A stretch of DNA of 64,000 nucleotides from assembly GCA_047495785.1 (NCBI GenBank), contig JBLDXI010000015.1, positions 1,984,001 to 2,048,000 of the forward strand. Reading direction: 5' to 3'. Positions 1 through 64,000 of the stretch are shown here, one piece after another (positions within the stretch are counted from its first letter, which is position 1; every line of letters starts with the position of its first letter). A model generated the notes under the pieces. The model was not told the DNA's origin and ran no database searches. It saw nothing but the letters and a program-made list of their open reading frames with translations. The stretch is from Lepidodermella squamata. Taxonomy: Eukaryota > Animalia > Gastrotricha. A program made the translations under genes and the position numbers.

Positions 1-456
1 TTTATTCGACAAACGTGAATGTCGAATCATGTGGATTTTACGCTTTCTCGCTTTCTCGAAACATTTCTACGCTTTCTGCCGCTATATTAACGCTTGTATG
101 ATGTATCGTCGCGTAGAAAATAGGAAGAGATATTAAGGTGCTTTTAGTAATGCCTTTAATCGATAACTCTGGATTCGACTCAAGACGCTAGCGAATAGCG
201 AATAGAGGTAAATTATTACATAGATGTTAGCGTTAAGAAATTGCTTGGCTATTAAGTTTTCCCCGAATAAAGAAGATTATCGGTATCAAATTTTCAGCGC
301 CATCCGTGACAAGAAACAAAAAAGGGGACAATTCTTTCTACGAGCATGGTGGCTTTATACAACTTGGATACTTATGTAACTTGGAATGTAATACCGCGCA
401 CGAGCACTTAGAGGTGCTAATTGACAAGATTGAATTTATCACTGCTCGAAAAAGTA

Positions 457-530
457 AGGTTCCGGCGGGGTTCGAACCCGCGACCTTCTGCGTGTAAAGC
501 AGACGTGATGAACCACTACACAACGGAACC
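457..530 (-). tRNA. tRNA-Val(TAC), cassette A
   Basis: GGTTCCG/CGGAACC acceptor stem, anticodon arm TCTGC-TT-TAC-AC-GCAGA, GTTCGA T-loop. Confidence 0.93.
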
Positions 531-875
531 TTGATGGAAACAAAACTGCTCGAGCGATTCGAAAATAGGTGAAATATATAAGAATGGAGGAAGAATTCCT
601 GAATCGGTTATCGAAACCTGGTCGAGTCTCGGAATCCGGGCCACTTGAATATCGTTAGGACGCGCCAAAACAATCACTTTGTTTACTCATTCGATTGGAA
701 TTTAAGGATTTTAAACGTATTAATGAAGCACCTTCGGCTTTTTTGAGCACTGATAGTAATTTGCATTTACGTTCAAGTGTCGAACGCACTTTCCATAAAA
801 AATCTATAAATAGTAAAGTGTTATGGCTCGTCGCTAACAATATCAGTTAGGGTCCATTTTTCAAAAAGTTGAAGC

Positions 876-949
876 TGCCCCCTGTGAGGATCGAACTCAC
901 GACCTCCAGATTATGAGACTGGCGCTCTAGCCAACTGAGCCAAGGAGGC
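876..949 (-). tRNA. tRNA-Met(CAT), elongator type, cassette A
   Basis: GCCTCCT/AGGGGGC-A acceptor, CCAGT-CT-CAT-AA-TCTGG arm, GTTCGA T-loop. Confidence 0.93.
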
Positions 950-1020
950 GCTTGTGTTCACCCTTGATCCTATTCTCCTAATCAATTGGGCATTAAATGA
1001 TTGAGGGAAAAAGAGAGCCG

Positions 1021-1092
1021 AGGCCCAGACGGGGATCGAACCCGCGACCTTCTGTTTACAAGACAGATGCTCTACCACTAAGCTACTGAGCC
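1021..1092 (-). tRNA. tRNA-Thr(TGT), cassette A
   Basis: GGCTCAG/CTGGGCC acceptor, TCTGT-CT-TGT-AA-ACAGA arm. Confidence 0.93.
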
Positions 1093-1162
1093 GGCTGATA
1101 GCTGAAAGTTTTGGTGAATTTTTCCTTTGGAATCGATTGATTCAAGAGGATAAATAAGTTAA

Positions 1163-1234
1163 CGACCCAGATGGGACTCGAACCCACAATCTCCGGCTCC
1201 GGAGGCCGACGCCTTACCATTAGGCCACTAGGCC
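1163..1234 (-). tRNA. tRNA-Arg(CCG), cassette A
   Basis: GGCCTAG/CTGGGTC-G acceptor, TCGGC-CT-CCG-GA-GCCGG arm. Confidence 0.93.
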
Positions 1235-1251
1235 GGTGCATGGCTAGCTAT

Positions 1252-1281
1252 TGGCGCTTTAGCCAACTGAGTCAAGGGGGC
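1252..1281 (-). pseudogene. 5' half fragment of tRNA-Met
   Basis: tggcgctttagccaactgagtcaagggggc(gcttgtg) is a diverged copy of the Met 5' half plus its leader. Confidence 0.7.
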
Positions 1282-1941
1282 GCTTGTGATCAAGAATGTG
1301 AAAAATGCACCACTTATTCTTTAATCGAGATGTTATCTTGGTTTGTTAACTATTGATGCTATGAAAATTTGAAAATCAATTCATATTATCATTAAATTGT
1401 CACCAGCAAAGCAAAGCAATCGTGCAATAGGCCATAAATCGGTTTACCATGAACGCTAGCAAGCTAGCCTCAACTTAGCCTCAACTACATTAATTCGGTC
1501 AAAAAAGTCTAAAACCAGCAGTCAGACCATTTTCACTCGGGCGGCATCGAAAACAATTAATTGCCCCAATAAGTCTCGAAACCACAACCGATACCTTCGA
1601 TAGAGCTTTTTGAAATTATAATGAATAAACGAACAGCCCAAATGTGAAATAGAGTGAGTAGAACCTGTTAACAAAATTTAAAATCACAAAATTTAAAGTT
1701 CGACCATCAGGCGAGTTCTCAGGCCAAGATCCATTCAAATAGTGCAACTAATAGCTTACAAATTGAAGTCTTAATTACTCCAAATCGTTGCTTCCGCACG
1801 TCAATCATAAATATCGAATTAAAAATTCTCATAAATTTATAACCATCCTGCTCTTAATCCACAGATATTTAATATGCGAAAGCTGATTTCTGCGGCAGTG
1901 AAATACATTTATTGATTGCAAGCAAATTGAGTTTGACATAG

Positions 1942-4900
1942 TTATCGCCTCGTGAGAATTTCGATTATTTCTCGTACTTCTTTGGAATTCTTCAAACATT
2001 CGTAATAAGGGTTTTTAGCCAAATCCAGTGCAGTTTGTCCCATATTGTTTTTCAAATTTGCCTTGGCTCTGCATTTATTGAGAAGAAGATCAACAATAGC
2101 AGCTTCTGTCCCATAGGCAGCTGTCATCAGTGGTGTATAACCATTCTTATCTGCCGCGTTGACGTCGGCGTTGAACTGGCTCGCCAGCAGTTTCACAACG
2201 TCAGGTTTGCTATTCCAGGTGGTTTCGTGCAATGGCGTCCTGCCATCGCAATTTGCCGCGTTTACCTCGGCATTAAACTTGCCCGCCAGCAACTTAACGA
2301 CGTCATATTTCCCATATCTGGCGGCCCGGTGCAATGGCGTCCAACCATCCTTGCCTGCTGCGTTAACGTCGGCTTTGAACGTGCCTGCCAGCAGTTCAAC
2401 AATTTTAACATGGCCATTCTCTGCGGCCCAGTGCAATGGCGCCCAACCATCCTTGCCTGCTGCGTTGACGTCGGCATTGAACTTGCTCGCCAACAGTTGG
2501 ACTACGTCAGCTTGGCCATACGTAGCGGCCCAGTGCAATGGCGTCGAGCCATTCATATTTGCCGCCTTGACGTCGGCATTGAACTGGCTCGCCAGCAGTT
2601 CCACGACGTCAGCTTTCCCATATCTGGCGGCCCAGTGCAATGGGGTCCAACCATCCTTGCTTGCTGCGTTAACGTCGGCTTTGAAATGGCCTGCCAGCAG
2701 TTCCACTACGTTAGCTTGGCCATAAGTGGCGGCCCAGTGCAATGGCGTCAAGCCATTGATATTTGCCGCGTTGACGTCGGCTTTGAACTTGCCCGCCAGC
2801 AGTTCAACAATTTCAACATGGCCCTTCGAGGCGGCCCAGTGCAGTGCCGTCGAGCCATTCACATCTGCTGCGTTAACGTCGGCCTTAAACTTGCCTGCCA
2901 GCAGTTCCACTACGTCAGCTTTGCTATGGATGGTGGCTTCGTGCAATGGCGTTCTGCCATAGTAATTTGCCGCGTTGACGTCGGCCTTAAACTTGATTGC
3001 CAGCAGTTCTACGACGTCGGCTTTGCCGTTCGAGGCGGCATAGTGCAATGGCGACCATTCATTCGCATTTGCCGCGTTGACGTCGGCATTGAACTTGCCC
3101 GCCAGCAGTTCAACAATTTCAACATGGCCTTTGTAAGCTGCAGTGCACAGTGCAGTTATGTTGTTTTCCCAATATTTGCCGTTAACATCCAGGCCAAATC
3201 GGTCCTTGTATAGCAGCAATTGTGACATTCTCGTTGCATCCTTTTCAAGTGCGCACCTCACGAATTCCTTTAAAAACAATGAGCATTGCTTTACTTTCGA
3301 AAGCTTTGAGGTTTTGGAGGGAATAAGAAGTTCAAGGTCACTAGCCAGGCGCATTCTCATTTCGATATTATATCCCGGTCGTTCACTGTAAAAAACGCTT
3401 TCAGAGCGATTTAAAGCGTTATTTCTTCATTTAATTTATATTAATAATTTCGGTTTCAGAATTTTAGGACAGAAGAGAAACTCTAACAAGCTCTGGTAGT
3501 CGTCTTGATTTTTCTAAGAATTTTCTGCTAATTGTTTACATCGCAAAGTATTTTGAATTGGACAAAGCAAATCAAACCTATAATCTAACATATCGAAATG
3601 GAAATCTGATATTTGATATTTGATGATGGTAGATTATTTTTAATCATACCTCGATGGCTTCCTCTTTGGTTGTTACGCCAAATAGGAAAATGTGATCCAG
3701 GACTAGATCGATGGTGGGACGTGTTTCATGTTGCTTGTCAATGAGTGACATGATGAAGTCCTGGCAGGGGGCTGAATAACCACGGGAAACGTCGAATGGC
3801 CGCGGTGGCAGACTAAATGATGACATGACAACAAGAACACAATGTAAAAGTCACCGCCAAGATGCTCATGAGGTGAAAAAAAATTCTGTAATCATCTACT
3901 ACCGTATTATCGCGGTTCTTCCGGCATGTCGATATATTTTTACAATAATAATGTGACGATATAATTCAGGTATATCGAAACTGCAGAAAAGCGAGAACTT
4001 TTTCTTTGTCAATGGATGAGATATTCTATCCTTTCCTTTGCTATTCCTCATATTGACATAAAAAAATGCGGTACTAACGCGGGGTACAACCCCAACCCCG
4101 TGGCAGAAATGACATGCTGGGGTGGCCATTGGCGAACTTAATATCCATAATAGTAAATTACCGGTATTGCTTGACGTCACCGACATTTTGCAATATCAAA
4201 CATTTGATCCATCCGCCAAAATTGTGCTTTGTGCTCTCAACTTTTCAACGCTAGTAGGGAATTCGAGAAAACAAATTATATATTCTGAATCAGCATGATT
4301 AGTTAGAGCTGCTTGCAAATTGGAGTGCGATTATCTTCCAAATTTTGAAGCAAGTATAGTTGAACTGCGCGCGATTGGTGGTGGTGGGTGGGCATTTGCG
4401 CGCGTGTGCTATCGCGTTAATATCGGAAGTAGTACACTAAACAGCAGCAATTGCGAGAGGGCGCTTATTAATCCAGTAAGCGCGCGCCCTCACAAATGGA
4501 TGGCAATTTTTGTTACATCATTATTTCCAAAGTATGACCAATATTTGTTTATGCCTCGCATGTTTTCAATAACTCCGTAACCATGAGAGGAATATTTTTA
4601 AGCGGTTTTCAACATTCGATAGATCAGGTCCCCAGTAAATATTCCTGGAATTTTCGTAAAAATGAGATCGGAGCGAAGAATTGGTGACGAAATTGCTGTC
4701 TTGCAGTTTTAATTAACTCCATTTTGGAATATTATAGCGCGCATATGTTATTACCGCCCTTATAATTTCACGACAATCCAAAATGTCTACTTCGTTTTGC
4801 GAAAATTCCGTTGCGTTGAAAAGTTGACTTTAACTCATACGCACATTGTTAGACACTTAGGCTAGAACTGACTAGTCATAAATTGAACTGGTATGTCTTA

Positions 4901-5936
4901 CTGCAGGATGTTAGATACCACCACCATCTGATTAGGGCCGCCGAACTGAAATGAATTCAGCATTAATTCAGTGAAGAATCTAATGAAGTGCGCTTTCCGA
5001 TAACTCTTACCGGTTTGGCAAAGTTTGCCAATTCGTAAAGAGTAACGCCAAACGACCACATGTCACAGGTGTATCCGTAATTGCCGGATTGCATGATAAA
5101 CTCCGGAGCTGCATATTCCCAAGAGGCACAAGGTACGGTGGATGTTGTAGCCACTTTGCTAAATAAAAATAATTAGCTTCACCACTCAAAGCCGACAGAT
5201 ATAAGGCAAGTGCGCTCAAATCATAAGTGTCTGCTCTGGGTGCATTTTTGTAACGAATTAGGCACACTTACCTTATACTTGGGCGAAAGTAATCAATGAC
5301 TTACGTCAAGTCTTTCGCGATGCCGAAGTCGCCGAGTTTGACCGCGCGCCCATCATGGCTTAAAAATATGTTGCTCGGCTTGATGTCACGGTGAACGATG
5401 CCATTCTCGTGCAAGAACTTCAAAGCCCATGCCAATTGTACGGCCCAGGATTTCAGCTGGTCCTCAATGATCTTTTCCTTATCAGCCCCAATTTGGCCTG
5501 CCAAGTCGCCACCCTCGCAATACTCCATTACCAAATAGTACATCTGGCAGCCTGTTTTAGAGCCTTCATTGCCTTGGTATAGCTCTATAGAAGTAAGTCC
5601 TTCAGGTGACACCTGGTTAGTGCGAAAGTGGCTCTGTACCTTGGAACCCCCCAAAAACTTTCACGATATTCGGGTGTGACAGCTTGTTCAGCTTGTTGTG
5701 CTGTTACGAGAAAAATTATGCTTCCAAGACGCTGTAGTCAAACAAGTCACCTCGTCACAGCTCTTTCTTGCCAACGAGCGGCTATTTTCCTCCAATCGAG
5801 TCAGGTTAACTTCCTTGACGGCATATTTGTCATCAGTTGTCCCCGCGCTACACAGGTAAACCGACCCAAATCCACCGCTACCTATAAATTGCCAGTTATT
5901 GAATTCGCGGGTTGACGTGAACATTTGTCGATCCAT
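1942..5936 (-). CDS. NEK-like Ser/Thr kinase, probably spliced to a C-terminal array of ~11 ankyrin repeats
   Basis: IGSGGFGSVY, YAVKEV, HPNIV, LVMEYCEGGDL, HRDIKPSNIFL, LGDFG, YAAPE, DMWSFG in phase-compatible exons between 5936 and ~3650; ankyrin exon 1942-3385; linking micro-exon 3482-3513 inferred. Domains are certain, the fusion is inferred. Confidence 0.75.
2050..3160 (-). repeat. 102-bp (34-aa) ankyrin tandem repeat
   Basis: TPLHWAAxxGxADVVELLAGKFxADVNAA repeated; DNA units highly similar. Confidence 0.9.
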
Positions 5937-6994
5937 TGCGCACTTTGGATTGTTAAGCACAAAGATAGTAGCATAATTCAAAATTCAAACATTTCGCAAA
6001 CAGCGGTTTAAGGGCTACGTAATTTGTTATTCCTATAAAATACGCTCCGTTATACGTGAAACAAATCGTGTTTGTGAAAGACAACCGCCTAACGTGAGAA
6101 ATGCGGCGTATTGCCAACGTTTTATTACGCCATAGAGGTTTTTTCTACCAAAAATATACGTTGCCTACGCTCACTATTAACAGCGTTCAATTTCTTGAAC
6201 CTCCTCATAAAATTGAATTAAATTGAATTTCCCATCCTCCAAATTGGTCATTTGAATATGATGCACGCGCCAAGACATAAGAGCATAAATAGTGAAATAG
6301 TGAAAGTAATTCGTGAATATTTTAAGATTTCGTTATTGAGTATTACGCCGTATTTCATCTCTCTCGTTTCCGGTTTTATGTATCGCCGGTTTTGCATATT
6401 TTGCAAGTGTTGCGGGTTTCCTAATTTGAATATAGCGACTTTGGGAATCGAAATACGGAACTTATCAGTATTTTCCGTGATACGCGGACAGCTTCCATCA
6501 TGCGGACAAAGCATAACTTGGACCCACTCGCGACAATTGCGAAATCGCGTTGCCATATGTCGGCGACTCGGTGTTTCGGCTCGATTTGGATCGGCGTCAG
6601 AATGGCGAGGCATTTGCCGAGTCTCACCCTTACATGTCTCTCTCCTCGACCACTCTCTGATGCGACAAGTTTCCATGATGAAAGATGATTCTCGAACGTG
6701 GGGTGGGCAGTCGGGTTGACGTGGCCAGATCAAAAGGCTTTAGACGCCGAGTTCCGCACTGCGAAAGCGGCTCAGCAATTGCGCCGTGATGTGGAACTCT
6801 GTCGTCCCAGCGCCGCCTGCGTCGTCTCGATAAGTTCCATCTTGCCCGTTTTGAATAAAGAAGATTATCTGTATTAATTTTTCAGCGCCATCCATAAGAA
6901 GAAAGAGAAAGAAGGCGTTAATCCTTTCTATATGCAAAATACTATATAGATTTGATTGTAATACCATGCACGAGGATACCTACCCTTGTTCCAA

Positions 6995-7043
6995 GTGTAA
7001 AGCAGACGTGATGACCCTCGATGAATCACTACAAAACTGAACC
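6995..7043 (-). pseudogene. degenerate tRNA-Val(TAC) remnant, cassette B
   Basis: gtgtaaagcagacgtgatga...gaatcactacaaaactgaacc matches the 5' half of Val(TAC) with an insertion; 3' half lost. Confidence 0.7.
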
Positions 7044-7165
7044 TTCATAAAAAAAACTGCTCGATCAGGACATGAATATAGAAAGAATTTCCGAATCGGG
7101 AAAATCGGGAAGCGAATCCTAACCACTTGAACATCATCAGGATCCATCTTTCAAAAAGTTGAAGC

Positions 7166-7239
7166 TGCCCCCTGTGAGGATCGAACTCACGACCTCCAGA
7201 TTATGAGACTGGCGCTCTAGCCAACTGAGCCAAGGAGGC
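7166..7239 (-). tRNA. tRNA-Met(CAT), cassette B
   Basis: same sequence as 876-949. Confidence 0.93.
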
Positions 7240-7310
7240 GCTTGTGGTTACTCTGGGTCCATTTCTCATTTCTTAATTTAGCTATCAATGCTGAGGAAAA
7301 AGAGAAGCCG

Positions 7311-7382
7311 AGGCCCAGACGGGGATCGAACCCGCGACCTTCTGTTTACAAGACAGATGCTCTACCACTAAGCTACTGAGCC
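7311..7382 (-). tRNA. tRNA-Thr(TGT), cassette B
   Basis: same sequence as 1021-1092. Confidence 0.93.
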
Positions 7383-7452
7383 GGCTGAAAGCTGAGATTT
7401 TTGATGAATTTTTCCTGTGGAATCGATTGATTTAAGAGGGCAAAAAAGTTAG

Positions 7453-7524
7453 CGACCCAGATGGGACTCGAACCCACAATCTCCGGCTCCGGAGGCCGAC
7501 GCCTTACCATTAGGCCACTAGGCC
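7453..7524 (-). tRNA. tRNA-Arg(CCG), cassette B
   Basis: same sequence as 1163-1234. Confidence 0.93.
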
Positions 7525-7854
7525 GGCTAGAATTTGCAAAGATCAAAAGCCGTCCTGTTGATATGGTGAAGGATCCTCTCTCTGAAAACCGGTGCATGAC
7601 TGGCTAATTCTACCAGAATTAGAGCTTCAAAAAGTGGGAAAGAAATCCGTGGTGTCGTACACCACGTGCCGCAAGGCCTCCTAGAACCTAGCAACCAATG
7701 TTGTAGAGCATATCAACGCCTGGCAAATTAAATCCAAAAACTTTGGGGAAGTAAATGGGAATTCGGCAGGTTTTATAGCAGTATTTTGAGATCGTTAAAA
7801 CTTGGCATGCTAATTATCCGCATTTCTCTTGCAGTCGGTTTTAGATCCCACGTA

Positions 7855-7936
7855 GCTGCTATGCCCGAGTGGTTAAGGGGTCTGACTTGAAATCAGATGC
7901 GGTCTCCGCGCGTAGGTTCAAATCCTACTGGCAGCG
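7855..7936 (+). tRNA. tRNA-Ser(TGA), cassette B
   Basis: 82 nt, GCTGCTA/TGGCAGC-G acceptor, TCTGA-CT-TGA-AA-TCAGA arm, long variable arm GCGG-TCT-CCGC. Confidence 0.93.
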
Positions 7937-8069
7937 AATTATTTTTTATTAAAACCACTTATTAGAACAATTTTCATTGCGCATCTTAATTAGGCTGAAT
8001 TAGTATGAACCGACGAGGGTGCTGAAGTGGTCAAAGCCGCATTCGATGCGTTATCATCGTACTGAAAAA

Positions 8070-9568
8070 ATGAGATTTATTTCCTTCAAGCTGATTCTAA
8101 TCGCTGCCACTTTTTGGCACTGCCTACAAGCTCAGCCTGATCCTAACGAGAAATGCCGAGAAACCATTGATCGACGAAACTCGAAGGACCTGTACGCTGA
8201 CCCAAGCGATTGCCACTTCTACTTCCAATGCTTTTACGTCAATGAAACAGCTGCTGTTGGTTTTCGACGCAACTGCCCGGCCGGCCAATACTTCAGCGAA
8301 CAAGTTTTGACTTGCATGGCTGAAGGGCCGACGTCATGTGGCAATGATAGATGCGAAAACCAGACGATAGCGATGATCGGTTGCTATGCATCACCAACAA
8401 GCTGCTCTACTTACTTCATCTGCGCCCATGGATCGAGCTTCCAGTTTTGCTGCCCAGCTGGTACTGCCATCAATGAGACGACATGCTTGTGTGACGCGAA
8501 CCCGAACTGTAGTGATGTTTGCACATTACCCGAGACAACATCCACCGCAATCACTCCACCGAGTTCAAACGCAACTCATTGCACGGATCCCTATGGAACT
8601 TTGCTGCAGCCAGTCACTGGTCGGCCCGACCAATACATCGCCGTTGGACCTGATGGTCAAGAAACCGTGATGAACTGTGCCCCTGGTACAGCCTTCCGTC
8701 TCGACGATTGTGCTTGTCATGACTTGACAACAATCGCCAATCCAACGTCTGCTCGTCAGTGTTTGATTTTTCTGCCCTTTGACCAGGACTTCATGGACAA
8801 GTCTGTACATGAATTTATGACTGATGTTATCGGCGATGCTCAACTTGAATCGACCGCATGGGCGCATGGTTCCGGATCGCTTCATCTCAACGATGGCCGC
8901 GTCGAGTTACCAGGTCTGAAAGGCATCGACCTCGACAAACATGCCTCGTGGTGCATTTTCTTCAGGTAAGCTTTGGTATGAATCATATTTACTATAAATT
9001 TTCCTAATTTTTAGATGCGACTCTGGTTCTGCCGCCAACCCTTACGCTTGCCTGCGTTCTGGTGGATTGATTTCGAACAGCGGAGGTCATGCTGATGATT
9101 ATTCTTTCATCATGTCGACAAATACCGACCAAACAACCCAGGCCCGTGTCGATGCTAACATAAGACTTGTGAATCCAAGCGATACGATTCAGCTCTCTTA
9201 CCCCCCGACAGCTGCCAACGGTTTTAACCAAGCCTGTGTTACCTATGATGGCGCGCAAGCTACACTTTACGTCAATGGGGTATGAATTTCTCCGTAATTT
9301 TAGGCCGTGAATTATGATGGATTGATTTTGATATTAGGAAGTTGTGCAACCCTGCGCCAATTGTGTCAAACCCAGTCACGGTGGCTCAGTTGCTATTTCG
9401 CAGCATCCTTACACAATCGGGTCGGATCAAACATTCGGTAACTTCACTGGCTACATTGATGAGGTGCTGATCTGCCCAACTGTGCTGAGCAATGCTGAAG
9501 TCAGCGCTCATTTCACCGGCGATTACGCTTATCTGGCCAATCAAGGTCTTATACCCCAGCAGCCTTAA
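8070..9568 (+). CDS. secreted chitin-binding (CBM14/peritrophin-A-like) + LamG/concanavalin-like protein, Pif-like architecture
   Basis: signal peptide MRFISFKLILIAATFWHCLQA; ADPSDCHFYFQC...CPAGQYF...C and two more Cys modules; Thr-rich linker; LamG motifs (TYDG...LYVNG, TIG, FTGYIDEV...LS..EV). Exons 8070-8965, 9015-9279, 9338-9568. Confidence 0.85.
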
Positions 9569-9747
9569 CAATTACGGATAACTTATTTGTGATTAAAGAC
9601 CTTTATTTCTTCAAATAAAATGCATTTTTTGACGGAATTAAAATGTGCACTTGATCTTTTGGGTTCGTGGCTCATGGTGTGTTTGTACTTTGCGCTTTCA
9701 GCGCGCAAAAAGCGCGCACAACAGGAGCGAAATTTAAGCAGTTACCA

Positions 9748-9765
9748 TGTGTGTGTGTGTGTGTG
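9748..9765. repeat. (GT)n microsatellite
   Basis: atgtgtgtgtgtgtgtgtg. Confidence 0.8.
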
Positions 9766-10561
9766 GTATTTTTTGCTCAGCGCTGCGGCAAAAGGCGCTA
9801 ATAACACATTATCAGGCTAAATCGCGGGCACGCGAAAAAAGGTATTATTTTTCAACTCGTTAATATTTGCCCGTGAACGCGCATCTAGCGCCCATATATA
9901 GTAGTTAGCGCGTATGATGGCAATAAAACGCAAGAACTTGAATTGAGCGCGAACGCGACTGGCGCGGACAAAGTTTTGGCGACAACAAACACGCGGCTGT
10001 GGCGCGAGCCCGTTGGCGCTATTTGCATACAATCTTTTTCAGGTGCACTTTTCTGCGCGCTCGCGCGAGCCTCGGGTCACGCATATAATATACTCTCAGG
10101 CTTTATTTTGCCGCTACCGCGTCTTGCACGCGGGATGGACGACTCGGCAGCGCAGATTAACGCGACGACGGCGCGGAAAACCATACAGGTATAAATTGTT
10201 ATTTATTTGCCGAAATTTTTTCGCTCGCGCTTTCTGAATATCCGCACTGTTTGAAACGCGAGCACAGCTTAATAATAATGAAAATAGAAAATAATAACAG
10301 AACGACATGCAAAACCTTAGTCTTCGCCTGATATACATAATCTGCCACCTTAAAAAATAGTTTTCCAGCACAGCTTTGTTTATCGCTCACTTTTAATATA
10401 AATTTTACTACCAGTGCAACAAACAAAGCCGTTTTTCTATTCCCACAACAGACCACTTCGCGTCATTTCCACTTCTCGACGTCTTCTAGGCAAAAGCTTC
10501 CGATATAACTTGGCATATTACATTTTTGCAACTCGGAGTGAAGTTCAGATTTCGACGGTAA

Positions 10562-12529
10562 ATGTCGTCGAAATTATTTCTCGGTGGGCTACTGGCTTTC
10601 GTAGCTGCCGTAGCGAGTAAGTTTGATGACTGAAATCCCAATGTAACATCTATCGGTTTCTTTCAGGCGCGGAGGAGTACGATTATTATTCATATGTAAA
10701 CCCATGGGCAGCGCCTGCTGCTGGCTCCGATGACAGTGATAGCTGGTGGGATGTGACAACTCGGGCTCCTAGTCCAAGCTCATGGGGAAACCAGAAAAAC
10801 CCAAGTGACGATTGGGGCCGTGATGACTGGGACAGCTGGAATTCTCCGAGCACTGATAACAACTGGCAGGAGCCAGCTCCAGTTCGGGGAGCTCCTCAAC
10901 AGAACCGCATGCCAGCCCCATCCCCGCAAACGAGCATGCCCTACGGAAGCTGCCGTGCGTCAACTTGCAGCTGTTACACCCAGTGCGGTCCACCGGGCCC
11001 ACCGGGACCTGAGAATCGTGGCCCACCTGGTCTTCAAGGCCCGCAAGGTGATCAAGGTCCCACTGGAGATCGCGGTGAGCCTGGTTGTCAAGGTAATCCA
11101 GGTGCTCCTGGTGGCCCCGGAAGACCAGGTCCAGCTGGAGACGATGGTACGGCGGGCCCATGTGGCCCAGATGGTGTTCCGGGTGAGACTGGTAAGGCTG
11201 GTAAGATGGGACCATCTGGTCCTCAAGGTCCTCCTGGCAATCCGGGTCCGGCTGGTAGACCTGGTAAAAATGGAGTTCCTGGCTGCAATGGAACCATGGG
11301 TCGACCTGGCCCAGCTGGCCCAGATGGCTACCCAGGACCGGCTGGCCCGAAAGGCCCTCGTGGCCCTGATGGCCGCCCCGGTCGCCCTGGTGATGCTGGC
11401 CGCGAAGGCCGCCCTGGAACGCCAGGACGCCCTGGTGGTGATGGACAAGCCCAAGAAGGTCTTCCCGGCCCTACTGGCCCGGTGGGCTCACCTGGCCCCG
11501 ATGGTGCTTGTGGTAAGTAGTTCTTTTGTCAAATAAATTCAATTCTTAATTTTTGTTAATCATAAGGCCGCGATGGTGACGTTGGAAGCCCTGGTCGTCC
11601 TGGAGCCGATGGTCGCAAAGGCCCCCCTGGCCCGAAAGGCCCCAAGGGACGCGCTGGTTCAGTCACAACTCCGGGCTGCTTAACAAACTCAGTTTACGCT
11701 CGCCACTCACAAACGACCGAAGCTCCTCAGTGCCCGAATGGACATATGAAGCTGTGGGACGGCTTCAGCCTTCTGCATACTGAAGACGAGGCTCGCGCTA
11801 ACGTTCAAGACTTGGGTAAGAATGACGCTATTTTATTTTAATGAAAATTGTGAAAACACCGGTTCCATTGATAGGTCGCTCTGGAAGCTGCTTGCGTCAA
11901 TTCGAAGTTATGCCTTTCATGTTCTGCGGATCGAACGGTGTTTGCAACTGGGGTGCCCGTACCGCCACGTCTTACTGGTTGGCAAGTGAAACTCGCCAGC
12001 AGTACATCGGTCTTTACGGTCTGGACGACTCGCGTGAACAGCCACTGACTCGTGAAGATGACATCATTCGCCAAATTTCGCGTTGCTCTGTATGCTTCGC
12101 ATGCGGACCAATCATCACCGTTCATTCGCAGAACGCTAGCGTGCCAAGTTGCCCGGATGAGAAGTGGAATTCCCTCTGGACCGGCTACAGTTTCACTATG
12201 GTAAGCAGTGAATTTCAAGCATACGGCGCAATCTCTCTCATAATAAATTTTTCTAGCACTCCGTTGGTGCTATGGGTGGTGGTCAAATGCTGGACTCGCC
12301 TGGCAGCTGCCTTCCAAGCTTCCGTCACCATCCTTACATTGAGTGCACAGCTACTGGCCAGTGCGCTTACTACTCGGAAAAGACGAGCTACTGGCTCGTT
12401 GCTCGTGATCAGGTTCCTTCGAAAATGCCAGGCGTCGGCGAGTCTACCTTTTCAAAAGCCCGCGATGACGTTATGCGGACGGTGGGTCGTTGCCGCGTGT
12501 GCTCACAAGATATTGGCATTCAAATGTAA
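10562..12529 (+). CDS. short type IV-like collagen chain 1 (signal, Cys motif, ~208-aa Gly-X-Y, NC1)
   Basis: exons 10562-10616, 10667-11512, 11567-11815, 11875-12200, 12257-12529; [19 protein letters not shown]; NC1 motifs [53 protein letters not shown]. Confidence 0.92.
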
Positions 12530-14365
12530 ACGGGAGCTTCAAATTCGCGATTTTATACACAAGATTAGCAAGCATATTCGTTTCAACAATCATTATTTGT
12601 CATTCTTGTTTCATGTTTGTATTACACCGAATCAGCGCTTTTATCTAAAATGGCCAGCAAGAACAGCAGCGTAAAATATCTCTCTCTCTACCTCATCTCC
12701 CGAAATTGTTTGAAACATTAACTCTAGGCATTAGATCGCCTCTTTTACTTCAGCTCATGTGAAAATGAGAGTCGATTCTTGCAGCAATTTTACACCGCAC
12801 ATGTTTCGTTCTGCAAAAGAGAACATGATAATGTAAAAAAAACCTGATGGATTTATTTTAACGATAATAAAACACAACTTTGAATGGATTATTGCGGTGA
12901 AAAGTCTTCCAGTTTTATTTAGTGTCATAACCTCAAGTGGCTTACAAATCATGGAACCCTGAATGTCGCCCTGAACCCTGGTGGAACCATGAATAATCAT
13001 TGAAAACCGAATTACATTGTTTTTGGCCATGTCGTGCGGGGGGTCATTTCGCATTTCGCGCCGAAGTCATCTGAACCATGAACATGAAGAGGAGTAATAC
13101 GCCGCATCCAATCTGGCTACTTAGTTAGCTGTGTTTGGTTAGATCGGGTATGAAGCGTCTATGATAAAAAAAACAGCGCTGGATGTTACTGGCGAAGTGA
13201 AAGTTATAGAGCGAGTGCGCAAAAACGCAAGAACTGGGCTCAGCGGTCAGCTCTCAGCAATTACACAATTTTGAAAAAGAAGCCTTTTCAAAGCTAATAT
13301 ATAAATCATAACATGCATTGTTTTTTGTTTTTCTTTGAAGAATATTTTTTATAAAATATGTTTTCGACCTTGATGTTGACCGGCTCGGCCCGGGGCTCAA
13401 AAATCTTTTGGCAGCTTGTCTGCCAGCTTCAGGACCCCTGCTAGTTACCGGTGATTGGCAATTTTTCCGAAATGCCGGCAACCGGCAAATGATTGATTTC
13501 CATGTTGCTGTTCCATGTTCGCTTTGAGCGTCTTTATTCAGGCATAACTATCGCTTTCCTGCTGTTATAATTCGAATTATCCGCTCCCCAAACGTTCGTG
13601 AATGGAAGTCATCGTACGAGAGACGAGAGAAAGAGTTGCGTTCTTACGTTGTCCGCTTTATGCGCCATGAGAGGCTCACTCTCCCGTGCCTCTGGTTATG
13701 TTTTCGACGTTATGCACCAGAATCTCATTTTTCCATTCCGGGTTGATTTTCGACGAAAGACGGTTGCGCTCGTCAGCTGTGACCTGTGAAGCCGTTTCCA
13801 ATTTCATTGGGTAGAAGTGGGGTTAAGGTTTCAGATTATGGTCATTTGGGGGGTGGGGTGCCCTCTGAGAGTGAGCCAACTGAGAGTTGAGAGTGAGCTC
13901 TCTGGCAGCGACGCCCTCTAAGCGGGCACTTCTACCAACGAGATTGTAGGAAGCCCTGTGACTTAAGTGAACTTTAAAGCATTTAAAGGAAATTGCAAAA
14001 ACTAGACATATAATCACCTTCTGGCTATGAGTTTATCCATTTATGAGGTCTGAAAGCAGAACTGAGTGAGCCGGTGTAGTGCCCTAGCCAACAGCATGGA
14101 ACATGGAAGCCCTATAAGTTTGTTCTTGACACTTGAACTAAGGACTGGAAAAATCTGCCATAGTCTTTGCATGCCTGATGTACAGCTGTATAAACACGAA
14201 GTCTGACTTTTTCCTAAAGTAGAGTGAAGAATACATCTCGCATTGCCTCGTGAATCGTCTTCTTGACAATTTATTCTTAGCCATAGGGGCTCAAAGCAAT
14301 CTTCCTGCTCCTTCACCTTCTCTCTTGATCGAACGGAATATTATCTGTTTCTTAGGCGTTTGAAA

Positions 14366-17300
14366 ATGTCTATTTTATCATTTGTTAATGGATTAGAGCT
14401 CGACGGCAACAACTTCAACGTAAGTATATGGTGTAGAATGGCGTAAACTAGAGTTTCGAAATGATTTCCTTTGTATAGGATGGTTGTCTGGCATCTGACT
14501 CAGTTCAAAATCTGACGTCTCTCCACACACTCAAACTGAATAAAACATGTCTGTCCGAATTCCCTCGGCGCATTTGTGACCTGGGAGGTCTTAACGAGGT
14601 TTATTTATGTCACAATCGCCTCAAGACCGTGCCATCAGACGTCTCCAAGATGCTGGAACTCAGAAACTTCGTATGCCGCGACAACGGAGTGAATGAGCGG
14701 CGAATTTCCCCGCAGCTATTCAACCTGCCAAACCTTACCATTCTAGATCTCAGCCGAAACGAAATATCAGTGCTGCCATCCGAGCTAGATTCGGCTACCA
14801 AATTGATAGTACTCAATCTTTCACATAACGAGATCGAGACAATATCAACTCAGTTGTTCGTTAACCTGACCGAGTTAACTTATTTGGACTTGAGTGATAA
14901 TAAGCTTAGTAAGTTGATTGGCTCAATCTTTTTCTGTTGTGCTAAATTCATTTGATTTAGTTTCACTACCCGCTCAGCTGAGACGTCTTACCAACTTGAA
15001 AGTACTGAAGTTGAGCAATAATCCGCTTGTTCATGCTCAGCTAAGGCAGTTACCAGCTTTAACAAAGCTAGAAGTGTTGCATCTTCGTAACACTGATCGT
15101 AATGCTACAAACTTTCCGACTGGATTGGAAACGCTGACGAAATTGAGAGGTAATATATCTTGAGATTACCACTGGACAGCTTTTGAGTTTTTCGATGTTT
15201 AGAACTGGACATTTCTGCGAATGGTCTGCAACATTTTCCGGATGCTGTGCATTCTCTCTCAGCGCTCGAGATTTTCGATATAAGCGAGAATGAATTAAGC
15301 GAATTACCAATGAATATCGCCGATTCGTTCCCACGCCTTGAGGTGTTAAACTGCTCGAGAAACAAACTATCGTGCTTACCACCCTCATTTACTCGATTAA
15401 CTCGCCTACGAAGGCTTTTCGTTAACTCGAACCAGCTCACTTTCGACGGACTGCCGGCGGGCATCGGCAAGTTGAGTGAACTGGAAGTTTTCAACGCGGC
15501 TGATAACCAGCTTAAAGCAATACCCGAAAGTTTATGCCGCTGCCCGAATTTGCGGCGAATTGTTCTTAATTCGAACCAACTTGTCACGTTACCAGCTGCG
15601 ATTCATCTAATGGAGCTTGACAAGCTGGAAACGGAAGATAACCCAGATTTGGTCATGCCGAAACGGCCGCCTGACGCGACAATAGGCAGTGGCATCGAGT
15701 ACTACAACATCGATTTTAGCCTGAAGGCGCAACTGAAAGCTGCGATGAATTTACCGGCGCAAAATAGTCCGGATTCTAAGTCGGACTCGAAATCTCGGAA
15801 GTTGCGATTAATGCGGCAGTTGAGGCTAACCGGGTTGGCAGGGGGTCGAACTGCTGATACGGAAACTGAGTCGGGAGAGAAAGTTCTCAGGGCGATGAGG
15901 CGAGTTACTGAGGATAAGCAAAAACCGAACAAAATTGACGATGAAGACGAAAATTCGCTGAATCTATCGCACCAACAACAAAGCAAACAACGGTGGGATG
16001 AACGGCTGGAGAAACCGAATATTAATTACGAAAAGGCGAAATTATTCTCGCCGGACGTTGGCCAGGAAGAGGGGTTGGAGGTTTTTGAAATCGCTGATTT
16101 TCAGCCTGTGCCTGTGGATCCGATGGTGTTTGGGACTTTCTACACAGAAGATTGTTACGTTGTTTTATCGACATCTCGCAGTGAACAGTCGCAATTATCA
16201 TGGCGGATCTGGTACTGGTTAGGCCGGGAAACGACCCTGGATAAACAAGCCTCAGCTGCGATTCACGCTGTTAATCTGCGAAACATGCTAGGCGCGAGTT
16301 GTCGAACAATTCGTGTTGAAATGTTGGAAGAACCGGATGAATTCAAGGAGTTATTCCTCGAATATGGCGGTGTTGCCCTGTTACAGGGTGCTAATCACCC
16401 GTCCGGGTTTTACACGGTCGTCGAGGCGAAGCATGAGACAAAAACGTACCGAGTGCCTGATGCGGTTAACTTGCGCCTCGAGCTTGTTGAAAACAACGCC
16501 TTATCCTTCGACCCGCGATTCTGCTTCATCGTCGACGCTGGTCTAACAATCTGGGTGTGGCATGGAGCGCAGTCTAACGTCGTGTTGCGGTCGAAAGCTC
16601 GTCTTCTAGCGGAGAAAATCTGTAAAATTGAGCGGAAAGGCCAGGCGCAAGTTCTTCAGGTCGTGCAAGGCCGCGAGCCTGATGAGCTTTGCGAGATAGT
16701 CATGCCTGGTTCGAGCCGTGATAGCGTCTCTGAACACCTGGTTGAAGACCACGGAACGCCTCGTTTATACTCGATATCTGTCGGCAGGTCTCGAATTGAA
16801 ATCACCCAAATACAGGCGATGCGGCCTAACACGCAGTTGTTATCTCGAGCCGCCTTAAATTCGAAATCTGTCATGATCCTCGATTGTTATTCCGAGGTGT
16901 TTGTATGGCTGGGTAAGAAATCGAGGCGGCTGTTTCAAACTGTTGCTGTTCGTTTAGCTCGTGAGATGAGTCAACTGATTGATCGGCCTGGGTATTCTGC
17001 GATTACGATTTGCACCCAGGGCACGGAGCCGTTGGCGTTCCGGTTGAGATTTGCCGGCTGGGACGACGTGATGCCGGTTGATTTCAGGCGAACGGCGCAG
17101 TCGATTGCGAAACGTGGAGCGGATATGGACGAAATTATGCGGCGAGACCAGATCAAGGTAATTCCACAGCTACTCTTTTTAAAGGGTCTTACTTTGAGCG
17201 GAACCAAATTTTGTAATTTTCAATGGGCCTGAAACCACTTTTCGAAGCTTTCAAGGATGTCGTGATTGATCGGCATAATTTAAAATAAATTATCCTTAAA

Positions 17301-19706
17301 TTCAGCGTAAAATTCTGTATAAGACGCATTCTTCACAATAGAATTCATACATTGCATTATTGTCGTAGATATTCGAAAAGCGAGCTTTTGCTTATCTAAA
17401 ATTAGTTTCAGCAACAGACAATTTGGTTTCGCTAAAAGATATTCTGTTTTTTAAATCTTGCAAATTGTTGGAGACAAGTTACTAATTTTTCCGAATTTAA
17501 CCAATGAAGAGCATTTCCTATACCTTGTTAACGGTTTCATCGAAAAATGTAGAATTTACGGAAGAAAACCCGGCAAAAAATCCGATGGTAACTGGTAACC
17601 TTTAATTATCACTATTTTGCCCGATTAGATCGAATTTCTCCACATTATTTTGTCCCTGTTGACAAGTTTCATATTTGATTGCCATTTTCATGAAATTTCT
17701 GAATTTTTTGGCTATGGGTCAATACATATAAAATTCGATTAATATAAAGAAAGTACTACACTAATAATAGAAAATGTTCTTGCTACGTACCGTACGTAAA
17801 GATGAGATATCTTTATTATTTTGAACTTTTTGATCCCATTCCCATATATTTCGATGCGTTACATTATTGTACATTTTTTTAAGCTGATATGGTCCTTTTC
17901 ATATTATTTTTCAGAGTTGTCATTTTTCATATTTTTCTCAATTATAATTTGAATTAAAAATTACCACTCTGCTGGCAGAAAATATTCGATGATTTGAAAT
18001 TTAAAATGGAAGAAATGAAACTAAAATATTCAAACCCAGGAAAAAATTGTTATGTTCGGGTTTCCAATATAAAACAATGCAACAGTTTTCAAGACATGAA
18101 AACATATTTTTGATAATTGATGATTTGAGAAAATATAAATTCTTGAGAATTATGAGCCCGGCCGAAGGCTGTAAAGGCTATCTTTGAAAAATAAAATAGG
18201 CGCCGTCCGAAATTTTAAGGTGGATTTATTTCGAGGGCGAATTTCTTAAGTTTTTACGATTTTTGCAATTTATCGAATTTTACGATTTATTATCAATTTT
18301 TGTTATAAATTTTCTGTTTTTTTCAGATCAATCTTGCCGCTCTGTTTGCGCCTCGTCAACCAATTATCGACCTCGAGCAATGCGAAGATATCGTTGCTGA
18401 AGTGCGTAACAACCTCGATTGGATGAAGTGTTTCGTCCTGGACGGCAAAAAATTCGTCCCACTGCCCGATAAAGAACGCGGGCACTTCTTCTCCGGCTGT
18501 TGTTACGTATTCCTGTGCCGGTTCTGGGAGACCAGTGACAGTGAACTGAGCGACGAAGTCGAGTCAAAACGAAGCAGCGATGAAAACAAATCAAACACAG
18601 CGAACTCATCATCGAACGATACGTTGAATAAAGAACACCGAAGCTCCACCTCAAAATCGCCGACGCCGTTCGATTTGAACGACGGCAGCTCGCGGGGCGA
18701 CAACAACACGGACGAATCGGCATCGCAGGACGGAAGCGGCCGGTTCCGGTGTAAAGTCTTCTTCTGGCAGGGCCGTGATGCGTCGAAGTTAGGCTGGCTC
18801 ACGTTTCATTTCAGCATGCAGAAAAAATTCGAGGACGCTTTCGGCGATCTGCTCGACATTGAACGCATCAGCCAGCAACAGGAAACGTACGAATTTCTCG
18901 CCCTGTTCCACCCGATGTTTGTTATTCACAACGGAAATCGACCTTCTCGGGGCGATGGCGTCCAGGAACATGCGTTAACCCCGGATTTGTCGTTCTATGA
19001 AATCAGATCAAACGGCTGCCCTCTCACGACGCGTTGTATCGAGTTGGAAAAGGTTGAAACTCGGTTGTTATGCTCAAATTTTTGTTACATTCTAAAGGTG
19101 CCCTTCTGGAGTTCGGCCCGCCAAAGCCCGGAGAAGGTTGTCGAGGAAAAGTCGGAAATTCGAGAACGCGGCGCTGAGGGCATCGCCTACGTCTGGGTCG
19201 GCAGTTTATCGACGCAAAATGACGTGAGAATCACCGAGTTAATCGCGAGAAATATCTTCAAATCCGATTCGTTCGCCGTTCAAGTTGTCGAGGAAGGCAA
19301 TGAACCGGAAAATTTCTTCTGGCTCGCGTTGAACGGCCGACCGCCGGCAGGGTTTTTCCCGAGAAAGGCCGAATTTTTGCATCGTTCACGGCTATTTCGC
19401 TGCTCCAACGAAACTGGCGAGTTTGTCGTGTCCGAGAAATGCATCGATTTTTGCCAGGACGATTTGTCAGATAACGATGTGATGATTGTTGATACAGGCG
19501 ATACTGTCTATTTGTGGATTGGTGCTCGATCGAGTGTTATCGAGGTGAAATTTGCGTTCAAATCGGCGCAGATTTATATTCAGTACTTGAAGTGTAAACA
19601 CCCTGAGGATCCGGTGCGGCGGCTGGCGCTAACCGGCCGCGGCAAGGAACCGCAGGACTTTTGCAAGTGCTTCCACGCCTGGTCACACCACAAACCAGTC
19701 TTCTAA
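14366..19706 (+). CDS. FLII: flightless-I homolog (LRR + gelsolin repeats)
   Basis: N-terminal LRRs, [53 protein letters not shown]; exons 14366-14419, 14479-14908, 14961-15149, 15203-17157, 18327-19706. Confidence 0.96.
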
Positions 19707-22230
19707 AATTCAATATTCCTAAAATAAAAATGGCTATTTTCGAGCTGAAAATTGAATTTTCTACTCGAAATTGTGGTTATACTCCTAAAAATGGAACAAA
19801 AAATAAAATATTCCGCTTATTGTTGAGATCTTGAACCGCTTCAAAATTTTCATTACGAAAATGCCTTGTAGTTGCTGAAAAAGTCGTCGGAAAACATTCA
19901 TGAAATCAAATGGCTAGTCTTTTCTTCAATTTATATTCTATAACAACCTGTTGAATGTAATTGCTCTCGTCGCTTCTTATGATAATATGCTCAGTTATAA
20001 CGCTTTCGTGGGACGGACTAGAATTATTGTAAAATAATCAACCCTGCATGCGCCGGTTTTTCTGAGAAGATTTCTCATTAAAAAATTGTTGCTTCCGAAT
20101 GAAAAATGAGTGCTGCGTTATATCAAGTGGGCTACCTGAAATTAATGGGCTCTTTCCGCTTTTTTCGCCTCTTAATTAAATGGAACGAATATTTATGAAC
20201 GAAATGAAATCTATCCATGTGATCGCTTGTTATAAAAACTTATATAATATTATTGTTATTATTATTATTGTAAGCGTCCGTGTACTATAGCTGTCATTTT
20301 TTGCCTTCCATTTTTTTCTCTCGTCCTCTCCGGTTTTTTTCACCACCTGTTTTTCGTCTTCTCTGCGCGCACCTCGTTACAATACGGACCAAGTCTCGAC
20401 TTTTCCTTTCTTTATGCTGTTGATTTGTAATTTTAATTGCGAAAAATACATTATTCGGAAAAATGCTAAGCAATAATTAGCATAAACTATATTATAATTC
20501 TTATTATTTAAACCGTGAAAAAATATTGAAAAAAAACATGCCAAAGCCGCCTTGCGAGAAAATAAAGATAAAAATGTTCTCCTAATTCGTTTTTAAATGT
20601 GGTTGTTTGAAACGATTATTCCAGACACTTCAGGTGTATTGCAAGTGGTAACGTTTTTCGTCAAGTAAAAATACGTTTTTCCTCGAAAATTTCCGGCAGG
20701 CTGATTTTCCTGCAAATTTTGCGGAGTCTATTTTTAAACAATTTCAGGCAATTTTAGAAACGAGTTTGCCCAACTGTGGACAATTAGCGCTGACTTGCAC
20801 ATGCATGACGAGTTTCAAAATTTGCCCTTGAAAATAAGGGTGGAATTTTGAAGAAAATTAAAACAGATGGAGCGTCATTTTTTAATATTTTACAGTACCC
20901 GATTTTTCACCGGATTTTCAAGTAGACGCCCTGCTAAAACACATCGTCGTAATTGTAGTTTCTCTCGAAATGCAGATAGCAGATAGCAGAGGTGAGATTT
21001 ACATATTATATAGCCTATATAGTATATCGTAGCCTAATTAGCATTTTAATCAGATTGCCTATCCAATTAGTTCAATATGCAGAAGTCTTAATAAAACTAG
21101 CTTCTCAGCAATCGCAGAAAACAAAGCCATTTTTTAGGCAGAAGTGATTCGATTGCTATAGCTGGAAACACGGTAAAAGAAACGTTTTTGGGCTTTTCGC
21201 GCGACAAAAATTTAATTCTGTTTGTTTTTACCATCGCAATTTTGATAACATTTGGAAACTAATTTTAGCCAGCCTTTCCTCCTTCAGGATTGGCTCCTCA
21301 AAACGTTGAATTTATTGTGATTTTCGCCATTTAAACATGCTTCTCCATCATCGTTTAAACTTTTATAGCATATTAAAAAGGGTTTAATTATTGGGAATCT
21401 GACTGAATTGCGTGATCGATTACGATCATCACTCGCATGCCAATTTTCATTAGAAAATATGTCATCATTTCAGAGTTATAAGGGGGCAGAGAGACATTCA
21501 AAGTTAAAATTTTCTGCAACATCGATTTGCGCACCAATTACCTTGAGTTTGATGTCGATCGAAATTTGATGAGACAGAGAATTCTATGAAAAAAATATAC
21601 CCATGTTTCTAACGTCCTTCCTTCCCCGGACACTTAATAACCTTCAAATCCCAGAGTGTCCAAGGCTACCTTATCTACAATTACCTCGCGTTCCGCTACT
21701 CAACTTGACAGAGTTGGAAACAGGCGTGAATAACCTCAATTTTTATTTACGCTTTCTTATCCCGACTGAATCACACCTGGGTAGCAGTGGAGCGTGACGC
21801 TAATAATAGACGCGCCTCGCGGTAAATACATCGAATTGACGCATTAGAGGAATCCCGATGTTGACGAACCTGATTAGCCAGACACTAAGTCCAGGGCCTA
21901 ACTACGCGAGTGACAGGGGCGGGACACACTATTTTTTTAATCGTTCCAGCTTATGTATCAGTCGTGCTCATGCGCAAATCGAAGGATCTTGTTTTCCGAG
22001 ACGCGCTCGATTTGTATTGGATTAATTTTCCAGCACGTAGAAATAAATCCTTACTCTAGCAGCTGTGCGTAAAAAACAAGGGTGAATCACGCAATATTCG
22101 TAAAAAGCCTCTTAATATCGCTGAGTAGTATTTAAGAAATTCTTCCCTCCGCTATCACTCGAATTTCGAAAAACAACAGCCTGAAAATACCTTTTTACGG
22201 ACATAAATAGCCCTCAGATTTATATTATAT

Positions 22231-22835
22231 ATGGATCAAAATACTTTAAATTCTTCGAAGCGTGAGAGGAGTCGCCTTAGCAATAACCACAGACCAAATA
22301 TGACGGCTGTGGTCGTAGTGGCGAGTCCGAGAACATCTAGGCGAAACGAAGATCGGTCATCATTGCCCCTTTCTAACACAGCAACATCTTCACCTTGGTC
22401 AGTGAGGCGAACGATGAGCGAGCCACCTCGACAACTTTGGACTCAACAGAAGCAAGGCCAATCGACTACAAATCAAAGGCCAAAGCTGAAGCGCTATAAG
22501 AAGAAGGCAGCGGTAAACTTCAAAGGCGACTCCATGGAGACGATTATGGAGGAAATTAGTTCCGTTAGTCCACTGAAATTTTAAAAAACTTCAAATTTTC
22601 GAAATTTCAAATTTTTCATGAATTTCAAAAATATTTATTTTATTTTCAGGATGATGAAGCAATCAATGGCTGCCCTAGCAGGAGCCTGTCCAAGCAATCG
22701 TCGCAACAGTCAGACGATAGTGGCGTCCCTCGATTTCGACTACCTGTTAGCGACGCTTGCCTAGGCCACCCTGAACTTTACAAGGTGCAGACAGTGATAC
22801 ACGGTCACGGATTGCTGCGCGTTTTCGCACCTTAA
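22231..22835 (+). CDS. hypothetical Ser/Arg-rich protein, two exons
   Basis: ORF 22231-22563 with gttagt donor, AT-rich intron, ttttcag acceptor, in-frame exon 22650-22835 ending ...HGHGLLRVFAP*; no family recognised. Confidence 0.55.
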
Positions 22836-23220
22836 AACTGCAATATTATAACAAAATCGATAGAGCTGATCAACGCGTAATTTTAATACGTCGTGTGATA
22901 ATTTTATTATTGAGACGATGAACGAAAAAACACAACACAACATCATGACGACGCAGACATTCACTTTCTCCACACTCTAATAATCGAATAATTGAAATAA
23001 TTTTTGCTGAAATTTCAAGAGGTGTTTTTTTACCATATATATATATATAACGAATAAAATTTGAGAAAAAATTGCTTGAGAAGTCGTTTCTTTTTGTATA
23101 AAAATAAGGTGAGACAGGCGGCTATTGTTTCTTCCCGATCTTTTTTTTTAAAGGCAATGTGATTTTTGTAGCCTAATCAAAATTGCTGCATTCTTCGATG
23201 ATTTTTTTGACGACTTTTCT

Positions 23221-25269
23221 TTATCGACGACGGCTGGTCATTTCCAACGAGCAGACGCGGCATCGGCCGACGGTCGAGATGGCTTCCTCACGCTTTTTCA
23301 CAACGCTGACGCGGTTCGGGTCGATGGTGTTGGTCGGCATCTGGTCGAGCCCAGCCAACCAGTAGGTCATCTTCTCGGAATAGTAAGCGCACTGCCCGGT
23401 TGATGTGCACTCAATGTAGGGGTGGTGACGGAAGTCTTCCATGCAGCTGCCGGGCGATTCGAGCGGCTGACCGCCACCCATCGGACCAACGGAGTGCTAA
23501 ATTTAAAAAATTTAATGTTTTAATTTTTTGAAATTTTTGAAATTTTTTAAAAATTTCAACGTAAAATTTTGAAATTTAAAAAATTTAAAATTTAAAATTT
23601 AGTTCAGAACTCAAGTTTCATTCTTGAAATTCTTGAAAATTCTATTTCTGAAATTTTAGATATTTTTTGAAATTTTTTGAAATTATTGAAAAATTCGATC
23701 AAAAGTCTTTGTAATTTTTTTATGAAGTAATTTGACAGAATCTGAAAATAAATCACCATGGCCAAGCTGTAGCCGGTCCAGAGAGAAGTCCAGGCCGGGG
23801 ATGGGCACTCCGGAACTGAGGTGTTTTGAGAGTGGACGGCCATAACAGGGCCGCATGAAACGCAGACTGAGCAGCGCGAGATCTGGCGCTTGATGTCTCC
23901 AATGTCGTTCAACGGGCGTTCACGCGAGTCGTCGAGGCCGAACAGGCTGATGTACTGCTGACGTTCGTTCGACGCCAACCAGTAGGACCGGGCTGTGCGG
24001 GCACCCCACGTGCACACTTCGTTCGATCCGCAGAACATGAACGGCATCGGCTCGAACTCCTTCATGCAGCTGCTGGCGCGGCCGAGATCTTGAACGAATG
24101 AGCGCGATTCGTCCTCGGTGTGCAGTAAACTCCAGCCGCTCCACATGTTCTTGTGTGATGGGCGGGCGCAGGGTGGCACATCGGTCGACTGAGAGTGACG
24201 GGCGTAGATGAAGTTGGCGACGCAAGTTTCTTGCTTGTAGCACGAAGCTTCTCCGGCGTCACCACGGGGTCCTGCGTCACCACGAGGGCCAGGGCGACCG
24301 TCGGGGCCTGGGTACCCAGGAGCACCCGGGCGACCATCAGGGCCCGGTTGACCTGGCTGACCTGGCTGACCTTTCTGACCTTTGACACCAGGACGGCCAC
24401 GAGCGTCGGAGCCACTTGGGCCAGCAGGGCCTGGGCGACCAGGGCGGCCGGGTTGACCGGGAGAACCGGGAGCACCGGGGCCACCCTTATCACCCTTAGC
24501 ACCCATGGGGCCGGGAGAACCATCGCGACCATTCGGGCCTTTCGGGCCGCAGGGGCCATCGCAGCCAGGCTGGCCATCAACGCCGTTCATGCCTTTTGGG
24601 CCCTGTTGACCCTGAGGGCCCATAGGCCCCATGGGACCCATGCGACCAGGGGCACCCGGCTTGCCGACTGGGCCAGGGTTGCCAGGGGATCCAGGTGGGC
24701 CGCGACGTCCCTTAGGGCCACGAGGTCCGTCTGGACCAGGCGCTCCCGGATCACCGGCCTCACCAGGGGTGCCCGGGTCACCTGGGTTACCACGCTCACC
24801 CTTCGGGCCGGACTGACCCGGTGGGCCAGGAATAGACCGGCCCATGGGACCAGGCGGACCCGCAACATCCGAGCACCCACACGCCTTATTGCAAGTTCCC
24901 TGTTGCTGCGGGGTGTCGCAGTTCGGGTCGCTCGGGTTCTGGCGATTCTGCTTCCACCGCTTTGGCGCCAACTTGCCAGCACTGGAACCATCAGCGCTCG
25001 CCTCGACTTCCGTTGCCTCCCCCGCCTTTTCGGTCGCCGGCAGCTCTTCAGTCAACGGCTCGGGCTCGGCCAGTTTTTCGGCCTCAGCCGGCATCTCCTC
25101 CATCATGGCGTCGGCATTCTCCTTCGGCACGGCGTAGACACCCATCGCCATGGCATCTAAATTAATAATTAAAATTATTTAAATAAAAATAAAAATAATG
25201 AAATGGCTTACCCTGAAAGACAACGGCGGTGCCTAAGACAACAAGGAGATAGCTCCAATATTGTCTCAT
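23221..25269 (-). CDS. short type IV-like collagen chain 2 (~205-aa Gly-X-Y, NC1)
   Basis: signal exon [19 protein letters not shown] (25212-25269), main exon ~23758-25156, last exon 23221-23496; full two-lobed NC1. Confidence 0.93.
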
Positions 25270-25760
25270 GCTTCTTAATAAACACCTAAAAAGAGCACAG
25301 AACATTCAAGTCACAATGCGTTATTTTCTCAGGTTTTGAAGTGGAGAAGTTTTAATTGGGCAACAGTTTTTACAACCAACAAACATTGATATTACAAAAA
25401 AATGACAACAGCAACAAAGTCGTGTGATGGTAAGTGTGCAAAATTTTGTCGATTTTCATTCACTCTCTCACATTTTCCATTCACTCACTTTCATATATAT
25501 ATAATAATAATAATAACGATAATATAACATTCAGACGTATAATTTTATCGAAAAATATCATCATCGATCCTGTTTCGGCCAGGTAAAACAAAATAATTTC
25601 TTTTCTGAGATTATTTTTCAGCTAGCTTTCTTTTAAAGCAAAAATTAACTTGAGTTTTTTTGTACGTTTCGTTTCGATTAGTATTGTGCGAAGTAGTTGC
25701 GAGATTGGCATTGCGATTCTACAAATTTTCTGACGCGTATCTTTCAGCTCCAAACTTGGT

Positions 25761-28540
25761 TTAGTTGCCTGTAAAAATGGGAGAATAATGACAAATCAAA
25801 TTAGAATGAGGAAAAAGAAGGAAAATTGGAGATGCCGGGGTTTGAACCCGGGACATCTTACATGCAAAGCAAGCGCTCTACCACTGAGCTACATCCCCAT
25901 ATGACTTCAAGGAACCTGGAGCCTCTTTCAATCGCAATGGAACCTTTCCGAAGTTGGAAAAAGGTTCGACGAGGTTCCGGCGGGGTTCGAACCCGCGACC
26001 TTCTCCGTGTGAAGGAGACGTGATAACCACTACACTACGGAACCTGGATGATGGGTGACACCCAGGGTTCTCAATAAGGTCATTCTCCAAAGCTGGGATG
26101 AAGATAGGAGAAAAAAATAGTTCCCTGACCGGGAATCGAACCCGGGCCGCCGCGGTGAAAGCACGGAATCCTAACCACTAGACCATCAGGGAGGATGAAC
26201 ATGGAACCTAATTGGGTTGTGACCTTCGTTAGGAATTAGGTTCCCATTGTCCGGTCAGGGAACTATTTTTTTCAAAAGTTGAAGCTGCCCCCTGTGAGGA
26301 TCGAACTCACGACCTCCAGATTATGAGACTGGCGCTCTAGCCAACTGAGCCAAGGAGGCGCTTGTGGTCATCCTAGGTCCTATTCTGATTTCCTAATTGA
26401 ACATCGAAGGATTGAAGCTAGGGAAAAGAGAAGCCGAGGCCCAGACGGGGATCGAACCCGCGACCTTCTGTTTACAAGACAGATGCTCTACCACTAAGCT
26501 ACTGAGCCGGCTGATAGCTAAGCCTATCGCTCTAGGACTTAATAGCAGTGATATTTACGATATAAAAAAGGTACAAACCTGCTCCGCAGACGAAAGCATT
26601 GGCGGGCTGGTAGGAGCAGACGCGGCACTTGCCAACACGCGACGCGACATCGCCGCGCTTGACCGTGCTGTTCGGGAAGGTGGCGTCGCTCGCGTACAGC
26701 CAGTACATCATGTAGTCGGGCCAGTAGTGGCAGTACCGATTCGAGTCGCACTCGACGTAGGGCGTATGCGAGTGGTAGCGCAGGCACGAGCCAGGGCTGT
26801 CCAACTGCTGGCCAACACCCGCCGCTCCGATGGCATGCATCAGGAAGGAGTAGCCTTCCCACAGCGACACCCACGACCCGTATCGGTTGCCCTGCGGGCA
26901 CGCCGGCACTTGCGTCGACTGCGAGTGGAACGCCATAACAGTGCCCGGCGCCATGCAAACCGTGCACCGACTGATGTGGTTCATCAACTGCGCCTTATTC
27001 TGCACGATGCCCATCGGCTTGGCGACGCTTGGTTCAATGTCATTGGCGTGTTCGACTTCGTACTGGTTGGTCGTCAGCCAGTAAGACGAGGTGGTTCTTG
27101 AACCCCATGAGCAGACTTCGTTAGCCCCGCAGAACATGGTTGGCTGAGGGTCGAAACGAGGCAAGCAAGAGCCACTGGCGCCTAGATTCTCACCCGCGGC
27201 ACGGCCGTCGTCTTGCAGGTGGAGCAGGGAGTAGCCGGTTGAGATCTGGACGTGGTTTGGCGGGCAGGTTGGCACGGTGCAGCGTTGCGAGTGGATGGCG
27301 TAGACGTAGGCGGAGCATGAGCTGATGTCACGGTTCGGTTCATCTGGGCCTGGGGCACCCATCGGGCCCACCGGACCGTCAGGACCGCAGTTGCCATCCG
27401 GACCGGGTGGGCCAGGTCGGCCAGGGTTGCCAGGGCGGCCGGCAAGGCCCATGTTGCCCTTCTCACCACCCGGGCCTTGGTTACCGCATTGGTCGTCGCC
27501 GATTTCACCAGGAGTACCCGGAGCACCTATAATCATCAATTCATATAGGTTATATCGAGAAAGTTAACTGGATCTTACCTGGTTGACCATCTGGACCAGA
27601 CGGGCCCGGGCGGCCTTCGTCACCGATGTCACCCATTGGGCCAGCCGGGCCAGCACAGCCATCAGCACCCTTATCACCCGGAGCACCTGGGGCACCCTAT
27701 AGACAGACACCGAACTGTTATCGAAACCTTCAAACCTGGGTGGGATGACTTACCGGAGCACCTGGACATCCATCGCGGCCATTGTCACCCGGAAGACCAG
27801 GAATACCATTCGGGCCCTGAAAGAAGTAAGATTATAAGCCAATATCATAGCTAAATTTTTGGGATTTACGCAAGTTCCAGGGGGACCTTGGGGTCCGTCG
27901 ATTCCTGGGTTACCTTGAGGACCTTTGCGGCCTTCCGGACCCTGGCGACCTGGGTCACCTTGATATCCTTTCGGGCCCTATAAGAAATATTGAATATTCA
28001 ACAGCTCGGAAAGCATGTTAGAAAAACTTACAGCGCTGCCATCAAGGCCACGTGGACCAGGGTAACCGGTAGCTCCAGGAGGACCGTTGGGTCCTAGAAG
28101 AAAAATTCAAATGGTAAAAGATCGAAAGACGACGCGAAAAACGTACCTTTATCACCCATGGGGCCCATAGGACCGCAGTCACCCACAGCACCCGGTGGGC
28201 CCATGGGGCCCGGGCCACCAGGTGACCCGCGCTGGTTGAAGCAGTCGCAACGCGTGCAGCTCGCCTCTTCGTTGAACAGCATGTCCATGAACATAACAGC
28301 GCTATCGACGTTCTGCGCACCCTCATCGGCCAACATCGCAGTTTCGATGGCGGACGCTTCTTCGGCCAGGGTTTGCTCGGACGGCGGCCCGGCAGCGGCT
28401 ACGGGCGCCTCCTCCGCGAACGGTTGCTCACCCGGTGGTCCAGCTGCAACTTCGGTCTCTTCAGCCCGAACTGATAGCATGGCGAAAGACAAGACGAGCC
28501 CACATGTCAGCAGTGTTAGCTTCACTACCGACCGCTTCAT
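25761..28540 (-). CDS. short type IV-like collagen chain 3 (~206-aa Gly-X-Y, NC1)
   Basis: MKRSVVKLTLLTCGLVLSFAMLSVRA signal, CTRCDC motif, small Gly-X-Y exons, NC1 exon ~26579-27526. Terminal micro-exon 25761-25768 (G-N-stop) inferred from gtttgt donor at 26578 and ccatttttacag acceptor; unspliced stop would be at 26532. Confidence 0.88.
25827..25898 (-). tRNA. tRNA-Ala(TGC), cassette C
   Basis: GGGGATG/CATCTCC-A acceptor with G3:U70, CTTGC-TT-TGC-AT-GTAAG arm. Confidence 0.93.
25972..26044 (-). tRNA. tRNA-Val(CAC), cassette C
   Basis: TCTCC-TT-CAC-AC-GGAGA arm, GGTTCCG/CGGAACC acceptor. Confidence 0.93.
26121..26192 (-). tRNA. tRNA-Glu(TTC), cassette C
   Basis: TCCCTGA/TCAGGGA-A acceptor, CT-TTC-AC loop; one C>T giving a G:U pair in the anticodon stem. 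Confidence 0.9.
26286..26359 (-). tRNA. tRNA-Met(CAT), cassette C
   Basis: same sequence as the other Met copies. Confidence 0.93.
26437..26508 (-). tRNA. tRNA-Thr(TGT), cassette C
   Basis: same sequence as the other Thr copies. Confidence 0.93.
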
Positions 28541-29746
28541 TCTAGGTCAAGGTCTAAATGGCGAAAAAGAAGAAGAAGATGAAAAACAAGGGTATTACAT
28601 AGAGGAATGACGGATTTGGTCAACTTTTATTCGAAGTGAATTTTCGGCTGAATGAGAATGGTAAAGCTTGTCGAGAATGCGCAGCGAAAAGCGCGTTTTT
28701 GTTATTCGCAGGTCGAGCGTGTGCACTCGAAACAAATAGCTTAAATTCAGCGCTTTTTTCTGCGGAAGTTTCACCACCACCACCACTGTGCGTGACCCCG
28801 CATCAACAAAACACCTGCGTGTTATAGTGAGTGGGGTATAGTTGGTTAACTACTGGCGGGCGATTTTCCAAGGTCGCACTGTGGTTGAAAATCCGCGGCG
28901 CGCGCGCGCGAGACCGCCGACGGGCGCGCACACTTTTTGCGCGGCAAACAGGCATGCATATACGCGAGTGCATATCACACAAAACAACGCTAGATAATCA
29001 TCAGGTATTAAAAAGCGAAATTACAATAATCTGTGGCGCCGGCTGTGGCGGCGGCTAGAAATTTTTTTTTTCGAGTTCTCGGTTTAAAACAATTCTGCGG
29101 CAGCTCCTCGCAAATATTGGGGTTCGCTGTGAAATATACGGTGCGCGCGCGGCGGGTATAATCGCGCGCGCGCTTTGTTTATTGCCGCGACAATTTTTTT
29201 GCGTGTGTTGCGCGCGACACACCGGCCGCTTCTGCGTTACGCGGTAGGAACAACAAGTTTGCATTTCATCATAATCTTCATCATAATCGCTATCGTTTCA
29301 GCAGCGCGCCACAGCACAAGTGCAACGGCTATTTTCGCGCCTCGTTTATATTCGCGGAAATGTCATGCGAGGCGAACTGAAAATTATATGGTCGTGGTTT
29401 GTTATTATCAGGCTGCGGAATACTTACCTTTTTTGCGTTTGCCTCGTTCATGTTGAGATTTTCAGAGGCACGAAAATGTTTGTTTATTTTCACTTTCTTA
29501 CTTCTGCGCCGTTGTTTTGTGTATTAAAAATAATGTGTTTTCCCGCTGTTTCGGATCAACTTTGCCCAGCTGTGGCGGTAAGAAGTGAATGAGGGCAAAA
29601 TAACGTCACCTTGACTAAGAATAGCCCTTAATCATGGGCGAAGTTAAAAGTTGATTGAGAACAAGAAAATTGAATATCATAAGCTAAATTAGGATCTGAA
29701 GGGGCGACTGAGCCATTCGAATGAGCAATTGTAGGCTAAATATATT

Positions 29747-29828
29747 CGCTGCCAGTAGGATTTGAACCTACGCGCGGAGACCGCATCTGATTTCAAGTCA
29801 GACCTCTTAACCACACGGGCATAGCAGC
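29747..29828 (-). tRNA. tRNA-Ser(TGA), cassette D, possibly defective
   Basis: two D-arm substitutions vs other copies (GCCCGTGTGGTTAAGAGG vs GCCCGAGTGGTTAAGGGG), including conserved A14. Confidence 0.7.
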
Positions 29829-29993
29829 TTCGTGAACAATGCAGCATCAGATAGCATATTTATTGTATTTCGCTGCTTCACCTGAATTATACTCGCGGAG
29901 AGATGATTCGATGGAATGTTCCCGGACAGAGGAAACAGTTTGAAACCAATGGTTCTCAACGGGACGGCTTTTTGATCCGTGTTGTTTCAAGCC

Positions 29994-30065
29994 GGCCTAG
30001 TGGCCTAATGGTAAGGCGTCGGCCTCCGGAGCCGGAGATTGTGGGTTCGAGTCCCATCTGGGTCG
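29994..30065 (+). tRNA. tRNA-Arg(CCG), cassette D
   Basis: intact cloverleaf, T-run downstream. Confidence 0.93.
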
Positions 30066-30136
30066 CGATTTTTTGTCCTCGTAAACACACTCATTAGCTC
30101 ACTCTACGAAATCAACGATTAACTTAGCTATCAGCT

Positions 30137-30208
30137 GGCTCAGTAGCTTAGCGGTAGAGCATCTGTCTTGTAAACAGAAGGTCGCGGGTTCGATCCCCGT
30201 CTGGGCCT
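30137..30208 (+). tRNA. tRNA-Thr(TGT), cassette D
   Basis: intact; single D-loop T>C. Confidence 0.92.
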
Positions 30209-30285
30209 CGGCTTCTCTTTTCCCCAACGTCAACCATTCAATCTTCAATTATGCGATGTAAGTAGAATCCAGGGTGACCACAAGC

Positions 30286-30359
30286 GCCTCCTTGGCTCAG
30301 TTGGCTAGAGCGCCAGTCTCATAATCTGGAGGTCGTGAGTTCGATCCTCACAGGGGGCA
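30286..30359 (+). tRNA. tRNA-Met(CAT), cassette D
   Basis: intact cloverleaf. Confidence 0.93.
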
Positions 30360-30431
30360 GCTCCAACTTTTTGACAATGGGAACGTAGTTCCCAAAATAG
30401 GTCACATACCAATTAGGTTCCAGGTTCATCC

Positions 30432-30503
30432 TCCCTGATGGTCTAGTGGTTAGGATTCCGCGCTTTCACCGCGGCGGCCCGGGTTCGATTCCCGGTCAGG
30501 GAA
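30432..30503 (+). tRNA. tRNA-Glu(TTC), cassette D
   Basis: CCGCG-CT-TTC-AC-CGCGG arm, intact. Confidence 0.93.
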
Positions 30504-30571
30504 CCATTTTCCTCCACAATTTTCGATATTCTGCATTACATGATCTTACTGGGTACGCTTGGACTCATCAA

Positions 30572-30644
30572 GGTTCCGTAGTGTAGTGGTTATCACGTCT
30601 CCTTCACACGGAGAAGGTCGCGGGTTCGAACCCCGCCGGAACCT
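30572..30644 (+). tRNA. tRNA-Val(CAC), cassette D
   Basis: intact cloverleaf. Confidence 0.93.
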
Positions 30645-30715
30645 CGTCCAACATTTTTCCAACTATAATAAGGTTCCATTGCAATTAAAAGAGGTCCATT
30701 GTCCCTTAAGATCAT

Positions 30716-30783
30716 ATGTAGCTCAGTGGTAGAGCGCTTGCTTTGCATGTAAGATGTCCCGGGTTCAAACCCCGGCATCTCCA
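30716..30783 (+). pseudogene. tRNA-Ala(TGC) lacking the first four G residues, cassette D
   Basis: atcat-ATGTAGCTCAG instead of catgt-GGGGATGTAGCTCAG; acceptor stem broken, A/B boxes intact. Confidence 0.85.
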
Positions 30784-30936
30784 ATCTTTTTTAAATCCGG
30801 AATTTCGGAAAATTCAATCTCGATTTTCCCCCTATTCTTCCAGAAAGCGCCTAGAGTTTTATATTCCCCCGTTTAGCCCGCACGCTAAACTCTGCTCTAA
30901 TACGCCCATGTGACTTGCCAGGAAGCCGCGGCTCGA

Positions 30937-30991
30937 TTGTATTGTATTATTTGTATTGTATTGTATCGTCTGATGTTTGTATTGTATTATT
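30937..30991. repeat. (TTGTA)n simple repeat
   Basis: ttgtattgtattatttgtattgtattgtat...ttgtattgtatt. Confidence 0.7.
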
Positions 30992-31443
30992 TGATATACT
31001 CCAAAAGTCATTGTGACTATTAAAATAACATCATCAGCATTTTTTTCGATTTTCTTCTATGATCAGCAAACAATCTCATTCATAAAAGTCACGTTTTTTT
31101 CGTAAAGATCCAGCTATTTTTTCTGCGGCCTAAAGATATAGATCTTGATCCCGAACGAGAAAACCGCGTGATTCGCGGGCTCTATTTCTCATTAGAATCA
31201 ACATATTTTCACGAATAAAAATATGTTGAAAAAAATAGAAAAGAATTAATTAGAATGAATATTTGTTAATTTGCCAAAAATTTGTAATCAATAACTCCAA
31301 TACCATAGAATGATTCATATTGAACGCGACGCACGCGACGCTGATTGCAAAAAAAGACCCGTGGCGTCTTCGGTCTCATGCGTATTAAATACATTACACG
31401 GATTTATTATATAAAAGTAGTGATTTCACCATAGCCAATAGCT

Positions 31444-31956
31444 ATGTCGACAGCTCTTGTCAGCATTTCAGCAGGGCAAGTTGTTCCTGAGGCTAAGAAG
31501 ATAGTTGAAGGCGCGCTAAAAGGAACCAATTTTGCTACAAATCCCGAAGTGCAGCGAAACTTCGAACAACTGTATGAAACACTCGGTCAGCTAATTAACA
31601 CGGATGAAGGTCAGACGCTTGTCAATGTTACAGCAAACCTTTCACGCAAAATAACCGATGAAAATACCTTCTTTGATATGGCGAAGGTGTGTTGGAATGT
31701 TTCCACCGAAGTTCTGAAAGACAAAATGACGCCGGCTGTAGCGTTTGGTCTATTCTTGGCAATAATCGGTATTCTGCTAATTGGGCTGGGCATATTTGGA
31801 GGCAACGTGATCCAGATAGCAGCGTTACGCTGGGCTATCGGAATTGTCGGTTCAGTGTTGGCGAAAATGGGCGTCCATCGGTTTGGAAATTGGGCTATCG
31901 ACGCCGTAAAACAGGCTTGCACGAACTGCCTTAACCATGCGGGTAAACGTGACTGA
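31444..31956 (+). CDS. single-exon orphan protein with hydrophobic helical hairpin
   Basis: 170-aa ATG-initiated ORF, TATATAAAAG ~30 nt upstream, hydrophobic VAFGLFLAIIGILLIGLGIFGG and IAALRWAIGIVGSVLA segments, AATAAA downstream. Confidence 0.7.
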   Translation: MSTALVSISAGQVVPEAKKIVEGALKGTNFATNPEVQRNFEQLYETLGQLINTDEGQTLVNVTANLSRKITDENTFFDMAKVCWNVSTEVLKDKMTPAVAFGLFLAIIGILLIGLGIFGGNVIQIAALRWAIGIVGSVLAKMGVHRFGNWAIDAVKQACTNCLNHAGKRD

Positions 31957-32302
31957 TATATTGATACCGAATGGGTAGACGAACAGCGTATATATCTACT
32001 CGTTAATTATTGAAATTAATTATTCGTTAATTATTGTGAGAAAATGTGACTTCAGACACAGAGACCTAGAGACTTGATTGAAGCGTTGCTTGGGTTTATT
32101 ACGAAATAAAATCCTCTATAAAACTGTCAAGAAATGAATTCAATAAAACATGGTTGCCAACTTCCCAGTGACTTGTTATTCACGTTAAATTGGTGGCGGC
32201 GATAATAAATTCAAAACTATTAAAAAAAATCAACAAGGAAAAAAATCAAGAAGTAACAAAATCGCAATCATTACGATTGGTCTCTTTATCTTCTTCCATC
32301 CC

Positions 32303-32374
32303 GGCCTAGTGGCCTAATGGTAAGGCGTCGGCCTCCGGAGCCGGAGATTGTGGGTTCGAGTCCCATCTGGGTCG
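32303..32374 (+). tRNA. tRNA-Arg(CCG), cassette E
   Basis: intact cloverleaf. Confidence 0.93.
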
Positions 32375-32460
32375 CTACTTTTTTACGCAAGCATCTTTAG
32401 TCAAAGAAACTCGACTCGGCATCAAAATTTCACAGAAAATTAAAAATCCATCAATCAGCC

Positions 32461-32532
32461 GGCTCAGTAGCTTAGTGGTAGAGCATCTGTCTTGTAAACA
32501 GAAGGTCGCGGGTTCGATCCCCGTCTGGGCCT
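32461..32532 (+). tRNA. tRNA-Thr(TGT), cassette E
   Basis: intact cloverleaf. Confidence 0.93.
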
Positions 32533-32575
32533 CGGCTCCTCTTTTCCCCCATTCCCAACATCAGTCATTCAATTA

Positions 32576-33113
32576 CCGTATTCTCCGTAATAGCTTCAGA
32601 GGGCATTGTAACTTCAAAGCTTCGAAAATCGAAAAGGGTTGTTGTAAAGCATGCGACTTCATTGTTTCAAAGCAAGTTTTCAACAGTTGAAACTGAGTAA
32701 AATTTTGAACTAAAGTTAACAGCTTTTCATCAAAATCGAGAACTTCATCGTTCGATAGCGAGTTTTCAGCCATTTTTATGCAAAATATTGAAAATTGAAA
32801 ATTTCAGTTTTTTCAAATGATGGATCCTAGGAAATCGATAGCTACTTTGGCAGTTTTCGTTGCTTAAATTCTCTCACTCAGCTATGTTTCGCCATTTTCT
32901 ATCAAACATGCCCATCAAACGCCTCAGAAATAGAATTTCAAAAGGTTAGGCGCAATTATTTTTAAATGCAATTTTCAAAGTTTGATTTAAAATTTAGAAT
33001 TTAGATCACGGGTAGCTATTGGGGGTATGAGGCTTTATCTAAGGCCTCAAAAGGAGGTTGTAAACGGGACGAGCGGTAATAACAGGTAAATGAAGCTGTT
33101 ACGGAATATACGG
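32576..33113. mobile_element. non-autonomous Tc1/mariner-pogo-type DNA element
   Basis: TA|CCGTATTCTCCGTAATAGCTTCA ... TGAAGCTGTTACGGAATATACGG|TA terminal inverted repeats; empty site ttcaatTAtgcgat in cassette D. Confidence 0.88.
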
Positions 33114-33149
33114 TATGCGATCAAAATATAATCGAGTGTGACCACAAGC

Positions 33150-33223
33150 GCCTCCTTGGCTCAGTTGGCTAGAGCGCCAGTCTCATAATCTGGAGGTCGT
33201 GAGTTCGATCCTCACAGGGGGCA
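33150..33223 (+). tRNA. tRNA-Met(CAT), cassette E
   Basis: intact cloverleaf. Confidence 0.93.
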
Positions 33224-33298
33224 GCCTCATCTTTTTGACAATAGGATCTTAATTCCTAATGAAGGTCACATCCCAAGTAGGTTCCATCATCTTCATCC

Positions 33299-33370
33299 TC
33301 CCTGATGGTCTAGTGGTTAGGATTCCGCGCTTTCACCGCGGCGGCCCGGGTTCGATTCCCGGTCAGGGAA
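33299..33370 (+). tRNA. tRNA-Glu(TTC), cassette E
   Basis: intact cloverleaf. Confidence 0.93.
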
Positions 33371-33438
33371 CCATTTTCCTCCACAATTTTCGATATTCTG
33401 CATTACATGATCTTACTGGGTACGCTTGGACTCATCCA

Positions 33439-33511
33439 GGTTCCGTAGTGTAGTGGTTATCACGTCTCCTTCACACGGAGAAGGTCGCGGGTTCGAACCC
33501 CGCCGGAACCT
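33439..33511 (+). tRNA. tRNA-Val(CAC), cassette E
   Basis: intact cloverleaf. Confidence 0.93.
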
Positions 33512-33585
33512 CGTCGATGATTTTTGAAACCTCGACAAATTTCTTTTTCCCATTAAAACAGGATTTAGGTCCCTTGAAATCATGT

Positions 33586-33657
33586 GGGGATGTAGCTCAG
33601 TGGTAGAGCGCTTGCTTTGCATGTAAGATGTCCCGGGTTCAAACCCCGGCATCTCCA
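33586..33657 (+). tRNA. tRNA-Ala(TGC), cassette E
   Basis: intact cloverleaf. Confidence 0.93.
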
Positions 33658-33727
33658 ACTTTTTCCAACCTATAAACTGATAGCAAATCGCCAAACTTCA
33701 AAGCCAATCTGATGTATAGTTCTAACA

Positions 33728-33801
33728 GGTTCCGTTGTGTAGTGGTTCATCACGTCTGCTTTACACGCAGAAGGTCGCGGGTTCGAACCCCGCCGGAACC
33801 T
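33728..33801 (+). tRNA. tRNA-Val(TAC), cassette E
   Basis: intact cloverleaf. Confidence 0.93.
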
Positions 33802-34208
33802 TTTCAATTTTATTCACTCTCGTATAGTTTTGTACACAAACATTATAGACATATTTTACATAATCTTGGCGATATTTAGTGTTCATGAGAAAAGGGTGCT
33901 ACGCCAGGAGATGGTCAGCTATGATCCATTTGCGCTTAGAGGTTAAGTAAACAAAATATTCTATTCATTTTTTGCTGTAATAGTAAATTATGTGTGTATG
34001 ACAAAAATATACGGTGAAATGAAATCTGTCTCCACAAAAAATGCAAGAAGAAAGCGCAATTGGATATTTCATTTTTATGCTGCAAAACGGGGCGGTGTAT
34101 TTTATTTTGAATTCTTGGAGGGACCAGCCGATGGTTTTTTTTGAGATTTCCGACATTGAAAGGTTGGGACTAGATAATACGGAGAATTTTATTAGACAAA
34201 CCCTGAGT

Positions 34209-35416
34209 ATACCTTTCTCAGGCATGTGAACCTTTCAGGGTCACAAAAGGCTTACGACAAGGCTGCCCTCTTTCTCCCTTACTGTTTATCTGTGTCTTCA
34301 ATGTCGTATGCAAGAAGGTGAAGTTGGAGAAATGTGGGATACCATTGACCGACGAGGAATGGCTAAACATTCTAGCATTCGCGGGTGATACGGGACTTGT
34401 AGCCATGGAGCGAAACGAAATGCAACACTTAATAGACATTTTTGTTGAAGCCTGCCAGATTTTGGGCCTGAAAATTAATGTACCGAAAACTAAGTTCATG
34501 GTAGTAAATAAGAAGGAAAACACCGTAGAGCCTTTTACTATATATAATGAGCAACTGGAGGAGGTTAGTAGTTTTATCTATCTTGGCAGTGTAATAACCG
34601 CGGACGGGACGTCAAAAGCCGATATCCAAGCTAGAATTGAAAAAAGTTGTAGGGCATTTGGCGCACTCAAAAAATATATCTTTGGAAACAAATCCATTCC
34701 TGTCAGTGTGAAAATGAAATGCCTGCTAGGAACAATAGAACCAATAGCACGTTTCGGAGGTGAAAATTGGGCCATGACAAGCGAAGACGAACGTCGACTA
34801 AATGTCAGTCAAATGAGATGGCTTAGGAATATTTGTGGTATTACAATTAGGGATAAGGTGAGAAATGACGTGATTAGGACGCGATGTGGAACTGAACAAC
34901 TATCGACCAAATTAGCGAGACAGCAATTAAGGTGGTACGGCCATGTGGCTCGCATGGACCCCGGACGCCTAACACGCAAGGTTCGATACTGGGAGGTCCC
35001 TGAAGGATGGAAACGTCCTAAGGGAAGACCTAAATTAAGGTGGACAGACTGTGTTAGGAAAAATTTGGGACGGTTGGGTATAAAATCTATCGAGGAGGCG
35101 GACAGTCTAGCCCAAAATAGGAGAGAGTGGCGGGCTAAAATTCATAGTTTGGGTCATTTAACTTCTTCGTCTCGGGACTTCGGGGATTTCTTTCTTGATT
35201 CTCTATTCAGATGATTTCGGGCTGATTAGGATCGGTCTCCGACTGGTCCTCCTCCGACACGCGCCATGCTTGGCCCGTTACCACAGTAACGGACCCGGCA
35301 TGGCGTGTACACCGGAGTGAATTTTATTCTTTAGCACACTCTTGTTGTTTTGTTTTGTTTTGTACCTCTTTTGTAACTGTGCTCAAAGAATAAAGAAAAT
35401 GTAATGTATGTAATGT
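34209..35416 (+). mobile_element. 5'-truncated RTE-type non-LTR retrotransposon
   Basis: GLRQGCPLSPLLF, LAFAGD (YADD box, mutated), FIYLGS, LRWYGHVARM, KRPKGRPKLRW; AATAAA + (ATGTA)n tail; 11-bp TSD AAACCCTGAGT at 34198-34208 and 35417-35427. Confidence 0.92.
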
Positions 35417-35500
35417 AAACCCTGAGTTTTATATTGTCCGGCATCAAAAGTTATAATCGACATCAATGATGATAATTTTTTTCCAAAACAAAAAATTATG

Positions 35501-36379
35501 TATAAATAAAGCCCTAGGGGAGGCCAGTTTCGAGGAAAACTCACATAATAAGACGAGGCGAAGCCGAGGCTTATTATGTGATTTTTCCGAGAAACTAGCC
35601 GTACCGTGGGCTTTATTAGACATAGTGCCCGTGGGGAAGCTATCAACCAAACTGGTAAAACCGGGTAAAAACTGGTAAACTTGTCACATAGTAAGTGACC
35701 AAAAACGAAAAAATGTGAAGAATAAAAAATGCAGCTTAATAAAAATGTTTGAATTTTTTTCTATTCTCATCCTTATTCTCTATCCTTTCTTGCTTTCACA
35801 ACGGCGTAGCAAGCTCCTTTTAAATCTCACGCAAGCATTCTACGGCCAATGATGGTCTTTCAAAGAACCAGTATGTATTTGCTAGAATGCTAGGAAATAT
35901 CCCTGCTTTAACGGCAGACCGTCCCGGGAACGTCGCTATCCCTGACTGAATAACCCAAGTTTTCTCCTCAACTGGGTGAACCCTGAACCATTTTGAGCCT
36001 GATTTTCGTAAAATTACTTGAATTATTTATGTGGAAGTATTTAAATGAATAAATGAAGTAGTTTCGATAGTATCTTCATGAGAATTTTGTTGATTCCTCG
36101 CTGCGCTCGGGAACACAGGAAATTCGCTTCATTCAATCAATCATGATATGGAATACTCGCTACGCTCGAAGGGACTCGCTATGCTCGTATAGCCTCGCTT
36201 TGCTCGGCCAAAAACCTTGCCCCGTGATGCTCGCTACGCTCGCGTTTCACGGCGGGGCAAGGTTTTTGGCGCCTTCGGCGCAAATCTCAGAAATTAAAAA
36301 ATGCACCTTAAATTTTCGAATTATGTGAATTATGTGAATTATGTGAATTATGTAAGCTTCCCCTAGGGCTCTATGTAAA
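35501..36379. mobile_element. putative non-autonomous hairpin-ended element with nested inverted repeats
   Basis: ~110-bp hairpin 35506-35616 centred on GAGGCGAAGCCGAG; catagtgcccgtggggaagct (35621) inverted with agcttcccctagggctctatg (36355); hairpin 36207-36270; five CTCGCTnyGCTCG motifs. Confidence 0.6.
36318..36353. repeat. (GAATTATGT)4 tandem repeat
   Basis: direct reading. Confidence 0.85.
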
Positions 36380-36792
36380 CGGTAATTGTAAGTATAAGAG
36401 TCACCACTGAAACCGGCTAATTCGATCCACTAGTACTTATAATTGATAGGTTACATTTATAGACATATATATACTTATTTATCCATAGAGTTTGGAGTAT
36501 AATTTTCAGTCAAGGTTTAGTTTCATCCTCACCCAATGGCTCATAGTTGATAACATTTGATAGGAATGTAGAGCACAGCAGAAGGAGCCGTTTTAACGAT
36601 GATTAAGGGTTTAGGGAAATTTAAGCTATAGGATATTATAACATCAGTAAAATTGAAAAATGAGACCAAACACGGCACGCATTGAAATGATTTTTCGCAG
36701 CTATTTGCTGCTGACTGAAAATATAAATCATCGCCTTTACCAGAAAGGTGTCAGAATTTCGCAGAATAACACTGAATTAAGTCAGTTTTAGT

Positions 36793-39700
36793 CTAATATA
36801 CTAGAATTTCAGCGAATTGTATCTGCATCGGGCCAACCTTATCAATCCGAACATATCTCCCCATGATCGGTGCGGTGCAGTAAAGAGGGAAAGATTGCCC
36901 AGGAACGAAATTCGGCATACGATAACTTCGAATGAAGTCGCAAATTGCATTATTGTTTCCGCCAGCAGCTGAATCCCCAACTCTAGCCGTCAACTCAAAA
37001 CTACCCGCAGTTGAGTAATCGATCCCGTAAACAGCAGCTACTGGCACAATTTTTGATACGAAAATCGATTGGCCCAAATCGACCTGAAACCAGAGACTTG
37101 CAACATTAGGCTGCGTAACACTGGGCAACGCGAAAGATCCATCGGTCAGCCCGGCATTGGTCGCAGCATTGAAATGCGACGAGGTAACTTGCTTTAAAAA
37201 CGCGAGATTTACACCTGTTTCACTGGTAACCTCAACTTTGCATATCATCATATCCAAGCCGCGATTTTGCTGAACTAATGTGACGTATCGGCCTGAAATA
37301 GGGGGAAAGCATGGGATGGAAATTTTAGCATCGAACGGCACATTAGGGCGGCCAGCATTGTTACAAACAGGCAACGCATCGGCATCACTAGCTCCGCCGG
37401 CTGGTATGTTGTTAGAAACTGCAATTTGAAGCCCGGAAATAGGGCTGCCAACCTCGGCGTAGTTACAGCCTTTGAAACTGAATCGACCAATAGGCTGAAG
37501 CGTGAAATCATCAACGTACAAGCGGACGGAAGCTGCGATTAGGGCTGGTTTCAGATAGGCTATAGCCGGGGCGGAATTCGGGCCACTTGAAGGTCCATCG
37601 AAAATTCGAATCCTCGAGCCGTTGTTAGCAAAGGTGTAAGCAGTCCATTTACTGTCTCCCGTTAGTCGGGTCAACAGGTGGTACTTCTCGATCCAAGCTG
37701 CCATAGTTGAGCTAGATAAAACTGCTACGATGTTAACGATTTTCAGTTGCGTGAAAGTGATTTGAAAGTAAGGCTGGCGGTCTGTTGCGAGTGGGATCCA
37801 ATCGATGAGGTCATTTCTAGTGAAATCACTCGGGATAGTGGCTGACGAAGCGTTAGCAATGGCGTCGTTGTCATACAGCTCGACGTTGCAAAATTGATCT
37901 TAGGTTGGGATTATGATAGTTATCAGAGCGAGTCATAATGCTATTCTTACGGGCGCAGCCTCGAACTCGAATTCTCAGGCAAATATGAGTGCTCCAAGAT
38001 TGTGGTTGAATTCTCAGATGGCGTGCGATGATGTATGGCCTGAAAAAGCTCCACTGTGTAGAGCTAGAGTCATTATTGGCAACGAAAATCTGGAAAATTC
38101 GAAAGATGCTAACCTTAAAACTTGAAACTTAATCTCTCACCTTAGTCGAACTAAGGCCATTAGCTCGGTCGTAAAACGTAAGAAAGGTGGCGCCGTTTGT
38201 GCTGTATGAGACGTAGAAAGTTCTTACAAAGCAATTGTTCGTTGAGTCGCCAGCTGTTGCGATCGAGTGGACTATTTTCTGCTCTCCAAAATCTAGGGTA
38301 AGATATTCGCCAAGATTAGGCCCAGCAGGTGTCCAGCTACATGCCATGGATCCACGAACGTCAGTCGAACCTGAGCAAACACCGTAGGGCGGCGAGGCTA
38401 AAGTATAGTTCGAGGAGTACTTCCACGATGAGCTCATTGTTAAGTCGGTCTCGCAAACATGACCCTCAACTGAGGAGTTACAATGGTTCTGTGTGAAATT
38501 TTATGAAAACGATGGATGACTAACGTATGTTGGGCGCTGGAATTTGCGTCGCCAATTCCATGGCCAGATACTGGTCCACTTGCCCTTGGTAGATCACTAG
38601 CCACGATATCAGGCCATCAAACCCAGAGTCGGTATACCCATCCTATAAAAGTGGCAATTTTTTACAATGATATAAGATAAAATCAATTTCATCCAAGAAG
38701 AAGTTATCGTGGCTAAATTAATTCAAATAAATCAATTCGTGGCAAATTAGGGTAAATGAAATAAAATACTACCCAACAACCCATAAATAATATCGGGGAT
38801 AGTTTCAAGTAGGTTTTTGTCGCAAATTTAAAGCATCCCCAATCCCCATAACACTTTTTCAGTTGTTTTTCCACCGTTTTGACTTATTATATATGATTAT
38901 TGTGAACCGAGTTTGAAAAGCACTGCGAAGATTAACAACAGACCAGGTTGCGACCGATTGTCATAGTGTTAGCGACGTACGAAGGAACGCAGTCGCTAAA
39001 AGGCTGCGTTGCGAAACGGATTCCGTTGCGATAGCCCGTGCTGCGATGTGCACCGAGAGTAAAATCAACGTTGACTAAGTAGTGCAACCACTTATTAACA
39101 GGTACTGTTCCAGTTTCACTCAGAGTCTGCCATCCATTGCATGTTAAATCAGAGTGGAACATATTCGGCGAAGAATGGAAGCGCATTGCAAAACTGAGAG
39201 ACGTACCATTCCCTAACTGGACAACGGGCTGCATAACCTGAGTCGTGTTAGAAAACATCAGTGCATGAATCCCGATTGTGTATGACGGCAACGGAGGCGT
39301 CATGTTGTATCCAACGTCGTAGTTTCGAGGAAAGCTAATCGCTGACAAGTAGTTAGTACTAGCATGTGCGAAGCGGTAAACGTTAGTATCGCCGGTCATC
39401 CACGGGAAATAAGGTCCAGAAAGTGTGGGCCCTGTTGCGCTTAAAACAGCGCCGCTACTATCAACGGACGTCAAACCCAAGTTGAAATCGAAGGGTGTGA
39501 CTAAGACAGCTTTCATACTGTTCAATGACGTGATTGGGCAGCGTTTCGACGAATGGACGAATTTTCGAGACAAGGCTGTTCGGTGCCAGATCAAACAGGC
39601 GTATAAACCAACTGATACGCTACCCAGACCGCCGATTCTGAAGAAGGCTTTATTCGTTTGAAGGCCAGTTCCATAGCACGAAGCCTGAGCTGTAGATACA

Positions 39701-42700
39701 AACTCGCCTTCCTGAACCAGGTAAACAGTCGCCTTGGAGTAATCGTAAACAAAGCCGATGAAATTCCATTGATATAACAGTAGCTTGAATGGCGACGTGA
39801 CCGTTGTTTGAGTGACATTTCCAGCACACGCGAAGACAAATTGGAGATAACCGGCCGCTGATACACTCAAGCCTACGGTGAACTGCGATTCGGATGCAGG
39901 AGAGTCGAGCCATCCAAGCAGCAAGCCTCCAACATTTGATGGCAGAACATGAACCAGAAGGGTCATAGACCATTTGTGGAATAGATCCGCAGCGATGAAC
40001 AGATAGTTGGACGCGGTTACCCACCATGCTCTGCGGGGTTACAGAAGAAAACAACGTGAATATTTATTGAAAACTGCCGTGGTTTATTGAAATCAGACTC
40101 TTGCGCTAATCTAACTCTGTCTTTTAACCCTCTTTATCCCCTGAATATTAGGAGATTGACCGTCAAATAGAGTGGTCAAGCCCATTACATAGCCGAAAGG
40201 CTCATTTTCAATGTTTCATAATTTCAGTGCCCGCTTTTCGATTGCGATCATGTATGAATCACCCCTGGCCCCAGGCTTGTAGCGATTTTATCCCGATTTA
40301 TGTAAACGTTCCAACATTATTTTGTTTTTTCTTTTGCATTCGAGAGTTTTCGATCACTGCAAAGCGATTTTTTCTCTTTCGGAATTAATTTGCTGGTTCA
40401 GTCTTACGTTCTGCTGTAGCTCAGAAATTTAGAACACTGCGGACTTCCAGCCGTTGCAAAAACACTGCTCGTGTTGACTAGATCTCCAAGCGAGCAAGCT
40501 AGCGGGAACAATGCAGCTGGAGGCGGAGCTATTAATGGCGAAAAATGCGCATGCAAAATAAAGCAAGGTGTAAAATCACGTACGTGACCACATCGATTGC
40601 GCTGCTTGCTCAAGCTCATCATTTTCCAGCGCACGTTTGTATATCTGAATATTCGCCAGTTTTCCGGTCCACGAGCCGCCAATCATCAGGTAAGCGTTGA
40701 TTTTTACAGCGGTGGGTTGGTTGCAATCGATGGAGGCGATGCTGATATCGGCACGATCCAAGAAAACACGGGCAACCTTGGCTTGGCAATCAAATGTGAC
40801 TGCTACGTGGCGCCAAGAATTTTTAGGCATTGGAGATACGTAGCCAAATGCTGTTGAAGCGGGGAAGAAGTAGGCGTCGCCAATACCGCGAGCTCGCTCG
40901 ACTAAAATATTTCCGGCGTCGTCGATAGAGACTCGTAAGCACGACACAAAGCTGAGAAAGAAGATTAGATAGCGAACAGGAAACACAGCATGTAGGCTTA
41001 CCTATTCTGATTAGAATCGATCAGCCGCAACGTACCTGCAGTGTGCCATATCCAGGCTGCAAACGTCCAGCCATAGCGTTTATCGACCGCTAAGTTATCC
41101 ATAGGCAACAAAAGTCGACCAAATCCAGCCCACTCAAGGGCAGAAAGCGGCCTCCCGTCAACCCCAGAGCCATATGTCAACACATTCGAAAAAACTCCAT
41201 TATTTCCATTTCCACTCAGATCATCAGCTCTATGCATGATATCAAGTGGCCAGTAGCCATCTGGTACCAGGGTGAATTTAGGGTCGAGCTGGGGCGTGGA
41301 AACCTCAACCGAAGTCACAGCCCTGGGCTCACCCAGATCAATGGTAACGTAGGGTCGGTCGAGAAAATTCAAAGTGCCGAAATTCAACTTATGCTGTTGA
41401 ATTGCTGTTGAATTCGCAAATCCTAATAAAACGCTGGCATCTTCAACATAAGCCTTAGCTATTCTAGCTTTAAAAGCTAAATCGGGGCTGTATCGGGGTA
41501 TGTTTCTACAGCCAAGAAGTTCGACCTTGTAGCAACGAGTTGAACCGGAAAAAGTTAGTGGATCGATTGCAATATGCTGGGCTAAAATTGGCTTTGGGAA
41601 TACGACTGATGCGATGTTGACTGCGTCGACATTCCCCGCCACGGTAGTCTTGCCATTGTTTTCCTTAAGCTTTGTCCAGCCATCAGCAGCTGAAGCTTTG
41701 TAACGAATACCAAAAAGTGTGACCCATGAATTTAGCCGGTCGCAGCCTTGAAATTGAACAGCTGTTACTAAGGTTTGCTTTTTAAGGTCAATGGTCAGTG
41801 GCATGTTGTTGGCGAACAAAGCCATGCCCCAGTTCAGCCTGGAGTAATACGGTCCAGCAAGGAATCTATCGGTCGAAACTTGCGCATCTTCGATTTCCAT
41901 TGATTCCATGCCGAGAGGCTCGAAACACTTAGCCGTGTTGCCTATAAACGCCATTCTGCCCTGAGTCTGATAAGGCGGCGTTCGCGTTTCTGTTGTGCTT
42001 GAAACCTTGACATAACGCGTCAAATGTGGTCGGAAAAATCTGTTTATCAAAATTGTCCCGTTAGTTGTTCCGAAGATCGCAGGATCACCGTGGCCTTTAT
42101 TAATCTGGTAAAAATTCAACCCGTCGAAACTATAGTCGACTCTCAAATTTTGAAGACAGTTCGCGCAGTAGAAGTGAAATTCTGTAAGCCAAACAATTCG
42201 CTGAAGATCGACCATTAGCCAAGCGCCAACAGGAGCATTTGTGCCCAGGCCAGAATAATAGTTGTGCCTTGCGTAGGCCCGTCCGAGCGCTGGCACTTCC
42301 ATCCATTGATTCGTTGAAATTGCTGAATATGCCAAATCGCTGACGTACGAGTTGTCCAAGTCGACAATCTCATCGTCCGAGATGTTCTTCATCAAACTCG
42401 GGGAAGTCCATGCTGATTTCAAAATCGCTCGCCATATCTCTGTTTCTGAGCATTTGGTGGATCCAGAGGAACATTGTCTCGACTTTTTCAAAATGCCATC
42501 GGATGATATAGAGAACGAAGTTGAAGTTGAATCGATAACAACCTGAGCTATTTGGGAGCTCGAAACTTCAAAGCTCCACAGTAAGCATGTTTGAGCTTTA
42601 AATTGGCCAGACTTGCAAGACTCGATTGAATTACAGAAGGCAATACATGTGGCAGCGAGTTTCACGGAACTAATGTTACCAACCAGGTAAAGAGAAAGAT

Positions 42701-42809
42701 TGGTCCCAGGGGTTACTGGACCAATAGCTTTCCCAGGGTAAATGTTGTAGTGGTACCCTCCGGCGTTAACCTTTGCAATGAAGATTAGCAGTATAAAAAT
42801 GTCAAACAT
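36793..42809 (-). CDS. large secreted multi-domain lectin-like protein (PAN/apple, F5/8 type C, LamG-like, F-type-lectin-like)
   Basis: signal MFDIFILLIFIAKVNA; CIAFCNSIESCKS...C (PAN); WLMVDL, CFEPLGMES..I.DAQV, YKVELLGC, LTLDFG (discoidin); WTFAAWI, WRHVAVTFD, WNFIGFVYD (LamG); WFQVDLG, GRYV (F-type lectin fold). Multi-exon; internal exon structure only partly resolved. Confidence 0.8.
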
Positions 42810-44389
42810 CCTGCTGGTGAAGCGAGGAAAAACGGGAAATGACTGCACCGCCGGTCGGAAAATGTTGGGCGCTCAACTCTCAGCGCAAGTGTCAATCACC
42901 GAATTCGCTTGGATCTTTTGTGGCTACGTCAACGCTGCTATGACCTTCTGCGCTGCTATGAAGCCACGGTGTATCGAATTATCGAAGCACAGCGCTCCTT
43001 CGATAACTGCAACCTCCATAGCTGCAAACCCGCGTCTGTAGTCAAGACGTAGGTGCGCCGCATAATTTCAATTTTTTTGTTATCAAACAAACTGATAAGT
43101 TTTTGCGCTAACGGCGATCAATTTAAGAACGTCAGCCTGCAGAGCCGACAATGATCTCAGGTTTCGAATCAGCGAATGATTGTTATTTTTCCGACCCCGG
43201 CAGTCTAGGTAATTGACAGGCGTGACAGGAGGTTGATAGATGGCTACTCCGCTGAAAAATTCCTCACGATTGCGAAATAAAAAACTTGAATAAATCAGCA
43301 AAAAATCCAGTCCGTTCAATTTGAACTCGTTATTATTGTTCTAAAACATGATACAAGGGCGTAAGATTTTTTAGTTATTTTTCAACCGCAGCTTTAGCTA
43401 TTACGAATAGCCCATCAAAGATAACGATGATAACCGTTTGGCAGACCAGCTAACAAGGTCTGGTATCTAATGCTTCAAGGAACTCGAGGCTGGAATGGGT
43501 ACAATGACAGCGGGATACTTGAGCCCAAGCTACTGAAGTCGAAAGAACGATGAGTTGAGCCTTGATCCTGCTTGGTTGGTCGGTAAACGTGATGTCCAAC
43601 CTTCGTATTAAGCTAGGAATTAAGCTATTACGTTTATAAGCTCTAGTTACGTTCATTATTATGTGCGCCGCGCGTGAATTGCTCACTCCTTATATAATAA
43701 TTCAGCAGTACCTCATCTCCAACGGATTTTCAGGAAAATCCAGGGTGTTCAAGAGTTAATTGTCCTATAACAATAGATAAAAAATGTCGCTAATGCGCGT
43801 GCGAAAAGTAGCAAGGCTATTTATAACTACCTATTGTTTCTTCAACACCCTGCTCGACTTTCAGCAATGCTCTCAGGGCAGCTTTCAGGGCAACTTAAGT
43901 TTTCTTAGGCATGGTGAAATTTGAATTTTCCGGTTTGATGGTGAAAGTCCCGAAATTGATGGTAGGAAAATGTACACCAATAATTTATCATCACCTGTTG
44001 GTTTTATTTTTGTTTTCATTTCGTGTTGGTGCGGCGCATTACACAAAGTTTGATCGAAGGCGATAGCGAGAAGTCAAGTAGATTCCGGTAGTAGTCAACT
44101 GAAGGCCATAAGTCCTACCTTTTGGGCTGTATCTTTTAAATCTGTCCCAATTTAGACGCTTACAAATTTTTATAACTTTCAAGTTTTGTTTGCTTGCAGT
44201 AAGCTCTGAGCATTACAATAATGCCTTGGCCTGCCTAACTTTCTCTGTCAGCTGTTTGGTGGTGTCCTTAAGTATACTTGCCATCATTCATTATGAGTAT
44301 ATGTCCCAAGAATTGGCCAAATGACCACATGAATTTGTTTTATTTTACGTCCTCTTTAAGGCATGAATATGTGATGCTAGAGAATAGAA

Positions 44390-45160
44390 AAAGCCCTCCC
44401 CGTGAGGGTTCAGGGGACGGTTGACGGCTGGCGATCGGCCTCACGGGCCGACAGATCGGTCGCGAACAACGAACAACCTGCTTTTGTTCAAAAATTCATA
44501 ATTTTCGATGCTACACTAGTTACACACTAGTTGCCATTCATCCCAATCTCTGGCAGTTATTTCTGCTAATTCTAGATCCGCAATTTTGTGAATTTCAGTG
44601 TGCGTCGCATTAACAAGGTTGACTTACGAGGTCTCCCGCGTCTAACTGGCTCCTTTGGGTTTTTAAAATGTTTCACATCAATTTCGAACAAACCAATTTT
44701 AAGAAGACTCCTTTTCAAGCTATCGGTCCAGCGGGTTGGCGGTTTACCGCGAGGCAACCACCAATAACTCGGGTCGACCGCTTTTCAATAATACATAGCA
44801 TTCGCGAGACTTTCAGTGTCGTACTCATCTTGGCGAATAATGTGACCGAAATATTTCAAACGATGTTTTTCGATTATTTCGCTCAATTCAAAAACGTCAC
44901 AGATCAATCTAATATCGATGTTAGGTATATATAATCTGTTAGGTATATATAATCGGTATATAGGTATATATAATCCCATAATGGTTCTAAGCCAGCGCAT
45001 GAAGGTGACATTTAACCTTTGTTCTTGGGCCGGAGTTTGGTTCCATCAGGTTTCACAGGCGTAGGTGACGGTAGGAATTACCACACATTTTAAAATGTTC
45101 AATTTTGTGGTTAGACTAATATGTTTTCTGTTGCAAAACAACTTGTTAAAAGCTCTGTTG
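44390..45160 (-). mobile_element. degenerate RTE-type LINE 3' fragment
   Basis: PTVTYACET, RLNVTFMRWLRTIMG, RLKYFGHI, PRGKPPTRWTD with stops/frameshifts; GC-rich hairpins at 44391-44463. Confidence 0.78.
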
Positions 45161-45219
45161 TTTAGCCAGATTAATTTAATAATTTCATCTGATTAAATAT
45201 ATCTGATCGACGTAGCATC

Positions 45220-46282
45220 ATGGCGAAACTGCACCTGGCCGTATTCCTAGCGATTATCTATCAAACATTAGCAATCAGTAAGTCACATACAATAAGAATA
45301 CTTGTAGGAGAGGTACCTATAGGAGAGGTAAATACTCCATAGATCACTCGCGAAACTTGAGGATATAGAGTTCGCTCTGCGGCTTTTCAAAGTACCTACT
45401 TCATTTTGCCCAAAAATTAGACTACCTGATTAATCCAAATCTTGATCAAGAGTTCACACAAATGTCCTGGAATTGGGTGCCTTTTCTTCCTGTTTGTGAA
45501 GTAGTCTTATTTTTCAGAATCCCCTGAGCGTGAACTGGCAAAGTATCTGATTCGCACAGCTGAAGAGCAGGGTACAGTCGGACGACCTGTCTCAGCTGCG
45601 TAAGCTTGCTTGCAATTTCTTTGTAACAGGATGATTTCAGTAGATCCCTACGTAGTTCTGAAGCTGTCAACGTGACTTTGGGGCTGTATTTGGTTAAAAT
45701 CATCAGCTTAGATTCAAATAATCATGCAAAAATAGCATCGAAACCAACGATGACGTGGAATGATCCAGCTCTGACATGGGATCCATCTCGCTTTGGAAAA
45801 GTCAATTCTATCATGCTGCCGGCCAGGAAGGTTTGGACGCCTGATATCACATTTGTTAACGAGTTAGTTTGCTTTATTTGGCCGATAAATTTGATCCTAA
45901 TTAGTCTACTAATATTAGCTTCAATGGCGGAGCTGCTGATCAGAAGAACAATTTGTTGGATGCCGATGTATCGGTTCTCCCTTACGGATCTGTCATGTGG
46001 ATTTCTCGTCTAAATCACGAAGTACCGTGCATCAAAGCATCCGAAAATATATTTAACTGCACAATTAAAGCTGGCTCCTGGGGTTATGATAATTCACAGA
46101 TGGCTGTCGATTTTCCTGAGGGCTTGGAAAGCATTAACCTGCATGACATGGAACCTATTAGTCCGGGATTGGAACTGTTGGCAACATCTGCGACGTACGA
46201 AGATGCTGAGTATGCCGGGCTCACGTATCGCACGTTCTCATTTACATTTAAGATCGATGTTTCTCGTCTATTGAGGGGTTGA
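45220..46282 (+). CDS. soluble Cys-loop ligand-binding domain, acetylcholine-binding-protein-like
   Basis: signal exon MAKLHLAVFLAIIYQTLAI (45220-45277); RPV, WNDPALTWDP..FG.V..I..P..KVWTPDI.F.N, GSVMW, C...C-TIKAGSWGY; stop directly after the last beta strand, no transmembrane segments. Confidence 0.82.
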
Positions 46283-46579
46283 AGGTTTCCCGGTTCCAAA
46301 TGATTGAACTTTTGTCGCCCCATTTCTGGTTTCACACCGGGAATATTGACCTCGATATCAGGATGGATTTTTTTATTTTACTGTATTTCTTAGAATAGAA
46401 AATAGCCAGTAATTATAAGTAAACTAAATTCTAATTTCTAACTAAAAATAGCTAACACTGCAAAGATAAGATTATGCTTGAAATTGGAATAAACATACGC
46501 GGCTATTTAAATCGAAAGACATCAGCCAAGTATCAAATGCGCCAGTAAAAATTGTAGATTGATGATGTCTTTTCACCCC

Positions 46580-46634
46580 GGCCTAGTGGCCTAATGGGAG
46601 CCGGAGATTGTGGGTTCGAGTCCCATCTGGGTCG
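46580..46634 (+). pseudogene. tRNA-Arg(CCG) pseudogene, cassette F
   Basis: 17-nt deletion (TAAGGCGTCGGCCTCCG) removing the anticodon. Confidence 0.88.
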
Positions 46635-46700
46635 CAACTTTTTTCATCATGAACACATTGGCTCTTCTTCGAAAGTCAAGGATCAGCTCAGCCATCAGCC

Positions 46701-46772
46701 GGCTCAGTAGCTTAGTGGTAGAGCATCTGTCTTGTAAACAGAAGGTCGCGGGTTCGATCCCCGTCTGGGCCT
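46701..46772 (+). tRNA. tRNA-Thr(TGT), cassette F
   Basis: intact cloverleaf. Confidence 0.93.
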
Positions 46773-46848
46773 CGGCTTCTCTTTTTAGCCTATCAACTGA
46801 TAGATTTTAAGCTAGACGATTTGAATAGGATGTAGGGTGATCACAAGC

Positions 46849-46922
46849 GCCTCCTTGGCTCAGTTGGCTAGAGCGCCAGTCTCATAATCTGGAGGTCGTG
46901 AGTTCGATCCTCACAGGGGGCA
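46849..46922 (+). tRNA. tRNA-Met(CAT), cassette F
   Basis: intact cloverleaf. Confidence 0.93.
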
Positions 46923-47005
46923 GCTTCATCTTTTTGAGAGTTAGGATCCTAATTCCGAGCTATTTCCTAACGATGTCACAACCCAATTAGGACCTATGTT
47001 TATAC

Positions 47006-47071
47006 TCCCTGATGGTCTAGTGGTTAGGATTCCGCGCTTTCACCGCGGCGGTTCGATTCCCGGTCTGGGAA
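47006..47071 (+). pseudogene. tRNA-Glu(TTC) pseudogene, cassette F
   Basis: 6-nt deletion in the variable loop/T stem and an acceptor mismatch (TCTGGGAA). Confidence 0.85.
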
Positions 47072-47147
47072 GTATTTTTCTTTCATATTGTCGAAAATTT
47101 TAGAAAATGTGACATCACTAGTGAGAGGGCACCATCGTAGTCACCCA

Positions 47148-47220
47148 GGTTCCGTAGTGTAGTGGTTATCACGTCTCCTTCACACGGAGAAGGTCGCGGG
47201 TTCGAACCCCGCCGGAACCT
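47148..47220 (+). tRNA. tRNA-Val(CAC), cassette F
   Basis: intact cloverleaf. Confidence 0.93.
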
Positions 47221-47294
47221 CGTTGAACATTTTTCCAACTTCGATAAAGGTTCCATTGCCATTAAATGAGCACCCATGTCCCTTGAAACTAAAT

Positions 47295-47366
47295 GGGGAT
47301 GTAGCTCAGTGGTAGAGCGCTTGCTTTGCATGTAAGATGTCCCGGGTTCAAACCCCGGCATCTCCA
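47295..47366 (+). tRNA. tRNA-Ala(TGC), cassette F
   Basis: intact cloverleaf. Confidence 0.93.
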
Positions 47367-47431
47367 CTTTTTCCAACCACGAAACTGATAGGAAATCTCC
47401 ATCCTCAAAGACATGATCTCTAGTATGAACA

Positions 47432-47505
47432 GGTTCCGTTGTGTAGTGGTTCATCACGTCTGCTTTACACGCAGAAGGTCGCGGGTTCGAACCCCGCCGG
47501 AACCT
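47432..47505 (+). tRNA. tRNA-Val(TAC), cassette F
   Basis: intact cloverleaf. Confidence 0.93.
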
Positions 47506-48448
47506 TATCAATTTTATTTTCATCTTCAGTTCTGCGCTGTAGCAATTTTTCGCAAAGTACAACCTTCCTTTCTCGCGATGTTACTTTCTCCCTCTTAAGG
47601 CATCATGCTCCTTCGCAGTAAATTTTGCCTAATAAGCGTTCAATTAAGGGCCCTCTCATTATCACCAGCTCACGGAAAAAACGGATCCACAAGACTTAAA
47701 TCCTAGGACTAGTGATATCTGTTCTCATCACGTACAAATGTACAAGTTTGATACCCAACGCTTGACCCCGCTTCACATCATTTCGAGAATACCTCATTCA
47801 TTCCTGCAAAAATATGCGATAGCATCTTTTTCCCAATTATCTCGCTGAATGGAAACTGCAGAAAAAACCGCAGGCACCTGGAAAGTTCGCACACGCCTTT
47901 CAAAGTCGGTGCTGCTTTTTTTCCTTTCAACGCAAAATAGCGCGTCTAGGCTAGAAGAAACAAGAAAGAAAAGCAAAAAATCACGACAAAAAATGAGCGC
48001 CGCCACGTTTTTTGGCTGCTGCTTCACCGCATTAAATTTCGCGCTCACCTTTGTTTAATCGAAGCCAAGGCGACGCTATTGATTTGCGCGGCGATATACA
48101 TGAATAAGCACTATGTATATTGGAATGAACGCTACTAGCGCGCGCAGTGACAAACAGCGCGATCTGGTGAATTTATAGAAATTATTATTATTATTATTTT
48201 GTTTTGTTCTTGGCGCAACTCATACTCCCCTGCGCACAATATATAACCAACATTATTTACTGTAATTTTTTGCTATTCTACAGCAAAGCCGGAAATTATT
48301 ACTCGGCTAGGTGGGTGCGACCTTCGACAAGCCGCAAAAATAGCCAATATTTGTACTACAATTTGTTCAATTTTAAAAGGTGGCTAATATTCGCAATTTA
48401 ATAATATAGAATTTTTTTTATTAAATCGGCAAAATTTCGTACACGACA

Positions 48449-49377
48449 ATGGATACCGCGATCGTTCTCGATGTGAGAACGGCGCGATCGATCACGAGTT
48501 CCATTCTCTACTCGCAGGTCCCAATTGTTGGGGTTAATCTTTTCTACGACTCGTCGAATCTTCTGTGCCTCGTCGCCCTGAAACACTGGGACTCACGCCG
48601 CGTTTGGCTCTACGACCTTAAACTATACCCCCAACTCATGTTCGAGGGTGAGCTCGGTCGATTGCTGTCAACATCTGAAATTCGAAAAGTCGTCCATTCG
48701 AGTCGAATGTCTAGTAAACAACTGGAAAAAGACTACGGCATTAGGCTGAGAAATGCTTTCGATTGCCAACTCGCCTTCGATTTATTCCGCGAAGATCAGG
48801 GCCTTCCAAAACGACCGGCTAATATTGAAGAGCTCGAGACGTATTTCGTGCCTCAACGTGATTTCTCACGCCTATGTCCGCCCAATATTTTCGAATTGAC
48901 GATACCAGATTTTTGGCGGAGAAGGCCGCTGAGTAAGGCGCTTCAGCTCTACGCGGGTCGAATGACTTTCAGCCTCGTGCCAGATCTCTATCAAACAATG
49001 ACCAGGTAAATATTAAAAAAAATCGGAAAAAATTGGAGATGCCGGGGTTTGAACCCGGGACATCTTACATGCAAAGCAAGCGCTCTACCACTGAGCTACA
49101 TCCCCATGTGATAATTAAGCGCCGCGTTTTATCTCTTATTATTTATCATGTCCGCTATTGTTTGCTCAGTTATATAAACATCATGTATTTTTATTATAAT
49201 AATTTTTTTCGAACAATTATACAATGTTGTAGCACTAAATTTAATTATGTTTTTTACAGAGAATTATCGCCCGAAACAGTTCACCTGTTGGACACGTTCA
49301 CGGATGACAATATCTACCGAGTTCTATCGCAAACCGACCGGTATCGGCGCAATCAGGCGCATTATCGCAAGTGGTGA
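48449..49377 (+). CDS. DEDD 3'-5' exonuclease-like domain protein (EXD1/egalitarian-like), catalytic residues lost
   Basis: LL.....RKVVH, YGIRLRNAFDCQLA, FWRRRPLS..LQLYA; exons 48449-49005, 49260-49377. Confidence 0.78.
49034..49105 (-). tRNA. tRNA-Ala(TGC), solitary intronic copy (G)
   Basis: same sequence as cassette Ala; lies in intron 49006-49259, antisense to host. Confidence 0.93.
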
Positions 49378-49738
49378 TGGCCAATAATAACTCTCGATTT
49401 AACAAATTCTTTCTTCTTCAAAGTTATATCACAAAAGTTTATATAAATGAAACCTCGGACTAACGACGAGTAAAAACGAAGATGTTATTTTAAAGAAATA
49501 ATATCAAAAACAAGAGAAGATAATCACGCATTTTATCATCAATAATATTTGCCTTGAAAAATAGTATGAAAAAAGTGCTGGTAATCACAATTATTTACAT
49601 CCCTTCTAGAAATAATTAATTAAAAATCTTTCATAATATTTCGACAAAAAGTTTTAGACAAATATTGCCGTGCTTCGAATTTTTTTCGTTCTAATAAAAT
49701 TGGTTTTTTTCAACAAGTTTGGCGATGTGACTGGATCC

Positions 49739-52700
49739 TCACGACGGGTAGTAAAGTCTCAGCGAAAGAACGGCTGTCATAGCAGCAGCCGCTGCGCCTA
49801 TGACAAGGACAGCGAGAGGCGAATCGGCGGCGTGCGACAATGGCCCAGCTGTGAGCGCGACGGTGAATTGCGCGAGAAAAACCATCGAACTCACAAGGGC
49901 AATATCAGTGCCGAGGCCGCGCACTTCGCCGACTTTCGGCGGCTGCGGCAGCCCGGTCTGTTGGCTTGACGGAATTTGCGAGTAGCTATTGTTGCCTTCT
50001 GGGTCTAAGGTATTGCTGTCCTGTGACTGCAACGGCGCGCGTTCGCCCTGGTCGGTTGGCAGTTTTTCGAACATTTGATGCGAGTGGTATTTACCGATTA
50101 ATATGTACGGCATCGTGAATAGCGTCGAGTACATAAGGCCGGCGGTTAGTGACAGGAAAATTGCGGCCCATTTCGCTTGAATAAGCACCACTAACACCAG
50201 ACCGCAGCTATAAAGCGAAGGGCCAAGGGCGTAGGTTAACCGAAGGCCTAAAAATAAAAACATTAAAATTTAATTCTGAAAAAGAGGTTCATTTTTTTAA
50301 TTTTTGATATAAATAAATATAAAATTAAATTTTTTTCAATTATTCAAACTTAAATTTTGTAATTTTATCATTTTACAATTTTTATTCATTTTTGATTATT
50401 TATATCATTTATTTATTTTTATTTTCAACTGACCTAGTTTTTTGTAAACTCTTTCGGCGAATAGCGAGTAGATGCAGCATGTGAATGAGTAAAGGGACAT
50501 GCCGCAAGCTCCGAATCTGACTCCCTCCTCATACGTAAGTCTGGCCGGTGTTCCATAGGCTGCGGTTGCTTCACCCTCGAACACGATTTCACCACAGAAA
50601 TCGGTGAAATAAAGCGAGTAGCAAACCAGACTCATCCATGAAAAGTAATTAGTAAGACACACGAGAGCAACACTGCGCGGCATGCGCTTTATTGAGCGCA
50701 AATAGGTCAAGAAGGTCGGCTCTTTCGGCTCATTAGCCATAACCTTCAATAAAAAGTAAAAAACATTATTTTAATAAAGGTTAAATTAAACGGAAAGATA
50801 GCAAATGCAATTAAAAGCAATGCAATAGTAAAAGCGAGAGTTTGTTAGTGCTGAAAAAATGCTGAAAAATGAAGCAGTATAATTTTTAGTGAATTAACAT
50901 TTCCATTTTCGTCAAGCTCTTCTCCGAACACATCTTCATCATCACCGATAACAGCTTCATCTTCTTCGTTTTTATCAGTTTCATCCTTACCATTTGTCGA
51001 TGGAAAAAAAACAAAAAAATTCAGAACGTGAGTAAAAATAACAAGAAAATTCAAACGTGATTTCAAAAATTTTAAGGCGGACTTTTTATTTCTACCTGAA
51101 CTTTTGGTAGATCCTGGGACTTTGAAAATCATTTTTGGACCATCGGGGGATTAAAATTTGTTTACCTTTGGAGCATTAAGGCGATCAAGCTCGGTTTTGT
51201 CGATGCTTTTAGTTCGCGATACATCACTCTGCGGGCCGCTTTGCCCTGACTGCGAGCCATATTGCATCGACTGCATCGACTCCTCGCGGCTGATATCAGC
51301 CGCCTCGCTCTGAATCTTGAACTGCTGCATGGCATCGCTGCAGCTTTTCGTCGCCATAAGCGGCAATCTTTCCGGCTGTTTCGGCTGAGCCTTAATCGCA
51401 AGGCCACTCTGGAGTTTTCGCGACATTTGCCGGTTCAACTTACGATACGAACCCTGGCGGCCTTGTTGTCGCAATTTTTCCAACTCCTTCTTCGCCGCTT
51501 CTTGCGTTTCGTTGGCAATACTCTGCAAATCGCGCCATTCTTCCAGCGTCGGTTCTTGAAATACGAAAATTGTACTGCAAACGAAGAGAACGAACAACAC
51601 GCCGATTATTGTATAGACAGTTTTGAGGTGTTGGAAAAACGTTGAAGCTGTTTCAGCCGCTGAGCCGCCCATGTCGATGCCGCCCATCAAATAACCGATC
51701 GTGCCACCCAGGCCGGCTGAGACTGTGAAGGTCCTCAGGCCGAGTCGGTGGTCCTCGGGTAGGCAGACGTCGAGTAAATAAGTCCGGCAGGGTGACTGGG
51801 ATGCATCGCAGCCGAAATCCATTAGAATGACGCCGAGAATGGCCATTCCGATCGGGAGTTGGTGAACAGCTGCTGAGGTTGGCGGCAGAGGCGTTGTTGT
51901 ACCTTGGATTTCACCGCCTGACATGGCTGCTGCTAGGTTGGCTAATGGATCAGGGGTGGTTAGGTGTTCTGCTGGTCCGAATAAGTCCTGGTCGTAGATG
52001 GAGGGTCCATCTGCCTCTCGGCCTTGAGTCGAGGTTGACGTCGATGAATGCGTTGATGTTGTGGCGTATTCTGTTGTTGTACTGAAGGTTGAGGTCGAGG
52101 TAAAAAATTCTTCGTCTTCCAACTCATCTGCAAAAGAAAGAAGGAAAATGAATCGACAAATCATACAATCTGTGTATCACTGTTAACAATTATTCGTTAC
52201 CCATAGTCCCATCAACTATCAACTCCCAAGAATTCAAAAATAATCGCTGCCAGTAGGATTTGAACCTACGCGCGGAGACCGCATCTGATTTCAAGTCAGA
52301 CCCCTTAACCACTCGGGCATAGCAGCTTTATGTACTATGCAGTATCAGACGACGTATAGATCATATAGGTCATAGCTTTCACTCGCGGAGAGATGATTCG
52401 AAGGAATGTTCTCAGACAGAGGAAACAGTTTGAAATCATTCACTCAACGAGGAAGCTTTTTTGATCATAATATTTGAAGCCGGCCTAGTGGCCTAATGGT
52501 AAGGCGTCGGCCTCCGGAGCCGGAGATTGTGGGTTCGAGTCCCATCTGGGTCGCTACTTTTTTCGCCCAGGTCAAAGAAACTCGATTCAGCAGCAACAAT
52601 TGACAGAATGGTCATCAATCAGCCGGCTCAGTAGCTTAGTGGTAGAGCATCTGTCTTGTAAACAGAAGGTCGCGGGTTCGATCCCCGTCTGGGCCTCGGC

Positions 52701-55700
52701 TCCTCTTTTTTGCCTATCAACTGATAGATTTTAAGCTAGACGATTTGAATAGGATCTAGGGTGACCACAAGCGCCTCCTTGGCTCAGTTGGCTAGAGCGC
52801 CAGTCTCATAATCTGGAGGTCGTGAGTTCGATCCTCACAGGGGGCAGCTTCAACTTTTTGACAATGGGATCCCAATTCCTAACGAAGGTCACATCCCAAT
52901 TAGGTTCCATCGTCATCCTCCCTGATGGTCTAGTGGTTAGGATTCCGCGCTTTCACCGCGGCGGCCCGGGTTCGATTCCCGGTCAGGGAACTACTTTTCT
53001 CCTATTTTTCTCGAACTGCTAATATCGCCGATTTATCCAAGACAAGTAGCCAGTGTTTACTTTTAGATTGTTGCCGTGTCGAAAAATTGGTCAAAATTTT
53101 ACGCCTGTCGAACATCTTAGTCTGGATATGCAGTGTCAAAGTCCAACTACTTGTTGCTGGGTCGGTCGCGATAGTGGGGCTGGTCGGGTTGGTGGGTGTG
53201 ATTTTTTTTCACACTATGTTAATCAATTGATAGAATCGCGTGCTGCCAAGCCCCATTGATCCCATTGATGCTATCATATCGACCATCAGAGCAACACGTA
53301 GTTGGACTTTGACTCCGCAAAATCCGGCCTAAGATGAATGGCAAATGCCCCCGAATTAGTATTTTCGTAATAAAGGTCGCCGCTGCATACGAATGATCAT
53401 GCCGATAATAATTTGAAGGAAATGTTTTCTATCTGAGATCTGCTAAGCACCTCTATGTTGGGACGCCAAGGAAATTGCATGTGGGGGTAAATGGGCCGGA
53501 AAAACACCTCCTCGCCGCTGGTTTCACATAAAAAATTATTTTTTCTATTCATTTTTTAAGGATTGGAGCAATTTTTGGTACTTGCACTACAACCCACGTA
53601 GTGAAATAGCGTAATAGCAATGCGGAAAAGTGATTTAATCTTTCTTCAAAGGCAATGAATTAATTGTTTTTTTATGTGGTTTCGAAACTGGGATATTTCG
53701 ACCTAAAATTTGGAGCGATACCAGTGACACGACAGTATTGAAAACCTATTTTTTCGGGCAATTTACCGAAATGGTAATTCTTTCACAGAAATTATGCTTC
53801 AGTGGGACTTCTAAAACTGTTGCCAGATTGGTTTCTTGAAAAAAGCTTCAATTTGCACTTACTAGATGACGTTTCGTTAGGACTAGCTGTTGTTGTCGTA
53901 GTAGTGGTCGTAGTCTTTGGCCTGCGTGCTTTTGTCATTGCCGGGAAAAATATCGGCCCTTCAGCCGCTCGTCGTCTCTGGACATTTCTTTTCCGCACAC
54001 TGTAACTGTCAACCTGCGGTCGAGCAAACTCGGGCCGAACAGTCGTAAAACCGGGTATAACCTGGCCGTCCGCGCTGTGGTTCCGGGCGTATTGTTCCAT
54101 TATGCTGGCTTCAGTCTTTTGCGCTACGGATACGGCTGATCCGATGAGGGCCAGGCCGAGCAGGACGATGAGTGATAGGGCGACGATGAAGGGGCGACGG
54201 CGGCCGAATCGCGAGTTGCAGGCGTCGGAGAGTGAGCCGAATACGGGTGTGACGAAAACGCCGAGAATTGGCGAACAGCCCCATACCATCGACGTGAAGT
54301 AGGTTGGGGTGCCGAGCAGCCGGAGAAGAGGCGATACGAAGGCAGTTTCAGCGGAATAACCTGCAAAAATAAAGCGACAGTTAGTTGACCCCAAAGCCAA
54401 ATTCACAAGTTAGCGATAAAAGAATTTAAGAAGGGCAATTCGAATATGATTGATGACGAATTTAGAACAATAAAGAAAGGTTCCGGCGGGGTTCGAACCC
54501 GCGACCTTCTGCGTGTAAAGCAGACGTGATGAACCACTACACAACGGAACCTGTTACATCAGATACAGGCCTTAGAAGTTTGACAGTTTCATATCAGTTT
54601 ACTGGTTAAAAATATTGGAGATGCCGGGGTTTGAACCCGGGACATCTTACATGCAAAGCAAGCGCTCTACCACTGAGCTACATCCCCACATGATCTCAAG
54701 GGTCATGGATCCACTTTTGATGGCAATTGAACCTTTTCAAAGTAGGCAAAAAGTTCGACGAGGTTCCGGCGGGGTTCGAACCCGCGACCTTCTCCGTGTG
54801 AAGGAGACGTGATAACCACTACACTACGGAACCTGGATGAGTCCGATCGTACCCTGTAAGATTAAGGCAATGATCATGAGTTTCTAGATCCAGAATTTCG
54901 AAAAGTGTGGAGAAAAATAGTTCCCTGACCGGGAATCGAACCCGGGCCGCCGCGGTGAAAGCGCGGAATCCTAACCACTAGACCATCAGGGAGGATGAAC
55001 CTGGAACCTAATTGGGATATGACACTCTTTAGGAATTAAGATCCTATTGACAAAAAGATTGAAGCTGCCCCCTGTGAGGATCGAACTCACGACCTCCAGA
55101 TTATGAGACTGGCGCTCTAGCCAACTGAGCCAAGGAGGCGCTTGTGGTCACCCTAGATACTATAGTCTTTTCCTAATTGAACTATCGATTGATTGATGCT
55201 AGGGGTAAAAGAGAAGCCGAGGCCCAGACGGGGATCGAACCCGCGACCTTCTGTTTACAAGACAGATGCTCTACCACTAAGCTACTGAGCCGGCTGATTG
55301 ATGAACTAATCGATGATTTTCGAAAAAGAGCCCATATTTTTATGAAGACGAAAAAGTAGCGACCCAGATGGGACTCGAACCCACAATCTCCGGCTCCGGA
55401 GGCCGACGCCTTACCATTAGGCCACTAGGCCGAGTTCATCAGACTTCATCCGAAAAAGTTATGTTCTATTCCTGCAACATATTCAGGTTACTTCAAGTTA
55501 TTAAGGTTATAAGTATAGGCTACTGTATGCCCTAGAACATTTCAGCCTTAAAAATTGTCAAAGTGGTATATTGGGACCCTCTAATCTGAAGTTAGGCCAG
55601 TCTAATTATTTGACCTCTAGGTCGGTCATTCGAAATAAATTCAAAATAAATTCATGTCTTCAATTGGGGCAGTACGGTATAGTGTAAAATTAGTCTTTAG

Positions 55701-55912
55701 AAATTCAACTTACAAAATTCGATTCCGCAGATGGTCGCGCTGAGAGCCGCCATTTCCCAGATCGCTTTTCTGCGGAAGAAAAACTCAAACTTCTTATGAA
55801 GCGGCTCTTCGGGCCGGTACAGCTTGTTGTTAGCCATCAACTGGCCCGGCAGCCAGTAGACGGTCTGGCCCGGCAGCGACCTCAAAAACGCAACCACCTT
55901 GCCTTGAGCCAT
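49739..55912 (-). CDS. SLC45-family (sucrose/H+ symporter-like) MFS transporter
   Basis: GIEFC|YSAETAFVSPLL, SDACNSRFGRRRPFI, DFGCDASQSPCRTYLLD, YSLYFTDFCGE, RGLGTDIALVSSMVFLAQ; exons include 55714-55912, 53863-54360, 51166-52127. Confidence 0.92.
52245..52326 (-). tRNA. tRNA-Ser(TGA), cassette H
   Basis: reverse complement of 7855-7936. Confidence 0.93.
52482..52553 (+). tRNA. tRNA-Arg(CCG), cassette H
   Basis: intact cloverleaf. Confidence 0.93.
52625..52696 (+). tRNA. tRNA-Thr(TGT), cassette H
   Basis: intact cloverleaf. Confidence 0.93.
52773..52846 (+). tRNA. tRNA-Met(CAT), cassette H
   Basis: intact cloverleaf. Confidence 0.93.
52919..52990 (+). tRNA. tRNA-Glu(TTC), cassette H
   Basis: intact cloverleaf. 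Confidence 0.93.
53113..53336. mobile_element. MITE-like foldback element
   Basis: ~60-bp imperfect inverted repeats: catcttagtctggat...gtcaaagtccaactacttgttgct / agcaacacgtagttggactttgac...atccggcctaagatg. Confidence 0.7.
54478..54551 (-). tRNA. tRNA-Val(TAC), cassette I
   Basis: intact cloverleaf. Confidence 0.93.
54616..54687 (-). tRNA. tRNA-Ala(TGC), cassette I
   Basis: intact cloverleaf. Confidence 0.93.
54761..54833 (-). tRNA. tRNA-Val(CAC), cassette I
   Basis: intact cloverleaf. Confidence 0.93.
54921..54992 (-). tRNA. tRNA-Glu(TTC), cassette I
   Basis: intact cloverleaf. Confidence 0.93.
55066..55139 (-). tRNA. tRNA-Met(CAT), cassette I
   Basis: intact cloverleaf. Confidence 0.93.
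55220..55291 (-). tRNA. tRNA-Thr(TGT), cassette I
   Basis: intact cloverleaf. Confidence 0.93.
55360..55431 (-). tRNA. tRNA-Arg(CCG), cassette I
   Basis: intact cloverleaf. Confidence 0.93.
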
Positions 55913-57310
55913 CGATAAGAACTTTTTTTCAGGTTGTTTAACCGAAGATCATAGGGTAATTATACTGCTATAATAACAATATTTAGATAGCAAATTAGGG
56001 TGCTACTATGTTTCTCAGGATAAACATGCTATGTAGAAGAGCTCATACAAGGTATAAGTGATACGATTCGATTTTTATTCTAATCACACACTCATGATAT
56101 GACGCTATGCGACGTGTTTTTAGCTAAATTATCCGTTTTTTTTTCGCTCACGCCATCGACTTCACAACGATGAGCTGCTTGCTCGCTTTATAGGACGATG
56201 CAACAGATGACAAATTTGTGTAATAAAATTATTATTATTATTATTAGTGTTATTATAATGACGTGGCTGTGCTGTTATCAAGCGCGCGGCACCTCTTTTC
56301 CGCAGGCACACAGCACAAGCAGCCGCCCGTCGCGCGCCGAATATATTTCGACTTATTGCCCGCAGAAACGCGCCGCTTCACGATGATAATCATCGCGCGC
56401 GCACTCGCGTGTCAACGTTAATAAATACTTGTTGCGCGCGCGCGTTTTTTGCCCGCAAAATGCGCCCATCCTCAAGCTCTATCTCTTCTTATTACAAAAT
56501 GTGATTGATTAAATTGATCTTTCGAAATATACTAGGTTATAATAATTACTTTACGAAGCAGTAGCATGATGATAATAATAACGTTAATTCAGAAAAACGA
56601 AAAACACGGTTCGAAAAATTTATGCACTCAAAAGAAAAATTGAAATTTTTTAGTACGACAACTTAGTTCACCTGCCAGAAATTGAAATTAATGGTACGCA
56701 ATTACTCTCACCTTTCCCTTCTTTGTTTCCGGGTTTGTTAACCTCATGCAATAAGGCGGACTATTCATTTCATTTTATTTCACTTTTTTGCGCACCTTAG
56801 GGCGATATGAGTGCGTCGTTTTTCAAAAAAATTTGAATCGATATGATTTGTTCATTTGAACAGGAATTACGCCGGCCATTGGCTAGGCTAATATATTGAT
56901 TATTTTTCTGTCTCAAATTTAATGAAATAATGAACAGCTGCTGGAATGTGATGTGAAATAAAATAATGAAAAGGTAAACACTTGACAAGGGCGCGATTTT
57001 GTGCGTATATTCATTTCCGTTCCAGGGTGTTTACTGCTAGACATAACATCCCCATACAAAACGAGCCGTTGCTATGGCAGCCAGTTGTATGTAAACGACT
57101 TTCTCACCCTGAAATACGCGCTCTGCGAAGAAAGAAAATAGGAAGAAACGCTGGCTTCGCATATGCTCAAAGAAAAGAAACGATCAATATTCTAGAAATT
57201 TCGCATATTATAGTATAGAAATATTTTCAGAAAATCTTTCACTTTGAAATAGACAGCTTTTCAGATAAATTACTTAAATATTTTTTATTTTTAGCACCAC
57301 ACTTTTTCAA

Positions 57311-60300
57311 ATGAGCAGTGTAAAGGGATCCAAGGCCGGTTCCACAATAGGTGGCGCATCGACCAAGTCAGGGGTATGAAGATAAAATTGGCCGATTTTT
57401 CCTGAAATTTTCTTTAAAATACGAAATTCTAGCGTGGTGTTGCGTCATCAGTTGCGAGTGGAAGCACAGGAACTGGCAGCAAAAAGACATCTTCCCAGCA
57501 TAGGAGATGTAAGCTTTTCCTATAGCGTCCTTGGTTACGCTTGAAAAAAGACTCGGTTGCTAAGGAGTTTTTTCATTCCATTCCAGCAAGCTCGTCTTCG
57601 TCTGAAAATGCTTCCGACGACGAGTTGGATGCTGAAGACAGCCTCGAATCTCAATTAGTACCTTGCCTAGCAAGCTGTTCACGTCAGAAAATGAGGGCAA
57701 TCCAGTGAGTGTCCTAAATCAGGTCAAATTAATAATTTAAAAATTTTATTTTCATGCAGCATGGCCTTGAAAAGGATGGGCAATAACGACAATAGAATTT
57801 CATCCAAAGACTTTTACGCTATTTTAACGAATGAATACGGCATCAAATTCACGCCTCGAGTCGTTCAAATCATCCAGGAAACATTCGAAGACAACCAGGG
57901 CATTCAATTCGAGAAAATTTTCAAATGCATGGAAGGCGCGCATCAGCGAACCGGGCGCGATTCAGTCGACGCCGCGCTAGCTCGAAACGACCTTCAAACC
58001 CGAAAAACAACGAAAACCATTCAAGAATGGACTGAAGAGCTTATAAGCCGTGTTGAGGAGCAAGTATCACGAGCCGATGTTTTCCTTGATTTCGAAGACC
58101 TACGGCATCGAATGGAGGATAAAGATCGTGAGAAAAGCGGATTGCTGGCTAAACAAGATTTGATGGCGTTCTGCAACGAGCCGAGTTTCCCCGTCTACGG
58201 CGCCCTGTTAAACGCAATCATCAAGCATTGCGAGTCTGAATCTGAACAAGGCAAGGTTAAATGGAATGAATTTATCGATATGTTGGAGAAGGGCCAAACC
58301 CGCTTCACCGAGGCGAACCCTGAAATGCGACGCGCGTTGACGACCCGGCCGAAGGGTGGCATTATTAAGGGTGATCAACCGGGCGCTGGGGGCGCGGCTG
58401 CTCCGAAGAAAAAGGCCACGGTTAAGGTGGCTGTCGAGGCTGGTGACGATGGTACTGGGACCGAATCGGGGGCTGGCGGGCTGCAGCCGCTGAGTACCAT
58501 GCCGTCGAATACACTCGGAGATGGCGACGGGGCGGACGCGTTTGACTCGCAGGGTGTCCACACGGACGACAAGTCAAAAAGTAAATTTCGCCGATAGCAG
58601 ACATCAATTTCAATCATGCATAAAAATAATCTTTCTCTCAATTTATTCTATCAATTTTTTTCATAGGTTTGAAAAGGATTCGGAATTTTACTAAATTAAT
58701 GCATCATTAGTTTATATATTATAAGATAATTATAGCCGCGATTTATTTGCTTTAAATTTTCATTTGCTTGCCCCTTAACTATAAACTTATAAGTTCAACG
58801 CCGCCATTCCTGGGGTCACGATGAAGCGGCTGATTTGTTGCTGTGGAAAAAGCTCAGAGGCGAAAGTAAATCGATGGACGCAATGCCGACCATGCGACAT
58901 TTGAGCAACTTGATGATCCGCCCACTATTCGCGATCGGTTCATCAATCCCTCATGTTGTTTCAAGTCACCATCACCATAACGCGCTTAGACGCAAAAGCT
59001 CAAACAATACTAGTCGAGAATCGTCGCGGGCTAACAGCCTTTCAAGCCATTTAAGCATCACGCGGCGGCATAGTCATCGCCATTCTACGGCTATGCCAGG
59101 TCGAGATATCGGTCATTTGTTGGCTATTAGCGCAATCGATGCGACTAATCACCCTGACCGGGCGAAAAAACACCGCAAAGTATCGATTTCGCCCAACTTA
59201 ACGGCCGAATCAACCAATCAACCACCTGTTGAGCACGCTCGGGAAGACCGATCGCCGTCTGCTTCATCGTCGATTATCTTGAAACCACCCCGGGGTATTA
59301 ATTATGTAGGGAATGTAGCTGAAAAAAGCGTATGGTTAATAGGGTCACAGCACCTAGCGAAAAATTTATGCAACTTTTTAATCGTCACAAAAGCCGTTGT
59401 AGAGGGCTTTTTTAGCTGTAATTGCTGTTTTTTCCTAGCTCATGTTTGAAAGTTACTTTGTTCTCATCTGCAAATAATAAGCTTTGAAAGCTTTTATTCG
59501 ATAATATTATAAAATAAAATTCTGGAAAATTTGGTGGCAAATGTGATTGTTTTTTTTCAAGAGGGAATAAGAGCGATGAGATCAGAGTTTCCAGAGAAAT
59601 AATGTGGTTATAGCTGTGTTGGTTTGCAATTTTTACCTTTATTGCTTTACCTTTATTTTACGCCGCAGGTCCACATCACATCCGCTTGTTGCTAGATGAT
59701 AGCACCTGGGAAGAAGCTAAAACAGGTTTATATATATTTTTTTTATATTTTTTTTTCGAAAAATGTAACACTGACATTTTTAATTTCAAAAAATTATTCA
59801 TAATCCCAAATACCTATATTTTCTGTGAAAAAGCCATGGAAATCAGGAATAAAGATCCTAACGATAGCCTAACCTCATCGGATCAACAGTCTGAATTTGA
59901 GGAAAGTAAAAGAAGAGCTTCAAAAATGGTCGGCAAGATGAAATGGGACCGGTTGAAGCCTATGTCAAAAGCTTTCACCGGAGTTCGAGCTTTACAAAAA
60001 AACAAACCTGACGGTACAAGTTTTCGGAACAAAATTTCCACATTATTTTTAACCCACCCTCAAACAACCTCATTCACAGCAATTATTCTGATTTTTTCTA
60101 ATTTTATTTTCTTCACGATTTTCTGAAATTTTGTTTTTTTCCTCACCTTTTCTTTCAAGATATCTATCGCCATAATCAAAACCGTGCTTCGTTTTCCGTC
60201 TCAGAGACGCCAGTACAGTTGCCTATTCATATGAGTAACAAACCACCCCAGCCCGTGACTATCCACGTCATCTCTGGGACGAATGTTGAAACGCATGTTG

Positions 60301-62497
60301 AGGTGTTCAAACCTCGCGATCAAGCCCTGCCTGCGATTATTCAAGACCAAGACTCGGCAACTGGTTCCCGTGAGCGTCTGCAAATGAAATGGGTGTACGG
60401 CTGCCGGGCAAATGATTGCCGCAACAGCCTTCATATTTTAGCGAATGGAGATCTGGTTTATTTCATGGCTAATATTGCGATTCTATACAACCCGAACGCT
60501 CATTCTCAGCGATTTTACCGCGGCCACTCCGACGAGATCAGATGGTAAGTCGATATGGAAAACTGAAAAATTTGTGGAATTTTTTTATTTCTCTAGTATG
60601 AACATTCACCCAAACAAACGTTTCATCGTCGCAACGGGGCAAAATGGCTACGACGAGACACTCGAATACAAACCGTCGAAACAGGCCGTAATCCGAGTAT
60701 GGCGCGGGGACACCCTGGAAACCGTTTCCGTGCTCGGGGGCGGAATGATGGTCCGTTCCATTCTCTGCATCGCCTTCCACCCTGAGAAGGACCTAGTCGC
60801 AGCTTGCGACGCTGGACCCTCAAAGTACGTCTGTGTATGGGACTTCCTCAAAGGCACCTGTATGACGTCACACCAAATCAAGGCTGAACTCATCTGCGAC
60901 ATGGCTTTCAACCCAAAAACGCCTGAACTACTTGTCACAGCTGGGAAGGACCATTTGACATGGTGGAAGATCAACCCCGAAGTTGGGACATTCGTCCATT
61001 TCCACGACGCGAATTACGGATCGAACCAGCGGCCAAAGTACGTGATTTGTCTCTGCTTCACCGAAAAGGGAGATTTGGTAACCGGCGATTCAAACGGGAA
61101 CATCTACGTTTGGCCAAATGGATCCAGCCAAATTTCAAATTCGATAAGAAACGCGCATGACTCTTCGGTATATTGCGTGACTATTGTTCGCGGATCTTTG
61201 ATCTCTAGCGGCCGTGATGGTATGGTCTACAACTGGCAATGGTCGAACAAAATGGAAAAAGTTGGCGACCTCAAAATGCCAGATTCCGAGGGCGCGGCAA
61301 GGACTGTGGTTGCCCGAGAACGGCATCTGATTTTCGCGACTACAACCAACTCGATTTTAACAGCAGCTATTTCCCCTGGGCAGTACCCGTTGACTCTAGC
61401 AAAATTAAACGCAATGGCTGTTACCCAGGGTCATTTCGACGCTCTACACGGGCTGGCCATACCAAGGGTCGGGAACTTCTTCTTCACAGCTGGAGGAGAT
61501 GGTATACTTCTCCTTTTCGATGCGACGAAGTGCCGACCGATTTTCAAATACATTGTCCCGATTGGAGGGATAGGTCGCTTGAAGAACAATCAAAATAACA
61601 GCGATAACGAAAGCACCAGATCGGCTACTCACTTCGAGAGCTTCGTCGCTTCTGACATTACCGCGGACGCTAGAGCTTTTGCTTTGGGCACGAAAGACGC
61701 TGTTCTTATGATCCTCCGCTTACGCAATGAAGAGCTTGTGGAGGAGTATAATGAGCCGTTAGATGTTGTCAAAATTAGCATCATACGATTCAGCCGGGAT
61801 GCGAAATTCCTTGCCGTAGGATCTTCGAAGGGCGAGGTTCTCATTTTCCGTCGCGAACACGGAGATGAGGGTGACCCGAGTTGGGAACAATTGGGCGTTT
61901 GTTACCAGGTAATTCAATCATACAATCAAATCGAATTTTATTTGATAATTATGCAGCCTGGAACAATGCCTGGAACTTTGGTCACGAGCGTACCTTTGGC
62001 AGTTACCTCAATCGATTGGTCCGTCGATCTCATAAATGAATTCTACATGTTCCGAGTCAGCTATCACAATACAGAATATGCCATTTGTAAGTACTTCGTT
62101 TCTATAATTCAATCTTAATATTAGTCTTCCTTTATCAGTTAACGCGAACACTTGCACCGCGATCAGCCCTGCTGATGCAGCCGACTTCAAATGGGCGACC
62201 AACACTTGCTTGCTAGCTTGGGACCGCTGCGGCGTATTTGAGCATAAGGCAACGCGGGAAGCAGGCGTTCGCCAGATAGATGTCCATCCAACGAAGCACA
62301 GCTGCCTCGTCGTCAGCGATTACACAACAAACAAGCTCACTCTTTTCCGCTACCCAATGATGAAAGCTGATCAGCCAGGTCTGGCTTACCCAGCTACTCT
62401 GGAAATTTCAAGCGTCCGTTTCACTGCGATCGGAGATTATGTGATAACGGTCGGCGGGAAAGACTCGTCGATCATTCAATGGAAGGTTGTTCACTGA
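57311..62497 (+). CDS. EML/EMAP-like protein (HELP motif + WD40) with N-terminal EF-hand-like region
   Basis: LQMKWVYGCRANDCRNSLHIL...LVYF...QRFYRGH (HELP), IVATGQ, LVTGDSNG, QGHF, VITVGGKDSSIIQW; DREKSGLL and QGKVKWNEFI resemble EF-hand loops; multi-exon, start inferred. Confidence 0.85.
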
Positions 62498-62673
62498 AAA
62501 ATAATCAAACTGAAAACGCCAACACGCAAAATCTATTGTGAACCCTATTCTTTTAGTTTGCTGTCTTTCTCCTCCTTTTTCGGTCAGAGATGAATTTTAT
62601 TTTAGATTTTACTATACTTCAAACCATGACGCACCAAAAATTGTGATATTATATTTTCGAATAAAATAATCTG

Positions 62674-63200
62674 TCACGTTGGAACACATATTGGTGGAGG
62701 GCCGTCCCATGATAACGTCGTGTTTCCTTTGCATTTCATGACATTTTGCCCATTCAGTCGATAGCCACGGTCGCAGTCGTTGAATTGAACGTACCAATCT
62801 CTGCCGCATCTGTTCTCTTGAGCATCGCAGCCCATTGTTAGAGCTATAGAGCCATGTTTAGGTGCTGGTGGAATTTCGCAGCCAACGCATCTCGGAGGGG
62901 ATGGGTAGTCCCAGGCCACAGACTCGTTATTCCTACCAACCCCTCTACAGGTAAGTCGAGTTGGGCCGATTGGTGAGTAACCCAAATGGCAAGCGAATTG
63001 AACGAAACCGTCATCTCTTGCACATTTTTTCGTCGTAACATTACAGCCAATTCCGACGTAGTCATACGATGCATGCTCGGGCGGTGACATCAGGTCACAT
63101 GTCAGACATCTCGGTTGGGGACTACTCCAAGCTAAGGTTGTGTTGGTACCTTCGCAAGTAATTTTTGTCGGACCGGTAGGCCCGTAACCAGTATCGCAAT
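62674..63200 (-). CDS. sushi/CCP-domain protein, 3' exon (5' exons unresolved)
   Basis: CDTGY...G...ITC...WSSPQPRC; PPEH...CHLGY...W..P.P.C; PPAPKHG...CDRGYRLNG...C...WDGPPPIC. Confidence 0.78.
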
Positions 63201-64000
63201 CTATTGTGTATTGATAACCCCATAGACAATAATACAAGATCGGAAACTTACAGTTCTCATATAAGCCGCTTTTACACTACAAACACATATGTATTTCTGA
63301 CTGTTCATAGTAATTAAGTCTACACAGCAGTATTAGGTGTTGCGCAATCGCCGCAAGCGATGAAAATGCCAAATTAAACAACTAATAAACGAATGATTCA
63401 CGGAAGGAGGTACCCTTATTATGGAATTAAATGCTAAGCTGTAAATCTAATAATTTTTAATTTGTATTGAAACTAAACAATTTGATTTTTAAATTAAATA
63501 GTATACAAGGACTCCGGCGCGCAAATTTTAAGCGTCCCGCCATTTTGCGGTCCTTGCTCCAAGTTTAGATGGTTTATACGCGGTTTTGACAACGAAGCTT
63601 CCCCTGCGACTTCAGTTAGTGTAACTCTCCTAGCTACGTTCTAAGGAGATCCTAGCCGGTGATTTGCCTCTATAGATCATCTATACTCTTGACTCATCTG
63701 CTTCCGGCTTTAGCATTCAGAGACTTGCAAGACTTACACGTCACACGTCTCATGGAAGCTATGGAGTGCGAAGTAGCAACTACTCTATTGTTCTACTCAT
63801 GCATACCCCTTCTTTACCTCACACTATCTAATAGATTGGATGATGCTGCGTTGTAAGCTGTCTCACGCTTATAGTCTCACGTAGTTGTTGCCGTTGTTTA
63901 GTTGATTAGACTCCTGATCTTTAACTCCAAAACTCCATCTTTATCTTACTCAGCACCTGTGGCAATATTGATCTCTAAATTTGCTACGTCTCACTGCTCT

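Follow-up and report, generated by a model that had tools for sequence, protein, structure and literature searches.

The window analyzed here is a 64-kb stretch of the Lepidodermella squamata genome (contig JBLDXI010000015.1, positions 1,984,001 to 2,048,000). ARAGORN finds 44 intact tRNA genes in this window, and Rfam reports 46 tRNA matches with scores of 50–72 bits, the 2 beyond ARAGORN being a partial Ala gene (30716–30778) and a decayed Glu gene (47006–47071). Together, both tools confirm the fixed-order 8-tRNA cassette proposed in a first-pass annotation of this DNA, and they do so at all 8 loci where it had been placed (copies A–F, H, and I; Table 1). The order Ser(TGA, opposite strand)-Arg(CCG)-Thr(TGT)-Met(CAT)-Glu(TTC)-Val(CAC)-Ala(TGC)-Val(TAC) is kept at 8 of 8 loci without shuffling, while the full 8-gene set is present in none of them. 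Besides these partial copies, the window has one solo Ala gene.

Across the window copies, the tRNA bodies show at most 1–2 base differences, and the spacers are mostly 58–85% alike, as expected from the earlier description of almost identical bodies set in homologous but diverged spacers. The spacers within copies are 62–93 bp long and different isoacceptors thus lie less than 1 kb apart, the cluster definition used being that of different isoacceptor genes within 1 kb (PMC2888827). A T-run (at least 4 T) is found no more than 10 nt downstream of 41 of the 44 tRNA genes. As judged from their sequence, the cassette tRNA genes are predicted to be independent Pol III genes that have canonical cloverleafs and separate terminators. 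Self-BLAST of the window reveals homology that is restricted to the cassettes, the sole exception being the left flank of copy F. The copies are non-tandem, occur in both orientations, and have single-copy genes between them, in agreement with what was first described.

Table 1. Cassette copies and associated features in the window (coordinates in bp from the first position of the window).
Feature	Position	Strand	Content
Copy A	452–1288	-	Arg-Thr-Met, 344-bp gap, Val(TAC); without Glu, Val(CAC), Ala, and Ser
Copy B	7114–7937	-	Ser(opposite strand)-Arg-Thr-Met; Ser-Arg spacer enlarged (330 bp)
Copy C	25822–26519	-	Thr-Met-Glu-Val(CAC)-Ala
Copy D	29738–30789	+	Ser(opposite strand)-Arg-Thr-Met-Glu-Val(CAC)-partial Ala
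Copy E	32300–33802	+	Arg-Thr-(MITE)-Met-Glu-Val(CAC)-Ala-Val(TAC)
MITE in Thr-Met spacer of copy E	32574–33115	.	25-nt inverted ends; at least 40 copies on many contigs
Flank X (non-tRNA), abuts copy F	45158–46588	+	Cys-loop receptor-like reading frames, by eye only
Copy F	46577–47532	+	Arg remnant-Thr-Met-decayed Glu-Val(CAC)-Ala-Val(TAC)
Solo tRNA-Ala(TGC)	49023–49119 (gene 49033–49106)	-	Identical to cassette Ala
Transporter gene	51151–55912	-	Sugar-transporter-like MFS protein; exons ~55912–55714, 54360–~53966, and ~51975–51151
Copy H	52243–53003	+	Ser(opposite strand)-Arg-Thr-Met-Glu
Intron 1, transporter gene	54361–55713	-	GTAAGT...GCAG, 1353 bp; holds copy I
Copy I	54477–55436	-	Arg-Thr-Met-Glu-Val(CAC)-Ala-Val(TAC)

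The repeat unit, its distribution, and its spacers

The cassette had been described as a ~1.3-kb unit with ends, but the repeat unit is in fact cyclic, with a period of ~1.5 kb. Complete, cyclically permuted units are present 200–380 kb upstream of the window on the same contig (C15:1.62–1.78 Mb), where 7 loci cross the Val(TAC)-to-Ser junction and run into Ser-Arg. Head-to-tail units are absent from the window, and at most ~2 occur in tandem in the upstream region. As cyclic permutations of a single unit, the copies have no ends in common, and at 32 of 50 cassette ends the homology stops no more than ~13 bp from a tRNA gene.

Exact Thr-to-Met junctions occur 24 times in the 121-Mb genome, and 22 of these fall within 746 kb of a single contig (C15:1.62–2.37 Mb), a distribution that speaks against the genome-wide spread considered earlier as the alternative to a local one. 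The other 2 junctions are located on haplotig C75 and on C18, the latter with an unrelated spacer. Cassette matches with the best scores are confined to C15 and haplotig C75; outside the window, the locus census covers C15:1.60–1.80 Mb and this haplotig. The exact junction pattern, which one base change would break, has no match in JGI metagenome contigs.

The tRNA bodies also carry regional variation. Specifically, the Glu anticodon is TTC in every window copy and CTC in 9 of 10 upstream copies, and Arg position 5 also varies between the window and the upstream region. Identical Ser(TGA) genes occur on unlinked contigs, which argues for selection on the tRNA bodies. For the spacers, the nearest relative of a copy switches from one spacer to the next, with patches of 95–99% identity in a background of 58–85%; the Glu-Val spacers of copies D and E are 98% identical. 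In a runs test on the spacers, a rough test in which subfamilies of the Glu-Val spacer can inflate the signal, the longest concordant run spans 52 sites, whereas 500 permutations gave at most 46 and had their 95th percentile at 30; 9 of 78 pairs are at P ≤ 0.01, and the global P is below 0.002 by permutation. The spacers are mosaics, apparently formed through exchange from copy to copy.

Host genes and matching sites in a related species

Copy C is located between two tandem collagen IV-like genes, with the stop codon of the upstream gene 24 bp away. Copy I is inside intron 1 of a transporter gene and on the same strand as this gene, and the reported position of copies inside protein-coding genes thus holds for at least this one. 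Copy H is in the opposite orientation in the same gene, flanked by exons 2 and 3, and is probably also in an intron.

Protein P0018 of a related species matches this transporter gene and nothing else in the genome, and the exons of the gene were compared with it one by one. A Pfam search with exon 1 alone gave no match, and this exon was settled by the direct comparison with P0018. The reading frame of the transporter is uninterrupted in the related species, with intron 1 exactly absent, and the coding exons on either side of copy I are colinear with that gene. Across the protein searches, the best named matches are only ~30–40% identical and come from an annelid, chelicerates, and insects. 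Copy I and, probably, copy H occupy two introns that have no counterpart in the uninterrupted gene of the related species.

The related species also lacks the cassette at the sites that match C, H, and I, including the spacer between its two collagen genes that corresponds to copy C. DNA-level gain or loss has therefore taken place at pre-existing sites, and we infer the direction of this difference (i.e. gain vs loss). Given that these 3 copies lie between ancestral neighbors—i.e. tandem collagen genes or exons of one gene—insertion of a short piece of 0.7–1.4 kb is needed. None of the empty sites is alignable in noncoding DNA, so microhomology at the junctions is unreadable.

Element ends, duplicated flanks, and haplotypes

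All cassette loci were tested for TIRs and direct repeats against shuffled controls, and no window copy exceeds these controls, in line with the first-pass annotation, which had seen neither TIR nor TSD at the copies. A marginal score is found at one locus outside the window (C15:1696006; 29 vs a shuffled maximum of 23). Direct repeats that would qualify as TSDs are not above chance at any cassette copy, although short TSDs would have eroded at the age of these copies. Shared termini, for which an alignment of the cassette ends had been suggested, are also absent, as the 49 outer flanks compared have nothing in common except flank X and tRNA remnants. The MITE in copy E serves as a positive control for the appearance of a mobile element in this genome. 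Indeed, the two real MITEs found in or near copies have clear TIRs and are spread genome-wide on many contigs, and MITEs of similar age and younger occur across the genome, whereas cassettes are limited to ~750 kb of one contig.

Retroposition of a tRNA-derived (SINE-like) element was also considered and is excluded by the separate terminator of every gene and the antisense Ser, which had already been held against it; the multigene nature of the unit and its conserved spacers likewise speak against it. These copies reveal no new kind of mobile element.

Some cassettes were duplicated together with DNA that surrounds them. Flank X (1.4 kb, non-tRNA) has 3 copies in the genome plus one on the haplotig, all of which abut a cassette, with identities of 78–83%. 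Upstream of the window there are also tandem segmental duplications, 5.7 and 8.4 kb in size, in which cassettes occupy corresponding offsets, with flanks that are 64–86% alike. Segmental duplication with homologous flanks, named earlier as the pattern that would speak against mobile insertion if it applied to all copies, is thus found for copy F and for several loci nearby. Within the window, copy F is the only case, and a homologous flank is not detected for the remaining 7 of 8 copies, which by extension from their neighbors would also have originated by duplication.

In the 50 kb compared between haplotypes, 6 of 6 cassette loci are present in both, with no presence difference for a whole cassette. 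The empty sites that were to be sought in haplotypes or relatives are thus found in the related species at C, H, and I but not between haplotypes. The haplotypes do differ by two erosion events, namely an internal deletion of 630 bp that has a palindromic filler, and a 1.66-kb insertion. Loci of the same kind are also seen on the haplotig, which was assembled independently.

Origin and scattering of the cassette copies

We propose, with a probability of roughly two-thirds, that the copies are pieces of a cyclic eight-tRNA array that were spread by local DNA duplication and kept alike by exchange. The starting point would be a cyclic ~1.5-kb repeat unit of eight tRNA genes, each an independent Pol III gene with a terminator. 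Generic local duplication at the DNA level, tandem as well as interspersed and with no fixed orientation, would have spread pieces of it over ~750 kb of one chromosome region, most likely through replication- or repair-based copying. Erosion would have followed, through internal deletions, transposon insertions, and the decay of single genes, with purifying selection holding the tRNA bodies identical and short-tract gene conversion between copies patching the spacers. Under this proposal, detectable homology would stop at the outermost tRNA gene because the bodies are under selection and the spacers are patched by conversion; a preference for breakpoints near tRNA borders could be an alternative to decay and conversion. 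One observation that goes against local duplication is that the 0.7–1.4-kb insertions at C, H, and I are unusual for classical segmental duplication.

A variant, which we regard as tentative and rather unlikely, is that array pieces were copied nearby by template switching or break repair that started and stopped at Pol III-bound tRNA genes, with insertions that perhaps created or enlarged introns. Such a process would account for the tRNA borders at which most pieces end. If true, tRNA genes would have a local copy-and-insert route that needs no transposon, and introns might be gained in the same way.

Other explanations account for parts of these data. Extrachromosomal circles derived from a tandem tRNA array, if linearized at arbitrary positions and then captured by chromosome breaks, would produce cyclically permuted pieces in either orientation, without TSD or TIR and inserted between ancestral neighbors. 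Capture of free circles should not, however, stay within 750 kb of one contig, and flank X is non-array DNA that was copied along with the array, so that this origin is improbable. We find it quite improbable that one ancestral tandem array was broken and scattered by inversions without any duplication. Both orientations, the restriction to one chromosome region, the arbitrary ends in the cycle, and a break of synteny with the related species near copies D and E (where the PAP2 ortholog is on contig C19) are all consistent with inversions, but these cannot place pieces in the intron of an intact gene or between genes that are adjacent in the related species, and duplicated flanks exist. Copies C, H, and I rule out inversions as the sole mechanism, although they may still contribute.

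The duplicative insertion proposed in the first-pass annotation would have the cassette carried as cargo by a non-autonomous DNA transposon or by another self-copying mobile module. What stands of that proposal is gain or loss at 3 sites, the related species having no cassette where C, H, and I would be, and the presence of copy I inside an intron; a discrete module with ends, TIRs, and genome-wide spread does not. We consider such a module very improbable given the lack of TIRs or TSDs above shuffles and of an end sequence common to the 49 flanks, ends that are cyclic permutations of one unit, a spread of ~750 kb on one contig vs genome-wide MITEs with clear TIRs, haplotypes without a whole-cassette difference, and the co-duplication of flank X. 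An assembly artefact, i.e. a collapsed or misjoined tandem array, is scarcely credible because the copies differ enough in their spacers (15–40%); they also have unique flanks, the exons around copy I are colinear with the gene of an independent related species, and the separately assembled haplotig has the same loci.

Heterogeneous tRNA gene clusters include the irregular Drosophila 42A cluster and those of human chromosomes 1 and 6, while the 3.18-kb tDNA repeat of Xenopus and the arrays of Entamoeba are tandem multi-tRNA repeats. As in the heterogeneous nuclear clusters of animals surveyed by Bermudez-Santana et al. 2010 (PMC2888827), different tRNA genes are here less than 1 kb apart, mostly parallel, and predicted to be independent Pol III units. 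Local duplication is the main suspected origin of such clusters, which are unstable regions with fast turnover (PMC2888827), and tRNA gene copies evolve in concert (PMC4981973). Unlike those clusters (PMC2888827), the present field has a fixed eight-gene cyclic unit that is traceable through dozens of pieces over ~750 kb, with pieces interleaved with and inside single-copy genes and with empty matching sites in a related species. It shares a repeated, fixed-order multi-tRNA unit with the tandem repeats of Xenopus, Entamoeba, and human 1q23.3 (for the latter, PMC4041453), including ~2 head-to-tail units upstream, but the window has no tandem units, and the array is dispersed as short pieces in both orientations. 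In yeast, replication-based segmental duplication has breakpoints at tRNA genes that stall replication forks (Payen et al. 2008, PMC2518615), and here too copying would be DNA-level and local with no transposon needed. In the present copies, homology stops at tRNA borders and a templated palindromic filler is found in one haplotype deletion, although the copying mechanism, in contrast to yeast (PMC2518615), is one that we infer.

Overall, the cassette field is a conventional, dynamic tRNA gene cluster. It provides a clear and traceable example of an animal genome that builds up and disperses a large field of tRNA genes through local copying, erosion, and patching by conversion, including insertions in introns and between neighboring genes that are absent from a related species. 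As such, it is a useful case for studying how tRNA genes turn over and switch anticodon (Glu TTC/CTC), and how Pol III genes become sites of instability.

Composition, cyclic order and distribution of the tRNA cassette

ARAGORN finds 44 tRNA genes in the window and Rfam 46, the extra two being a partial Ala (30716-30778) and a decayed Glu (47006-47071). Eight loci (copies A to F, H and I) share one gene order, Ser(TGA, opposite strand)-Arg(CCG)-Thr(TGT)-Met(CAT)-Glu(TTC)-Val(CAC)-Ala(TGC)-Val(TAC), and none holds the full set of eight. The tRNA bodies either match exactly or show 1-2 base differences, the spacers (62-93 bp) are mostly 58-85% identical, and window self-BLAST limits homology between copies to the cassettes themselves. 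These results, from ARAGORN, Rfam and the spacer comparison, bear out the fixed order, partial copies, near-identical bodies and diverged spacers described in the first-pass annotation, and its terminator for each gene is present as a T-run in 41 of the 44 genes. In all copies, tRNA gene starts are spaced by ~145 bp (a 73-bp gene plus a 62-93-bp spacer), near nucleosome size. Protein genes in the window include collagen IV-like, gelsolin, EML, peritrophin-type chitin-binding and ankyrin genes, and the closest named homologs of window proteins are only ~30-40% identical.

The comparison beyond the window covers positions 1.60-1.80 Mb of the same contig (JBLDXI010000015.1, hereafter C15) and the haplotig C75, where cassette genes form 16 loci. 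Seven of these cross Val(TAC) directly into Ser(opposite strand)-Arg-Thr-Met, with head-to-tail runs of at most about two units and a period of ~1.5 kb. Rather than a block with two ends, the unit is a cycle, of which the window copies are thus arbitrary arcs (e.g. Thr to Ala, Ser to Glu, or Arg to Val(TAC)), a pattern unlike the product of a transposon with fixed termini. At C15:1740129-1740204, one unit has Val(CAC) sequence in its Val(TAC) slot, which suggests conversion between the unit's two Val genes.

The genome (121 Mb, 151 contigs) holds ~14,660 tRNA candidates on a first-look count, and the top-scoring cassette matches are all on C15 or C75, those on C15 mostly at 1.62-2.38 Mb with two near 1.0 Mb. 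The exact Thr-to-Met junction occurs at 24 sites genome-wide, 22 of them in C15:1,619,981-2,366,134, with one on C75 and one, with an unrelated spacer, on contig C18. As such, the spread is local rather than genome-wide, and strictly regional. Other contigs carry many identical Ser(TGA) genes (e.g. C29:0.76-1.14 Mb), which suggests further tRNA fields of different unit composition.

Copies in a transporter gene, in a relative and between haplotypes

Matched one exon at a time, three reading frames in the window are colinear with P0018, a 549-residue MFS transporter of a related organism, and these exons are its only matches in this genome. Exon 1 ends with a GTAAGT donor, exon 2 begins past a polypyrimidine-rich GCAG acceptor on the minus strand, and their joined frame is codon-for-codon colinear with the relative's sequence. 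Cassettes had been described as lying inside protein-coding genes; splice sites and frame establish this for copy I, in intron 1, and it would extend to copy H from its position between exons 2 and 3.

Features of the window, with matches and context
Feature	Window position	Strand	Details
Transporter exon 1	55912-55715	minus	P0018 residues 1-68, 84% identity
Transporter exon 2	~54400-53966	minus	P0018 residues 57-203
Transporter exon 3	~51975-51163	minus	P0018 residues 269-532
Transporter intron 1	54361-55713	minus	houses copy I
Solo tRNA-Ala	49033-49106
Older MITE, ~540 bp	32574-33115		in Thr-Met spacer of copy E; 25-nt inverted ends
Young MITE, ~225 bp	~53113-53337		in transporter intron, adjoining copy H; inverted ends ~46 nt
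Flank X, 1.4 kb	45158-46588		left of copy F; BLAST after cassette masking

P0018 is encoded on the metagenome contig L031 (7.8 kb), which aligns colinearly with window 58594-49742 over three genes at 71-77% DNA identity; its transporter is a single uninterrupted frame, and no tRNA genes are present on its 7.8 kb. Four contigs from the same kind of samples (L032-L035, up to 18.8 kb) also carry no tRNA genes, and have a tandem pair of collagen IV-like genes separated by 335 bp, whereas the same two genes are ~1.4 kb apart in the window with copy C between them. The relative thus lacks copies C, H and I at the matching sites, and the empty sites that the first-pass annotation proposed to seek in sister species do exist. 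This difference is real, and inversions alone cannot produce it. Three short collagen IV-like genes lie at window 23233-28348 and 11269-12674, the tandem pair being kept in the relative (L032). The relative's PAP2 gene neighbours the collagen pair and is here on contig C19, a single case of a synteny break near copies D and E.

Several cassette-free small introns of the window are also missing from L031, so the relative may have lost introns precisely, and H and I with them. Specifically, at least five introns in the three neighbouring genes (49742-58594) are absent there, two of them the cassette-bearing transporter introns and the rest small, and introns appear to have turned over extensively between the two lineages. 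The site of copy C, by contrast, is intergenic and outside this confound.

C75 is the alternative haplotype of C15:1.657-1.707 Mb (94-97% identity), and over ~50 kb aligned all six cassette loci occur in both, with no whole-cassette difference. A haplotype-specific 630-bp deletion within a cassette (C75:62304-62334 vs C15:1702681-1703292) removes a decayed Glu, Val(TAC) and Ser, and its junction carries a short palindromic filler, an inverted copy of adjoining sequence of the kind left by template switching or hairpin repair. A 1.66-kb insertion interrupts Val(CAC) in one haplotype, and ~224 bp with a Met gene are in C15 and not in C75. What the haplotypes show at present is erosion of cassettes and no new insertion.

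Transposition, local duplication and exchange between copies

The cassette had been proposed to spread like a mobile module, although no TIR or TSD had been seen. In the 250 bp outside each end of every locus, inverted or direct repeats do not exceed shuffled controls, with two exceptions, an unrelated Leu-Leu palindrome and a marginal case at C15:1696006, outside the window. No common terminal sequence was found among 49 outer flanks, where the sole matches are tRNA remnants, the first bases past the terminator, and flank X, a non-tRNA segment adjoining copy F. The MITEs at copies E and H serve as positive controls: both have at least 40 copies on many contigs, ~75-85% alike for the former and 96-100% identical for the latter, which is probably still active. 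Because these are readily recognised, mobile elements of comparable or younger age are detectable in this genome, and the cassette is unlike them. A discrete transposon is unlikely given the cyclic ends, lack of inverted repeats above shuffles, lack of common termini and regional spread, and the co-duplication of flank X also speaks against a mobile module; short TSDs would be lost to erosion in copies this old. Retroelement remnants, with weakly reverse-transcriptase-like reading frames, occur next to copies E and F (window 34318-35214 and 44572-45000), and both haplotypes carry an inverted tail-to-tail tRNA-Leu(TAG) pair with palindromic flanks (C15:1688511-1688744 and C75:48501-48736).

BLAST with cassettes masked shows flank X to be 78-83% identical to C15:1694624-1695990 and C15:1773619-1775049 (inverted), with only three copies plus the haplotig genome-wide and a cassette adjoining each. 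Its reading frames resemble, by eye, a Cys-loop receptor ligand-binding domain, and are probably pseudogene pieces. Tandemly duplicated DNA upstream of the window (periods ~5.7 and ~8.4 kb) has cassettes at equivalent offsets, with flanks 64-86% identical. Homologous flanks, which the first-pass annotation had set against mobility, are therefore present for copy F and several neighbouring loci, but none was detected for the other seven window copies.

Measured against a reference dimer, 32 of 50 locus ends lose homology no more than 13 bp from the last tRNA gene, and in the 60 bp past most ends similarity to the expected next spacer is at shuffled level. Every internal spacer has a partner of at least 68% identity, with 81-90% being typical. 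We favour old copies, in which unanchored outer DNA has decayed and internal spacers are kept alike by exchange anchored in identical tRNA genes; a breakpoint preference at tRNA genes also fits where homology ends.

The closest relative of a locus differs spacer by spacer, with 95-99% patches against a 58-85% background (e.g. 0.98 in the D-E Glu-Val spacer and 0.95 in the F-H Thr-Met spacer), and upstream loci have 0.98-0.99 patches in common with loci 20-100 kb distant. In a rough Sawyer-type runs test, which subfamily structure can inflate (155 polymorphic sites, Met-to-Ala segment, 13 copies, 500 permutations), the longest concordant run is 52 sites compared with a permutation mean of 22.6, 95th percentile of 30 and maximum of 46, and 9 of 78 pairs reach P<=0.01, some ~300-400 kb apart. 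The Glu anticodon is TTC in all window copies and CTC in 9 of 10 upstream copies (C15:1.62-1.80 Mb). Just two bases separate these Glu genes (window example 30432-30506), an isoacceptor switch sorted by region; Arg position 5 is also region-dependent, and regional variation of this kind favours homogenisation or copying on a local scale. Identical Ser(TGA) genes on unlinked contigs point to purifying selection on tRNA bodies, so conversion is not required for body identity alone.

A probable dynamic tRNA gene field

The evidence is best explained by a tRNA gene field that is dynamic and confined to one region. A cyclic eight-tRNA array would have spread by DNA-level local duplication, tandem and interspersed, and then been eroded by deletions and transposon insertions, with selection and short-tract conversion keeping the tRNA genes alike. 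Duplication through replication, in which breakpoints fall at tRNA genes that stall forks (PMC2518615), agrees with this account, and the field resembles published tRNA clusters, viewed as unstable, locally duplicating and concertedly evolving regions (PMC2888827, PMC4981973). Pieces of 0.7-1.4 kb lie between ancestral neighbours and within introns, and bear no transposon marks.

Follow-up and report, generated by a model that had tools for sequence, protein, structure and literature searches.

Three clustered genes of the gastrotrich Lepidodermella squamata encode a real and new variant of type IV collagen, in which a helix one-seventh of the canonical length is combined with a complete collagen IV NC1 domain. 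On the evidence of their sequences, the products of these genes, here called g1, g2 and g3, are likely to serve as chains A, B and C in a single secreted miniature type IV collagen about 60 nm long. The genes lie in a window of 64,000 nucleotides, the whole stretch of DNA analysed here, and their coordinates and those of their protein features are collected in Table 1. All three gene models are intact, with introns that are GT-AG throughout and coding sequences divisible by three, and each product matches Pfam Collagen and two stretches of C4. The models bear out the architecture described in the earlier note, namely a signal-like start, an acidic N-terminal region, a Cys cluster, a short helix and a two-lobed NC1. 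g1 and g2 are 10.7 kb apart on opposite strands, with a Flightless-I-like gene between them. A tRNA cluster in the window includes positions 25859-25901. A promoter motif search of the 400-bp regions upstream of the three genes found no common 8-mer or longer.

Table 1. Genes and protein features of the three mini collagen IV chains, with positions in the window.
Feature	Positions	Strand	Details
g1, mini collagen IV chain gene	10562-12529	+	582 aa; 5 exons: 10562-10616, 10667-11512, 11567-11815, 11875-12200, 12257-12529
g1 N-terminal Cys cluster	10945-10986	+	4 Cys, C-x4-C-x-C-x3-C; abuts helix; 7S-like
g1 collagenous domain	10987-11664	+	208 aa; spans intron 11513-11566; G4G interruptions NR, QE (QE 11452-11457)
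g1 in-helix Cys, then in-helix N-G-T sequon	11284-11295	+	Gly-Cys-Asn-Gly-Thr-Met-Gly
g1 junction Cys and NC1	11665-12526	+	two C4 lobes, both HSQ, 12 canonical Cys and one extra in C-x-x-C-x-x-C
g2, mini collagen IV chain gene	25269-23221	-	577 aa; 3 exons: 25269-25212, 25156-23757, 23496-23221
g2 N-terminal Cys cluster	24861-24902	-	C-x3-C-x-C and one Cys 9 residues upstream
g2 collagenous domain	24246-24860	-	205 aa; interruptions IP, AR (AR 24399-24404)
g2 in-helix Cys	24561-24563	-	second Cys 4 residues on
g2 junction (two Cys) and NC1	23224-24245	-	spans intron 23497-23756; extra Cys in C-x-x-C-x-x-C, like g1
g3, mini collagen IV chain gene	28540-26532	-	579 aa as modelled; 6 exons: 28540-28147, 28093-28032, 27977-27870, 27816-27754, 27696-27579, 27526-26532; 3' end uncertain
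g3 N-terminal Cys cluster	28229-28270	-	C-x2-C-x-C, preceded by conserved hydrophobic motif SAV[ML]FMDMLF
g3 collagenous domain	27342-28228	-	206 aa, encoded in five exons; QC (27486-27491) the single interruption
g3 in-helix Cys	27766-27768	-	
g3 junction Cys and NC1	26535-27341	-	NC1 in one exon; conserved C-terminal tail ending ...FVCGAG

Recounting the collagenous domains returned the lengths given previously for each chain, together with the interruptions. The helix of g1 reads as three triplets, NR, 48 triplets, QE and 17 triplets; that of g2 as three triplets, IP, 47 triplets, AR and 17 triplets; and that of g3 as 52 triplets, QC and 16 triplets, so that both the early interruption common to the first two chains and the late one in all three were recovered, the latter at the positions first reported. 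From the first Gly of the helix to the first HSQ motif of the NC1 there are 221, 221 and 222 residues in g1, g2 and g3, and with the distance to HSQ as the only anchor, the Gly frames of the three chains coincide over 47 and 16 triplets. A Cys within the helix is placed exactly 122 residues before the first HSQ in all three chains and in g2' and g3', the orthologues of g2 and g3 in a relative. The Gly-Cys that had been noted for the first two chains is thus present in both, but it is not limited to them, as g3 has it too. The N-G-T sequon that follows this Cys in g1 agrees in type with one reported from the collagen IV 7S region (PMC7619536).

Ahead of the helix, each chain begins with a hydrophobic, signal-like N-terminus (as judged by eye), which in g1 and g2 occupies its own first exon, and continues with an acidic extension of about 100 residues; the N-regions hold 14, 19 and 17 Asp and Glu against 7, 10 and 6 Lys and Arg in g1, g2 and g3, respectively. 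The collagen-IV-like Cys motif proposed for this region is found directly before the helix in every chain. The 7S/NC3 segment of collagen IV, through which tetramers form, is rich in both Cys and Lys. With three to four Cys immediately before the helix, in a segment that is not Lys-rich, these clusters may resemble it, in motif type only.

The NC1 phylogeny that the earlier note had called for places g1-g3 together with metagenome relatives in a lineage-specific clade (support 97.9/99) that is neither alpha1-like nor alpha2-like. Within this clade g1 and g2 are sisters (89.7/94) and g3 belongs to a separate subclade (100/100); the node that places mid-length chains around g1 and g2 has moderate support (53.4/89). 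The orthologue of g2 in the relative (P0001, loci L001/L008) is 60% identical to it, and the adjacency of g3' to g2' is kept there, with helices of 205 and 207 aa. Synonymous sites are saturated (pS 0.75-0.86) and pN in the NC1 is 0.14-0.16; on these substitution patterns, selection is purifying. A g1 orthologue with a helix was not found in the relative, either in a word search with g1 exon 2, which was swamped by generic collagens, or in a metagenome scan with g1 exon 4, in which the sole hit was L012, a degenerate g1-like fragment that lacks helix exons and is disrupted by an in-frame stop and a frameshift. The late interruption, 17 triplets from the helix end, and the Cys at the junction of helix and NC1 occur throughout the family, including mid-length paralogues with helices of about 457 residues. 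The late interruption had been put forward as a clue to co-assembly, and we rejected it as evidence for the trio: because it is ancestral to the entire lineage-specific family, it is by itself uninformative on this point.

Co-assembly of three register-conserved chains into a protomer of about 60 nm, as the earlier note envisaged, is supported by the placement of charged residues along the helices. Aligning the chains by their distance to the NC1 only, we scored 27 compositions and registers with a contact model that counts axial pairs from a Y-position Lys to an X-position Asp or Glu, unweighted, and rests on the assumption of a common register at the NC1; its contact offsets come from triple-helix geometry and from data-driven peaks. 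With g3 leading, g1 in the middle and g2 trailing, 14 of the 17 Y-position Lys face an X-position Asp or Glu on one specific other chain. Any other ABC register gives 1-7 such pairs, and homotrimers of g1, g2 and g3 give 0, 4 and 1. This count was reached in none of 20,000 triplet shuffles (null maximum over the 27 combinations, 4.7 +/- 1.3), and g3-g1-g2 was also the best of 162 slid registers, with the runner-up at 9. Under the "full" scoring variant, the one in which two-chain combinations were scored, it reaches 15.5, compared with at most 9.5 for those combinations.

The pairs are directional and resolve into separate offset peaks over a background of 0-2: g1 to g2 at +1 (4/4 Lys), g2 to g3 at +2 (7/8) and g3 to g1 at +1 (3/5), no such peaks being seen when the chains are compared with themselves. 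Binomial tails for the directed legs are 8e-6, 3e-4 and 0.012, g3 to g1 being the weakest leg (p ~0.01), and +1, +1, +2 is the sole closure of a one-residue stagger. Comparable peaks occur elsewhere in the family, from g2' to g3' at +2 in the relative (5/8 Lys) and from m1 to m2, neighbouring mid-length paralogues on locus L002 of a relative, at +1 (25/27 Lys). Lys at the Y positions of collagen IV usually carries a hydroxyl group and sugars, modifications that may make salt bridges weaker. Because near-saturated Lys pairing arises in only that one of the 27 compositions and registers, the order g3-g1-g2 is favored, and the pattern of residues suggests that g1, g2 and g3 probably form an ABC heterotrimer.

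The same principle is known from designed ABC heterotrimers, whose composition and register are set by axial pairs of Lys with Asp or Glu that run from the leading strand through the middle one to the trailing one (PMC7824840; bioRxiv 10.1101/2024.05.21.595195). In those Hartgerink-type peptides and SCEPTTr designs, Lys(Y) to Asp/Glu(X) pairs specify the assembly and competing homotrimers are left without pairs. The resemblance is one of function and not of family membership: the designs are synthetic peptides of 30 residues with no nucleation domain, whereas in g1-g3 the pairs extend along a natural 206-residue helix that is combined with an NC1 trimerisation domain and putative Cys knots.

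An alternative that we consider unlikely is that g1, g2 and g3 each form homotrimers, the matched length, the late interruption and the Cys levels going back to a short ancestor and being maintained because selection acts on rod length. The family-wide late interruption and junction Cys, mid-length members included, are what such descent would leave; a short ancestor is possible because the mid-length node is only moderately supported; and a g2 homotrimer, which may form as well, has some axial pairs, their number ranging from 4 to 10 by scoring variant (4 with Lys, 8-10 with Arg and reverse pairs). However, descent alone does not set the Lys of one chain opposite the acids of another at +1/+1/+2, and homotrimers of g1 and g3 fall far below the 14 pairs of g3-g1-g2. 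The cysteines point the same way: at the junction and at level 122, g2 has two Cys and g1 and g3 one each, and the odd number of 3 that a homotrimer of g1 or of g3 would have is a poorer fit than the 4 of a mixed trimer.

Somewhat less probable again is a heterotypic assembly that departs from 1:1:1, for example g2-g2-g3 or g3-g1-g1, or several protomer types drawn from these three chains, as in vertebrate alpha1-alpha6. A2B is the usual composition of canonical collagen IV, adjacency in the relative is limited to g3' and g2', and g3-g2-g2, g2-g2-g3 and g3-g3-g1 lie above the shuffled expectation (z ~3). Against this, the ABC register is clearly the best, its 14 pairs contrasting with no more than 7 in the remaining ABC registers and no more than 4 in homotrimers, and each of the three directed legs has an offset peak of its own.

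It is improbable that the models are incomplete and that the real transcripts contain many more Gly-X-Y exons or join neighboring genes, in which case the chains would not be short. The 3' end of g3 is uncertain because g3 and g3' diverge exactly at the GT after the conserved ...FVCGAG, which leaves some room for this reading. Yet each model opens with a signal-like exon of its own and closes with a full NC1, the introns of 50-260 bp are free of Gly-X-Y coding, and g2 is almost a single exon. The orthologues in the relative share the architecture and lengths despite different intron positions, and the alignment of g3 with g3' is free of gaps across the g3 exon joints.

Collagen IV NC1 domains are about 230 residues long and consist of two C4 subdomains (PF01413). 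The complete two-lobed NC1 reported for each chain is confirmed by two PF01413 matches per chain (E 1e-18 to 1.5e-57, the latter for the g3 NC1), together with the two HSQ motifs and all 12 canonical Cys columns, the hallmark of this domain being an HSQ in each C4 subdomain and 12 conserved Cys (PMC5395295). Against PDB sequences the g3 NC1 gives a full-length match (E 1e-52), and the top 42 PDB fold matches of its AlphaFold model (pLDDT 81.6) are all collagen IV NC1 domains (TM 0.85-0.88). Membership of g1-g3 in the spongin short-chain collagens, suggested by the short helix with a C-terminal NC1-type domain and by a cnidarian "short-chain collagen C4-like" cluster at rank 8 of an Atlas feature search, is ruled out for practical purposes by both HSQ motifs, all 12 Cys, the PF01413 match (E 1e-57) and sequence identities of 37-49% with canonical NC1s, since spongin NC1s, which are only remotely related to the bona fide collagen IV NC1 of g1-g3 (Aouacheria et al. 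2006; Fidler et al. 2017), have no HSQ, share 7 Cys with collagen IV next to 3 private ones and give no PF01413 match (PMC5395295, PMC12749355). The NC1s thus fall outside this described short-chain family. The network-forming collagens VIII and X are likewise short-chain (~130 nm) and non-fibrillar with a C-terminal trimerising globular domain, and collagen VIII is heterotrimeric, but both are vertebrate families, and the C1q domain that makes up their NC1 has no relationship to C4.

Canonical collagen IV (alpha1-alpha1-alpha2, alpha3-alpha4-alpha5) has in common with g1-g3 a signal peptide, a Cys-rich N-terminus before an interrupted Gly-X-Y helix, and the NC1 motifs and fold described above; its heterotrimers, like the one proposed for g1-g3, combine two NC1 subtypes and are the products of gene clusters. 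Apart from the separate phylogenetic position of g1-g3, the differences lie in the helix, with about 1400 residues and about 20 interruptions compared with about 206 residues and 1-2 interruptions, in the extra Cys of g1-g3 at the junction, in the helix and in the NC1, in their acidic N-extension, and in the residues of NC1 assembly. The chloride switch consists of Arg76, Asp/Glu78 and Glu175, and the chloride ring of Arg/Lys179 (group 1) and Phe/Tyr64, Asn66, Arg76 and Tyr/His189 (group 2; PMC6527180). In g1-g3, Arg76, Glu175 and Phe64 are kept, and positions 78 (Ala/Thr), 179 (Thr/Asn), 66 (Gly) and 189 (Thr/Met) are replaced. Of the sulfilimine pair, canonical Met93 is Glu in g1 and g2 and Ala in g3; canonical Lys211 is Ala in g1 and Lys in g2 and g3. 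Given the absence of an intact Met93/Lys211 pair and of chloride-switch and ring residues, any head-to-head joining of these NC1s, whose fold is kept, would have to proceed by another mechanism.

In the heterotrimer that we favor, the three NC1s would come together in the ER, where chain selection would fall to them, with g1 and g2 closely related and g3 distant, and the helix would then zip from its C-terminal to its N-terminal end, as in all collagen IV. The strand order, with g3 leading, g1 in the middle and g2 trailing, can be read from the helix sequence itself, nearly all Y-position Lys being placed for an axial salt bridge to an X-position Asp or Glu of the next chain. Cys at three matched levels (the N-terminal cluster, the helix 122 residues before the NC1 and the helix-NC1 junction) could tie chains and protomers together. 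Together, the N-terminal cluster, some 100 helix residues and the in-helix Cys next to its N-G-T sequon resemble a 7S-type overlap; if this reading holds, the chain may be regarded as a shortened collagen IV of which just the two end-modules remain. For a wider proposal we see about even chances: that in this natural collagen near-complete directional Lys to Asp/Glu pairs along the helix encode chain composition and strand order, by the rule that chemists follow in designing ABC heterotrimers, and that it is one module of a genome-wide set in which each small cluster would supply a single mini collagen IV heterotrimer, its chains matched in length and its rod length particular to that cluster (~206 residues, ~455 residues and others), giving sulfilimine-free, Cys-cross-linked networks of defined mesh.

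How chains are chosen and strands registered in natural collagen heterotrimers is a long-standing question that is hard to address on helices of 1,000-1,400 residues. A rod of about 206 residues is small enough to express, to fold, and to crystallise in pieces or image, and its combination with a complete collagen IV NC1 and a helix that points to one register makes the question directly testable. Collagen IV, usually seen as an invariant scaffold of about 400 nm, has diversified into short forms in at least one invertebrate lineage, with the chemistry of chloride and sulfilimine assembly lost and cysteines gained, which bears on the ways in which networks of the basement-membrane type can be remade to have different cross-links and mesh sizes.

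Each of the three miniature collagen IV genes in the window (g1, g2, and g3) encodes a collagenous stretch followed by two C4 stretches (Pfam). The gene models were assembled by hand and checked by script, with all introns GT-AG and all coding sequences multiples of three; database searches used single exons as queries, and the joined models were used in scripted analyses only. The chains share 51% (g1-g2), 43% (g1-g3), and 40% (g2-g3) identity. In all three, a hydrophobic, signal-like start leads into an acidic N-region of ~100 residues, and a Cys cluster immediately precedes the helix, as the earlier note had described; the collagenous domains of 208 (g1), 205 (g2), and 206 residues (g3) agree with its counts to the residue. 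Some 100 residues of helix separate the Cys cluster from an in-helix Cys (in g1 within the motif Gly-Cys-Asn-Gly-Thr-Met-Gly), an arrangement by which the N-terminal half of the chains may be read as 7S-like. The in-helix Cys had been noted in g1 and g2, where it is indeed present, but it is not limited to them, since g3 carries one as well (level 122).

The window is animal DNA, with Flightless-I-like LRR+gelsolin, EML, ankyrin, and CBM_14 genes and short GT-AG introns. The CBM_14 locus just upstream of g1 is possibly another matrix gene. The window also holds repeated tRNA cassettes on either strand, with no fewer than 44 tRNA genes in total; one cassette separates g3 from g2. The genes are typically arranged as Arg-CCG, Thr-TGT, Met-CAT, Glu-TTC, Val-CAC, Ala-TGC, Val-TAC, frequently together with Ser-TGA, and copies of the same tRNA have identical scores.

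Coordinates of the gene models and other features in the window and on scaffolds of related genomes
Feature	Location	Strand	Remark
g1 (582 aa)	window 10562-10616, 10667-11512, 11567-11815, 11875-12200, 12257-12529	+	hand model
g2 (577 aa)	window 25269-25212, 25156-23757, 23496-23221	-	hand model
g3 (579 aa as modelled)	window 28540-28147, 28093-28032, 27977-27870, 27816-27754, 27696-27579, 27526-26532	-	hand model
C-terminal extension of g3 and its orthologue g3'	window 26532-26600; L001 9560-9665		
Flightless-I-like gene (LRR + gelsolin repeats)	window 14629-19706	+	between g1 and g2
ORFs with chitin-binding Peritrophin-A domain (CBM_14)	window 8019-9568	+	stretch after the domain LamG/pentraxin-like by eye only
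ORF with weak reverse-transcriptase match (RVT_1)	window 34318-35214	+	under Pfam cut-off; probably a retroelement remnant
tRNA cassettes	window 456-1235, 7166-7936, 25826-26508, 29747-30778, 32303-33802, 46701-47506, 49033-49106, 52245-52991, 54477-55431	both	
m1 and m2 genes	L002 6101-8269 and 8850-11488		identical Cys levels, matched interruptions
P0156 gene	L005/L006/L007; L006 4259-7114		separate scaffold
g1-like NC1 fragments	L012 (JAAUYM010030612.1) 1178-1824 and 2645-2850		

The complete two-lobed NC1 claimed for each chain is borne out: both C4 stretches are present, with two of two HSQ motifs (one per lobe) and all 12 canonical cysteines in g1, g2, and g3. These domains are 37-49% identical to canonical NC1s and match the solved alpha1-alpha5 NC1 chains over their full length in a PDB sequence search. 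The g3 NC1 as modeled by AlphaFold (pLDDT 81.6) has 42 significant PDB neighbors, every one a collagen IV NC1 (TM 0.85-0.88). All three domains are thus strictly of the collagen IV NC1 type. The earlier note had asked whether they might instead fall inside a described short-chain family. The NC1 of spongin short-chain collagens is without HSQ, shares only seven of the cysteines, and has no PF01413 match (PMC5395295; PMC12749355), whereas g1-g3 have both HSQ motifs, 12 cysteines, and a PF01413 match, which rules out spongin membership.

In a maximum-likelihood NC1 tree (LG+G4; SH-aLRT/ultrafast bootstrap support), g1, g2, and g3 form one clade with metagenome and Logan relatives (97.9/99), outside the collagen IV groups of alpha1-like and of alpha2-like chains. 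Within it, g1 is sister to g2 (89.7/94), and g3 belongs to a subclade of its own (100/100). The g3 NC1 matches only 815 representatives among 1.84 billion proteins at E <= 0.001, of which only four, all fragments, exceed 50% identity. The family includes two mid-length members with helices of ~457 residues, m1 (L002_orf1) and m2 (P0002 gene), which are neighbors on scaffold L002 (scaffold_303) of a relative. A more basal member, the P0156 gene, adjoins nuclear receptor and actin genes; it retains Met93 and shows a signal peptide of its own, Gly-X-Y repeats spread over several exons, and an insertion of 7 residues following the first HSQ.

Orthologues of g3 and g2 (g3' and g2') lie adjacent and in the same order in a related metagenome organism (ENA ERZ23486764 and sister samples; L001, L008), with helix lengths kept at 207 and 205 residues, respectively. 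Synonymous sites are saturated between orthologues (pS 0.75-0.86), and non-synonymous differences per site amount to 0.14-0.16 in NC1 and ~0.34 in the helix and N-region. The g3/g3' alignment is gap-free across the g3 exon joints, with the introns of g3' at other positions, which supports the g3 splice model. These comparisons indicate that g2 and g3 are real genes under constraint. Downstream of g2', the relative carries ANF_receptor, EB/EGF, and MAM-astacin genes unlike those of the window, so synteny is limited to the g3-g2 pair. A C-terminal extension (...QPANAFVCGAG) is common to g3 and g3', whose sequences then part precisely at a GT; beyond this point lies either a small unrecognized last exon or a poorly conserved aromatic tail with an N-x-T site in both. 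A word search and a metagenome scan yielded no g1 orthologue with a helix. Scaffold L012 holds decayed g1-like NC1 fragments, the last exon 82% identical to g1, with an in-frame stop, a frameshifted stretch, and helix exons absent nearby, features that mark the locus as a pseudogenized copy within a related genome.

The helix of g1 comprises 3 triplets, an NR interruption, 48 triplets, a QE interruption, and 17 triplets; that of g2 runs 3 [IP] 47 [AR] 17, and that of g3 52 [QC] 16. The early interruption in g1 and g2 and the late one in all three are thus as the earlier note reported, but its use of the latter as a clue to co-assembly does not stand. The late interruption also occurs 17 triplets before the helix end in m1 and m2, and canonical alpha1-like chains have 28 triplets beyond their last interruption; it is therefore ancestral to the family of g1-g3 and m1-m2 and, on this comparison, is no evidence that g1, g2, and g3 belong together.

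A more discriminating signal comes from the interchain register. Chains were numbered by distance upstream of the first HSQ as the sole anchor, which lies 221 (g1), 221 (g2), and 222 (g3) residues from the first helix Gly. In this frame, Gly falls at matching positions in g1, g2, and g3 through 47 consecutive triplets and through 16 more past the late interruption. The strands within a triple helix are shifted by one residue, and a Lys at Y, the third residue of a Gly-X-Y triplet, can form an axial salt bridge to Asp or Glu at X, the second residue, of the next strand. In designed peptides, composition and register are both set by pairs of this kind (PMC7824840; bioRxiv 10.1101/2024.05.21.595195). 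Contact offsets were derived here from the one-residue stagger: because the axial rise is then equal for all three contacts, they are +1 triplet from leading to middle, +1 from middle to trailing, and +2 from trailing to leading strand.

Counting axial Lys->Asp/Glu pairs over all 27 ordered compositions gives 14 for g3-g1-g2, 1-7 for the other five ABC registers, and zero, four, and one for the g1, g2, and g3 homotrimers. The same register ranks first in three further scoring variants (with Arg, reverse pairs, and like-charge penalties). A geometry-free offset profile peaks at +1 for g1->g2 (4/4 Lys), +2 for g2->g3 (7/8), and +1 for g3->g1 (3/5) over a background of 0-2, so that 14 of 17 Y-lysines are paired in g3-g1-g2; these peaks are absent in self-comparisons and in the reverse cyclic order. 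The legs have binomial tails of 8e-6, 3e-4, and 0.012. In 20,000 shuffles of triplets within chains, the best of the 27 combinations never reaches 14 (its mean is 4.7, sd 1.3, maximum 13), and the unslid register is the maximum among 162 whole-triplet slidings (next best 9).

The distribution of cysteines is consistent with a mixed trimer. A helix Cys stands exactly at level 122 in g1, g2, g3, g2', and g3'; g2 has a second at 118, which is at another position in g2' (133). Both here and at the helix-NC1 junction, g1 contributes one Cys, g2 two, and g3 one, and thus a mixed trimer would have four per level, sufficient to join all three chains by two disulfides, compared with three in a g1 or g3 homotrimer. 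Further helix cysteines in g1 (188, 163, and 47) and g3 (205, 139, 104, 65, and 32) have no partner within the protomer and are candidate links between protomers. An extra NC1 Cys (C-x-x-C-x-x-C) is common to g1, g2, and g2', and the tail ...FVCGAG to g3 and g3'.

The NC1 residues of canonical hexamer assembly are largely substituted. In alpha1 numbering, checked by Met93 and Lys211 landing on M and K in canonical rows, Phe64, Arg76, and Glu175 are retained in all three chains, Asn66 is Gly, Asp/Glu78 is Ala/Thr, Arg/Lys179 is Thr/Asn, and Tyr/His189 is Thr/Met; Met93 is Glu in g1 and g2 and Ala in g3, and Lys211 is Ala in g1 and Lys in g2 and g3. The chains therefore lack the chloride switch and both chloride groups, as defined in PMC6527180, and the sulfilimine pair. 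NC1 hexamers that do not depend on chloride have been described in Ecdysozoa, Rotifera, and Ctenophora (PMC10656227; PMC10694668); by analogy, a g1-g3 hexamer is possible, but its mechanism would differ from the chloride/sulfilimine one.

Our search of the literature found no description of short chains of collagen IV carrying a canonical NC1, nor of a natural helix-encoded ABC register. Taken as a whole, the sequence evidence shows that g1-g3 are a genuine new form of type IV collagen, which probably assembles 1:1:1 as a heterotrimer in the register g3-g1-g2. In the related organism, g2'->g3' peaks again at +2 (5/8 Lys), with helices only ~53% identical. In the m1/m2 pair, whose Cys levels are identical (480/476/474, 369/368, 172, and 12), 25 of 27 Y-lysines of m1 face X-acids of m2 at +1 (tail 5e-12). 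Full three-leg closure is seen in the short trio g1-g2-g3, and the peaks in these other neighbor-encoded chains suggest that directional interchain charge complementarity is characteristic of the family as a whole.
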